Shown in pieces: positions 1-64,000 of a stretch of DNA of 64,000 nucleotides. A program made the position numbers and the translations under genes. This stretch comes from Kudoa neothunni. Taxonomy: Eukaryota; Animalia; Cnidaria. Within the stretch, counting starts at the first letter, position 1, and the number at the start of each line of letters is the position of its first letter. The notes below the pieces were generated by a model. It saw only the letters and a program-made list of their open reading frames with translations, was not told where the DNA came from and ran no database searches. The stretch is taken from contig OZ199838.1 in assembly GCA_964304625.1 (NCBI GenBank), positions 10,929,607 through 10,993,606 of the forward strand, given 5' to 3'.

Positions 1-1581
1 CAAATTTTGAGAAAATTTTTAAACGGTTAAGTAATTTTTCAATGTAGTTTTTAATGTATATAAACCATAATTACTCTTGAATTCTCTTCAATCTGTTATC
101 TTCATGGAAAAAGAAATAAATCAATTAGAAATTATCATGAAACCTTCCTAGAATAAATTTTTTATCACATCGTTTGAAAAATTTCCTCATGTATTTTAGC
201 ATATTTATTTTATAACTCCTTATATACAAAAATATATAAGAAAATTAGTTTAATTGATCCTATATTTTTTAAATAAAACAAATTAACTGAGTTATAGTTT
301 TTTGATATATTATGGAGGTAATCTGTATTGTTAAGAATCACGTAAACTTACTGCTTCACGGGAGTTGAATGCGTCGTAAAAATCGAAATTATTGTAACTA
401 TGTCTGACCTGTTACAGCTAATTACAAAAGTGATCCGTATTCAGATTTTAACAAAAGGAAAATACTGGCGTAGTATTTATATATTAAATTTAACCAAAGT
501 TTCTATAAAACTTCTTATTTGAATAATCTTTGTTTATTTTAAAATAATTTTAACCCCGTATTAAGAAATATTCGTAAAAATACATACTGAGAAACAATAT
601 TTATAAAAATCGATGATCTATTTTGTTTTTAGAGTTATTGATATTTGTCGTTTCTATTTTCAATAACATGAGGTACCATTTTTATGGTAAAGTTTAAATT
701 ACAAAAATTGGTATGTGATATCGGTTAGTATTATCATCGTTTGTAAAATTCAAATTTATAAAATTTATTAAATTTTAATTGTAAAAATTAAATATTCCGT
801 CAATATTAGGATTAAGTTGATTGCTGAATTGATTTTATTATTATCAATAATATTAAATGAAGGATTATGCATTTCTATTATACAAATGACATTTGTTTTT
901 CAATCTCTCTAAAATAAGAATATGCTGGAATTATTCTTTATATTTTGAATACTTCTGCAATAGTTTGGGTAACTTTCACCCAATTATAAATAAGATGAAG
1001 TGATATACTTGTTATTACTTCAGATGAAGACATATTAAAAACTCAAATGATTTGTTTTATTTCTATCAATAAAGCCAAGTAAACTTTAAAAGAATATAAT
1101 TATGAGAGTATGAAAACGTTTTTGCTAAATACAGCAGAATTATATCATAACCAAAGAATAAGAAATTTTCAAAATTCGGCTTCTTTTTTTAAATATTACT
1201 ACAAATGTAACTGCTATGATCTTATTTTTCTCATCTATGTATATTTTAATCAGTTTTAATACTCTTCCCGAAAATAAATTCCACAATTATTTCTATTGAT
1301 AAAACCTCATAAAGCTGTCCATTATTTTCAATGTTATAAACGGTTGAAAATTATAATCTATCTCGATTTTTATAACAATCAAATCTTCTTTATATTTAAG
1401 GAGGAAATTGACTTCAATAGCGTTTTCACATGAATTACGGTTTAAGGATTAGTTTCCGGGTGTTTCCGTAGATTTAAAACTCATTTGTTTCCTTGGTTAA
1501 ATCATTATATATTTTAGTCAGGAATATTCTTTATTAAAATTTTATCTTTTGAGTAAACAAAATATAAAATTAGTATAATCC

Positions 1582-2902
1582 ATGACATATGGAGTAGTAC
1601 GGAGACAAGGAATTATATAAAGTATTAGCACGTTTTAACACAGAGATCACTAATATCTTCATTTGCCGATAAAGGCCCAACTACAGTTATGACACTGAAA
1701 ACCCTTTTAACTAAGGTTATCGTCGCCGAAAATCCCTACAGTTCTTCCGTGAAGGAACTTATCAAACATACTAACTACATCTCATGGAGGAATCGTCTTC
1801 GTAAGGCTACCCGATACAACATACCACTATTTTTAAAGTTGTTGGGCAGCGTTGATCGTTCGGTCAATTTGCCACTCTATGAAGTAGTTGGAAAATTGTT
1901 TTTAAACCACGAATATACTGAGAAACATAATCATAATATCAACTCCAACTATATACCTAGTTGTTATAGAGGCTCATCGCTGCCGCCCATTGGTTTATTG
2001 GTTGTTTCATTGTACGCCCTTTGTAAAAATATGGAAACGTTTATTCCAAGGGTACCATCGGAGATTCATGAGCTTGGTTATGCTGCAGAGCTTATTCAGA
2101 TTGGTAGTTTTCGTGTGTGTCTGCTGAGAATGACTTAATATCAACTTTAGCTTTTGAGATACATAAATGTGTGGGAAATAAATCAAACGAATTCCTTCCA
2201 TCTAACATCGGGCATCTAAATAATAAATACGCCATCCTACTGGGTGATTATTTACATGCGGAAGCGTGTGGAATGTTGGGCTCGCTCAAGTTACCACCCG
2301 TGGTGGGTTTCATGTCTCAATGTATTGTTGATAGAAGTCGTTCAATTGCTGAAGACTCTATGGATAACGCCAAAGGAATTTTGGTTTGTGATTTTAACCG
2401 TTGGCGAGAATCGGATGGTCCTTCAATTGGTTCTAGTCTTCCTTACAGTTTTCAAAGTGTTGGATATATTGTTAGAGAAAGAAAAAACAACCCAATTATT
2501 TTAAATAATGACGATCTGTTTGTGTTCGGCGATAATTTGAATACTTTGATCAAACTGAAGCATATTTATTGGGAACTTTACCAATTGAAACAGGCCTATC
2601 CAAATGCGGTTTCAATATCTAATTCAAAATTTTTGGAAAATAATTCGATTACTAATGATCTCGATCATCAGGACATGTTTATCACCATGAGTGGATTAGA
2701 TCGTTTGAAGAAGTATCTAAGCAGTATTTCATCTTCATCAACTGTCTCGTTAAAAAGTGATCCTTGCTTGATTGACTTGCTGATCAGCAATTGCAACGGA
2801 AAAATCTCTCAGTTGACCACCTCTCTCTCCGATTGTTTGAACATTTTGGATCATCATAATTCAAAAATTAAAAATTTTTATACACGTTTTATAAAATTTT
2901 AG
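1582..2902 (+). CDS. PDSS2: Decaprenyl-diphosphate synthase subunit 2-like (trans-prenyltransferase fold, non-catalytic subunit)
   Basis: ORFs 1689-2138 and 2117-2902 join through a 47-nt GT-AG intron (2104-2150) to give AAELIQIAFEIHKCVGN...NKYAILLGDYLHAEACGMLGSL..P.VV. This matches the PDSS2 pattern (E.I..A.L.H...; NK.AIL.GD.L.A.AC), with no DDxxD motifs. A possible 4-codon first exon at 1582-1593 plus 35-nt intron 1594-1628 is inferred; otherwise the start is 1689. Confidence 0.75.
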
Positions 2903-3986
2903 GATTTTCTTGTACATTCGGTCATTTTTTATCCCTTTGTAGTGTTGATTGCGTGTGTATTGTTAAACGTCTCCCAAACATTTTAATTTTTGTATGTGAA
3001 TGAAATAAAAATACATATTTCATTAAGAGGAGCTAACCATTATTGGACTCTACGATCGAATACGAATAAAATTTTTAAGTCTTTTACTAAATGATTTCCA
3101 GATTGAGGGCGCGAAATTTAAATTTATTCAAAGGTACAATCTGACCTGGATATTTCATGGTTTTGATTTTATGCAAATTTGCAGGTATAGAGGTTTGTTT
3201 GAGTTATTTAATGATTTTAAAAGCTTCTTTTATGTATATTCTCAAAAGAGAAAAAAATTATAACTTTTTTCCAACCCTCTAATGTCTAGTGCCGTTGCGA
3301 GATGTCTTTCAATTGCGTGGTTTCTCCTTAGTCCCGTTGAACCACGCAATAGCCAGTTGAGGTTATATATCTTAACGAATAATTCATCCATTTACTTTAC
3401 TATGTAAATTGTATGGTAGACTATCAACATGGAAGTATTAATTAATCAAAGAATTGTTTGTGTTTAATACTAATTTTACTTTGTGCAAATAACAAGTTAT
3501 CCGAATTTCCGCCCAATAACCTTTTCGTGCCCAGTGTTTATTTAAATTTTAAATGAACAAGAGAAAAAATCGCATCTCCGTGGGGCTCTATTTTTATTAT
3601 TTTCTCTAGAAAAAGTTTAAAAATGTCATAATGATTCTTATCTATTTAAAAATAAATTAATAACAATTTTAGTAAATTACACCACTGAATCCATATTCTA
3701 AAATTTGAAATGACGCCATTTTAAACAATATAATTTATTTTTAGGCATAACCGTACAGGTTCCATGAAAGATTTTTGTTAAAATATGTAAACGTCATAGT
3801 TTTTTAACATTTATATTTGAACAAGTTTCAATATTAATTTAAAAAAGTTATACTAAAATAATTGTTAAGCATTATCTAATGAATTATTATTGTCACTACT
3901 TATAATGATACAATATATCCATTACACAATAATAAGTGTATATATATTAAAACACATTCTGTTGCAAAAAAAATTAAATCTTTAAG

Positions 3987-5007
3987 TACGTTCGAACACC
4001 GTTTATCCGTAAATATTGGGATCTGGCATTTTCCTTTCGGGTACTGAAATTTCGGTTAAACTAATTTCAATTATAGTGCATGTGCGACGGGGGAAAATTG
4101 TAGGTTGCTTACATACTTTATTTTTCATTATCCAATGTTTGTTTTATATTTTTAAAGAAAACTCTACTATATATAAGTTACACTGGTGAGTAAAATGTGA
4201 AAACATTAGTTTGAGGTACAGTAGTTCTAGGTCCAACGTAGTCGTCGCACACACACTACCGATCTGTGTGATCTTAAAGCCGCTGCGCCATATTAGAACG
4301 ATACATTATAGATTCTAAAAAATTGACCATTATTATTATTAATTTTTTTATAATTTCTTCCCATTTTGGATATTTCGAGTTTTATTAATAATGATGGTAA
4401 GAATAATTAAAATAACAATGAGTAGTATTTTCTCAGAATTCTCCATAACGATATTTAGAATTTCAATCTGAATTATGATATGTTATATTCCAACAATTTA
4501 ATATTGACTTATGATTGTTACGACTTAATAAGACTTGAATGTGGGTATGTTCTGGGAAAAACAGATGTGTGAACATTGTTGAATTGGGTCAACTCCGTGG
4601 ATAAATTGGTCTTATAAGGACACTGATAGTTTGTCATTAATCGATCTCAGAAGTTCCATTTTTATATTATATTACTCATGAAGAAATATAAGGGAATTTG
4701 TTTTTACCCAACATTTATTTGTTCATTATCAACATGGTTGCATTTTTCTAATAAAATACTATATTATCTACGTTACCTTGTTTCTATTAATCAAGCATAA
4801 ACTTAAATTTAATAATTAACTAACATACGTAGCATAAAAATAAATGTAGGTGTCATTTTAACCAGGCACTAATCCGGATTTCAAGGCACATTTATCCGAA
4901 AATTCGAGCAAAAAGTTGTTTCGGTTAAACGAAAATTTTTTACTTAGAATCTACATCATTTTAATAAAGTTTTAAAAAATTGGTCGGATAAACGGAGTTC
5001 GACTGTA
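3987..5007. mobile_element. Non-autonomous pogo/Tigger-type TIR element
   Basis: Left end TACGTTCGAACACCGTTTATCCG (3987-4009) matches the reverse complement of the right end, TACAGTCGAACTCCGTTTATCCG (4985-5007), at 20/23 positions, with terminal TA. A related interior recurs at ~31590-32335. Confidence 0.7.
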
Positions 5008-6227
5008 TATGATCAGAAGTGGCCAGACCCGCCCCGACCGGGAGCCAGCTTCAAGGTTAACCAAATTTTCAAGAACCACAAGACATTACAATCAAGTAGG
5101 TACCTCTTCCTTATTTAAAGCTTACATTTTTCGAAAATGTTTGGTAAACACTAAGATGAAATGTTGTGGAATTATAAATAAAGATTTTTTGATTTTTTAA
5201 TCCTCCCTGGACCAAGCAGGATCTATCTTGACCCCATTTTCGGAAAAGATTATTTTTATAAATAAAAACCTCATAGATTTCTGTTTAAAATTCATTTAAT
5301 CTTAGAAAATTTATTCATATATTAAATAAATTCAACTTTTTGAAAAATATTAGAATTTATCCTAGAAAAAATTTTTGTATAATTAAACACATATTCTCTA
5401 TTCGCCCCATACTTCATGCAGTAACTCCATATTAAAGTTATCGATGGATAAAAATAAACAACGATAAATTATCGCAATTAACGTACATTAAATGTCCAAG
5501 AAATGCTCAAATCGTAGGTTTTCCTTTTTATTACCCAAGGATTACGATGACGTCAAGATTAAATTACGATTTATCGGCTACTGTGTTTTAAACGTTAGGG
5601 GTAAACAAAGTATATCATTTAATTTTAGATGATAAATTTAATAAGAAATTTATATTTAGTAATGCCTTTTGATAACAATATCAATAATTTAGGGTTAAAT
5701 TACAGTATACGTGAACCAACATGGGGAGGTGACATCGTAACTTATTGGTGAATATTTGTGCCAGACTTTCAAGGGCCATTATCATTTGCATTTGAAATAT
5801 AGTTTAGAACTATTTAACAAATGTATTGATATTGGCGAAACGTCTAATTCACAGAAATCATTGATCCACGTAAAAGATTACGATGTGTACTTTTTTCACG
5901 AAATATTAATCAAAAAACTAATATAAATGCTATAACTCCAAGAGACCTATTTTCTCGTCTGACAGATTTCAAGAAATACTTACTTTATTGTCAGACATTT
6001 TAGAAACCGATTGATGTTATCTTGACAAAAAATTGTTTTCTCTTTAGGAAACCCCGAAATTAATATGATGTATTTCTAAATAAATCTATTTTAAATTCTC
6101 ATATTTAATTTGTTTATTTTGAATGTATAGACATTCTAATATACTTACAACCATGATCCATAATTAACCCTACTTTCAATTTTGTGATTAATGACCTTTT
6201 TTGGAAATCATGTGCGGTATCTTATGC

Positions 6228-7932
6228 CAGTGGTGAGAAAAGTGCGGCTCGCGGACGAGTTTATAAGGCTGAAAAATTGTGCGAGCGTACATGATTTTCA
6301 CAATCTAATAACACCAAAACAGCGTTTTTCTTCTATAATCCAATTAAAAAAATACCTTTTTGACAAATATTTTAGATTCACAAATGTTAATTTTACTCGA
6401 TTCAATTATCCGATTTGACATTTTATCTACGCTTGCACCCTGCGTTTGATTATCGTATGTAATAGTGGTCTAAGTTAGGTCTAATACGCGCTTATAACAA
6501 AATAATAGGTTAACAACGTTGGAAAGAACTGGCCCTTGAGATTTAATTTAAACAAAAAGAATCTATAGTTAACTAAATATTAAAAATCATGAGCATGCGA
6601 TGCTTATATCTAAATTAGAAGTTTAACCCAACAAGAACCATTCTCACACCTTTCATTACAGACGATGCATTAATAAAAAAATTGTTCATTCCTATATTTT
6701 AAAAGGTATAAAGTCGATGAAATTTGTATAATTTTTTAGGAATCCTTAGGTTTTTAATCATAAATGTTTATAATCGAGGTGTATCAAAATTTATCAACTT
6801 AACGTAGAAATAGTTTTTTATATATCCTTAATTTTCTCAAGTGATAATGCGCTCAAACTTCTCTTATTATTCAGCGTTTGTTTACATAACATATTTTTAT
6901 AATTAATGATGAAAAACGTGATTTTAATAATGATTGGACTAAAAAATATTTCTTCACACATTCAATGAATAACGCGGTCTATTGGCTCTGGTTCGAATCA
7001 GTTCCTGTGTTAAAGGAATATAATTTGTTGCGGCAACACCAGATGAAACCTGGGTAATTCAATGAGAAAATCAACGATTACGATATAAAACAAGCGGCCT
7101 TAAAATATTTGAAAGTTTTAACAAGAAAAGCTGATAAATTAAGAATTAGAAACTTATGATAAATATTTCTTTTATTGATTGATATAAATAAGGGAAATCG
7201 AAAGGCATAATTAAGGATAACAAATAATAATTTATGATAACTTTTTTGAGTGGAATTTCTATTCCGAAAAATCATTTTACAGAACCTTAAAAGATATGAA
7301 TATTACATTGATAATTACCAATAATTACGATTTTTATAAGTTCATATTATTTAAATCATATTTTGAAATTGAAAAATTTCGTAATAAATTTTAAGAAAAT
7401 TACCTCTACTCGTTGGTGATATTAAGGCACAAAAAAATTGGTGTAATCTGAAATACCATTAATGTTATTAAGTTTGCTTAACTTGATTATATTCATATTT
7501 ATGACTTAGGTCTCCTTTTAAAGTATATGTTATATTGAATGTCCTGTTTAAAATAACCATGAAATAATTCTACCATCGTTATTGTTTAAATATTTCATGT
7601 GTACTTAGTGAGTAATATTAACTTTTCATGAATTTAGTTAAAATTTAAATTTATTGAGTATAAAATCTATTATTTCAATCGTAACTTACAATAGCATACC
7701 AATCACAAAACTTCTATGTTTAAAAAAATCTATTTAATTCCTTATTTATTTTTACTGATTGGAAGCGTCTTTAAATTAATTTATATGCCCATTTCTTCTT
7801 GGGCCAAAAATGTTAAAAAACCAACAACAGATAGTTAAGTTCTCAAAAAAAAGCGTAACCACCAATGCGACCCTCCAAACTTCTGTAATGCGTCAATGTG
7901 GCCCACACTCCCAAGAGTTGTGACCGCCACTG
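6228..7932 (+). mobile_element. Degenerate hAT-like transposon remnant
   Basis: Both ends begin CAGTGG in inverted orientation (6228 CAGTGGTGAGAAAAGTGCGGCTCGCGG; reverse complement of 7932 CAGTGGCGGTCAC). Interior reads decayed hAT-like motifs SDNA (~6840), THSMNNAV (~6955) and CGNTR*N (~7030; cf. TRWN). No target-site duplication is recognisable. Confidence 0.4.
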
Positions 7933-7942
7933 ACGTACCGTA

Positions 7943-9947
7943 TATAGTCGAGATTGGATATTGCGTGATTCGGTATTGGTTATTTAAGATTTTCATTATG
8001 AAAATCATTACATTGGAATAGGGTTTTAAATTATTAGCATTATTTCATTTAATAAATTATTCATCTAAAAAAATTAAAAAATATTTTTTGATGTGCCCCT
8101 GTCCCTGACTTAGTATTGCGAAAAGCTTTTTTACTGCGTAACGGAGAAATCAAAATGACTCGATATTGCGCAATTTTATCTTTGATATACGGAGGACGCA
8201 GCATGGCGTTTTCGAGAAACTTTTAATAATACAGTATTTAATTTCAATAAAATTAATAAAAAGTGCCAAATTATGACGGTGGAAAAATTAATACTAAATG
8301 GTGTGGTTATTTTTATTCTATCTCAATATATATCTTCAAAGACATTCATTGTTTGACAGAATTATTTTTCATGAAAACAAGCTGAAAATTCAGACTTTTC
8401 TGAAAATAGGAAAAGACATCCTAATGGAAGATTCATCGGCACAGACAAAGTTTATGAATGGTATATCAAAAAAGTACGAATGGTCACATTATTTCTCGTG
8501 AGGTAATTATTGAAATGGTTATCATCATTCCAAAAAAGAATGAATATCAAAATTTTAAACTATGTAGGGGGTAGTTAGGGGTTAAAAAAAAGAGTTAGAA
8601 TAATTTTTAAAAATTTTGTATTATGAACCAATGAATACTATCCTAGCATATATTTATTTGTGGATCTATGAAAAGAAAAATTCGATAAACTCATATAGTC
8701 CAAGAGAAATAATAAATATTGATGAAACTTTTTTGTTTTATAATAAATTGCAGAACAGCAGGTACGTATTAAAAGGAAAAAGCGGAATAAGTTTTAAAAG
8801 CTATCAAAAACAGGATATCAATTTTAGTATCATGCTCTTTAAAAGAGGAAATATTTTTTATAAATAATAAAGAAAATACCGAAATCCTAGGTGCTTCAGG
8901 AGGCCAAAGACTTACCTTATGAGTATACATCTTCAGAAAATTCCTGGATGACCTCAGCTATTTTTTCCAGACAATGAAAATGCCAAATCCTAAAATGGAG
9001 TCATAGAAACTAAAAGTACAAGTCTTGTTGAGCCAAAGCCCAATACATCCAAAAGACGTCACTTATTTTAGAAATGTAAAGTTACACCTTTTTACATAAA
9101 AATACAATGAGTGTTTCTAGATCTACTCGACCTAGAAATGATTCATTCCTTAAGAGTAAGTGTAAACAAATAATGTATAATCATAGACATTATACGATGA
9201 TTCATCAAATACTAAATAAACCTATTTGATTAAATTTTGTCTTCCAAAAGCGTAAAACAGCATTCCAGCATAAATTCTTGCCAATTTCCCCAAAAAATCC
9301 AATTTATTTTTGGTAAATAAAAGCTAATACGAACAGTTAAAATTGTCTATTGTGATAGGACAAAGGGGGAGAGGTGGAAATGATAAACTTTTTGGAAAGA
9401 GCCAAATTATAAATTTAAAATAAAATTTAAACCTTTTTATAGTATATAAAGTAACTAAGAGAACGATCTTTGATTATTACATCGTATCTAATTGTGAGAA
9501 TGAAAATTACAAGGTCGTATTGACCACAAAAGCCCAATTCAGAGTGAAATCAAACCTGTTGACTAACAAAAAGAGTTTCGATAAAAGATAAGAAACAGGA
9601 AGTAAGTAATTAAAGAATAGCATTAATTCAAGGAGATCCGTTTGTAATATTCTATCTCCATCTAATAATGGTTCGTATATTTAAATTCCAATATTAAAAA
9701 TAGAATCAATTCAAAATTATTTCATTTTTTTATAAAAATTGATATTTTAGTAATTTTATTTTAATTAATTTTCTTAAATTTAAGATAACTAATTAACATT
9801 GATTGGAAATAAGATAAACGTATAAAACAAGTTTAAATAAAAAGTATTTTTTATGCAAGTACGCGTGTCCCGACATTGCCTAAATCCTCTGCATTGCGTA
9901 ATTTTTGTTCGGTCCCAAAAGTTACGCCATAACCAAACTCGACCGTA
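7943..9947 (+). mobile_element. pogo/Tigger-family DNA transposon with pseudogenised DDE transposase (copy 1)
   Basis: TIRs TAGTCGAGATTGGATATTGCGTGA (7945-) and TTACGCCATAACCAAACTCGACCG-TA (-9947). Broken ORF with YSPREIINIDETFLFY and YTSSENSWMTSAIF motifs. Collinear with the copy at 19229-21330. Confidence 0.85.
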
Positions 9948-10044
9948 ATTTTACGCATTTTCACCGTCTCAGAAAAGATTACGTAAAATTAATATTAATT
10001 TTATATATATTCGAAACTTATAAAAGAAACAAACAATTATGAAG

Positions 10045-13000
10045 TTATTAAAATAATAGAATGGAATAATAAAAAAAGTAACTAAACGTCCAATCATTAT
10101 ATTTTATAATTCGTAATTGAAATCCTTGGAGCATCTAGAGTAAAGGGCGATACCAATAACCACAAAAATTGAAGAAACAATTGGTACCAGAGCATAAATA
10201 CTAAAAAAGATATAAATAATAGATTTTCATATTTACATGTATAGGCCAATAGATCTATTCTAAGATTACACATGAATAAGTTTAATGAAATTTACGAGCT
10301 GATATTCTTCGCAATTGTATGTTCTTGTATCTGTTTGCTACCTACTCATAGTTGGAAATTTATATGTATAGATTATATATATTTTACTAAATACGAAATA
10401 AAGTACATCTATACAAAATTTTTCATCATTTACCCTTTTTCAACTTTTCTTATAAATTTTTTAACAAAATCTTCTATTTCGATGTTTTCGTGTTCACTTC
10501 TTATTTGTTGCTCCTCTAATAATGATTCAATATTTTTTTCATTTTTCATTAATTACTATTAAAATTATAATATTAATAAATATAATAATTTTTATTACCC
10601 TGTTGTTTTTGATAATTTTGAATCTATTTTTTTAAAATAAATATTAATATCTGATACATATACAATATTAGAAATGTTTTTTACATGGAATATCATATTC
10701 TTTATAGGTAGAATAATCTTTCACTTTCACTGATAATACATAATCACTTTCTTTAGACAATCCACTTATATCGATGACACATCCATTGGCTGAACAGTCC
10801 TCGTCATCGTTACACCAAGTTATCGTTGATAAAATATTAGCAGCAATTGTTTTCTCCTTCAGTATGAATGGGCATCTACTATTCTGTGATTTATCGTCAA
10901 AATCCACACGAAATTTCAATTCGATTCCGTCTTTATAACTATAACTAACCGTTGTTTCCTCATCCACTAAATCCTGCTATATTTTTTAAATGTTCAATTT
11001 GTCATACCTGTGGTAATATCATAGGTTTTAATCTTCTTCCCATCGGATGGTTCCACAATCAATTTGTAGATCTTTCCTAATTCTAGATTTATTATTTTGA
11101 ACTCATTATTGCATTTGTTTTCGCAAATTCCCATTCCCTCACAAGTCGCCATATATTTTTTATCCGCATCATCTTGTTTATCAAGATAGACTCTACAAAT
11201 TGGTAGTGAGTCATCCTCTCGAAATGGTGTGACTGTAGCCATTCCATTTTTAATTGTTGCACTTGTATTATTAACAGATAGATCGTCCCCCTCTTCTAAA
11301 CTTATTTAGACGTTGAGATGTTTAAGTTAAATTTTACTTGTTCTAAATATCATCTGTTTTACGTAATTTCCGTTGAAACCAAGGTTAGTAATTGTAACTG
11401 AAATCACATAATTTGTACCAGCATCCAAAGAACCAATTGAATGAGAAGCTTCACAATTATTTTGTGTATGTTTAGTCCTCGTTTTGTTGGGAATAATATT
11501 CGCTTTATATGTTGTTATTGTGCATACTGGAGAATTAGTGTCAGCTTTAATATGGTTGTAAGAATCGAGTCCAGTAATTGTTACTCCTGCTTTTGTAATG
11601 TCACTTAATGTGAAGCCATTATCGTTTCCTATAATGTCTTAGTGACAAATATGATAAATTCGTTTACTTTTGAAGTATTGTTTGAATTTTCTGTTATCAA
11701 ATCTTCTCTGTACGATTACACCAAGTTTTTCTCGTCCTTCCGTCAAAATAATGATGCCGTCTTGACAGAGTTGGTAGCAACCATCAACAACATTTCCACA
11801 TTTATTCAAAATAACATCTTCTTTGTCTGCACCCACATTATCAACTTCAAATACTTTGATATGACACATTTCATTATTGTAAGGGCCAGGTGAGAAATGT
11901 ATTTTAACTTGTTTATTACTTTCACTAACGCCGCTAATGGAAAATATGATGTCAGACTTCAAAGGAATAGTTTCGCGCAAGTATGTATTATTAGTGTAAT
12001 AGATTATTCCTGGCCACATATGTGTGGAATCAACTTTGTAATAACTTATGAATCTATCTACTGGCAGGGAGGCAGACATAGTCGATATGGTGTCGGAATA
12101 ATTTAATAAACTTAGGCCATCTTCCTGAGTTTTGCTGAATTCATCGTTACTACCATCAACTCGAATATCCCATTTTGTCAATGAGTTAGATATATAGGAA
12201 AATTTAATTTTTCCTTCTTTATGACTCAAAGTATACATTTGTTTATGTTTGTAATCTATCAAATAAAATTATTATTTGAAAGATATTCGAATATATTATT
12301 AAATATGAATAATTTCAATATTTATAAATAGAAATGCATGAGTATTAATTATTAAATACCCATTTTAATTGAAAAGACATTCTTTTTTTTGCATGTTTTG
12401 GCTTCTGCATCATTTGAGCCATAACATACCAATACGTATCGATCCATTTTTGAGTTGATGAATCCAATTTCATCACCTCTAGAATTACAATCCATCAAGC
12501 AAAAGTCATTATCTGTGCCTACGGAGCACGTAGGTTTTACGAACGCATTGTTATCAAAATTTGATAATTTAACAGCACATTTAGCACCAGTTGGAAATTG
12601 AGTCAGAGAAATCGAGAATTTATCATGTACGTCGTTTTCTTTTGAAACAAACCCCTGTTTTAATTCTCCAAGTCTGGAAAATGCTACAGAAGTATTAAAT
12701 TTGTATTATCACCTAACTTTACCGGGAATAGCAATCTTAAATGGTCCTGATTTTCCTTTAACATATATCATTAATCGGTAGTTATATTTTTTGTTGTATA
12801 AATTGGTTTCAAATTTTATATCGTTGCATTTTTTAATTTGGGGATCATCATTACGAGCATCATCACAGCCAACACACGACTGTATTATTTCAGTCGTTGA
12901 TGCTAAATAAAATTCTTATAGAAATATAATAAATTTGATTACTGTCATTTCCTCCGTGTTTATATAATTGATAATAGCAATTAGTATTACTAGCATCTGA

Positions 13001-16000
13001 AATAGCGTCAACAGGATTTATAACAAGAAGATTTTTTTTCGATTCAGTGGAAATTTTAAATGAAATGCTCTCACCATCTATTAATTATTTATAAAAATTT
13101 AATTAATATTTTATACTTGTTTTTTGACCATTTATAATTTTATTCTTATAATTTCCGGTTGGTACTATTTTTATATCATACGCGACTCCAGAGTAAAGCC
13201 CAATGATGGTGAATGTAGAACTGCATTTATTTACGCATAACTTATTTTCTGAACATATAACTGGATGATAATCGTTCATTGAATCTTTTTCTTTCACGTA
13301 AATAATACATGTGCTTGATTGTATTGCTGAACCTGGAGTGAATGTGAATCCGTCTTTAGTAGGAGACACCGAGGTTTCTCCAGTTGATAGATCAGTTAAT
13401 TCAGCTTAACAAAATGTAATATAGTAACCATTATTCCAAAAAATACTTATTTTATGATAAAAGTATTTTCTTGGAATGTAGTGAGGTATATTTTTTATAG
13501 TTACCATGACATCGTTAGGTAATTCAGCTGGACTCGGTGTTATTTCTATATCAGAGAATGTACATAAAGGGGAAGTAACATCTGTCCTTCCACTCTCACT
13601 CACCAATGGAGCATACGTATTCCAGGATTTCAACGAACACGAAATCGGATTTGAACTTGAAACAGATTGCCCATCATCATCTTTATCGTCATCATCAAGG
13701 TTAACTTTGATCTTTTGCCCGTTAGTCGTCGGAGATGTATCATTTCCATGTTTAACTAAATGGGCTTATTGTTTTAAAATATTTATATTATTACGTAAAT
13801 ATATGTTGTTTTGATAGCCAATAATAGGAACCATTCCTAGTTTAAGAACACGTATTTTGACTGCTTTTACATCTGTTGGTATATTTCCAAAAGTGATTTG
13901 ACTACAAATACTGTAAAAGCAATTATCTCTGTTTTCACATCTGTTCGAAAAAAATTGGTTTGAGGATGAGTAAGTAGCGTCTATCCATTCAAAAGTGCAC
14001 ATTTCAGAGGGATTTTCATTAGTTAATTTAATAGTGAGCTTTTGATCTACTTCGTCAACAGCCAGTTCATAGTAGAATCTACTGAAAACTGGTGCGTGGG
14101 TTTTTACAAATGTATTGTCATAAAAATAATGAAAATCAAAATGTTTAGGACAATCTATGTGATAGTCTTCTACTAGTTCGTCAAACTGTACTGAATAATG
14201 ACCAAAAGTACAAGGAGTTCTTGTGTCGTCTTTTACTTCAGATACTTCGTTTTGTATTTCTGTATCCTTGTAAAATTTACATGACTGCTCACATTTATCC
14301 GATCCCAGTTGTAATTCGTCTCCGCTGAGCTTTGCTACGTAGCTAATGTCCTCGTAATAATCTTAACAAAATTATATTTAATCATTTTATATTATATATT
14401 ACCTATGTAGTACGAAAAAACCTTCCCTTTTTTGAATTTGACCGTTTTTGAGAAGGAAGACGGACTTTGATGATCTTCACGATTTTCGTCAGTGGCTTCT
14501 TCAGTGGTTGTTTTGGTAACATCATAAGTGACAGATATATAATTTAATATATTTTCAAGATTGTGACTAATGGTGAATTCTGTATTAAGTTGTTTACATT
14601 TTATTGTATTTTCTTTTCCATTTACAAGAGCAATTTCATATCCCAATAGTTCAGAGTTAGATCTTTGAACTGTACACTCTTGTTCAGTCCCCTCTATCAC
14701 TCCATCCTTAAACTTAACCTTGTACTCACCAGTTGCTCTGTCGTATTTTAGAATCATGTCGTCCTTCGATTCTTCCACATCTCCTAAAAAAATTAAATTT
14801 ATATTTCATGTATTATATAACTTGTCACTTCTGCCTCAGCTGGGTTAGCTTTATCTTTATTTATCACAACAATCTTATAAAGAACATCAACGCTAAAGTC
14901 TACCCATTGAATATCTAGTGTCTTTTCGGATGTTGCGGTTTTTACATTATTTTTGCAATCGCCATCCAAACAATCAATAATTATTTTATTGGATGCTGAT
15001 TCATAGATAAAATAAGACCACAAATTTCCAAAAGTTTCGGCTGGTGAAATTGTCATTGTAAACGTAACTTTTTTCGCCTCAGTATTACTCTGAGAAACAG
15101 TGAGTGTTGATCCATTAGCTATTTGAAATTAAAAGATTATTCCGTAACTATAATATTACTTTCTACTCCTTCACTTTCAGCACACGTGTATCCTCTTGAG
15201 CATATGGTGATTTTATATGTTGTTTTTGGATCCAGATTAACAATATTAAAATGACCACTGCAAGAACTGAAGCAGAATTTTTTTTCCTCGCCATATTCGC
15301 AAGTCGCGGGAAATTTTGCGAGATCATCATCGCCAAATGAATAGTAAAGTTCACATTGTGCGCCCGAATTATCGTTATTTGAAAAAAGATCAGTTGGCGT
15401 TAAGCTTAATTTCGTAGTTTCACTGTCGTTCTTTGAAAGATTTATTGTCCTAGTCTGTTTGAACTTCTTCCCTATTTTAAATTAGAAAATGATCGATCCC
15501 TATATCTACCTTTTGTTTTGAAATAAATATATCTGTGATAAAATTTTACTTCGGGCGAATCTAACGTGTTGAGTCCTCTTATTTTAAGTTTCAAAACATA
15601 CTCCGTTAATGAATTAAGATTTGTGATTGTGATTGAGCCAAAAGAGGTGCACCCTCCGGTTCCATCGCATGTCGGATTGCCACCGCCATTTTCAATTCCA
15701 AGGTATTTTCTTATAATTGTCATTTCTATGGTTACAGTCTCAGTTGGCGTGATAGAGTCTTCATTTTTATTCAAATCGGATAGATTAATAGTGGCTTGGT
15801 TATTATCACCGATGGTTACACTAGGTTCAATAGTGACAACTAAATAAATGCTAATAAAAAGTTTACAAAAACAAAATTTTACACGTCACGATCTGAATAA
15901 ATTCTTTATACGTTATTTTTACTAGCGGCACTACAATGACTTGAGCAAACTTCAATTCTAAGTCATGATATAATGTTGCTTTGTGGCATGGTTGAAGGCA

Positions 16001-17660
16001 AGGTCCAGCGTTGTTCATATCCGAACAGCGAGAGGAAAAATGCGATTCACTTATTTCTTTTATTCCAAAATAACATATTTTAGATGGTTCCGGGTTTTGA
16101 ATTTTTATAGTGTAAAAGTTTTTCCCACCCGTGGTATGTTTTGATCCAGTTGCAACAAACCAGTTTTCATGAGGTTTTTTCGGATTCAAAAAAATTTGGG
16201 GAGATCGGTTGGTGAACTCGACAATTGACGTAGTTTGATATGATAATGAGCTTAGTCTGAGAGTTTTCTCAACAAAGTTTTCATTGTTTGATGACACAGT
16301 GGTTTCATTGCTGCCATCGACAATAGACTTGAACCCATCGTTTATTTTTCTTTTAACACCGATAGTAAATTCATTAGCTGTCTTTTTCGCAGTCAGTTTC
16401 GTTTTTATATAAATATCTATATAGTACTTTTAAACGTGTACTATTTAAATTGAAAATACCTTTAACAGTATAGACTCTCTTGTTAATGCATTTTTTTACA
16501 TCTTTGTCGTCTTTTCCTTGACACCATCTTACGAACTTTATTTTACTTATATCTGCCACACTTATCTTAAATTCAAGCCTTTTACATTTATAAAGGCACA
16601 TGTTTGATCCTTGGACCACATTCGAACCTATAATGGTACTGCTGCATGCTGAAAACGCTTTTAAGGCTGAATCGTCTCCATCGTAGTACTGAAGTGCGCA
16701 TTTTCTGTTACTATTTTCGATATGGTAGCCGGAGATGGAAAACTTATATTTATCTTCACTACTTAAGAAAGTTAATTTCATAATATTATTGTCTATATTT
16801 TCAACAACATTTTCATCGAGGAGGACTAAAAAAATGAATAGCACAATAATTCTCCGAAGAAATTACCCCTAAGAATAAAAATAAATTCAATCACAACGTA
16901 AACCAGTTCCATTTTATTTTCATTAATAGTTTTAATCGTTAGGCGAAAAATTATATCTACTTACTGTTTCAATACTCAATTGTTTTATTTAAAACAGAGT
17001 AACATTAATCTTATTAAATAACTAGATAATGACTTTTAATTAATTTCATCAATATCAATAAAAAATAATTATTTTAATTTATTTTCTTTACTTCAAAAAT
17101 AATAGCGGAATTTGATTTTTTTATTTAATATTTTAAATATGGGTCGATTTTTATCATTTATTAAAGTCAACACAATTCTACAAAAAGATTCATTTGGTCA
17201 TTCGTAGAAGTGATTTTGACAATTTCTCTGAAATTGTCAATTAAAAGACACTCATTAGAAATAAACTGTTAAATTATTCATAGTAACAATAGAATATATC
17301 CATGTGTAATATTTTTGTTTGTGATTAAAATAAATAATACTATTTGATATGTTATATTCATAAAGATTGGTAAATACCCATTCAATTAATGACCTTCGAC
17401 CTATATCGTTGAGGATACTACGACCTAAAAAGATATTAATAAGTATATTTATCGTATGTAAATATGTTAAATTAAACAAAATTAATATATCATTGTTTCA
17501 AATTATGTTATGAATTTATAAATAACAAATAGATAACAAATTTTAGGCGTAGCATTATTAGCAGGTTATAATAATGTTAATAACCTGTATTTAATTAATT
17601 AAATTCGATATACAATAAAATAGCGCTAATGTATAATTTTCTGTTTAAGCTTTAAATAAC
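10045..17660 (-). repeat. Arm A of a ~7.6-kb inverted segmental duplication (partner 44010-51722)
   Basis: Reverse complement aligns collinearly with 44010-51722; the ORF track also shows mirror-image peptides (e.g. 11639-12262 vs 49506-50129, 10668-10967 vs 50801-51100). Confidence 0.97.
10104..16912 (-). CDS. Gene A: large multi-exon type I membrane protein with ~15 Cys-rich, partly FN3-like extracellular modules
   Basis: ATG at 16912 opens a hydrophobic signal-like exon (MELVYVVIEFIFILR). About 20 exons are separated by tiny GT-AG introns. Modules share C-x(12-16)-C-x(4-6)-C-x3-C followed by an FN3-like F-x-I-x-x-L-x(4-5)-Y-x-I/L-x-I/V ending. Last exon IYALVPIVSSIFVVIGIALYSRCSKDFNYEL* is a TM helix plus short tail; stop at 10104-10106. 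Confidence 0.8.
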
Positions 17661-17831
17661 ACTTTTCTACTTATAATAAAATTACAATAATAGATATCGT
17701 TGTTGTCTAAATATATAAAATTAATTTTATTAATTTAAAAAAGTCGATTCTATATATTATTTTAGATTACCTGTACAGACATGGGTCGGTTTTACGCTAT
17801 TTTTAAAAGCTACAGTATGATAATTTGACTT

Positions 17832-17834
<3 letters not shown>

Positions 17835-17872
<38 letters not shown>
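17835..17872. repeat. (TA)19 microsatellite
   Basis: Directly visible TA dinucleotide run. Confidence 0.95.
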
Positions 17873-17877
<5 letters not shown>

Positions 17878-18189
17878 GTTTCAATATGATGGTTGCAGAA
17901 TCTTGATTTAACTAATATAACAAATTAAAAATTTTCCACTGTGATAATCACGTGATTTGGAGATTTCGTGCTCTTATTCTGGGTACACTTTGTTTAGAAA
18001 ATTGATAAATTACGATTAAGTGACTAACAAAATTTAATTCGATAACAGAATGATCTATAATAAATATAACATAAAAAATTTTTTACAATAGTATAGTCTA
18101 AGAAGTCTCAAATCTGTTACTGTCAATATTTTTAAAATCTAACTCATCTCTAACTTCTCGTGGCCTCTTGTAACAAGGATGTAAAATAT

Positions 18190-18700
18190 TTAAAAGTTTC
18201 GAAAGAGGATTGGTTTTTAAAAAAGTTGCGAAAAGTTAAATTATAACATTAATAATTATCTTGATTAACAAATACATAAACGCATGTATTGAGTATGGTC
18301 CAAGCAATTGAATTAACCGTTATGAGCATCGTTTATGGAAGAAACAAAATAGCTTAAAATAATTGACTCTAACAACTTCACAATATTCTTTGTCCTGCTG
18401 TTTTCAAAAGTGATTAGGCGTTAAAAATTTAATTTTTATAAAGATTTTACTGATATTAATCTAAGAACAAATATTGAACGGATAAATTGGCTTTAAAATA
18501 TATGTGAAGAATGTAGTGATTATTGCCCCTACAGATATGATGAAACAACTTTGTTTTATGGTAGCAACGAAGTGTTTTTCTTTTTGTTTGCTAATTTTTG
18601 TGTTTTGATTGGAAACATTTCATCAAACGTATGAATATTTTATTTGGAGATTTTCTTGATGGAAATAAGTTTTAACCTCGGATTATTGAACCTACGAAAC
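18190..18700 (+). pseudogene. Highly decayed pogo-like transposase fragment
   Basis: Fragments DWFLKKLRK (~18210) and YDETTLFY (~18537) resemble the pogo GW..F..R and DETxLFY motifs; many stops; ends not identifiable. Confidence 0.3.
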
Positions 18701-19228
18701 TGTTCCCTTGTTTTTAAAATTTGAATATTTTACTTGCTTATATGAAATCAAAAAGAAAAACTGGCTAAAGAGAGTTGTCTTTAAGGAATATATACATTAC
18801 TAAATGATGCGTGCATTAAAAAAATCATGTTACTTATTTGACTCAAATTTGCTTCATACATAAACAAGAAAATAATAACCTCCGCAGAAAACGTCTCGAA
18901 GTTATATGCTTTATTATTTTAATTTATATTTTATCTTATGAATTTTCATAATTGTTTCTAAAATGCATAAATTGACAACAAAAATTTAAGAATGATGAAT
19001 GTTATTTTTTCCTGATTCATGACTCAACAGATTACGATTGGAACTATTATTTATCCCTTCTTAATATATCTTTATTATGTAAAGAAATAAATAATGCTAT
19101 TTAAAAATTATAAACAACAAATTTATATATAAATAATATTAAATTGTAATGATAAAAATTATAGTGGCTTAATTAAGCTCTTTATTTAAAGAAAATTGAA
19201 TAAGCCAAATAGGGATAACCAATAAATC

Positions 19229-21330
19229 TACAGTCGAGATTGGATATTGCGTGATTCAACATTGCGTAATTTAAGATTCACATTATGATAATAATTACGT
19301 TGGAATTTAATTTAAAAATATTGTCATAACTACGATTAATAAGTTATTAATTTAAAAAAATATTGTTTCAATGTGTTCATATCTCAGTATTGCGTAACGA
19401 AAAAATCAACATGACTCGATATTGAGTGATTTTATCTTACATAAGTGGAGAAAACTGCGTGATCATTCTAAGAAAATTAGAATAATAAAGTATTTCAATT
19501 GATGAAAAAAAAGATACCAATAAATTGACGACTGAGAAATTTATATTTAGTGGTATTGTTATTTTAATTCTATATGAATATTTACCTTCAGGTACATTCA
19601 ATTCTTGGCAGATTTCTTTCTCATGAAACTGAGCCCAAAAATTCATACGTGACGAAAAGTAGGAAGATGCATCCAAATGGATGATTCATCAACATAGACG
19701 AGAAAGTTTATCAATGGTTTATCAAAATATGCATGAATGGTTACACTATTTCTGGAGAAGTAATTCTAGAAATGATACCATCATTGAAAAAATGAACAAC
19801 GTTCAAAATTTTAAAGCGAATAGGAGAGAGTTGGGGGATTTAGAAAGATTTGAAATCATTATTGAACATTTTCATGATGAAGCTGAGAGCGTTATCCTTA
19901 TATCTATTGATTCGTGGATTTATGAAAATAAAAATAGGATATACACGTATAGCCCCAGCGACATTATAAATATTGATAAACTCCTTTTTTATGAACAATT
20001 ACAGAACAACAGTTATGTATTAAAGGAAGAAAATGACATATAGATAAAAAGCTATCAAAAAGGATATAAGTTTTGATATCATGCTCTTTCAGTGGAGAAA
20101 AATCTCGTTTATTCAGAATTGGAAGATATCGAAATCCGAGAGACTTCAAGAGGGTCAAAAATTTACCTTATGAGTATTATGCTCCAAAAAATTCCTCGAG
20201 GGCTTACGTTATTTTTATCAGACAATAAATAAACTAACTTATAAAATGAAGTCTGAGAAACTAAAAACGTTAATCATCTAGGACCAGTTCTCAACACATC
20301 TGAAAGACATAAATTGTTTTAGAAACATAAAGATTCTCTTTTTGTCTAAAAATACATGCGTTTTACAAGCACTAGATCTAGGGATAACTTAATTGTTTTA
20401 AATGTATATAATGGGTTACCAGTTTTTCGTACTGTCGACTCGTTCGTACTTTTAACAAAAAGAAGATTCATGCTTCATTAATTTTTTATAAAGGTAAAAT
20501 ATTATTTCATAATAGGATGCATCAAATGAATGAACAAAATTTTTAATATTAATTAATTTAGATTATTTTGTATGTTTTTTTATACATTTTTAAATCCCTA
20601 TAGGGATTACGAACGACTGGTCACCTATTGTATATAACAAAAATAATATGTATTCAAATGATATTACATGATGATTGATCAAATACTAAATATATTATTG
20701 TTTATGCAATTTTGGCTCCCAAATAGCATGAAACAGCATTCTGCCAGGAATTATTGTCAATTTTTTTTTAAATTCCTATATTTGTTGGGAAAAAGACTAG
20801 TTCGAACATCTGAAATTATGTCTCTTTTGATATGACGTGGGAGATAGATAAATGATGAAATTTGTGAAAAAACCAAATTATAAATTAAAAATATAATTTT
20901 AATACTTTTAAAGTTAAAAAAAGAGACTAAATTTGATGATGAACAAACTAAAGTTATGGGTAAAATATATGCAAGAGGCAGTAATTGTATTAAGAAAAGC
21001 ATTTATTCAAGAAGATTTATCTGTTATTTTCCATCTTTATCTAATAATAGATCGAAAATTTAAATTTTCATCTCAAAAGTAGCATCAATTTAAAATTATT
21101 TAATCCTTTTAAAAAATATGTTCTCTAGTTGTTTCTGACTTAAAATATTTTCCTTATATTTGTGATAATTAATTATCACTGATAACAAATAAGATAATCG
21201 AATAAAACATGTTTTAAAAAAGTATGTTCCTTCGTATGCATGTGCGCGTGTCCCGATATTGCGTAAAACTTTTTTATTGCGTAATTTTTAGGACCAAGGA
21301 AAAATTACGCAATATCGATTCTCGACTGTA
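19229..21330 (+). mobile_element. pogo/Tigger-family DNA transposon with pseudogenised transposase (copy 2)
   Basis: TA|CAGTCGAGATTGGATATTGCGTGA at 19229 and TTACGCAATATCGATTCTCGACTG|TA at 21330 form TIRs with a TA target duplication. Interior YSPSDIINID..LFY, RIGRYRNPRDFK and LDLGI motifs are frameshifted. Confidence 0.9.
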
Positions 21331-23019
21331 TTATCTTCAGATCGTAAACAACAAATTTCGGTATGAAAAGGTCAAATACTATTTGGTAAAATATTGTGGC
21401 TCAAATTTTCAGACCTAGTATTACAAAATGGCAATTATTCATTCCTTGTTCATAATTTTAATTAACATATATTGTATATAGTTATTCAATAATATAACAA
21501 TAGATATCGTCAAAATTTACCAACCCTTTTAAATCCGAATTTAATTCAGCGATTGACCGATAATTTTTTGGTTCATCTTGTTTAATCTTAATTAATTTTA
21601 TATAAAATGTCCAAAAATTGGAGCAGTCAGTTCAAAGATAAAATATATACGCACATGGTGCCAATGACAACATTAGGGCGCCGCTTATTTCAAAATGCAT
21701 GGGGTGCGCATGTGCTTATTATTTCGTTTTTAACCAAAAAATACTCTTCCACAATTAGAAATGAAATATTAAATTATTTATTAAAATTTAGGTGGTCCAA
21801 AAAGCAGTTTCTGTTTTTATTATGGCACAGATGGACATTAAACTTAATGCAAATATGCTCAAATTATCTATCATTGAAGAATCGGTTGAAATAGGTGAAA
21901 CATTCAAATATAATATCTTTAACTTGGTCAAAAATATCAGTTGTTTCAACACCATTGTTCATTTAATTTTTCGCACTCATCGTCTAATTTAATTGGTAAT
22001 CATCCTCCTCGTAACTAGAACTGTATCGGATACAGCATCATCATATTGACTTTATTTAATGGAATCCGATTCCAGTCCAACGTATAATTCGTCCGCACCT
22101 GGTAATAATATTATTTTTTAAAAGTCGGCTCTGTTTATTCCTTTTCCCCAAGCTAATCAGAATCCATTCTAAAGAACATAAACACACTTAAATCGAGGGC
22201 AGAACGTTGCCGTGTGACAACACTCGCTATACCCGGTAGCCCAATGTTGCCAGCATGGATTAATCTGTCCTATAGTATACATATCAAAACAGGTTTTCTT
22301 CTTGGGTTCATTTTTAGAATAAACTATCTAATAGTATATGAGTATATTTTTTAATTTTACTGAAACCTCAAAATTCCGAGTTCAATTACATGAAACTTTT
22401 AACTTTTTTTATATTCGCCGTAGAGTTTGATGTTCGCCTGTATCGCTCTTGATATTAAACACACAAATTTTTATAATTCATTTTCATAAAATCAAATCAA
22501 CATAACTATATTAGTATAATAAAGAAAGATTAAAAAATGTAATTAAATGGTTAAAACACTCACAAAATTAAAATATTCATTTGGTAACATTGGGGTTCAA
22601 AGCGTTGTGTTAGGTTAGGACGCTGCTTTGAAAAATTGCACAACTACGGTCACATGCATCGGAGAGGACATTGTACAAATTATCGAGCTTGAAATAACAA
22701 AAGTTTAAAAAAATATTTTATTCAACTCCAGGTCACACCAAATTTTCAATAATAAAAAATATGCGCAACCATGGCAAATAAATGAGCCTGCACAATTTCT
22801 ATGGATGTTGACAATTGCACACATTGAAAAGTGAATAAAAAGTATAAAAACCTACTAAAATACATAAAAGGGTGTAAGGATGCTATTTAGAATTGTTTTG
22901 GGTGCCACAGTAAACAATTTGGAACAATATAAACCCCAAGTGGACCAACACTGACAACGTGGTACTTCGGCACATCTTCGTGATTATACGCGTTCCGGCA
23001 CTACACCTGCGACATTACA

Positions 23020-24157
23020 ATGAAAGGTAGCATATTTGTTGGAGGAATACATCCATCGGTGGAAAGACGAAGAATTGAGCACATATTTGAAAAATATGGA
23101 CCGATGAACCGTTGTGAGTTGAAACGAGGTATTTGGGATGGCTGCGTTTTTTGAGTGGCATAATTGATACGTAGGTTACGCGTTTGTTGATTATGACGAT
23201 CAACGGGATGCAGAGGTATATTATTTTGGGAAGATATATTATTGTTTATGTGCGTGTGAGTTAAAAAACAACTTTTTCGTCATAGTTAGTATTTTATATT
23301 GAATCTGAGTGATTAAAGGATTTGAATAGCTGGCTAGGTTTTATAGTTGTGAAATTTTTAGATAGCATAAAATGGCCTATCCAAAATTTGACAATTATCA
23401 CTCTCAGTCCTAATCCTTAGTTACAGTCAGTTGTCGTGCGTGTGTGGATTATTGCCATTACTACCTTAACTATTCGATCTTTTCTCGTCATCCATCACCA
23501 CTCCCACCAATACGTCGACTACTGCTAGCTTAACCACCCATTTGTCATTTACTCACCTTTCGCGTTGTATATAATCACCAATTCCTCCTATCTACATAAA
23601 ATCCACCCCGCCTTTCAGTTTAAACTAAGACCGCTCTATATTCTATAGTTGCCACTTTTAGCGGCTACGCTCTCCCCCATCCAATTTACATTATCTATAG
23701 GATGCTATCAGCCGTGAACATGGTCGCCTACTGAAGGGTATACGAATTGTTGTGGAATGGGCCAAAGGAACACCAGGTTTCGACGAAGTAGGATCTCAGT
23801 TTTCACCTGCTTGTCTACCAAACCCAAGCGTTTAACACTCGTCACTCATTTAGAGTCGAAAATCTCGTCGTCCACCTCCACGAGACAATAGATATGATGA
23901 TCGAAGAAGAGATGACTATGACTACGATAAAAAAAGTCGAAGACGGTAAATCTTAATAGTTTCATTGAAATGTGCGCTCATATTACAATTTTAGACGTTC
24001 ATATGATAGTCCAGTTGATAAATATAGAAAAAGACGATCAAGACGATCCCCCTCTCGCAGTAGATCCAGAGGAAAGGGATCAATCGACAGATCCCCACCT
24101 TCACGTGATAGATCGCCTTCACCAAGATCGGTTTCATCTGGAAGCCCCAGGAATTAA
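23020..24157 (+). CDS. Serine/arginine-rich (SR) splicing factor, single RRM plus RS domain
   Basis: Five exons: 23020-23128, 23175-23215, 23701-23787, 23854-23945, 23995-24157. Translation MKGSIFVGGIHPSVERRRIEHIFEKYGPMNRCELKRGYAFVDYDDQRDAEDAISREHGRLLKGIRIVVEWAKG (RNP2/RNP1 and the SR-typical DxRDAEDA), then RRSRRSPSRSRSR. Orthology within the SR family is not resolvable by eye. Confidence 0.92.
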
Positions 24158-24338
24158 ACATCTGATATATCTCATATAAACTACAGTGTTGGCAGAAACT
24201 ATCCCCACATTATATAAAACAACCAAATTTTATGTCTAGATAATCATTACTATTATCAACATAACACACATTTGACTGCAGCACTATTTGTTGTACACTT
24301 TGTGATTTGACTCTTTTTTGCCGCTCGCCACCCATACA

Positions 24339-27300
24339 TCACTGTTGGTGTCCTAGATAGTCCACTGAGTTTCCAGTTGTTGCGATATCTATAGTTCCTG
24401 GTGATTTTTCCCAGTCGATTTTAAGTAGATGTTGTGAGGCTAATTCGGTCGCGCGATCATATAGCATTTTTGAGGTGAGGACACCATCGTTGGATGCAAA
24501 CGCTGAAGCTTGCCAAGAAATAGCCAATTTAGAAATCTCTCGACCGGAGAGTCCTGAAGTTGTTTCGTTGAGATTATTCAGATGAGAGTCTAAATTGTCT
24601 AAGATATTTTGTTCTACTTTAATGCTCCTAAAATATGATAAAGTGCATTAGCGTTAATAAACGTAGTTGTTTTTGTTGATAACGATACTTTTCTTCCGTT
24701 ATGTATTTGTTGAAATAGTATTTGAGAAGACGTCTTCTTTCGGCCTCCTTTGGTAGTGTAAATCCAACCAACTCATCAATACGATCGTTAACTGCTCTAT
24801 CGAGTTGGCTGGGCTGATTAGTTGCCAATACGAGCATAAAACTAAAAATTAATCTTAACACAACGAAAAACTATTGTGTAATATATATTACTTTTTAGAA
24901 GCTTCGCCAGTATTATAGAGAAAAGCATTCAGCGCATTTCTCACATCTTCGCTGATAGCTTCCTACAACAGCAGTCAGTCGCATAACTGAATCCAACAAT
25001 CAAATAAAGTGCTGTTATACTTTATTTCTTTTCTTTAAAAATGCATCAGCTTCATCGATAAAAAGCAATAATCTTAAGTAATCAGAAAATGAATTAATCT
25101 TGATGTCGAAAACACATATTTTAATATTACCCCTTTTTTGGAAGTTGAAGCCCATCGAAACACATTATGTACTGCGGTGACAGCATCCTTGCCCAACGGA
25201 GCCACATCTCCTCCTGTCATTATTGCATAATCCATTCCTACTGTGTGAGCCATACTCTGAGAGATTTTGAGTTGATTAAGAAACTAATAATAAAATAACA
25301 TACTTTGGCAAATAGAGTTTTTCCTGTTCCAGGAGGTCCATAAAACAGTAGATTTCTATAGTAACCATTGTTGTGTCTGGTATTCACAGTTGAAATAGAT
25401 ATTCGTATAAGTTGCTCTTCAATTCCTTTCTGGTGAATTAATTTTAAAATGGTTCAGAAAGCATTATTTCGACTAATACTATCCATTGTTTCAAAAAATC
25501 AATATATGTACATTTAATTTTTGGGGGGAAAATAAAAATAAATTATACAATTATACAGATGACTTGATAAGGAAAATTTGAATATTAAATGTAGACAGTC
25601 AATAAATTTTGGAGTCTCAAAAAATTCCTCAACCAATTTTTTAATGAAATTTATTGTCGTTAGGGCTAGTTTTAGTTAGTATTGTAATAACACATATTCA
25701 TCGGCATATTTTGCGCCCATATGTTGTAATAAAAAGTCGTTATTAGTAATTTTAAAATATAAAAACATAAAATAATGATATGTTACGATAAAAACTACCG
25801 TATATAGTATATACTCGAGTATGAGTCGCATTTTTTCAAAAACAAAGCTTCGAAATCAGCATGCGATGTATACAAGTGATACAAGATTAGAAATAAAGAT
25901 AGTTGATAGCAAAGTACATAATTTATACGAAATAAATTAATTTTCTTATTCAAATGTAATGTTCGTGGGAAATGAATTAAATGGATGCGGGAGGGATTGG
26001 CAAAAAAGACAGAAATAGGAAATTTTAAAAGACCTCTATTACCACCTATCGTAGTTGGCTAAGTGAAAAGTTCTTGGGACTTAATAAGTTTAAAAATGAT
26101 TCAAAGATCATTCAAGAAATGGGCATATCAAACTCAATGAATGGGAGCGAAGATGATATACTTTGGAAGGCAGAAAAAATAGAAAATAACGATAAAGAGG
26201 TTAATGAGATCTACGACGACACTGTGACTGCTAAGAAAAAAACATGTCGACTTGAAAAGAGCGACTCTTCTTCCGATTTAATCGGCGAAAACCATTAACA
26301 ATGGAAACTTATTTTTTGAGAATACTAACATTATATGAACTTAAAATAAACATTTTATTTTTGTATACAATAAGTTTTATTTTTTACATTAATTTAAATT
26401 AAAACATCTAATCTGTGAAAAATTTGTAACTTGAAAACTTTTCTTTTCAGGGTGCGACTAATACACGAACAGCCAAAATCACGAAAAATTATTCCAACCC
26501 CATTGCGATTTATACTTGAGTATATATGATACATCAAATATTATATTATATCAATATAAATGCAGTAAATATAAAAGAGCACACTCACAAATTAAAGTGC
26601 TAGCTGATACGACTAAAGTGTATATAATTTATTTAATATTACGAAAACAAATTTTAAATGATAATAATTTAAAATGAAATAAGGAACTTACATCTAAGAA
26701 AATCCCACGCATCACCTTCTCTTCAGCCTTAGAGTTTTTGGATAGATATGCACCAAAAAACTGTTAACAAGACAATAATCAATGTGATCGAATAAACTAA
26801 ATATACACTAGGCAAATCTCGCCTATTGAAACGAGAGGTCTCTCTAATGAGTGATGGTTTCCCTAGGCGAGACTCCACGTAACTAAACGCGCATATTTAA
26901 ATAAAACAGTGAGAAGTATGTAGGAGACTAGTCACAATTTACCTTGAAACCAGGTTAACAGTGGCTTTTATTGATTTCAACCCAAAGGACATACCCAAAA
27001 TTGCGCCACACTAATAAACCCAATGTTTTTTGTCATACACCAATATAAACCTTACCAACATTGAAACTTGATAAGGATTATTGATAAATGTGGAGAAGCC
27101 AGTTCCTATAATATCTGAACTTGTTCTAGAAAAAATGTGAAGAAATATGTGGTTTGTATAATATTGTTTATATTACTTTACAATATCTAGAATTGTAGTT
27201 CTATATTCAGATAATTTGGTGTGAATAGCCTCTAGTTCTATGTCTCTGTTTTCACGACGCATTTTCCCTCTTTATCAACAATGCATCAATCAAAAAAAAC

Positions 27301-28191
27301 AATTGATTACTGTGCTTCCACTTTAGCTTTGACAACAGCCATATCATTATCCTTTCGTAGTTTGGCCTTATAGTCGATAGTGGCTATAATTAAAGGAGAC
27401 AAGGTTTGTTTAATAATTAGGCTAACAGTGGTTAATACCTTTTCTCATGGCCTCTTGTTTTTTCACAGATTCCTCTTGGCGAGCCAAATTCTGCTCATTC
27501 ATTCTTTGCTGCAAACATTCTCATAAAAAAAGCTCACTCTGATATGAAAATATTTACTTGTTTCGCCAATTGATCATCCTGTCTTTTCCTGGAAAGTTGG
27601 TCTTGGTAATTGGCACGCTAGAATATATATTAAACACCGCTGCCGATTTACCACCAATAATTAACTTGTTTATATTGTTGTGTTTCGGCTTCTAATGTTC
27701 TGCGTTTTTCCTCGTGATCAACCCTGACTTTTTCCACTTGCAACTGCTCCATGTATGCTTCACGTTCCTGTTGAATCATAAAGTTAACATTTAAATAATA
27801 TTAATGGCATACCTTCAATTTGGTCTTATACTCCTCTTGTTTGGTGGTCTCTTGTATTCTTGCCAAATCTAACGCATCCCTTGCATGCTCTAGACAAAAA
27901 TCAAATTCGGCTTAATGTATTGATATGTGCACAAACTTGATTTTTCGAGATCTTTCGCAGCTTTGGCAGCTCTCTCCAATCCAGTTGGATCAAAATTTGA
28001 CCATTGTGACACAGAAGGGACCTGTTTGGTTTGACTACCTGATCCTGAATTCTTCCCATCGGAATTTATTTTATCCGACGAAACATCTAATAATATTCTA
28101 AATTACGTTATAATTATTAACTACCATTTGGTGGGAACGATGGAGGAATATTTGGGGTTCGATTCCCTGTCAAACTTGAAAGCCAAGACAT
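24339..28191 (-). CDS. ATAD3: ATPase family AAA domain-containing protein 3 (mitochondrial)
   Basis: Starts MSWLSSL. Contains [56 protein letters not shown], Walker [16 protein letters not shown] (~25305-25350), [13 protein letters not shown], Walker [34 protein letters not shown] and [16 protein letters not shown]. Many short introns plus a ~1.26-kb intron (~25430-26690). Confidence 0.96.
25796..26531 (+). mobile_element. Internally deleted Tc2/pogo-type element inside the long ATAD3 intron
   Basis: Imperfect TIRs TA|CCGTATATA..CTCGAGTATGAGTCGCA and TGCGATTTATACTTGAGTATATATG. The residual peptide [15 protein letters not shown] is the typical pogo (POGK-like) transposase C-terminus. Confidence 0.7.
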
Positions 28192-29148
28192 ATCTTTAGT
28201 TATACGCCCAGATTTAAACAACTCCTAACTCACGTGGGCTATCATCACATTGCTTAATCCAGCGAACTGTTAGATCGGCTTAAAATTTTTCAAGTTTTCA
28301 ATTGGAAATGCTTTTTATTTATGTTTGGTACGTTTTTTAAATGTATAAATTTATTTAAAAGTGACGATTTATTGTTGTGTGCGCGCAATAACATTGATAT
28401 TGTATTTTTATGTTGAACTTTATGGTATGCTTTGTATACGTGAAAATTTTAATATTTAATGATAATTATTATTTATTCTACGCTAGAATGAGCTGGTAAT
28501 TATAGATCAGTATGTTTATCGAATGGTCGCGATTATATCCGAAAATAATATAAAAGCATAACTATTCTCAAAAAATGGTAGGCGTAACGTGGGTTGATAA
28601 TTTATTTTATACATGAACAAAAATAAAGCGTTAATTTATTCAAAATAAATATAATACGATATTTTTACATTAATTTTCCTAATCGGATTATTTCAGATTA
28701 ACATAAATTTGCCAATTATCAACAAATAAATTTAAATTAAATTAAATTGTAATTTCTTTTAAACTTAATAAATTTAAATGAGAATTTAAAGGTGGAATAC
28801 ATGATCCAAATATTCTTGAACTATTATAAGTAATTATTATGCCTAATAAAATTTTGTACAATTATTTTATAAATTATATGAATAACTCTTTCGCGTGTAA
28901 CTGCGTGGATGTTTAATATCCTTATTGTTAACAGCTTTTTCTCTTACTCTATCTAATTATATGTTATATCAAAATATTTCAACTTCCTCATGTTTCTTTT
29001 ATTTTTTTAGTTCAAATAATTGTGGAATAAATAACACAAAACTATGATAGAATGGGTAATAGGGCAGGATGTGGCACCTAAAATAAACTCTTTTGCGCAT
29101 AGTTCTTTATGCCGATTCCTTCGCGGTTGTTTGTATTATAATAAAAGA

Positions 29149-30227
29149 GGCTAACATCGACTTTAAATCATATTAATCCGGACTATTTCTCGTCCTAGCG
29201 CAGTTTAATTTTAGGATTAACCAAAGCATGAAGATAGTAGTTTCCTTACCAAAAATTGAATGTATTGAACTTAGAGAAGTGGATAATTCATTTATCGATA
29301 TTCTTAAATATGATAATGAATATTGTGTCAAATTATTCCGCCATTCTGGTCAGTTGGATGATAAACCTACATGTTGTGGTATTCACATAAAATTAATGAA
29401 AAGACATCAGGTAATCGATGCATTCGTTAATTTTCGTCCAGAATACAAAAAGCAAGAAACTGTCAATAAAAATTCATTTTTTCAAAATAGCCACCAGACA
29501 CTTCATATAACATTAAAATTGATATTTTATTATTCCTATGATGTTTCTTCGCACAAGTTTATTGAAAAAGAGTTTGGAATATCATCTAACACAATTGTCG
29601 ACTGGAAGAACTTCATTAGAAACATCTACACGAATTATCTTCTTAATAATTCAAGGAAAATTGGCGGCACCTGGAAAAATCGTCCAAATCGTTGAAACAC
29701 TAATTTGCAAATAAAAGTATAATGTTGGACGGATACTTGCGAATCAAGACCAATGGGTTTTTGTGGCATTGATGAGGAAGGTAACATCTCTATGGAATGA
29801 ACCTTTAAAAAGGGATCATAATACCCTGGCAGACTGTATTGTAAAAAATGTTTACCCAGGTTCGATAATTTGGTCAGACTCTTGGAAAGGTTGCCGAAAA
29901 TTGGACGAGTATGGCTATCTTCACAGGGTGATGAATCATAATAAAGAATTCGTCTCTTCTGAAGAAGTGCATACGAATCGCATTGAATCAACTCGGGGAG
30001 TATGCAAAAGAAAGTTCATTCATGTCCAGAATAAATCTCCAACTCTTATTCCAAGTTATTTGGCGAAATATATATTCAAAACAAAATTTTCTGACAACAT
30101 ATTTGAGGAAACTATTAACGTCATAAAAGCAATATATAAATTTAACGATTAATATAACTTCTTCCTCGCGTGCCGCGCTAGAACGAGAAATAATCCGGAT
30201 TAATTTAATCTAATGTCGATATTAACC
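29149..30227 (+). mobile_element. Merlin (IS1016/ISXO2-like) DNA transposon with frameshifted transposase
   Basis: ~53-bp TIRs starting GG (GGCTAACATCGACTTTAAATCATATTAATCCGGACTATTTCTCGTCCTAGCGC vs reverse complement of 30175-30227). 9-bp target duplication AATAAAAGA / AACAAAAGA. Motifs TIVDWKNFIR, KIGG, KYNVGR, WVFCGIDE, PGSIIWSDSWKG, VMNH..EFV and HTNRIES are split across frames. Confidence 0.93.
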
Positions 30228-31589
30228 AACAAAAGAATGTTGAAAATAAAGATTCAGCTAATTATGACAACTCTAAATATTGCTACTGAATCCCGAATAC
30301 GACATCGTCGGCAAACGTAAAATTTTCGTAAAAATTCCAAAATCCAATTTACTCTTACTTCTCTGTCATATGTTAAATTCTAAATTAAATATATGTTTTA
30401 AAAACATTTTTAATAATGTTTCTTTGTCTAAATTATATGACTCAACTATTTCAATGTTTGTCGCATCTTATTATGACTTATCCTCTCTATCATTTTTTAT
30501 AAATCAAATATAATCTTTTTAAAAAGAATTTACAATGAACTAATGCATTTTTTAGTTTATGTATTTTTTTAGTCGATTTATTTCTATTAAATAAAATGTT
30601 ATAATCATTTTATCATTAATTTTTCATAATGGCCATATGGTCAACTTTCTGATTTACTTATATTTCAAATTTATACAAAAAATATTTGTCAATTAATTTT
30701 TATATAAATCGCATTTAAAAAGATGTCACCAAAATAGGATTATAAGAAACAAAGTGTACAGTAAATGACATATTGTTAATATATTTGAGGGGATACACTG
30801 AAAGGATTAACATACTTTTGGACTGATTGTGGGATTTTTCAATGCAAACTATTCTCGATACCGGAAGAAATTGGAAATTAAGTGATTGAGTAAACTGTCG
30901 ATGTTTCTTAAATTTTTGGGTGCAAGGAAAAATTACGCAATATCACGAAATTGCGCGCAGAATACAAAGAATTATGCTTACGAAAGTGTTCGTTAATTTA
31001 GTGGTTTTCCCACTAAATTTAACATTCGGCGTAATAATTAGTTATAAGGGATGTAACCAAAATTAAAATTTACACGATCATCAACACGGATATGGCTTGG
31101 GGATTTGAATTACGTCGGTGACCATTCATTATAATGTGAAGGTCACATTGTAACGTTTTATTATTTCGATTCTACCTTCAATATTTATCTGGGATCGAAC
31201 CGTTTTCGGTATTTGTTGTAAAGCAATTTGAAGATTAAAAGGATTAAAATTGACAGCATGAGTTAAGCAATAACAACAATTTTTAACCTATATAAAATAA
31301 AACCATAAAAAATTAGTCTTAAATATCACATATCATTACTTATTTGCTTATTAGGATAAAATTACCTCAACATTGGGTAGGATGTAACGAATTACGCTAT
31401 ATCGAGAATTTATTGGAGTTTATGTATACTAGATCTACACATTACTAACTAAACCCATAAACAATTTAGATGTTCGTCTTAGTTTCGTCGAGTAATTTTG
31501 AAAATTTTCGATTATCGAGTACGCAGACTACACGATACTCGCATTTTAAACCCCTAACCTGGTTTCTACTGCGCTAGATTAAAATTTAA

Positions 31590-32335
31590 CTTTATAGATT
31601 CTAGAAATGAGATATTAATGTTGAAATAATGGATTTCGATATTTGGAAATTGTAGGTTGTAAAAATAAGAATGTTAAGAATAATAGAAATACCATTAAAG
31701 ATTAATTCCTTAGAGTTCTCCATAACGGTCTTTTGTATTTCTTCTTTATTTGAGATAACACGTATTCTTATCATTTACTATTAAATGGTGAAAAATACGT
31801 CTCGTTGAGACTTAGTTACAAAGTGGTAATGTAGTTGGGAATATAAAAACATGACGACTGCTAAAATGAGTCAACTCCATAGATAAATTAGTCATGCGAA
31901 GTCACTGACAGTTCATTAATCAAAAATTCCAAAAATTTTATTATTAATTATATTAAATTACACTTGAAAATTTTAAAAGAAGTTTGTCTTTCCCACATTA
32001 TATATCCGTTAACGATCAAGAAAATAATAATTTGAGTTTGAAACACTATATTATTTATGCGATATTGTTAATATCAATTAAATTAAAACATAAATATCGA
32101 TCAAATGTATCTTAAAAATAAGTTCACATGGCATCTTAATAGGGCTTTAATCCAGATTTCAGTCTAGTTTTATCCAAAAATTCCGACCAAAAGTTGTTTT
32201 GTATGACGGTTTCTGAAAATTCGGTTATATGAAATTTCATTATTTAGAATTTACGAGAATTTCATCAAATTTTAACACCGTTAGAATAGCTCGTTTTTCG
32301 GGCAAACAGAATTCGGATAACCGTGGTCCCATTGT
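31590..32335 (+). mobile_element. Second, more decayed copy of the 3987-5007 element family
   Basis: Shared collinear blocks: TTATAGATTCTA, TTCTCCATAACG, GTCAACTCC.T.GATAAATT.GTC, CACTGA, TAATCC.GATTTCA, TTTATCC.AAAATTC, AAAGTTGTTT and terminal CGGATAA.CG. Left end not resolved. Confidence 0.65.
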
Positions 32336-33966
32336 TTATGTTATTATTAAATTAAATAAATATTTGTTTATGCAAAATTTTAAACATTGTTTAATTTTAA
32401 AATGCAACTTAATAAATGAAACAATCAAAACCCGAATTTTCTCCAATATTTACATTATAACTGTTTAAATTGTTTTAGAAAACTATGGCGTTATAATGAA
32501 GGCTATTAAACAAAATACTAAAATATTATGAACATAAGTAATTAATAATGCAGTAAATATCATTTTTAGCATGATTAAAAATATATTAACTAAAGTTATA
32601 AAGTGTAAAACGACATTTAATGTAAAATGACGAACCCTAAACCTTCATCTTTTCTTAAAAAATTGTAGTTTATTTTTTAAAGGAATTCTAAACTTACGAA
32701 ATAATTATATATTTGTTGAACATACTTTGTCGGTGACTTGTAAGACCAAAGGATTAAGTGAGTCCCCTTAAGTTTAACATAGTAATTATTATGCTATTAT
32801 ATTTAAGCATTATTTAGTTGTAAATGTGATATATTATCGATATTGATACCTTTTTAATAAATTTATTATTTTTATCAATATATTAAAAATTGGCAAAAAA
32901 ATATTGTTTAAAATTGGCAATATTCTATTATCTTAAATTATTGTTTTATCAAACAAATCATAATCTGTAAATTAACTTGGAAGGTATTTCCTTCATTCAT
33001 AATAATTAAAATAAAAAAAGTATGATGGATTCAACATCTCTTATATTCATGCATAAATTGGATGTTGGAACTATGTTTATTTTCAAAGATATATTTTAAC
33101 ATATATATATATAGGTTTACTTGAAAAACTACAAATTTTAAAAATTACTTAGGGGAAACAATTTATCAAAACTATACTTGATATTATTAAATGTATAGGA
33201 CAATACATAATAAAAAAATTAAAGTTGTAGGATCGCCTAAATTGGATGCCCTCTGTTCATAACAAACGTATTTTGACTCTGGATATTACGTAAAATATGA
33301 AAAAGGGGTTTATTAAGTTGTGATTTTTTAATTTTACAAAGTTATGTCGCAAGTAAATTTTGGCAAATCGATGATTGTAGGGTTGGTGAGAACGTCATTG
33401 AGCATCTCTCAGAAGGTTTAATATTAAAAATATGCACTTAATCGAGATTTTATATCAATTATATTATCTGCAATCTAATGAATTAATATTTGTTAAAATT
33501 AGTTTGATATCTAACAATTTTAAGCCTAAATCATAGCTCACGGGATTATATAATTGGTTTTGTTCGTTAATTTTTTCCTAGGACTTTTTCAAAATATACT
33601 TAACCTATATTTATTAGAAACAATTAAAAATTTATGTTTAAAATCAACTGTTCAATATTACACTGGGTATTTCACATTGTATAAACACAAAATTTGACAT
33701 CGGTTTCTAAATGCAAAAAACCACAGATTTGATTAATTTAATAAAATAAATTTATAAATATATTCTATTTCTTAATAAAATAATTAATTTTGTGTCTTAT
33801 TAAAGGTTCAAGATCTTTGTATTTGAAGTCAATCCGAGTGAAACTCATATAGAAACATGGACGTTTTCGTCGCTAAGGTAACAAGCCTTATAATTTTTTG
33901 ACATTTCTGCTAGTATTCGAACACGTAACTAGTAATTGCGATTAATCAAATACATTTTCGAACTGA

Positions 33967-36465
33967 ATGCATATAAGTGTAGAAAAACCGAGCGATCACC
34001 ACACACAATGCTACAACTACTACCATCCTATATTGAGACGTGGGAACCCTTTTGAAATCAAATGTAATTCTCACAAATTTAAAGTTTATCGCAACAAAAG
34101 CCCAACAATTAATCTAACGATAAATAATGTTTCGTTTCAAGTAGATAATAGTGGATATGAGAAAAGATATCTTCGATGTTATATTATTATAGGTTGCGTC
34201 AATGGGGCATTCAAGTGACTCGAACTGGTTCTATAACATAAAATCCAAAGGATCTGAATATGGCTGCATAACCATAGCTATCACATCACCTTCAGATGCG
34301 ATGATTGGAAAGTACAACGGAAGGGTGAGTTATGCTGAGAATGATGAAGATCACGGGTTTTTCTCATTTATTCTTTTCTACAATCCATGGAATCCAAGTT
34401 ATACTTTTCAAATCTTATCAAACCGCATGATGGCTGTTTAGGAGATATCACCTATATGAAAGATACTAGTAGATTGAACGAATACGTTCTAAATGAGAGT
34501 ACCAAGATTTTTATGGGTTCAGCAAATTATCATTATGGATCTGATTGGTTTTTGGGTCAAGTAATTGTGATATTAATGTGCTAATTTGAGTTATATCCTA
34601 CAGTTTCAAATGCCATGCATTGAGGCAACACTGATTCTGCTGCAAAGAATACCACCTCGTCATTTGAAGAACCCCATAAGTGTTGCAAGGCACATGTCAG
34701 CATTGGTATTTGATTTGGAAGGTTTTTTAGAATATGTGGATTTATTATAAAAAATCATTCAATGTTTATCATTTTTATTGAAAAGATAAACACAGCTAAA
34801 CATCCTTCATGATAGGTCAACAGCAATGATGACAACGGAATTGTTATGGGTAATTGGATGGGTGGTTATAACGATGGTACCAATCCTTGCGCTTGGAGAA
34901 GTTCTGTGGAAATAATGCGCAAATATGCCAACAATAAGTGTCCGGTTAGATATGGTCAATGTTGGGTTTTTGGAGCTATACTGTGTACAGGTGATTAAAA
35001 ATAATATTTTTTGTTTCATGACTTACAAATATCTAATTGCAGTGTGTCGATGCATTGGAATACCAAACAGACTGATAACAGCGTTCGATGCATTTCACGA
35101 CGGTGACAAATCGTTAGAATGGGAGATCTACTACGATGAGCATTTGAATCTGCTAAATAGAAGTTATGATTCTTGTTGGTAGGTTATATCTAGGTGAGCT
35201 TTTCTATTGCGATTAAGGAATTTTCACGTTTGGACCGAAGTTTGGCTAAATCGATATGACCTAGGAAGTGAATACAATGGGTGGCAAATATTGGATGCCA
35301 CACCACAAGAAAGGAGTGACGGTATATTTAGAGTGGGTCCTGCTTCACGCTTTGCAGTCAAAGAAGGCTACGTCACCACTAAATACGACGTGGATTTTGT
35401 GTTTGCTGAGGTTAATGCAGACAAAGTGCATTATGTGCGTCAAAAAGATGGGAAATTTGTGCCTTTTAAAGTAGAAAAAGGCAAAGTTGGCACTAAAATA
35501 TTGACCAAAAAAGTTGGAAGTGGTTATGCAAACGATATCACCAATGAATACAAATATCCAGACGGATCATCGATGGACAAGGTTATCGATTCTAGAATAA
35601 TGCGAGTTACTGGCCGAAGCCATTGCGTGGATTCATCACGTCGCAACAACAACGGTGGAAGTAGTACTAGAACGAACCCCGACAACAAAGTGAACCCTCA
35701 CATTAAAGTGGTTTGTTCTAAAAAGATTGTTCTTGGTGAAAGCTTTTGTGCCAGTGTTTATGTTGATTCTCGTTCGGGCAGTGTTGTTAACGGAAATGTT
35801 TCCACCACTATTATGTTAATCTCATATAACGGAAAAATTGCCGCCACCCTACTGGAAGACAAGCAGAGCATCAACAGTAAAAGTATGATTATGGATCACT
35901 ACACCATTAATCGCTTATCATGATAATACTGTAGAGTTTAAAAAGCCTTATAATATCAGTGGAAAAATGATCACTAAAAATATGAAGAACGAGATCACAA
36001 TTCTTAAGGTGGTTGTATCCATCATGACAAGTACAGGAGAATTCTCAACGAAAACCCGATCCATTTGTTTACTCAAACCAAAATTATCCATCCAGTTGAG
36101 CAACACTCGTGTTAAATGTTTTAGATCTACTTCAATTACCATCAGTATTACTAACACCTTACAAAAGAAGATCAAGCATCCAAAACTATATGTTGAGAGT
36201 TCGTGCCTAACCAAGAGAGTAGGCGAGAAAATAGAGTAATTGTTTAGTTAAAAACTGTTATTTTTCTAATCAAAACTTTTCGCTAGTGACATTGAAACAG
36301 GCTGTAAAGTGGAAAGATGCATAAAAATAAAGCCAACGGTAAAAATATCTTATATAAAATTTATAATTATGCATTTAGAAAACTGGAACATTCTCAGTTT
36401 GCGCGTACTTGGATTCAGACTCAGTGTCAGGACTGCATACTTATGCAAATTTGACAGTGACATAA
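33967..36465 (+). CDS. Protein-glutamine gamma-glutamyltransferase (animal-type transglutaminase)
   Basis: N-terminal HHT..Y...ILRRGNPF; ILFYNPW; catalytic Cys motif PVRYGQCWVF (~34942-34971); His motif W|NFHVWTEVW; Asp motif GWQILDATPQE; GPAS; YDVDFVFAEVNAD; DITNEYKYPDGS; C-terminal barrels ending ..YANLTVT* at 36465. A short upstream exon (ATG 33857) is possible. Confidence 0.95.
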
Positions 36466-36526
36466 TCAATAACTCAAAAAGGCACTAACCAAAAATAAAA
36501 TAAATTAAGTGGGTTAGTTTAGTTAA

Positions 36527-38104
36527 TTAGATAAAAAAATCATCAACCATACTACTCTTGTTTGTCCATCGGTGGTTGATTGATGCTAGAAATTGTTTTT
36601 TTGCGTCATTATAACGACTTTGAGATAGTTTGGCTTCCTTATAATTTCTAAACATTTTTAAAAAACAAACTAACTATAGATAGTTTATTACTTGGAATAA
36701 TTCAAACCAATGTGGTCACAAATTTGAATGTAATTCAAAAATAGTTTTTTCTTGCATAGCTCAGTTCTAAATAAATAAGTCATTTGGTCAATAGTTCGAA
36801 TTATTGTACTAATTTATTACACAATATTAGAACAATTTTTTAAGGTGGTACCGTGTTTACGGCCGTCAACAAAAACAGCCTTAAACTGTGGTTGAATGCA
36901 AAAAGCTACCTCTAAAATTCTAGTGAAACTACTAAGGGATGGATATACGTCACCTTTAGGATAAGGATTTGTTGTCTGTAAGAAATATTCTCCATGATGT
37001 TTAAATGGAATTGATGTGCAATCGATCAATGGAGGCGACTGTTTGAATGGAGGGATTGAACCAATTAAGACTCGTGAATAAGTGGCTCTTTTTATAGATT
37101 CACAACTGTGCAAACAACTGGTTAATAAAATTGAACTCAGGTAAATTGGTTCCTCAAAGAAAGCAGTCAAAAGAGCCCCCTGTATGCCCATGTAGGACCA
37201 TTTCAAAAGTTTATCGCTGCAGCTCATCGAATAACTTGGATATCCTCTTCCAGGTTTCACGCGATAGCAGCTAATCTAAAATAATGTCATATTACATGAA
37301 ATATACTTTATTTACCTTATCCATATTTTGAAGAGAGCGATCGATTTCTGTGTGAGTAGATTGTTGACTGATTACCATTTTGGCACCAGTTAAATTGGAA
37401 AATTTTTTAATTGGCTTTGCTGTTTGATCAAATGGATGTTTCAGTTTTATTTTCTGCTGAATACACTCACACTTGGTGGTTGGGGTAGCGGATTCTTTGT
37501 CCAAATAAAAATTTAACGGATATATATGGGCATCTCCACCTATAAGATTCAACAATAATATCTCAATTTTTTATCAACTCTATGTTAAACTGAAAGTTTG
37601 AACTCTCGCTAAGATCACTTACATGGAGGACGTGTAGACAGAAGATGGAAATCAACACCATCTTCAATCTGAACTCTCCCGTTTTTGTTTACGAAGAAAA
37701 ACTTATCAAATTTTCGACCATACATTTTTAATCCCTTTATGCTGTCATATAGAAAACGCAAAAAACATCGTCTAACTAAAACTTCCGAATGACTATCATT
37801 CAGTGTGGTTCCTAATTAACTGTTAATAAAACGATAACGATATACATGCAATACCTGTATTTGTGTATCTATTTTCTCCAACACAAGTGGTACCAATTGC
37901 CATTGCTATCATTGTGAATTTCTTATATTTATCAGTTGCATAGATGCAAGACATATTTGTCCAATGACTAGGTTGAAAATCTTTACAGTTTTTAATAAAA
38001 TGTTGTTCGTAATAATCAACACATTGTTGAACGTATTCTTCGTGATTTATATCCATGGTTTCGGTAAGTTCTTGTGAGATTTTCCTTTTTCTTGATTTTT
38101 CCAT
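36527..38104 (-). CDS. ADAT1: tRNA-specific adenosine deaminase 1 (tRNA-Ala A37 deaminase, ADAR-family domain without dsRBD)
   Basis: Spliced translation gives AIGTTCVG, LNDSHSEVLVRRCFLRFLY, FHLLSTRPPCGDAHIYP, TGAK, RVKPGRG..S.SMSCSDKLLKWSYMGIQGALL..F.EPIYLSSI, and YKEAK...Y..AK..F.....W..K. No dsRNA-binding domains; stop at 36527-36529. Confidence 0.9.
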
Positions 38105-38334
38105 TTAGAGTCGGTCCAAAAATCTAATTTCATTAATTAATCCACTATATTACTAACATTTGACACGTGTCGCATAAATGATAATTTTTTCTAACATTAT
38201 AGTGGTTTTTATTTATTTTTTCTAGAATCGAATAATAAAAACAAATCTTTTTTTTGGCCTTGGTTGTTGACTCGAAAAGGTTTTGTCTCCTGTTCCGCGA
38301 GCACGCATGTCCGGCTCTTCTTTTTTCGCTCTAA

Positions 38335-39070
38335 CCTTCCGAACATATTGCATTAAGAATTTTTTATACTTACTAAAATCAAACACAATTTATATATCGT
38401 GTATTCTACTTAAAAGTAAAATTGAATCTTTAATAATTCATTTTATAAAAACATTAAAGTTATAGGAAAAATAAATACACTTTATACATTTTAAGCTTTT
38501 TAGAGTCTATTAGATCCCATAATTTTATACCATTAAAACAAGAAAAATTATATAATGCATCAAGTTAAAATCAAAACAGATTCTATTGAATAAATTAAGA
38601 GAAAATAACGAAACAAACTATAACGATAATCTGCGAGTAATGCCGAAGCATACGACTGTAGATATGAGTGCCTCTGACGATATATATTATGATAATTATG
38701 TTCATGATTGCAGCGAATCCGTTGATGTGAAACAATATAGCGATAACTTGTCCGATTCTTTCGAACCTGATGATAATAATATTGACTTCCTTGATGTATA
38801 CCTCGACAAAAATGGTGTAATATGGAGTACTGAAATTTCAAAAACATCAAAAATGCAAAAAGAAACTATTGTAAACAAAGCCCCAGACGTTGCTGCTTAT
38901 GCAACACATAGAATAAAGGAATTTTCGGCTTGCTTAGATATATTTTTTGGTGATGGCATATATGATACTATAATACCTAATACAAATAAATTTGGCTCAT
39001 ATTACTACAGTCGGTCCTGGAAACAATTATGAAATGTGGAATTTCGCGCCTACATAGGTGTACTAATGGC
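38335..39070 (+). mobile_element. 5' fragment of a piggyBac transposon, truncated by a MULE
   Basis: Acidic N-terminus then DKNGVIWS...LDIFF.D.I...I..NTNK...WK.L..VEFRAYIGVLM, typical of piggyBac transposase N-terminal regions. Tentative left end CTAA|CCTTCC at 38335. Confidence 0.7.
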
Positions 39071-40570
39071 ACGGCAAGAACTCGTCGGGGCTACTACGCA
39101 CGCGCACGCGTATGTTCGATTAAATCTATTGTTGAGTCAATAATATGAGTAATGAGTTACCTTCGAATTTAAATTATAAGCCTTTTAAAACTCAAAGAGA
39201 CAGTATTAAAATTCTCTTTGGAAGTTATTTTTATGTTCATGATTACGCTACAACGACTTATCAATATCGGCGATCTGAAAAGAGGACTTGCAAGGGCAGG
39301 CTTACAAATACTCCATTAAATAACATTTCAAATATTGAAAAACGTGGTATTCACAACCATATTGTAAGCGACGATGACATTAAGAGGGCCGAATTTTTTG
39401 GAAAAATAAAATCATTATCGCAATCTACACAGTACTCCACAAGCAAAGTTTTCTCAGTTGCAACTACCACAACGAATATTCATGATTTACCCCTTGTTCC
39501 CAGGAAAACGGTTTATAATAATATTCAACATCAAAGGAAGAGAGCAAATATTTTAATTGATACAGATATTGATCTATCCAAATCAGGAATTAAAACTCAT
39601 AGGGACGAAGAGTTCTGTTTATATTTACGACTAAAACTAATATAATGCATCTTAATAATTCGTTGGTTTGGATTGCAGATGAGACGTTTAACGTAGTACC
39701 CGAACAATTTTACCAACTTTATATAATACACGGGGGAATTTTTACTAAAGTGTTTCCATTAATTTATATTTTGATGCCTAATAAAACCCAAATTGATTAT
39801 AAGAAAGTCCTTAATATTCTAACTGAAAATATGAATACCAAGGTCCCTGATACATCAGTTTAGATATGGAATTAGCTGCTATGAACGCTTTTAAAATAGC
39901 ATCAAAATTATCTAACGTGTATTTATGTTTATTTCATTTAGGACAATGCTTGTGGCGAAAGATTCAAGAATTGAGGCTTACAGATATATATATATATATA
40001 TATATACTACTATTCCAAACATTAACCTATTACTTAAATGTTTTTCATCCTTATCATTTGTCCCTGTTGCGAAGGTCGTTGAAGAATTTGAAAAATTGAA
40101 GGCAAAATCGTTAACCTATGAAAACGAGAAACTACATGAATTCATAAATTACTTCGAAGAGAATTTCATTATTTCATCAAAATATCCCATTCAATATTGG
40201 AACACATACGGAAGAGTGAAATGCAATATCGACATGACCATTAATGCTGCGGAACTGTTTCACCTACATTTTCAAAATAGATTTGAACAATACCTCTCTG
40301 GCCTAGATACGTTTGTTGAAAAACTCAAAGCCTGGTGGAACAAGATATCAACTGTGTCTTATATAACCCAATTGTAAGTAAAAAATCCAAATATCAACGC
40401 AAAATGGAAAAAATCCATATTTGTGAAAATTATTATGGTTACATTTCAACTTTTTTTGTGGAATCGATTTCAATAACGTTTAATTGGAAATATAATCAAA
40501 TCTGGTTATTTTATTCGAGAAGTATAAATAACGGTATATTTTCTTAGTTTGCGCTGGCAAGTTATCGCCG
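39071..40570 (+). mobile_element. MULE (Mutator-like) transposon with FLYWCH-like and MULE domains, frameshifted
   Basis: TCKGRL...HNH zinc-finger relic; WIADETFNVVPEQFYQLYIIHG; FPLIYILMPNKT..Y; DMELAAMNAF; CLFHLGQCLWRKIQ; YFEENFI; TINAAE.FH. Disrupted by stops and a (TA)n run at ~39984-40006. Termini approximate. Confidence 0.85.
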
Positions 40571-42026
40571 CGCGGAGTGTGAATTGTTTTTAAAATCCAA
40601 ATAAAGACGAACAAACTTGCCTTGGTTTGTTTGGCATGAATTCTGGTGCAATGAATGTCCTACACATACGAACTGTCCCAAGGATCGACGTCTTACGTTT
40701 CTATAGGTACTCAGCAAGTTTCCAAGTTGCGGAGTAATTATCACAGGTGACGCTCCTACCTGAGTAATGTAAATGGTCAATGAGCTCAGTTACAACTTTA
40801 AGACTCAAGGTTTTCTCTCTGTTTTCATTTTGTTGGCCAATGTACGGTATGATGTTGGAAACATAGCGTGTATCGCTGTCGCATACCATCCAAAAACTTT
40901 ATACCATCTCGGATGGTTTTTGGGCATGTAAATCAAAAACTTCGATCCCCCTCTGAATGGATACAACTGTTCATCAACAGTGATATTAGATCCAGGAATA
41001 GAGCTTGTCTTACAAATTTTTACAAAAGATTCGAATACATTTTTTTGGTAAAAAGACGTCATCGGACCTAACATTTTTTTCCCTAACCAATATTTATCGA
41101 ATCTAAGACAGAGCAGAAATCTTTTTGAAACGGTCACACGACATTGTTGCACGAAACAATAGTGTATCATGAATTTCGTGCCATAAAATTTTGGTATCTT
41201 CATTATTAGACTTGTTTGCTCCAGAAAGTAATAAAAGTTCCGAACAAGCTTGAAATTCTCTAAAATCTAAAGGTTTCCATCTCTCACCAAGAGCCTCTAA
41301 ATCTTTTTTGTTTGTGTAGAGAATAATTTCTTCTATTATTTCCAATTTCATGAAGTGATAAAAGGTGCTCTCTGGCGTTGAAGTATTAATATCATCAATA
41401 GATGTTCCAATCAGTTTATTGTCATCAATAATATTATTGCGGAAGTTCTTCCCAGTTTAGATTGTGACGCCCCAAACAAGTGATTTATCCTTTGAGATAT
41501 AAACATTTTTGTTGCAGGTGGCGTTATCACTTATCTGGGTCGACTCTTCGTTGTTTTTGTTGTTGTTATTGGAGTTGATTATCATATTTAAATTGTTTTC
41601 AGGTTGAATTTATGAAATATTAAATATCCTTAATTATAAACACAGCTTACAGTTTAAACCAAATTCTTCGTTTGATTCATTATTAGCCAAATAATCTATC
41701 AGTTCTATGGAAAAAAACACTTTCGGTGTCTGAAGATGAACAATCAAATGAAAAATCAGGACTCTGCCATTATGTATCGTGCCGCGATTTTTAGGGTTAA
41801 TTCAAATCACAATCGTCATAAACGTATTAAATAATGTTAACGCGAAGCCTAGTTTGGGCCATTAAATATGGGGGAAAATTTTTTCTCTTCAAATTCTGCG
41901 CATGAATAGAAAAAATGATTTCACCAGGTTACTTAAAATATGGACTTCAAAAATCCTCAATTTAAGTTACTTTAAGCCATTTAATACGCAGGTGGGTTCG
42001 TAGAGCCCACGGTTGTCGATTAAGGG
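40570..42026 (-). mobile_element. 5' part of a second piggyBac transposon (pseudogenised)
   Basis: Terminus TTTA|CCCTTAATCGACAACCGTGGG on the minus strand at 42026. Motifs IILYTNKK, FRATMSCDRF, LRFD, ITVDEQLYPFRG...IYMPK, VCDSDTRYV and GRSVTCDNY are spread over several frames. The 3' end is missing. Confidence 0.88.
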
Positions 42027-42077
42027 TAAATACGCACATTATTTATTTATAAATTAGTGTCATCCTATTAATTCTCA

Positions 42078-42262
42078 TGTTACACCCTGTAATGCAGGTA
42101 CAAAAATTTTCCCACTCAACATATTCCAGAGTATGCCGTGCATACACGGACGGCACGCGCCTGGCGTTTTATGATTGGGAGCGTGTGTGTGCCATGTAGA
42201 TGCATTCCACGGGGTGGAATGCACTGTGCGATTCATAGTGCCGGCTGACGTGAATTGTGTAT
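42078..42262 (-). ncRNA. Candidate Sm-class small structured RNA of unknown family
   Basis: GC-rich island. Minus strand has a perfect 10-bp hairpin UGCAUUCCAC-CCC-GUGGAAUGCA, a ~70-nt nested hairpin (UCCCA/UGGGA, CCAG/CUGG, GUGCCGU/ACGGCAU), then AAUUUUUG (42108-42101) and a short 3' hairpin (CCUG/CAGG). Confidence 0.5.
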
Positions 42263-44009
42263 TGATTTATAATACCTAGGTATATATACCCGTTTTAATG
42301 CTATTCTCAAGATTATCATAGGTTCAAACGTTAATGGTTGTTTCCTCATCAGAAATTTATTCAGTTTTAAGGAACGATTACGACAAATTTTTATTGCATT
42401 GCGGCACCCCCACTAATTTAGACCACGAACCTACACTGATTATTATATAAAGTACATCTGCTATTTTGGTGATCATTCTCGCCATAGACCATATAGGATG
42501 TAAAAGAGCATAAAGTTTAAAGGCACCTGCCAAGCTCCTTTTAAGGTAAGAGTCAGTTCCAATGGAGGAACACTTGATAAAACTTTGCATCTAGAATATA
42601 ACAACGATAGGAATCAGAATTCCTTCAAGTGTTTACCACCATAACGTAAATTAGACCACAATGATAAATTAATATTCGAATTGATTTCTAGGGATATTAT
42701 CAAAAAATTGCATTATTTTTAATAAAATAAGAAGCAGATAAAATAAGTACACCAAGGCCATAAACAATACGAAAAATAAATTTTCCTAACCAAATGAAAT
42801 AAATTATTTTATCAAATTTTAACCCTGGATTATAACTGTGGTGTTAGAATTCTAATTGGAAATGCGAATCAGTTTTTCACAATAATATTTTTAGATGATG
42901 AGATGAAGAGGGTTTTTTCCCTTTACACAGAATTAGTTTGTGTTAATGAAACCTATAAATTGCCGGATTCACAGTAAAAACTCAAAATTCATGTTTTATT
43001 CATTTTTTAACTCACGAGAATATTAAACTTTTGTAACGCTCCCTTATAACTAACATTTAACGATTATCCATGAAATGAGTCATATGTGTAGTGCCTGTAT
43101 CGTTTATAAAGAGAAAAAAGTTGTTTAAAACTAGTATATTAATGAATTAATATCTACTCTTCCATCGATTTAAGAATAGATATTTCATTTGTTTTTATGG
43201 ATAAAGATTTAAAATTTCGGAAATTCATGAAAATAATAACACATTAATTAAAAGATCTGATGTTAGAAATGAAGACGATTATAAGAATATGTGTGTTCAG
43301 CTCTATAGCTATAATGTTGAGGATTTAAAAAAGAATTGGGATCGAATTCGCTCACAGTGGATTGTTTTATCGGACAATGTAACATCATTAAATTCTATTG
43401 GAATACTAAGTTTTCAACCGCAGTGTACCTTCTTTCATTATAAGTAGATCTTATACTCCCTAAAAAGCTTAAGGCAGTAAGAAGACCAAAAGAGTATGGA
43501 GAAAACGCAATTAGACGGGGAAAAATATAGAAATTAAAATATTATATAATTAAATTATAAATTCGGAATTATAATTAAGTTACTCCATGGTTTATTAATC
43601 ATTTTTGCATAATTATCTGTATTTATCGTGAAATTTTAATGCACTTGCAGTGAAATCAATGAATATGTGATATTTATTTGATCCGCAAGTCCGATTTTGG
43701 TGTAAATATATCCATTAATTATTTTTCTTGTTTAAAACTGAATAATTTTACTCTCAAATGTTTAATAATATGGATACTGTTACGATAACATGTGTGAAAA
43801 ATTACGGTATATATGCTGCGTAGGTCCGAAATTAGGTGAATGAATTTTCCTATGAAAATTATAATTTTTGTAGCAAAAAAAGTGCTAATTACAAATAACT
43901 AAACAAAAATATGTAATGTTTTGTGGTTATGGAGAAATTCGTTTTCGTGGAAATAGACAGCTCCGACATGGGATGGACTATACGTTTGCGAGGTAATAGC
44001 CACTGCCAT

Positions 44010-47000
44010 AATTTAAAGATTTCACAGAAAATTATGCACGAGCGCTATTGTATTTTATTTCGAATTTAATTAATTAAATACACGATATTAACATTATTAT
44101 AACATGTAAATAATAATATTTATGCCTAAAAGATTTTATCACTTTGTTATTTATGAATTCTCAACCCATGTAATTTAGAAACTATGAGCTAATTTATTTA
44201 TTTTATCCAAAAATACTTAAATCAGATAAATATACTTATTAATATCTTTTTAAGTCGTAGTATCCTCAACGATATAGGTCGAAGGTCATTAATTGAATGG
44301 GTATTTACCAATCTTTATGAATATAACATATCAAATAGTATTATTTATTTTAATCACAAACAAAAATATTACACATGGATATATTCTATTGTTACTATGA
44401 ATAATTTAACAGTTTATTTCTAATGAGTGTCTTTTAATTGACAATTTCAGAGAAATTGTCAAAATCACTTCTACGAATGACCAAATGAATCTTTTTGTAG
44501 AATTGTGTTGACTTTAATAAATGATAAAAATCGACCCCATATTTAAAATATTTAAATAAAAAAATCAAATTCCGCTATTATTTTTGAAGTAAAGGAAAAT
44601 AAATTAAAATAATTATTTTTTATTGATATTGATGAAATTAATTAAAAGTCATTATCTAGTTATTTAATAAGATTATGTTACTCTGTTTTAAATAAAACAA
44701 TTGAGTATTGAAACAGTAAGTAGATATAATTTTTCGCCTAACGATTAAACTATTAATGAAAATAAAAATGGAACTGGTTTACGTTGTGATTGAATTTATT
44801 TTTATTCTTAGGGGTAATTTCTTCCGGAGAATTATTGTGCTATTTCATTTTTTTTAGTCCTCCTCGATGAAAATGTTGTTGAAAATATAGACAATAATAT
44901 TATGAAATTAACTTTCTTAAGTAGTGAAGATAAATATAAGTTTTCCATCTCCGGCTACCATATCGAAAATAGTAACAGAAAATGCGCACTTCAGTACTAC
45001 GATGGAGACGATTCAGCCTTAAAAGCGTTTTCCAGCATGCAGCAGTACCATATAGGTTCGAATGTGGTCCAAGGATCAAACATGTGCCTTTATAAATGTA
45101 AAAGGCTTGAATTTAAGATAAGTGTGGCAGATATAAGTAAAATAAAGTTCGTAAGATGGTGTCAAGGAAAAGACGACAAAGATGTAAAAAAATGCATTAA
45201 CAAGAGAGTCTATACTGTTAAAGGTATTTTCCAATTTAATAGTACACGTTTAAAAGTACTATATAGATATTATTATAAAAACGAAACTGACTGCGAAAAA
45301 GACAGCTAATGAATTTACTATCGGTGTTAAAAGAAAAATAAACGATGGGTTCAAGTCTATTGTCGATGGCAGCAATGAAACCACTGTGTCATCAAACAAT
45401 GAAACTTTGTTGAGAAAACTCTCAGACTAAGCTCATTATCATATCAAACTACGTCAATTGTCGAGTTCACCAACCGATCTCCCCAAATTTTTTTGAATCC
45501 GAAAAAAACCTCATGAAAACTGGTTTGTTGCAACTGGATCAAAACATACCACGGGTGGGGAAAAACTTTTTACACTATAAAAATTCAAAACCCGGAACCA
45601 TCTAAAATATGTTATTTTGGAATAAAAGAAATAAGTGAATCGCATTTTTTCCTCTCGCTGTTCGGATATGAACAACGCTGGAACCTTGCCTTCAACCATG
45701 CCACAAAGCAACATTATATCATGACTTAGAATTGAAGTTTGCTCAAGTCATTGTAGTGCCGCTAGTAAAAAATAACGTATAAAGAATTTATTCAGATCGT
45801 GACGTGTAAAATTTTTGTTTTTGTAAACTTTTTATTAGCATTTATTTAGTTGTCACTATTGAACCTAGTGTAACCATCGGTGATAATAACCAAGCCACTA
45901 TTAATCTATCCGATTTGAATAAAAATGAAGGTGTTAATAAAGTTAACCGAGGCTGCAACCATCGAAATGAAACTTATAAGCAAATATCTTGGAATAGAAA
46001 GTGGCGGCGTCAAGCCAACATGCTCCGGAACCAATGGGTGCTCCACTTCTGGCTCAATCACAATCACAAATCTTAATTCGTTAACAGAGTATGTATTGAA
46101 ACTTAAAATAAGAGGACTCAACACGTTAGATTCGCCCGAAGTAAAATTTTATCACAGATATATTTATTTCAAAACAAAAGGTAGATATAGAAAGTGGTCG
46201 TTTTCTAATTTAAAATAGGGAAGAAGTTCAAAGACACTAAACAAATTAATCCTTCAAAAAAACGGCAATGAACCTACGAAATTAAGTTTAAACGCCAACT
46301 GATCTCCTCTCAAATGAAGATAATTCAGATGCACAATGTGAACTTACTACTCAGTTAACGAGAAAGGTTCCGCGAAATTTCCTGCTACTTGTGAAGTTAA
46401 TAATCAGAAGAAATTCTGCTTTAATACATGCAGTGGTTATTTTAGTATTGTTAACCCTGAATCCAAAAAACAATATATAAAATTACCATATGCACCAAAG
46501 GATACACATGTGCTGAAAGTGAAGGAGTAGAAAGTAATATAGATATAAAAAATATTTTAATTTCAATAGCTAGTGGAGCAATACTCACTGTTTCTCAGAA
46601 TAGTACCGAGGCTCAATGGGTTACTTTTAAAATGACAGTTTCACCAAACTGAAATAGTTGGAAATTTTTGGTCTTATTTTATCTATGAACGGGTATCTAA
46701 AAAAATAGTGTTATTGATTGTTTGGATGGCAACTGCAAATATAAAGTAACAACTACAACAGAAGGAGGAAATACATTAAATATTCAATGGGCAGATCTTA
46801 ACATTGACGTCTTTTTATAAAATTGTTGTTATAAATAGAGATAAAGCTAATCCAGCTGAGGCAGAAATAACAAGTTGTATAATAAATTTAATATAAATTT
46901 AATTTTTGTAGGAAGAGATGAAACAAAAATGGATTACATGATTTTAAGATATGGTACAAGAGCGAATGCATACAATGTTATGTTTAATGAAGGAGTGATC

Positions 47001-50000
47001 GAGAGAACTGGAAAAGATTGCACAGTCAGAAGATCAAACCCTGAACTATCGGGCTACGAGAACACTGATTAAATCGCAAAGAAAATAAAAAATGTGAAGA
47101 ACTTAATATAAAATTTACTATTAGTCACAAACCTGGAAATGAATTAAATTATATATCTGTTACTTATGAAGATAGCAAGAAGATCACTTAAAAAGGTCTA
47201 CTCAAAAGGATAGTGGTGATGGTGGTCTTAAAGATGATCAAAGTTCGTCTTTAACGTTACCATCCGCAACAACCGAGGAAACTGTCAAATTCAAAAAAAG
47301 GAAAAGGTTTTTTCATATTACATAGGTAATATATAATATAAAATGATTAAATATAATTTTGTTAAGATTATTACGAGGACATTAGCTACGTAGCAAAGCT
47401 CAGCGGAGACGAATTACAACTGGGATCGGATAAATGTGAGCAGTCATGTAAATTTTACAAGGATACAGAAATACAAAACGAAGTATCTGAAGTAAAAGAC
47501 GACACAAGAACTCTTGTACTTTTGGTCATTATTCAGTACAGTTTGACGAACTAGTAGAAGACTATCACATAGATTGTCCTAAACATTTTGATTTTCATTA
47601 TTTTTATGACAATACATTTGTAAAAACCCACGCACCAGTTTTCAGTAGATTCTACTATGAACCTGGCTGTTGACGAAGTAGATCAAAAGCTCACTATTAA
47701 ATTAACTAATGAAAATCCCTCTTGAAATGTGCACTTTTGAATGGATAGACGCTACTTACTCATCCTCAAAACCAATTTTTTTCGAACAGATGTGAAAACA
47801 GAGATAATTGCTTTTACAGTATTTGTAGTCAAATCACTTTTGGAAATATACCAACAGATGTAAAAGCAGTCAAAATACGTGTTCTTAAACTAGGAATGGT
47901 TCCTATTATTGGCTATCAAAACAACATATATTTACGTAATAATATAAATATTTTAAAACAATAAGCCCATTTAGTTAAACATGGAAATGATACATCTCCC
48001 GCAACTAACAATAACAAGATCAAAGTTAATATTGGCGCTAACAATAAAGATGAAGATGGGAAATCTGTTAACGGAGTCACTTACGACCGCATGCTCATTG
48101 AAGATCTGGAATACGTATGCTCCATTGGTGAGTGAGAGTGGAAGGACAGATGTTACTTCCCCCTTTATGTACATTCTCCGATATAGAAATAACACCGAGT
48201 CCAGCTGAATTTACCTAACGATGTCATGGGTCCAGCTGAATTACCTAACGATGTCATGGTAACTATAAAAAATATACCTCATTATAACCCAAGAAAATAT
48301 TTCTACCATAGAATAAGTATTTTTTAAAATAATGGTTACTATATTACATTTTGTTAAGCTGAATTAACTGATCTATCAACTGGAGGAATCTCTGTGGCGT
48401 CGAAATCAGACGGATTCGAATTCACTCCGAGTTCATTAGCACAATCAATCACATGTACTATTTATGTGAAAGAAAAATATTCAAGGAATGGTTATTATCC
48501 AGCTATTTGCTCAGAAAATAAATTATGCGTAAATAAATGCAGTTCTACATTCACCATCATTGGGCTTTACGCTGGAGTCGCGTATGATATAAAAATAGTA
48601 CCAACCGGAAAATATAAGGATAAAGTTATAAATGGTCAAAAAACAGGTATAAATATTAATTAAATTTTTAATTAAAAATTAATAGATGGTGAGGGTATTT
48701 CATTTAAAATTTCAACTGAATCTAAGAAAAACCTTCTTATTATAAATAATATTGGCGCTATTACTGATATTAGTGATATAAATTGCTATTATCAATTTTA
48801 TAGACACGAAGGAGATGATAGTAATTAAATTTGTTAAATTACGATAAAATTTTATTTAGCTTCGCCGACTGAAATAATACAATCCTGTATTGGATGTGAT
48901 GTTAATGATGATGGTGATAATGATCCCCGAATCAAAAAATGCGGCGATATAAAATTACAAGACGATTTATACAACAAAAAATATAACTACCGATTAATGA
49001 TATATGTTAAAGGAAAATCAGGACCATTTAAAATTGCTATTCCCGGTAAAGTTGGGTGATAATACAAATTTAATATTTCTCTAGCATTCTCCAGGCATGG
49101 AGAATTAAAACAGGTAATTGTTTCAAAAGGAAACAACGCATATGATAAATTCTCCATTTCGATGTCCCAATTTCCAGACAACAACAGATGCGTTGTTAAA
49201 TTATCAAATTTTGATAACATTGCATTCGTAAAACCGACGTGCTCTTTAGGCACAGATAATGACTTTTGCTTGATGGATTGTAATTCTAGAGGTGATGAAA
49301 TTGGATTCATCAACTCAAAAATGGATCGATACGTATTGGTATGTTATGGCTCAAATGATACAGAAGCCAAAACATGCAAAAAAAAGAATGTATTTTCAAT
49401 TAAAATGGGTAATTAATAATTAATACTCATGCATTTCTATTTATAAATATTGAAATTATTCATATTTAATAATATATTCGAATATCTTTCAAATAATAAT
49501 TTTATTTGATAGATTACAAACATAAACAAATGTATACTTTGAGTCATTCAGAAGGAAAAATTAAATTTTCCTATACATCTAACTCATTGACAAATTGGAA
49601 GATTACAGTTGATGGTAAAAACGATGAATTCAGCAAAGATCAAAATAATGTTTTGAGTCTACCAAGTTATTCCGACACCATATCGACTATGTCTGCCTCC
49701 CTGCCAGTAGATAGATTCATAAGTTATTACAAAATTGATTCCACACATATGTGGCCAGGAATAATCTATTACACTAATAATACATACTTGCATGAAACTA
49801 TTCCTTTGAAGTCTGACATCATATTTTCCATTAGCGGCGTTAGTGCAAGTAATAAACAAGTTAAAATACACTTCTCGCCTGGCCCTTACAATAATGAAAT
49901 GTGTCATATCAAAGTATTTGAAGTTGATAATGTGGGTGCAGACAAAGAAGATATTATTTTGAATAAATGTGGAAATATTGTTGATGGTTGCTACCAACTC

Positions 50001-51722
50001 TGTCAAGACGGCATCATTATTTTGACGGAAGGACGAGAAAAACTTGGTGTAATCGTACAGAGAAGATTTGATAACAGAAAATTCAAACAATACTTCAAAA
50101 GTAAACGAATTTATCATATTTGTCACTAAGACATTATAGGAAACGATAATGGCTTCACATTAAGTGACATTACAAAAGCAGGAGTAACAATTACTGGACT
50201 CGATTCTTACAACCATATTAAAGCTGACACTAATTCTCCAGTATGCACAATAACAACATATAAAGCGAATATTATTCCCAACAAAACGAGGACTAAACAT
50301 ACACAAAATAATTGTGAAGCTTCTCATTCAATTGGTTCTTTGGATGCTGGTACAAATTATGTGATTTCAGTTACAATTACTAACCTTGGTTTCAACGGAA
50401 ATTACGTAAAACAGATGATATTTAGAACAAGTAAAATTTAACTTAAACATCTCAACGTCTAAATAAGTTTAGAAGAGGGGGACGATCTATCTGTTAATAA
50501 TACAAGTGCAACAATTAAAAATGGAATGGCTACAGTCACACCATTTCGAGAGGATGACTCACTACCAATTTGTAGAGTCTATCTTGATAAACAAGATGAT
50601 GCGGATAAAAAATATATGGCGACTTGTGAGGGAATGGGAATTTGCGAAAACAAATGCAATAATGAGTTCAAAATAATAAATCTAGAATTAGGAAAGACCT
50701 ACAAATTGATTGTGGAACCATCCGATGGGAAGAAGATTAAAACCTATGATATTACCACAGGTATGACAAATTGAACATTTAAAAAATATAGCAGGATTTA
50801 GTGGATGAGGAAACAACGGTTAGTTATAGTTATAAAGACGGAATCGAATTGAAATTTCGTGTGAATTTTAACGATAAATCACAGAATAGTAGATGCCCAT
50901 TCATACTGAAGGAGAAAACAATTGCTGCTAATATTTTATCAACGGTAACTTGGTGTAACGATGACGAGGACTGTTCAGCCAATGGATGTGTCATCGATAT
51001 AAGTGGATTGTCTAAAGAAAGTGATTATGTATTATCAGTGAAAGTGAAAGATTATTCTACCTATAAAGAATATGATATTCCATGTAAAAAACATTTCTAA
51101 TATTGTATATGTATCAGATATTAATATTTATTTAAAAAAATAGATTCAAAATTATCAAAAACAACAGGGTAATGAAAATTATTATATTTATTAATATTAT
51201 AATTTTAATAGTAATTAATGAAAAATGAAAAAAATATTGAATCATTATTAGAGGAGCAACGAATAAGAAGTGAACACGAAAACATCGAAATAGAAGATTT
51301 TGTAAAAAAATTCATAAGAAAAGTTGAAAAAGGGTAAATGATGAAAAATTTTGTATAGATGTACTTTATTTCGTATTTAGTAAAATATATATAATCTATA
51401 CATATAAATTTCCAACTATGAGTAGGTAGAAAACAGAAACAAGAACATACAATTGCGAAGAATATCAGCTCGTAAATTTCATTAAACTTATTCATGTGTA
51501 ATCTTAGAATAGATCTATTGGCCTATACATGTAAATATGAAAATCTATTATTTATATCTTTTTTAGTATTTATGCTCTGGTACCAATTGTTTCTTCAATT
51601 TTTGTGGTTATTGGTATCGCCCTTTACTCTAGATGCTCCAAGGATTTCAATTACGAATTATAAAATATAATGATTGGACGTTTAGTTACTTTTTTTATTA
51701 TTCCATTCTAATATTTTAATAA
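44010..51722 (+). repeat. Arm B of the ~7.6-kb inverted segmental duplication (partner 10045-17660)
   Basis: Collinear reverse-complement match to arm A; near-identity begins at ~44225 (equivalent to ~17453) and ends at ~51722 (equivalent to ~10045). Confidence 0.97.
44768..51663 (+). CDS. Gene B: paralog of gene A (Cys-rich FN3-like type I membrane protein) with apparent frameshifts in the 5' half
   Basis: Same ATG exon (44768), exon order and terminal TM exon (stop 51661-51663) as gene A. Numerous 1-nt indels between ~44800 and ~48250 and a 30-bp tandem duplication at 48199-48259 break the frame, so this is either a pseudogene or sequencing error. Confidence 0.7.
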
Positions 51723-52420
51723 TTGTCTGTGCTGAATTTTGACATAAATCCCCTACTCTCAAATTAACATAGGATTAGCGAAATCCAAAAAAAATATGAA
51801 AAACACAACGAATACAAATCTAATTTATAGTACAGAAGGTGACCGGTTTTACGTATTTTTTAAAAAGCAACCCAATTTGAATAATCAAATATACAACTGA
51901 TACATAATATTTTTTTAACGTTTTTGTTAAGAAATTAAGATCTAAATAATATAATAAGATTGAGAAATTCCCAGATTGTTGATCACGTGACTACCAATTT
52001 TCCGCATTTTTTGGAATTTTTTTGAAAAAAGGATGAATTTTTCTTAATATTCAAAGGAATTAAACTATACGATAAAAAATCAAATGGTCACGTAAATTCA
52101 TAAATTACGTCCACCATATCTACCCAACAGATGCCAAATTTGTTGACATAAAACACAAAACGTGTCCTTTATATCCAACCCCTATGGCATCTTAAAAAAA
52201 TAAAATTGTTTAAATGATATAACACAAACCTTTTATTGTTTTCGTTTTATAATTTGTTAAAATGATTCTAAAAAATGATCCAAGTTTGACAGAAAAGGAT
52301 CGATCGATCGATCATGCTCGCGATGGAAAAAGCTATATTCCAACAAAAATATTTTGACGAATTTTGTGTAATAAAAATAACTAATTGTTTTATTTCTACG
52401 AAAAGGAAATTATTTGTTTC

Positions 52421-53351
52421 TTAACCTTCTAAATAAAATGGGGTAGATTTCCACCCCAAGTGAATTTTGCCAACATTAGTATAATGTATAAATGGAACAT
52501 AACTCCTCTCCACCTTTTGTAATTTTCTTTCTTTACGAAAGCTCCCAGAAAGATGAGTTGAAATTTTTGTTTGTTATATTAATAAAGTTAATGTAAAAAC
52601 ACCTTCCAAATAAAATTGAGGTAGAAATCTATCCCACATTTTTCTTTCATAAAATTATTGAAAATATTGATAGCTGTGATTTTTAAAAATTAACGGAAAT
52701 TCCATTGAGTAAATAATGAATAAATAACGAAACATTATACATGTGTGCTCGGTGCGAACGCGCGTATCGATATAAGCGTGTCGTTCTCTCCAGAATATAA
52801 CGATAACTCCCCATTCTCTCGGTATTTTTAAACCAGTTATTCAAAATACGATGACTTTTCATCAGTTTTCTTATTTCTACGTTGTATGGAGCATCCAAAA
52901 ACATACGTGAAAACTGTTAATTAATATTCTTAGTTTCGTATTATAGAGATTATTAATAAAACATATGTATAATTTTTCAATATTTTGACAAATTTTGTGT
53001 TTGAGAAAGAGTTTAAAAGCATGTATGATAACTTTTTTTGAAATAAGCACTGTTTTCTATCATTTTGTGTTTTTCTGCGCGGTTTAAAATAATATAAATT
53101 GACATGCGGCAGTTATAAAATTTGAATTAAATGTTAAAACTAAAAAACCGTAGAAATACATCGATAAATACAATCATACTCCACACCATAGAAATGCAGT
53201 AACATTAATATGTGTGCATGCGTACATATAATATAACTTTAATAATTGGTCATTTATTCAAAATTTACTTGTTGAATCTTCCTCATATTTTGTAATTTAA
53301 TTTTGAATTTTATTAGGAGGGTGTAAATTTTTCAGCTACCTTGAAGGTTAA
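52421..53351. mobile_element. Non-autonomous piggyBac-like element
   Basis: TTAA|CCTTC at 52421-52429 and GAAGG|TTAA at 53343-53351, with loosely matching subterminal GGTAG...ATTT.CACCC motifs. Confidence 0.55.
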
Positions 53352-54860
53352 ATGTATTCAATTCAATTATATTAAATAGCTACGTATATTGTTGTACGCG
53401 AGCGTAAAACTTGACGTTACCGATTTCGCACACCTTTTTGCCACGATCCCCAAGGGAATACTTAAAACTTGTTAACGATTGTACTTTCATTTAAAAAAGA
53501 TTAAACCTTTTTGCCGAAATTTGCGTATTTTAATTATATTATTTCAAAAATAATTGATAATTTTTTGATAGCATAAGCACAACCTGGCGCTGCTTCCAGG
53601 AAGCCCTATTAATTCAACAACAATGCCTAAAACTAGGACGTGTCTCATGTGCCGATTAACACACGACCTTTTATTTGCCACATGAAGCAGAATCTTCCTC
53701 GCGTCTTTTCACTTCGTTATTCGAAAATAAAATTTTTGTACACTTGTTTAGACACCTTATGATATTATGTCAGTTTTAATTTCGTAAAAAAATATTTTAT
53801 TTGTAAGAACAAGAAACATTACAATTTACTGAGTAATCAATCTCCATTTGTTTACTATAACAATGCCATCTCAATCATGAATAATAGCGACGATCTTAAA
53901 ATATATTCAAAAGTTTCGTATGCACAAAGATTAAGATTATTATTGATGCTAGATCTATCTCAGAGTTTCCAGAATTACAGAAAAAGTTGGAAAAAATTAC
54001 CAGAACATTCCAATATATCTGGCACGACAACAAAGAATTGTTGTGTGGTTATATTATAACAAAGCGACATTTTTTTACATAGAATTCAAGAGAGGAGCCT
54101 TATGTTGTTTTATTTACTTTATAATAATTTAATTCTTTACATATTCTCAAGGTTCAACATTTTTTTAAATTTTTCAATCAAAAATATTTTGTCGCAGATT
54201 CGAAACTTGTGGTAATCTAATACAGAGGTAAAATCATTGAGTGTTTACCCAAAGCAAATACTCACAAACGGCGCACCTGATTTAATCGAATTAAAGAAGC
54301 AATAGGTGGATAGCGATGAGCACGTTTTTCACTTTGAAATAATATATTTGATCGGATGGCTGGAACAAATTATAACAAGAGAATGATAATATTAAAACTA
54401 TTTTTTTGAGTATGTAATTATAATTTAATTATTTTTAATTTATTTGTAGGAAAATTATACAATAGAGTTGTTAATATTTGACGATTATGCTTGAGGGTTA
54501 TGCTTATGGTAAATATATATTTTTTAGAAGGTCCAAATTATTGTATAATCTTAGCAAAACAAACATGATTCAAATGGGCTATGAAATCAATTCAATACCA
54601 TCAAGAAGATTAGAAGACAATATGATTTGTTGATAATGATTTTTAGTTTACATCATTTTTATGAATTATATCTTTAACTTATTCACATTTTAAAAGATAC
54701 TTATTTTTAAATGTTTCCAATCATTGATATCATTCAAAATTTACAGAATCACTAAATAAATTTGAAATATAATCGATTCAATAAATATTGGAATACACAA
54801 TAAATTCGTATAATCCATCGATCTATTCAACAATAGTAAACGATTTCATTTATATTTTAA

Positions 54861-57800
54861 ATGCTTCCAATGATTGGATGTATATGGGTATTTTTTCTTT
54901 TTACATCAAGTAAAATTAAATTATATAAAAATAAGTCTTATCCATTTTTAGCTGAATGTTTGAAATATATTTATACAAACGTTGATCATCTTGCTGACAG
55001 CCGTCTGATGTTTACCGAACTTGCAGACTATGTGTCTACAGGCACCTTCATTACCGCTACTGAAGGTAATGAAAGTACGGAAAAAATAATTAAAGAAGAT
55101 TGTGAGAACATTAATCGTCATCGTGAATGTGAATTGGGCACAACTCATGTGGATATACACGGAACTGGTGATTTATTTTTAAAAGTTATTGAAAATGGAA
55201 AGAAAAAAGTATACAGAATAAACTCTCGTAAAAAATTTTAAAAATTCATATATCTGTTAAATTTAATCATAGAACCCATTCAAAATAATAAAAAGGTGAT
55301 AATTTCGGTCAAGGATCACTTTATCCAAATTAATAAAACTGATAACACTATGAAAGAAAATCCATACTTAGAAATTTTAATGAACAATAAAGTTTTGAAA
55401 TCTACAAAACATGGAAGTGTATCTTCAATGGATACACAAAAAAAGACTATTTCTTTCGAAATAGGAAAGATTGGAACGGAAGATGCAATTTATGAGGTTA
55501 TACACGATCCAACATTACCAACGTATCAATTTAGTTCTGTATTCTCCTACGTGGATCGAACTAATGATTACAAAGTTGAGGGTAGATTAAGAAACGATGG
55601 AAATGATGAAACGTTTTATAATTTTTATCCATATAAAGATGATTTATGTTTATATGAGATGAAAAGTAATAAACGTGGTTCTACATACATTAATGTGTGT
55701 GGAAATGTTAAATGTATCAACTTCTGTAGTGATTTTCACTTCAGAAAAGTTCTTCCGGATGGTTACCAAATGAAAAACATAAAGGTAACACTTTCAAAAA
55801 CAGGCAAAACAAATGAAGTTTCTATTCCACGTAAAAATAACATATTTTACATGATGTAGTTTAATTTTTTAGCTCATAAAAGTTTTCACTCCATTTGTGG
55901 TGCTCGCTGGTTTAGTCTTTCAAATGGAGGGAAAATTGAGCAATGGGTAGATACAGGAAATGATTGCAATAGATTTAATGTCAAGCCATTTGACTACAAA
56001 AGTACACGATTGCCCTTCAAAAAATCCGGAGACCTCTGTTCTAGTGAGAAGGTTGTTCCAGGAAATTTTATTATTGAATATCTACCCCAATCAGACAAAT
56101 TCGTTTATATTTGTGAACTAAGTATTTTATTACAATGATTCAATTTTATTATTACTTTGATAGAAAAAAGATGGTTTCATTATGAGATAATAGAAGGTGT
56201 GAATATGATTCACATTTTTCATCACGATGTGCATTTTATTAGTAGTAACGCAAAATCGAAACAATCAATTGCATCAGGAGAAGAAACTATGTGTAGAGTG
56301 ATGATTTCAACACACGCAGATTTGAATTATGTAGCTGCGAATTGTGACTCATACGGATCATTGTGTTACGATCGTTGTGATGGTACCTTTGATGTGATCG
56401 GATTAAAGTCAAATGTGAAATACTTCATAAAAATTGAATCATTGGGATATTATTCCGATTTTAAATTTACTGGAACTAAGTCTTTGAAAAGTATAATATA
56501 TAGTTGAAAATAATTAATTATTTTTTTAGACGATTTTAGTCCAGAAATAAGATTTAATCAAAATGGCGGCTTGAGACAAATAGTTTTGCAGTTCAATCAT
56601 GTGAGCCAGTCTGAAATAACCAATGGATTATCTTGCCTGATTGTAATGAGAGAAATGATTTCCACTTCAAGCACCAAATATTTCAAAATATGTGGAGAAA
56701 ATATTTACTGTGTTCTACCTTGCAACGATATGGTTCATCAAGTTCCGTCAAACAAAGATTACATCATATATTCGTTAAAAGTTCTAGGAATGATGGATGA
56801 ATTCATTGATCATCAGAATATTTGTAAGGCTCATCAAATTATTATAAATCATGAGTTTAATAACCAATTTTTTAGATTATTCAAATAAAAATATCCAGCC
56901 TAACGCAGTTAAAAATAAAAATATTATGGTATTCAACAAACTCAAATATACAACGTCATCTAAAACCATTGAGCAAGTAATTCGTGAGTCAATCGAAGAA
57001 TATAATAAAATAAGCTTCAACAAAAAATTCCCGTATAAACAATACAAGAAGAATTCGGGTCCAAACGTTTCTAACATCAAAAAGAAGATGCAATATTCAA
57101 CAACTGAATCAATCAGGAAGAAGCAGCAGAGTGGATTCCTTGTAGCTGAAAATGAAGCTGCCCTACCCCCTTCACCACCTATCGAACCAGATTCACCCTC
57201 TAAACCTGATTCCTCAAGTAAATTTATTTTAACGAATGATTAAAGAAATTTTTTATTTATGGTGATAATTTTCTATATTACTTTTTTAAAATTATTTCTA
57301 ATTTTACTATATTTTTCATCTTATTATTAAATATGATTTATTTTATGGAAGGTATTCCATTTTATATATTATATTTTTTTAAATGAAAGTTTATCCATAT
57401 ATAGCCAGATAAATTATATCTAGTTAATTTCTAAAGTAATTAATGTAATTCAAGAATCTTTATTTGAAATCAGTGGAGTTATTTTATTATTGTAGAAACA
57501 ACCATATTATTTTACTATATTTTTGGATAACTATTAATTATTAAATATTTGGTACAATATTATTCATAAACATGGATTTAGCGGATGACAACCCAGCCAA
57601 CGAACCATCTCCTCCAAATATCATTGTAAGCCCCACTCCAAATATCATTGTGAGCCCCACTCCAAGTATCCCCATTCCACCCGATTCAGGTTGATATACC
57701 CATTTCTATTATAAAAAAATTTTTTGTTTCATCAATATTATATTATATTAAATGTAATAAAATTAAATTATAAAAGAATCAAATGAAGTTTTAACCCAAC

Positions 57801-58206
57801 CACCCGACGAAAAATCAACCACACCTTCATCAAGCACTGCCAATACCGAAAATTCTGTAACTCACGTTCCCCCAGGTGATATTTATTGTTTTAGTTTTTT
57901 CTTAATATTTTCATATAGATAATTATGGTATCTATTAAATTTATATCCAACCTTAGGCGATTTAAATTATTACCTAGATAACAAAAACGAAAATTCAAAA
58001 AGGAATGTTGGGTACCTAAAATACAAGTTAATTTATGGTAAATATTTTTAGGTCGGCCAATATATATGTTGGAATGTAAGTTAAAGAGTTGGATTTGTCT
58101 CTTAGTCTCATTTAGAATCGCAACCATCGTCATTCTAGTCGGTATAGTAATAGGTGTATGGACTATTTATAGAAAGCGACAATGGAAAATTATTCATGAA
58201 ATTTAG
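54861..58206 (+). CDS. Gene C: divergent family member with signal peptide, one five-exon Cys/FN3-like cassette, Pro/Ser/Thr stalk and TM helix
   Basis: Signal exon MLPMIGCIWVFFLFTS. Module MCRVMISTHADLNYVAANCDSYGSLCYDRCDGTFDVIGLKSNVKYFIKIESLG aligns with gene A TCIIYVKEKDSMNDYHPVICSENKLCVNKCSSTFTIIGLYSGVAYDIKIVPTG. Stalk exons at 57582-57689 and 57777-57875. Terminal exon IATIVILVGIVIGVWTIYRKRQWKIIHEI*, stop 58204-58206. Confidence 0.8.
57612..57670 (+). repeat. 24-bp coding tandem repeat (PNIIVSPT x ~2.5) in the gene C stalk
   Basis: CTCCAAATATCATTGTAAGCCCCA / CTCCAAATATCATTGTGAGCCCCA / CTCCAAGTATC. Confidence 0.9.
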
Positions 58207-59929
58207 AAAAATAAGCCATTACGAATAACTTATTTTATTAATTTTTAATTTCTAGATTTTTTATTAGTATTCGACGTATTTTAGTTTCAGACTTTTTTTC
58301 AGAAATATTTTTTACTAAATATACAAATTAGGTTGAACAGGTGAACAGATTTTTGACGTTTGGCGCCAATACATGAATTAATTAAATTTTTTAAATTATA
58401 ATCACTTAGATTCGAAATACATAGATATAATGCTTATTGGGGCTTTAAAATATTATAAAACTAACTCGCAAAATTCTATACATTAGATCTTAGAGCATTA
58501 ACCATTAATTGCCAATAACCTCTGTCAACCACGTCGCTTTTATGCTATGTAAAAATCCTCTATCGTCAAATTTCGATAAAAATGAAAAATATTTGATTTG
58601 AAGTGGTAGATGCGATGTATGCCACTTTTATTTTGAAAATATTGTTTTCAGATATTCAATTTTATCTATATCCAATATATTAATCAACCTAAAGTATTTT
58701 TCATAATAAAATCTCTTTTATTATATTATATTGGATAATCATAATCAGTCGTATCAGGGTAGTTGGTGATATTGTAAAATAGCTTTTTGTATGTATGTAT
58801 ATATATATATACTCATGAATATAATAAAACATCAAATTAAGGATAAAGTTGTTTAATTCTTCTCTCAGAATTTTCATAAAAAATATGAAACTCCCCTAAA
58901 ATTAAAAAATATTTATATAATATCATGGAAAAAATTGTCCGCATTTTACTAGGAAGTGTTCAATTTTCGGCTATTCAGGTTATAAACGATAAATTTAAGT
59001 CTATATTTGAGTAGTTATTTTTAAATATATATGACACTAACTGTATAATTGATATATACTAATTTAAACAATTTTAAATTAAAAAAAAAAATTAAAAATT
59101 GTTTGGAACGAATTTTATCAATTTGTGTTGTTATGAATGGTGAAAAGCTTTACGATACTCTAGTGTAGTTCAAAATTTATTTATACGTATATAAAATAAA
59201 GCTCAGACGAGAAGATGTTTAATCGATAAATTTATTAATGTCTTACTTCGTTTTGTAATATTTTCAATTAACATTATAGAATTATGGTTAATGTCCAAAA
59301 AATATGGCTTAAAATTTTGTGTATATGAGAAAAATTAGGAAAATCAATAAATTAAAAAACGAAATGATTTGAAGTCAATTTGTTTGATTCTTTATGGTGA
59401 TTCTAGCATAAAAATTACTTTTTTACTCTGTTTGTTCTAAGTAAAATGATAAAAGGTTCTAAATTGTTAGATTTTCATTTTTTTCACTTTGATTAACGCT
59501 GGGAACATCTACCAATTTAATTTTAAGAATTTTAATTATTTTTCATATAAAAAGAGAGATGAGGTACTAGTCGATGATTTTACTTTTTCATAACATTTTC
59601 CGTCATTGACACAAGCTATTTTAGCCATATTCAAGCAACTTTTATGTTCCTATGATTAATTACTATTATTAGATACATAATAATAGAAGAAAGAAAAAGA
59701 TGAATATATTTTTTTAGCTTTGTGTTTATACACCGAGGTCATTATGTTCATTTGAATTCGTCGGCTCCGCACACCAAATATAAGTTACTCCCTATTATTG
59801 ATTATTTTATTTTAAAATATAGTTACGAAAATATGAACAATACCAAACAAGCGGTGCAAGCTAAAGGTGGCTTGAAGGATTGTACTAAATTGAATTTGTA
59901 GATAAATTGAAAAATTCACTATTAATTAT

Positions 59930-62900
59930 GGCACTGACAAATTCTTACGGTAACGAATATCTCCTAGAATAATTAAGATATTACAAAACTGATTTCACTA
60001 ATGTGTAAAGCTATTTTTTATTTCCCCGAAAATAAAATTTCATAAAGTTATCTTTTTATTAAAAATTAGTGATGGATTTGAGCGCCCAATGATAGTATAC
60101 ATTTATAATTTACTTAAATATAAACTTATATGTAACGATTGGGCATGTACGAGTTTGTATTTTTGTGTGAAAGCTTTATTAGTGTAAAATCGGTACCTCT
60201 GGTACATCCAAGATACGCACGATCCTTCATTCTTATAATCGCCGTGGTAGTTTGATTAGCTGATAGAATTTGTAATTTGAATTCGAAATTTATCAGATAT
60301 ATAGTACGATTAATTCTTCATTAATTTTAATAACGTGCATAAATGACTACCTTATCTTAGAGTGCGTAAAGGCTAATGAGCAATAAATAAATAACATTTC
60401 CAAAATTTTTAATGGTTACTCAGGTGGAATAATCATAATGTTATCAAGTTAAGTTATTTTTTATAGAAATTTCTCTAAGCCCTATTTTTTAGCCTTTTTA
60501 GGAGCCCAATAGTTGTTGTCCTATTGTCTTTGGGTCTTCCAATAGATTTGACTTTTGATGGAAGATTTAAATCTAAAAATACAAATCGTAATACTCGAGC
60601 AAAAATTTCTTCGACAGTGTACTTATCGAGTTTTCTGCTGTTGGCACAAGAGCATAAATTTGACTGGACTTGGATTTTTGCGTTTCGGATGCCAAAGATC
60701 GATCTAAGTTAGTGTTATTACAGGTCTTAAAACAGTTAAAAATATGATGTTTAATGTTATTTTTCCCTCACAACTATCATTATTAATTACAAAATTTTTA
60801 AATTATATTAATTGTAGAAGCATCCTCATCTTCAGAGTAACTGTACGTATCATTACCCAAATTATCATTATTAGACTCACATTTCCCTAAAGTATTTGTC
60901 AAAATTTGTACAGCAATAAAACTAAGAGACTTATATTGGTAACTATAATGAGTTTTTCTTTTTCATGATTTTTTATGACAATCTCGAGAGTTTTGATAGC
61001 CTCTAGGCAGAGACCGTAAAAATCCCCACAGTATTCTGCCTAAGTTGACGCCAACTTTTTTGAATAGGTGCATGCTAATTTTAGCCTTTTTGAAAAAGTT
61101 TCAACAGGATCTATTTTTTAACTTCGTGATTTCTCCAACAGCGTTGAAATTATCGCAATCGTTGTTAATGAATTTTATGAAATCACATAGTGTTTCACTA
61201 AACATATCTATCATATTAAGTGCCTTTGTTGGGGAATACACTCGCAAGGCAGTTTATAAGATCGTTGATGCAAACAATTATAACGCTCGATATCTGCTCC
61301 ATCTTTCTCTGGGGTAGTTGTTATTTTATCTAATTGTTCTGATACTATGCAAAATGCTTAAGGCGTTAAATAATTGAAATATTTCTTATGGGCATCACTA
61401 GTAATTCTAGAGTCGGAAAATTTTAGTAATTCTGAAACAATCCTATTTTTTCTTTCGATCCTATTGGATGTCAAGTAATTGAAGAAATCTTCCAGAGTTG
61501 AAAATTTGTTTATGACACTTTAATTTCGCATTAATAGCCTCTAATCCATTGTTCGTTGAATTATTATAGAAGCTTTCAGTCTTACTTAACCCAATACACC
61601 ATTCGTTACAAATTGGTTTCCAGTTTTTATTGAAATATTGGCTAAGCTTTTCGATTCCAAATCCATATAATTCATTGGTGAGCTTGCAAAAACTCTCTTC
61701 AGAATCGCTATATATCATTTTATTAAGAGTAGACAAAATAGAATTCTTTTTTTCAAAAGTAATTCCGTATTTCCCAACTAAAAATTTTCATCAAAAAACT
61801 TGAATAACATGAAACTTGCAATTTATTAAAGAAGCAGATGGAAAAATCTCCTTAAGGCATCTTCGCAAGTTTTGATCTTTGTCTGTGACAGTTGATGAGA
61901 TTCTTGACGTTAACCAAGGCGCAACACCGATTATCTCATTTAATAACCATTTTATTGCTTGCTCTGTCTCTTCATAAAGAATGCAACCACTTGTTATATG
62001 TGATTGACCAAATGAATCTTGCGCTGCAGTTAAATGAAAGGATGCTCTAAAAATATATTTTTTAACTAAGAAGAGAATTAATGTTACCTTGAATCAAGCA
62101 GTTTGTAGGTTGCACCCATGAACATTATTTCTGGATAATATTCAAACATCCTTCTCATTTTTTCGTCCATGAAAAAATTCTAATTACCTTATTTTGGGAA
62201 GATAGAATTCTTATTCTGTAGTTGTAGTTTTTTGTAGAAAATTTACAACCAAATCAGTATCTTGTAGCTTGTTGGACAAAAATTCCTTAACATTGTGAAG
62301 AGACTTCCAAGACACATTTTTTCCAGTTTCTTGATTGATTCTGGATTGCATTAATTTTTTGTTTGCACCCAGTGATATCAATTCGGCAATATATGTGTCC
62401 GAAAGATCTATCTTCCGTTGGTTTGGTAAATTTGAATAGAGAGCAGCATCAACTATATGATTATGAACTAAATTGATAGATCTTACTTCTAAGCAATTTT
62501 CATCATCACTTGCTCTCAATGTAATGCTGAGTGGACATTTGGTTTTCATCGATGATTTGTTCCTTTCTCCTTTGCCAACACATTTGTAGCTCAAAACAAA
62601 CATAACGAATTTCATAATATATTAGTTGAGCGTTAAAAATCTTTCTTGAATCTCGTATTTTTAGATTGCAGAAATTTTCTTTTTCGTATTCTCTTATTTT
62701 GGTTTGTAAACTTTCAAACGAATGAAACCTCATCCCAACAAAAAAAGGAGCGCCGTTTGTTTCCATTAAGTTGAATTGCGTGTGCGGCCAAACTTATCCC
62801 TAAATTTATTCTCTGTATATAAATATTTGCATCCAGTATGTTTTAGGTAAATATTCTAAATTGGCGAGTTATTCATTGTAGTTTAATTAATATATCTGAG

Positions 62901-63503
62901 AAAACCAATTTAAATAGAAACCCCAAAACTTGAAGCTTTCAAATAGGATAGCATAAAAAGTTATAACAATTGAGACTTTGAAGATAAAACTGTTGCTTAT
63001 ATACTCAATATATAATTAAAACTAGGACTAAACAGAATTTAAGATAGCTTTAATATTTCACATTAAATTTATTAGAAAAATCTTGATATAAATATTTAAC
63101 GATTAATTTTTACAAGAACTCTGTAATATCTACAACTTAGCTCAATTCGACCCATAGTATGCTGAACGCGTTTAAAAATCTCACTTAAACTACAGCGAAC
63201 GCAAAAGGCACGTGGTACGGAGGTTGAATCGTGTAAACTAGTTTTACTACAGTACAAGGCATTTCTAAAAGTTAAAAATATTCAGATGGCTATTAATTCA
63301 ATTTATAAAAACATTATTAAGTGAGTTACAAATGTATACTATCACTGGGCGCTCAAATCCATCACTAATTTTTAATAAAAAGATAACTTTATGAAATTTT
63401 ATTTTCGGGGAAATAAAAAATAGCTTTACACATTAGTGAAATCAGTTTTGTAATATCTTAATTATTCTAGGAGATATTCGTTACCGTAAGAATAGCCACT
63501 GCC
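59930..63503 (-). mobile_element. MULE transposon (ZSWIM3/FAR1-like transposase relic) with long TIRs
   Basis: Inverted repeats at ~59930-60117 and ~63317-63503. Minus-strand frameshifted transposase: FFVGMRFHSFESL..KIREYE, KTKCPLSITL...V..INLVHNH, FEYYPEIMFMGATYKL, TDKD...CKFH and YFNKNWKPI.NEW...NNSTNNGLEAINAKLK. Confidence 0.9.
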
Positions 63504-63633
63504 TTATTATTTTATCTAATTAGCCCAATTAAAACCTTCTGAAAACAATATAAAATGAGGGAAAAAATTGTTTCAATTAACAACAAATTAAAATCAATAT
63601 ACAATAATGAATTTGGTTAATTATTTCGCTGGA

Positions 63634-64000
63634 CTAACTGTAGAAATTGTCCATGATAAGTTCATTAATCGACCAATCTTCGAACGATCCGTCAGGAAGG
63701 TATCGACGCACAATCATGGGGACAGTTTTTGCTCTAAAATAAATAATAATTTTAACTCGTAGAAATATAAGATACTTCAATTCCTTTGCAGCAATAACCA
63801 ACGGATCGGTTTCCCCTTCCAGACCGACAGTGACAGGAGCATTCATGCTAAAGAATAGAGTTGTCACAACCAATCACTGTTGGTTGGAATCATAAACGTA
63901 CCTGATTTGTAAAGCACGGGCACCAAGAATTCTAGCTCGTTCATATTTAGTCATATAAGGTGTGGTGATTCTATCGGAAATAGCTTTGGTATTTTTGTTG
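63634..64000 (-). CDS. POLR2F: DNA-directed RNA polymerases I/II/III subunit RPABC2 (RPB6), 5' end outside the window
   Basis: Spliced translation [73 protein letters not shown]; stop at 63634-63636. Confidence 0.97.

Follow-up and report, generated by a model that had tools for sequence, protein, structure and literature searches.

Chains of fibronectin type III (FN3) domains are carried by the ectodomains of the R3 receptor phosphatases PTPRB and PTPRJ, by usherin and by sidekick, in each case with a signal peptide, a single transmembrane (TM) helix and phase-1 module exons; usherin and sidekick end in PDZ ligands. Cytokine receptors and CD45 have FN3 domains with conserved cysteines. Among cnidarians, the Alr proteins of Hydractinia form a multigene group of single-pass surface proteins with one domain per exon, divergent Ig-like folds, unusual disulfides, and membrane and secreted splice forms (PMC9546547). 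In the VSPs, a parasite multigene family of Giardia and of the myxozoan Sphaerospora molnari, a cysteine-containing ectodomain is joined to one TM helix and a short conserved tail; by definition, VSPs exceed 10% Cys and five CXC/CXXC motifs (10.64898/2026.02.11.705288). The Kudoa neothunni assembly, obtained from yellowfin tuna, comprises 40.2 Mb (N50 12.0 Mb) in three chromosomes, with ~5,300 predicted genes and 46% repeats (PMC12239612). The window analysed here, a stretch of 64,000 nucleotides of this assembly (GC 24-37%, introns ~40 nt), contains three genes, A, B and C, which we read as members of a family specific to the Kudoa lineage, whose products would span the membrane once and serve adhesion or recognition at the cell surface; we give this reading an even chance. 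Database searches and fold predictions were carried out on single exons, and joined proteins were analysed locally only. The DNA occurs in just four sequencing runs, all from one sample and none recorded as RNA.

Gene A was modelled from splice sites, with the following features:

10104 to 16912, reverse strand: gene A, 22 exons, 1,927 aa; signal peptide, 18 predicted domains, stalk of ~55 aa, TM helix and 11-aa tail.
16867 to 16912, reverse strand: signal-peptide exon, 15 aa, with equivalents in 10 paralogues.
14822 to 16825, reverse strand: cassette 1, with a1 (16825-16460), b1 (16416-15883, two domains), c1 (15839-15510), d1 (15471-15160) and e1 (15118-14822).
12723 to 14783, reverse strand: cassette 2, with a2 (14783-14403), b2 (14361-13795), c2 (13755-13447), d2 (13404-13117) and e2 in two exons (13077-12943 and 12902-12723).
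10685 to 12683, reverse strand: cassette 3, with a3 (12683-12360), b3 (12255-11668), c3 (11628-11338), d3 (11295-11008) and e3 (10966-10685).
10600 to 10623, reverse strand: first stalk exon.
10435 to 10515, reverse strand: stalk exon of 27 codons, a probable charged helix, kept in paralogues.
10296 to 10341, reverse strand: small stalk exon.
10237 to 10254, reverse strand: stalk microexon, 18 nt, phase 2.
10104 to 10200, reverse strand: TM exon and tail, which ends Y-E-L-stop.

The frame is open across all 22 exons of this model, which predicts a type I membrane protein with an ectodomain of 1,840 aa without stops. Predicted ectodomain introns of genes A and C are phase 1 throughout and 38-45 nt long (38-43 nt in A), the exceptions being one of 104 nt after a3 in A and one of 52 nt after e in C. 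In an earlier note on this DNA, exon coordinates had been given that proved right to ~16 nt for A and to a few nt for C; its signal exon, single TM helix and short tail were likewise recovered, the tails being 11-12 aa long. The claim that a catalytic domain is lacking also held, since the stop codon follows the TM helix by 11-12 residues in 30/30 tails; the phosphatase domain of R3 receptor protein tyrosine phosphatases is absent from all of these. A stalk had been noted for gene C alone; C has one, but A also carries one, in the four small exons between e3 and the TM exon. The gene A product contains 3.3% Cys and one CxxC, with no CxC and no WSxWS.

It had further been proposed that the extracellular exons of A fall into three runs of five module types, with a five-module period to be expected. 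Exons were compared profile against profile by using profiles built from 10-30 paralogues per exon and 200,000 permutations. The mean score was 32.6 at an offset of 5 exons and 36.2 at an offset of 10, versus 12-21 at other offsets (permutation p ~5e-6; 0/200,000 permutations reached the observed value), and whole-cassette profiles of A aligned with each other at 97.6-99.3% probability over 358-549 columns. The five-exon period is thus strong, but each cassette contains six predicted domains, and in cassette 2 the split of e2 raises the exon number to six.

The module classes differ in how well they are held together. Profile matches linked d1, d2 and d3 at 96-98%, a1 and a3 at 97%, c1 and c2 at 63%, and b1 and b2 at 49%; comparison of single sequences joined d1, d2, d3 and the d module of gene C at Z 8.7-15.5 and a1 with a3 at Z 11.6. 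The proposed a module with its 'KFSI' motif therefore stands for a1 and a3, but a2 lacks the motif, has only two cysteines and matches a1 at 21% and a3 at 1%, so it is strongly diverged. The e modules of A match each other at only 1-5%; e is accordingly a positional label, and a shared final module type was not borne out. The long exon of ~190 aa, described as one module type, exists as such but holds two domains, which gives each cassette six domains and gene A 18.

The predicted folds point to FN3. The d3 model (51-sequence alignment, pLDDT 78) superimposed on FN3 domains of fibronectin, tenascin and LAR with Z 8.9 and an rmsd of 2.5 Å over 81 residues, and its 50 best structural matches were all FN3-type entries (50/50; Z 7.7-8.9). 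The b3 exon was modelled as two beta domains; residues 97-195 matched chains that were mostly FN3 at Z ~8 (up to 8.3), and Foldseek returned weak matches to tandem FN3 or Ig pairs. Values of Z 8-9 lie just moderately above the level expected for a common sandwich, and the N-terminal half of b3 (bN) is less certain, with a pLDDT of ~65. The d profile also matches FN3 proteins (titin, fibronectin, Dscam) through the EF-loop Leu/Tyr-corner motif, L-x4-5-Y, which is present in all c1, c3, d1-d3, e3 and C-type d sequences and mostly missing from a, b, c2 and e2. The claimed FN3-like nature is supported by predicted fold for two modules, d3 and the C-terminal half of b3 (bC), but the strand-B tryptophan typical of FN3 is found in none of the A-type d modules, and the gathering score of Pfam fn3 (PF00041; 25 bits) was not reached by any module, the best score being 16.6 bits (c3); among d modules, 6/51 gave weak matches (best E 0.0095).

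The four-cysteine motif is present in 11/18 domains of gene A, and one pair of it in a further four. Losses are pairwise: the middle two cysteines remain in c1 and e1, the outer two in a2 and c2. This implies that, in the predicted domains, Cys1 would be bonded to Cys4 and Cys2 to Cys3; the same paired loss suggests that all domains but bN descend from one module. Four cysteines and an L-x(4-5)-Y ending had been ascribed to both c and d; d3 is of FN3 type by predicted fold, but c1, c2 and the c3 of A keep only two of the four cysteines. The accompanying statement that FN3 domains rarely carry a conserved set of four overlooks the cytokine receptors and CD45, although the cysteine positions here are different.

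Gene C has a layout like that of A: a signal exon is followed by five phase-1 exons, the second of which is the long one, and then by stalk, phase-2 microexon and TM exon. Its features are:

54861 to 58206, forward strand: gene C, ~819 aa; signal exon, one six-domain cassette, stalk, TM helix and 12-aa tail ending H-E-I.
54952 to 56823, forward strand: cassette, with exons 54952-55227, 55273-55830 (two domains), 55873-56121, 56164-56490 and 56530-56823.
56876 to 57875, forward strand: stalk, with a conserved non-mucin segment in 56876-57217 and Pro/Ser/Thr-rich exons 57582-57689 and 57777-57875.
57919 to 57927, 57978 to 58011 and 58052 to 58075 (phase 2), forward strand: microexons, exon choice predicted.
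58116 to 58206, forward strand: TM exon, exon choice predicted.

With enlarged profiles, the d module of C (56164-56490) matched d1-d3 of A at 95-97%, and for the latter half of the long exon bC was the best match (class mean 23 versus 9-15; up to 67%). The a, bN, c and e modules gave no signal against the A classes; they stayed at background when six further loci were added to the C profiles, and the divergent C-type locus L039 provided no bridge to A. The in-register module order of C against A ranks 11/720. The view that C contains exactly one run of the A cassette thus holds for the five exons and for d and bC, the profile similarity of the other four domains being at background; gene C may be regarded as a one-cassette relative of A, for which a one-to-one cassette correspondence is plausible and only partly provable. 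The stalk of C had been called mucin-like; this fits its last 97 residues (49% S/T/P) but not the preceding 86, a non-mucin part with a segment conserved in homologues outside the genome. Locus L039 is without a mucin stretch. Homology of the A stalk helix to the C stalk segment was rejected (0.1%).

44768 to 51663, forward strand: gene B, inverted paralogue of A, with indels at 45032-48200.

Gene B is a mosaic of blocks ~100% and 81-90% identical to A, its exons being 81-100% identical. Its frame is broken in the assembly: three exons at its 5' end carry two substitutions and 13 single-base indels, most of the latter in homopolymers. In sequencing runs of the same sample, however, 11/11 indels listed in B at 45502-47768 were absent at full depth, and a 31-nt duplication at 48199 was skipped in three runs. 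Contigs over blocks shared by A and B could derive from A, but their depth is ~2x that of B-only blocks; B-specific read contigs differ from the assembly by gaps as well. As the indels are absent from these runs, the frameshifts are probably assembly errors and gene B is probably intact; a pseudogene was rejected for the read-covered indels. The description of B as a second gene like A is upheld in that it is an inverted paralogue, though one frameshifted in the assembly.

Module-by-module searches of the genome, also foreseen in the earlier note, were run with the d3, c2, b2 and b1 exons and gave 64-67 loci each on all three chromosomes, many of them clustered; counts for cassettes 1, 2 and 3 agreed with each other (64-67), which indicates about 66 putative three-cassette A-type genes. 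Eleven paralogues were examined: ten have three cassettes in the order of A, and for one the stretch examined shows just cassettes 2 and 3. No two-cassette gene was seen among the A-type loci. C-type exons match about 10 loci, and A-type and C-type genes appear from their sequences to be separate old subfamilies. Beyond these, b2 has weaker matches, with 24-32% identity, at 58+ loci. Several of them are followed ~1 kb downstream by a d-like exon, and no second b2-like exon lies 2 kb from any; they may therefore be one-cassette genes. The proposal that reach from the membrane is set by cassette number or by a stalk is reasonable arithmetic (~60 nm versus ~20 nm plus stalk), but the genes form two fixed classes and no ladder. 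An RGD motif in a3 is confined to A and B among 28 a3 modules, and RGD or integrin binding was rejected as a family trait.

The A-type tail ends with [DE]-L in 30/30 paralogues and with Y-[DE]-L in 27/30; the latter, followed by the stop codon, agrees in sequence with the class II PDZ ligand, hydrophobic-X-hydrophobic at a free C terminus. Not all of the C-type genes keep a PDZ-like ending. Upstream of the TM helix, two intervening sequences of gene A are composite:

10516 to 10599, reverse strand: nested intron 1, 84 nt; a 43-nt GT-AG inner intron separates the first two donor nucleotides of a 41-nt outer intron.
10342 to 10434, reverse strand: nested intron 2, 93 nt, of which 47 nt are inner and 46 nt outer intron.

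Both open with GG and read G[GT...AG]TA...AG, and removal of the inner intron would restore the outer donor. Both occur together in 28/30 paralogue tails, versus 0.7% of shuffled tails with two matches, and also on a divergent contig (L051) from another sequencing run; the exon they flank has a length divisible by three in 25/28 and encodes a conserved peptide. None was found in C-type stalks, where they were also looked for. As seen in DNA only, the pair is the pattern of [D1,2] stwintrons, which the papers found describe in fungi (PMC9024468, PMC12403724, PMC6616335). As there, the outer donor is interrupted after its first nucleotide by an inner GT-AG intron, and both parts have the normal intron length of the K. 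neothunni genome; unlike those of fungi, the nested introns of Kudoa lie in an animal, are two in succession and are fixed in a gene family. If RNA confirms them, stwintrons would be known from an animal as well as from fungi.

Adhesion or recognition is ranked first on the anatomy of the proteins: a long rigid ectodomain, a single helix and a short, conserved, non-catalytic tail. One ancestral cysteine-bearing FN3 exon would have been amplified into the five-exon, six-domain cassette. Triplication of this cassette would have given the A-type subfamily (about 66 genes), and the C-type (about 10 loci) would have kept one, often with a stalk. If expressed, the chain would be sent to the surface by its signal peptide, and two nested disulfides (Cys1-Cys4, Cys2-Cys3) would stiffen each domain. 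With an FN3 domain length of ~3.5 nm, 18 domains would form a rod of ~60 nm if straight, and six domains ~20 nm plus the stalk. The outer domains would bind a partner on the host cell or on another parasite cell, and the enzyme-free short tail ending Y-[DE]-L would dock to a PDZ scaffold, by which the protein would be clustered and tied to the cytoskeleton. Duplication and the exchange of segments would make the paralogues diverse, with net purifying selection acting on them.

A variant surface coat for immune evasion, of which one or a few paralogues at a time are expressed and reshuffled by gene conversion, as with VSG, var and VSP, is possible if rather unlikely. Domain by domain, the ~66 A-type paralogues average ~40-72% identity, and their cysteines, TM helix and tail stay constant, as in such a coat; mosaic identity is seen both between A and B and between loci L042 and L043. 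In C and its two closest paralogues, dN/dS is 0.74-0.88, near 1 in the outer domains and ~0.4-0.6 in d and e. Over eight A-type pairs, by contrast, it is 0.32-0.61 with no excess in the outermost domain, which marks coding genes under net purifying selection and speaks against a coat, as do clusters lying in mid-chromosome as well as near chromosome ends. Kudoa plasmodia, moreover, grow inside muscle fibres and are partly shielded from antibody. Antigenic variation is reported for myxozoans (10.64898/2026.02.11.705288), but of the VSP criteria only the signal peptide, one TM helix and short conserved tail are found here; Cys content and CXC/CXXC count fall short.

The same purifying selection would suit structural or junctional proteins of parasite development (cell-in-cell contacts, spore-valve assembly) with stage-specialised paralogues. 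Such a role, which we consider unlikely, would agree with the fixed 18-domain length over ~66 genes and the same module order on an outside contig, which suggest a spacing constraint, and with the PDZ-like tail, typical of junction proteins; dozens of diverging paralogues with segment exchange are not obviously needed for it.

The nested introns allow a variant antigen system of another kind, in which gene conversion shuffles cassette segments and splicing switches between full-stalk, shorter anchored and secreted forms; we regard it as decidedly unlikely. Two-step splicing would yield the full stalk. When gene A was joined in silico, use of the inner donor with a later phase-2 acceptor kept the frame and shortened the stalk, as required for shorter anchored forms; its one-step use with the next exon ended the protein before the TM helix, which would release the ectodomain. 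In fungi, exon skipping can involve stwintrons (PMC6616335).

Homophilic binding by which parasite genotypes would tell self from non-self, as with Hydractinia Alr1/Alr2, appears very improbable: myxozoans are cnidarians, and the Alr proteins, single-pass with a domain per exon, contain an FN3-like domain and intra-sheet disulfides and are secreted in some splice forms (PMC9546547), but no full-domain match to Alr was obtained in a search of 1.84 billion proteins. Largely non-functional duplication products of a genome with 46% repeats (PMC12239612) are barely tenable, this reading being largely refuted: some loci have stops or split exons, but most matches are open, dN/dS is 0.3-0.6, the breaks in B are absent from reads, and architecture and nested introns recur on a contig of another sequencing run.

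Set against only ~5,300 predicted genes in Kudoa, the family numbers at least 66 giant members, about 10 C-type genes and 58+ weaker relatives. Predicted from DNA, the family is a good candidate for the adhesion or recognition surface of Kudoa and supplies concrete candidates for the host-facing surface of a tuna-muscle parasite that causes spoiled fish flesh. Stage-specific expression, one-at-a-time versus co-expression, and binding to muscle cells or to self become testable points.

Relatives outside the genome are few. Among 1.84 billion protein representatives, full-domain matches were limited to eight ORFs, on AT-rich contigs; six were traced, some to runs of A-type modules (contigs of SRR33849685 and ERZ28624939), others to C-type genes (contigs of SRR31175926, 17-20% GC). 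These contigs are likely from other Kudoa; if they represent other species, as divergence and GC suggest, both architectures are older than K. neothunni. Long proteins heading the same search were rejected as relatives, their similarity being confined to a ~25-residue Leu/Tyr motif. Pfam searches with single exons gave no family above cut-off; word-indexed homologue searches returned one relative for b3 and none for d; the ESM Atlas gave no usable match for a1 or the C stalk exon; and a PDB sequence search with b3 returned a designed repeat protein alone, judged compositional. The family is absent from the main text of the K. neothunni genome paper (PMC12239612), from the S. molnari papers and from the myxozoan fibronectin type III literature found. 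The suggestion of an unrecognised, lineage-restricted family agrees with these results.

Compared with the described systems, the VSPs of Giardia and S. molnari (10.64898/2026.02.11.705288) resemble the Kudoa proteins in their cysteine-containing ectodomain, one TM helix, short conserved tail and parasite multigene family, but gene A differs in cysteine content and motifs (3.3% Cys, one CxxC, no CxC), in its predicted beta-sandwich fold and in its tail. The class I cytokine receptor homology region and the CD45 ectodomain, several of which are among the fold matches, are FN3 with conserved disulfides; their cysteines lie in strands A-B, those of the Kudoa modules in strand C and around C'-E, and the WSXWS motif and signalling tail of cytokine receptors are missing in A with its 11-aa tail. 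Alr shares with the family a cnidarian multigene set of single-pass proteins with one domain per exon, divergent Ig-like folds and unusual disulfides; its membrane and secreted splice forms correspond here to predicted frames only. An Alr protein has 1-3 V-set/I-set domains plus a single FN3-like domain that lacks the Leu/Tyr corner, and several members carry ITAM/ITIM tails (PMC9546547), whereas the Kudoa proteins have 6 or 18 predicted domains, an 11-12-aa tail, a d module with the Leu/Tyr corner and FN3-type folded modules; this separation is by description. Closest in plan are PTPRB/PTPRJ, usherin and sidekick, with which the family shares the signal peptide, long FN3 chain, single TM helix and phase-1 module exons, and also the EF-loop Leu and Tyr corner (here in c1, c3, d and e3). 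It departs from them in having no catalytic or long cytoplasmic domain, a four-Cys motif, no strand-B Trp in d, a six-domain super-repeat and dozens of paralogues, the similarity covering ~25 residues round the Leu/Tyr motif. FN3 arrays in type I membrane proteins are thus already known; the six-domain super-repeat and the size of the family are new to the literature searched.

The surface genes A (10104..16912, -), B (44768..51663, +) and C (54861..58206, +) share the window with the following features:
1629-2899, +: two overlapping intronless ORFs of 169 and 264 aa (open frames)
about 24300-28100, -: ATAD3-like AAA ATPase gene, with long introns (PF00004 above cut-off)
29177-30149: decayed DNA transposon, ISXO2/Merlin-like
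34193-36236, +: transglutaminase-like gene (weak PF01841 match of the core exon; motifs recognisable by eye)
36820-38104, -: ADAT1-like gene with an adenosine deaminase domain (PF02137, E 6e-22)
40808-41456: decayed DNA transposon, piggyBac-like
61464-62793: decayed DNA transposon, MULE

The three decayed elements are located between and beside the surface genes. A search of the whole 64-kb window with Rfam at gathering scores returned zero matches. Neither ORF of the pair at 1629-2899 was matched in Pfam, and the longer one, which was also searched against the PDB, gave no match there; the pair may be an insertion of foreign DNA, possibly from a virus, that is now broken.

Introns starting with GTT, rather than GTA or GTG, were found at 14821 (-), in A, and at 57690 (+); that of A is also present in B, its inverted paralogue. 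Approximately 550 nt upstream of A (16912-17470) and of B (44220-44768) are near-identical to each other, and may contain the promoter or be the trace of a recent conversion.

Among the A-family paralogues elsewhere in the genome, L040, L042, L049 and L050 carry one frame shift each and are otherwise intact. These single shifts may be assembly errors, as is probable for those of B, and pseudogene counts for the family are therefore unreliable. L042 and L043 (10.155-10.178 Mb on genome piece G000:C3) form a second inverted pair, which is nearly identical in cassette 3 (synonymous divergence, dS, 0-0.07) and diverged in cassette 1 (dS 0.2-0.7), numbered from the N terminus; this pattern, close in one part and diverged in the other, resembles that of the A/B pair.

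Follow-up and report, generated by a model that had tools for sequence, protein, structure and literature searches.

The analysed window, a 64-kb stretch of the genome of the fish parasite Kudoa neothunni (64,000 nucleotides; GCA_964304625.1 OZ199838.1:10929607-10993606), contains two inverted copies, A and B, of a gene encoding a predicted multi-module surface protein, which self-comparison of the window recovers as a single inverted alignment (10045-17657 to 51722-44011; 91.7% over 7,735 columns) (Table 1). Copy A is flanked by old, transposon-like direct repeats that are about 71% identical (7943-9947 and 19229-21330), and 177-nt inverted repeats (59941-60117 and 63317-63493; 97.7%) surround a decayed transposase-like region at 61464-62793. 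Judging from translations inspected by eye, we take the intervals 24300-28100, 33900-36500, 36800-38100 and 63500-64000, the last with RPB6, to contain housekeeping genes, including ATAD3-like, transglutaminase-like and ADAT1-like ones; among these, RPB6 was confirmed by a homolog search. Likewise by eye, 1629-2899 (plus strand) presumably represents a prenyl-diphosphate-synthase-like gene, with a frame change near 2110-2135 that we assume to be an intron or an assembly error, and the A-B spacer contains what we take to be fragments of ISXO2-like, MULE-like and piggyBac-like transposases (29177-30149 and 38556-41456). A GC-richer island is located at 42078-42290; Rfam gave no match at gathering score in the 64-kb window, this island included.

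Table 1. Features of the inverted gene pair. Block percentages are substitutions between the arms from the HMM segmentation, in copy B coordinates, as read from the assembled sequence.
Feature	Coordinates	Strand	Remarks
Copy A, inverted arm	10045..17657	-	Self-comparison of the 64-kb window
Copy B, inverted arm	44011..51722	+	Self-comparison; 26.3 kb from copy A, head to head
Non-coding 5' flank, unconverted	44011..44224	+	22% by HMM; 19.6%, about 20%, by another estimate
Identical tract: upstream region, exons 1-3, start of exon 4	44225..45930	+	0.6% by HMM, partly misalignment beside indels; 3 substitutions pairwise, two of them one transposed pair, and 22 one-nt indels
Error-rich zone of B	44535..48260	+	1-2 nt indels private to B, about 40 in total and chiefly insertions, across both kinds of block
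Exon 1, short hydrophobic leader	44768..44813	+	Signal-peptide-like by inspection only
Diverged island, exon 4	45931..46049	+	24-26%
Near-identical tract	46050..46190	+	2.1%; 3 differences, all synonymous
Main diverged block, exons 5-7 and introns	46191..47318	+	21-22%; pS 0.35, pN 0.19
Identical tract: intron 7, exon 8, intron 8	47319..47999	+	0 substitutions in 681 nt
Diverged island, exon 9	48000..48105	+	32%
Near-identical tract holding the suspected assembly seam	48106..48281	+	0.7%
B-private 31-nt tandem duplication, end of error-rich zone	48199..48259	+	Probable read-join seam
Patchy region, exons 9-13	48282..49246	+	Three blocks of 17-20%; outside the error-rich zone of B
Exon 10 module, FN3-like fold	48361..48645	+	Predicted structure of A exon 10 (13118-13402)
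Two short identical tracts within the patchy region	48523-48611, 48965-49075	+	HMM segmentation
Near-identical tract including the 104-nt intron 13	49247..49594	+	1.7%; intron 13: 1 difference in 100
72-nt diverged island, exon 14	49595..49666	+	29%
Long 3' near-identical tract, membrane-proximal exons to 3' UTR	49667..51714	+	0.9%; 720 nt perfect at 49978-50697
Last exon: transmembrane helix and 11-aa tail	51567..51663	+	19-residue hydropathy 2.55; putative splice path from exon 18

The gene model of copy A comprises exons 1-18 (16912-10599, minus strand), with an open frame of 1,848 aa. Every intron from 1 to 17 is in phase 1, 15 of them measuring 38-43 nt, and most exons correspond to one or two modules of ~100 aa, with two modules in three of the exons. 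From its sequence, the product is predicted to be a surface protein of roughly 1,900 aa, composed of FN3-like modules followed by a transmembrane exon, and a member of a large family. For the exon-10 module, the structural model (pLDDT 87) has top matches that are nearly all FN3-type (best Z 9.2, rmsd 2.3 over 84 residues), and the one model of the exon-2 module (pLDDT 79) yields generic Ig-like matches (Z<=7.2), with antibody V domains at a TM of about 0.3. In protein homology searches run exon by exon, the Pfam fn3 family matched 16 of 63 modules at E<=0.1, weakly (best 6.7e-6), two single exons had no Pfam match and the ESM Atlas returned weak leads only. At two places, 51169-51251 and 51334-51429, the acceptor AG and the following donor-like GT share a G, an arrangement conserved in all seven paralogs; simple splicing after exon 18 leads to an early stop. 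Isoforms of two kinds, secreted and membrane-bound, are possible, as is unusual splicing. A stop shared at 50127 proved to be apparent only, the position falling inside an intron.

Genome search uncovered five full-length paralogs (P1-P5) at 70%-76% identity and dozens more at 63%-67%, the family being spread across all three chromosomes, and a module profile scored at least 150 FN3-like modules from 746 candidates in the genome. The window itself contains a third member of the family (54861-58200, plus strand), which is shorter and distantly related and combines an exon-10-like module (E 3e-7) with proline-rich 24-nt repeats and a last exon of hydrophobic character. Outside the genome, the nearest homologs were found at 60%-62% identity in metagenome ENA ERZ28624939 (L029 and L032, same sample), and another at 32% in SRR31175926 (L030), which suggests that the family extends to other myxozoans.

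Along the two arms, eight near-identical tracts (0%-2%) alternate with eight diverged blocks (17%-32%), as delineated by binned differences and HMM segmentation. This sharp-edged mosaic, described in the first-pass annotation, is borne out by the segmentation and by runs of A-B agreement that extend over 187-232 consecutive family-polymorphic sites, versus a null maximum of ~39 (permutation, p<0.0005; 2,537 polymorphic sites in a seven-gene alignment of A, B and P1-P5). The block boundaries drawn at that stage hold within about 20 nt, with the exception of the last diverged island, which starts at 49595 rather than 49540. The region of exons 5-7 (46191-47318) is the most variable one also in all paralog pairs.

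The diverged blocks, with pS of 0.30, pN of 0.16 and about half of the changes being transitions, contain introns that are 5%-29% diverged; their heterogeneity is marginal (p=0.054) and their divergence is in line with that of the non-coding flank (19.6%). Being close to a single class and equal to the flank, these blocks would record the duplication, the identical blocks being younger. Within the latter, pS between A and B is 0.016, whereas the same codons reach 0.48 against P3, so that constraint cannot explain the A/B identity. Silent and intronic sites have been homogenised inside the tracts but are diverged elsewhere; upstream DNA is likewise identical over 540 nt. Tract ends do not respect exon borders, 3 of the 14 breakpoints falling near introns versus 2.5 expected (p=0.47).

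The silent-site pattern, the run test and the single age class support the earlier proposal that an old duplication has been repeatedly homogenised from arm to arm, and we consider it probable that the mosaic results from non-allelic gene conversion between the arms of one old inverted duplication; interlocus conversion itself is a well-known, textbook mechanism. Under this scenario, A and B would descend from a gene for a multi-module surface protein that was duplicated once, long ago and in inverted orientation, and conversion across 26 kb would subsequently have replaced about 69% of the arm, affecting introns and 5' flank as well, through tracts that are all recent but differ in age, with the leftover diverged parts keeping the original ~20%. 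The exchange would presumably proceed through recombinational repair, with the other arm serving as template. Exons 5-7 and the small islands may have been retained either through selection for distinct ectodomains or through lower convertibility of fast-evolving segments.

P1 and P2 constitute a second inverted pair (C3:10155833-10176881; L004, L007, L008) in tail-to-tail orientation, whose 8.1-kb arms are separated by 5 kb; their divergence amounts to 0.2% in the 2.5 kb at the 3' end and reaches about 26% in the remainder. The arms extend ~1 kb beyond the 3' end of the gene, and each copy has a few homopolymer indels. In the direct pair L010/L012, divergence drops from about 20% to 1%-3% toward the 3' end, and no long identical tracts were observed in distant paralog pairs. 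The tracts of the A/B and P1/P2 pairs do not overlap significantly (p=0.14).

The first-pass annotation also allowed for patches imported from other paralogs, an idea that found no support: A and B are each other's closest matches in the two large diverged regions searched genome-wide, and a clade of A+B with 100% support was recovered for 7 of the 9 diverged blocks. In the seven-gene alignment, no significant run links A or B to any of P1-P5, significant long runs being restricted to A-B and P1-P2. When the two large diverged regions were searched genome-wide, the best match of each was the sister copy (76%-78% and 86%), followed by matches at 68%-75%, and no donor closer than the sister copy was found in the assembly. 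A variant of import, in which the duplication is recent (~1% old) and the diverged blocks come from an old allele or a paralog since lost or purged from the assembly, would accommodate the abrupt end of 3' homology near 51714-51730, with almost no diverged flank, and the two short islands 48000-48105 and 49595-49666, which lack a supported A+B clade; in a haplotype-purged assembly, the donors could be missing. Nevertheless, it calls for eight separate imports, including that of the non-coding 5' flank, all at ~20%, and for a donor closer to A/B than to any other paralog; no such donor was seen in the assembly, and we judge this variant improbable.

The quality of the assembly bears on a further alternative. 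The published K. neothunni genome has a size of 40.2 Mb, an N50 of 12.0 Mb, three chromosomes and a GC content of 30.4%; HiFi reads (about 7x) were assembled with hifiasm-meta, followed by Hi-C scaffolding and purging, with no polishing step in the methods (PMC12239612). Its chromosomes measure 17.15, 12.04 and 11.05 Mb, a small contig carries cox1 (total, 40,260,978 bases), and a (TAAACC)n array is found at one chromosome end only, the same one-end motif having been reported previously (PMC12239612). In comparison with A and the paralogs, nearly all A/B indels in 44535-48260 are private to B; the one-nucleotide indels of the identical blocks lie in homopolymers in 26 of 27 cases, with almost no substitutions alongside. 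As assembled, B exons 2-9 are frameshifted. Judging from these features, the zone is probably a single uncorrected HiFi read with a join seam, and the frameshifts, which were masked and never filled in the analyses, are probably read errors rather than pseudogenisation. The 5' half of B probably being one read at ~7x from a diploid, possibly multi-clonal infection, the haplotypes of A, of the 5' part of B and of its 3' part may differ.

Could the identical blocks have arisen because A and B reads were corrected against each other or collapsed, or because haplotigs were placed in cis? The low coverage, the termination of the error-rich zone at a seam within an identical block, the divergence of about 0% in the 5' tracts versus 0.9% in the 3' tract and the residual haplotypic duplication present before purging (PMC12239612) would be compatible with such an artefact. 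However, the blocks alternate every 70-700 nt, far below the length of a HiFi read, and collapse could not leave islands of 70-140 nt inside read-length spans. Correction by A reads would have erased the B indels; these persist inside the A-identical blocks, where B was hence not corrected with A reads. The A-versus-B differences would be unaffected by a swap at the seam, and the true differences possibly erased in the 5' tracts amount to at most about 1%. The error-free half (48282-51714) displays the mosaic by itself, and the P1/P2 pair has the same pattern. Finally, the flanks of A and B are non-homologous, the window is free of N gaps and the spacer genes occur once in it, which argues against haplotigs in cis. 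Accordingly, we regard an assembly origin of the identical blocks as quite improbable.

Selection alone, purifying in some domains and diversifying in others, would match the location of the diverged blocks on more variable codons, but is highly implausible without conversion, given that introns, synonymous sites and upstream DNA match within the identical blocks but differ outside them, and that dN/dS is below 1. Among independent paralogs, amino acid variation is 0.374 in the A/B-diverged versus 0.232 in the identical blocks (1.6-fold; circular-shift p=0.004), whereas variation at four-fold sites among the other paralogs is equal in the two classes (0.249 versus 0.278). The claim that particular patches resist conversion is suggestive only: the patches coincide with family-variable codons, but random tracts of 200-400 nt yield a similar number of islands and dN/dS is below 1. 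Gene-wide positive selection, considered as a candidate, is unsupported (dN/dS of 0.46 in the diverged blocks). The placement of the unconverted patches on codons that are amino-acid-variable throughout the family fits, and does not prove, selection against homogenisation; it equally fits relaxed constraint combined with lower convertibility.

Conversion between old neighbouring duplicates, at a similar distance, with homogenised introns and local islands of divergence, is familiar from the human red/green opsins (about 24 kb apart), RHCE/RHD and Drosophila CG18281/CG17637 (PMC3924837, PMC2588116). The A/B arms differ from all three pairs in being inverted. In those systems, the divergence peaks persist in the orthologues of sister species, and orthologous divergence is flat in the Drosophila case, whereas A/B are judged from the paralogs of a single genome. 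Retention of patches in A/B would fit, by analogy, the selection against homogenisation described for the opsins (PMC3924837) and the Drosophila pair (PMC2588116); the A/B islands, however, coincide with family-wide variable regions, such that relaxed constraint could produce them as well.

Among cnidarians, the Hydractinia Alr proteins combine one to three V-set/I-set domains with one FN3-like spacer, several of them carrying ITAM/ITIM tails, and conversion has been proposed as a source of their diversity (PMC9546547). The Kudoa gene shares with them the cnidarian origin, the clustering of single-pass membrane proteins, the encoding of one domain per exon and a cysteine-containing FN3-like domain (PMC9546547). 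By contrast, the Kudoa protein has about 19 modules (a count from exon sizes), 17 or more ectodomain exons and an 11-aa tail, and a structure search with the one predicted model of its first (exon-2) module gave no V-set match. Given these differences in domain number, V-set and tail, we compare the Kudoa gene with Alr by architecture and fold and do not file it under that family.

Trypanosome VSG, Borrelia vlsE and Anaplasma msp2 are parasite variant-antigen families that diversify through segmental conversion. Certain myxozoans are reported to show antigenic variation, its mechanism not being established there, and VSP- and RIFIN/STEVOR-like genes, which belong to types other than the Kudoa family, have been proposed as surface families in Sphaerospora molnari (bioRxiv 10.64898/2026.02.11.705288). 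The Kudoa family resembles both the variant-antigen families and the S. molnari genes in being a large parasite surface family with constant membrane-proximal and variable distal parts. Unlike in the variant-antigen families, exchange in A/B takes place between two sister arms and lowers their difference, and neither an expression site nor silent cassettes nor donor-to-recipient import were seen; Pfam scans of the exons tested contained no VSP or RIFIN families. Features of cassette-type antigenic variation were sought and rejected: no copying from donor paralogs was seen, and the tract ends do not lie at exon or cassette borders.

We consider it possible, albeit doubtful, that conversion keeps the membrane-proximal modules constant while selection keeps the distal patches distinct, in the service of host-immune evasion or self-recognition, within a large FN3-like repertoire in Kudoa. 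The gene family of FN3-like surface proteins in Kudoa appears to be undescribed: in the literature searched, no paper linking Kudoa to fibronectin type III was found, and the K. neothunni genome paper, which reports about 5,300 predicted genes and hardly any RNA reads of the parasite, is silent on gene families, paralogs and surface proteins (PMC12239612). The value of the present observations lies in this family. For annotators, they imply that the frameshifts of B should probably not be taken for pseudogenisation, whereas for evolutionary studies the divergence islands offer concrete coordinates for asking which ectodomain patches face selection. If true, a selected, conversion-shaped repertoire would be the first molecular candidate for an immune evasion or self-recognition system in marine myxozoans.
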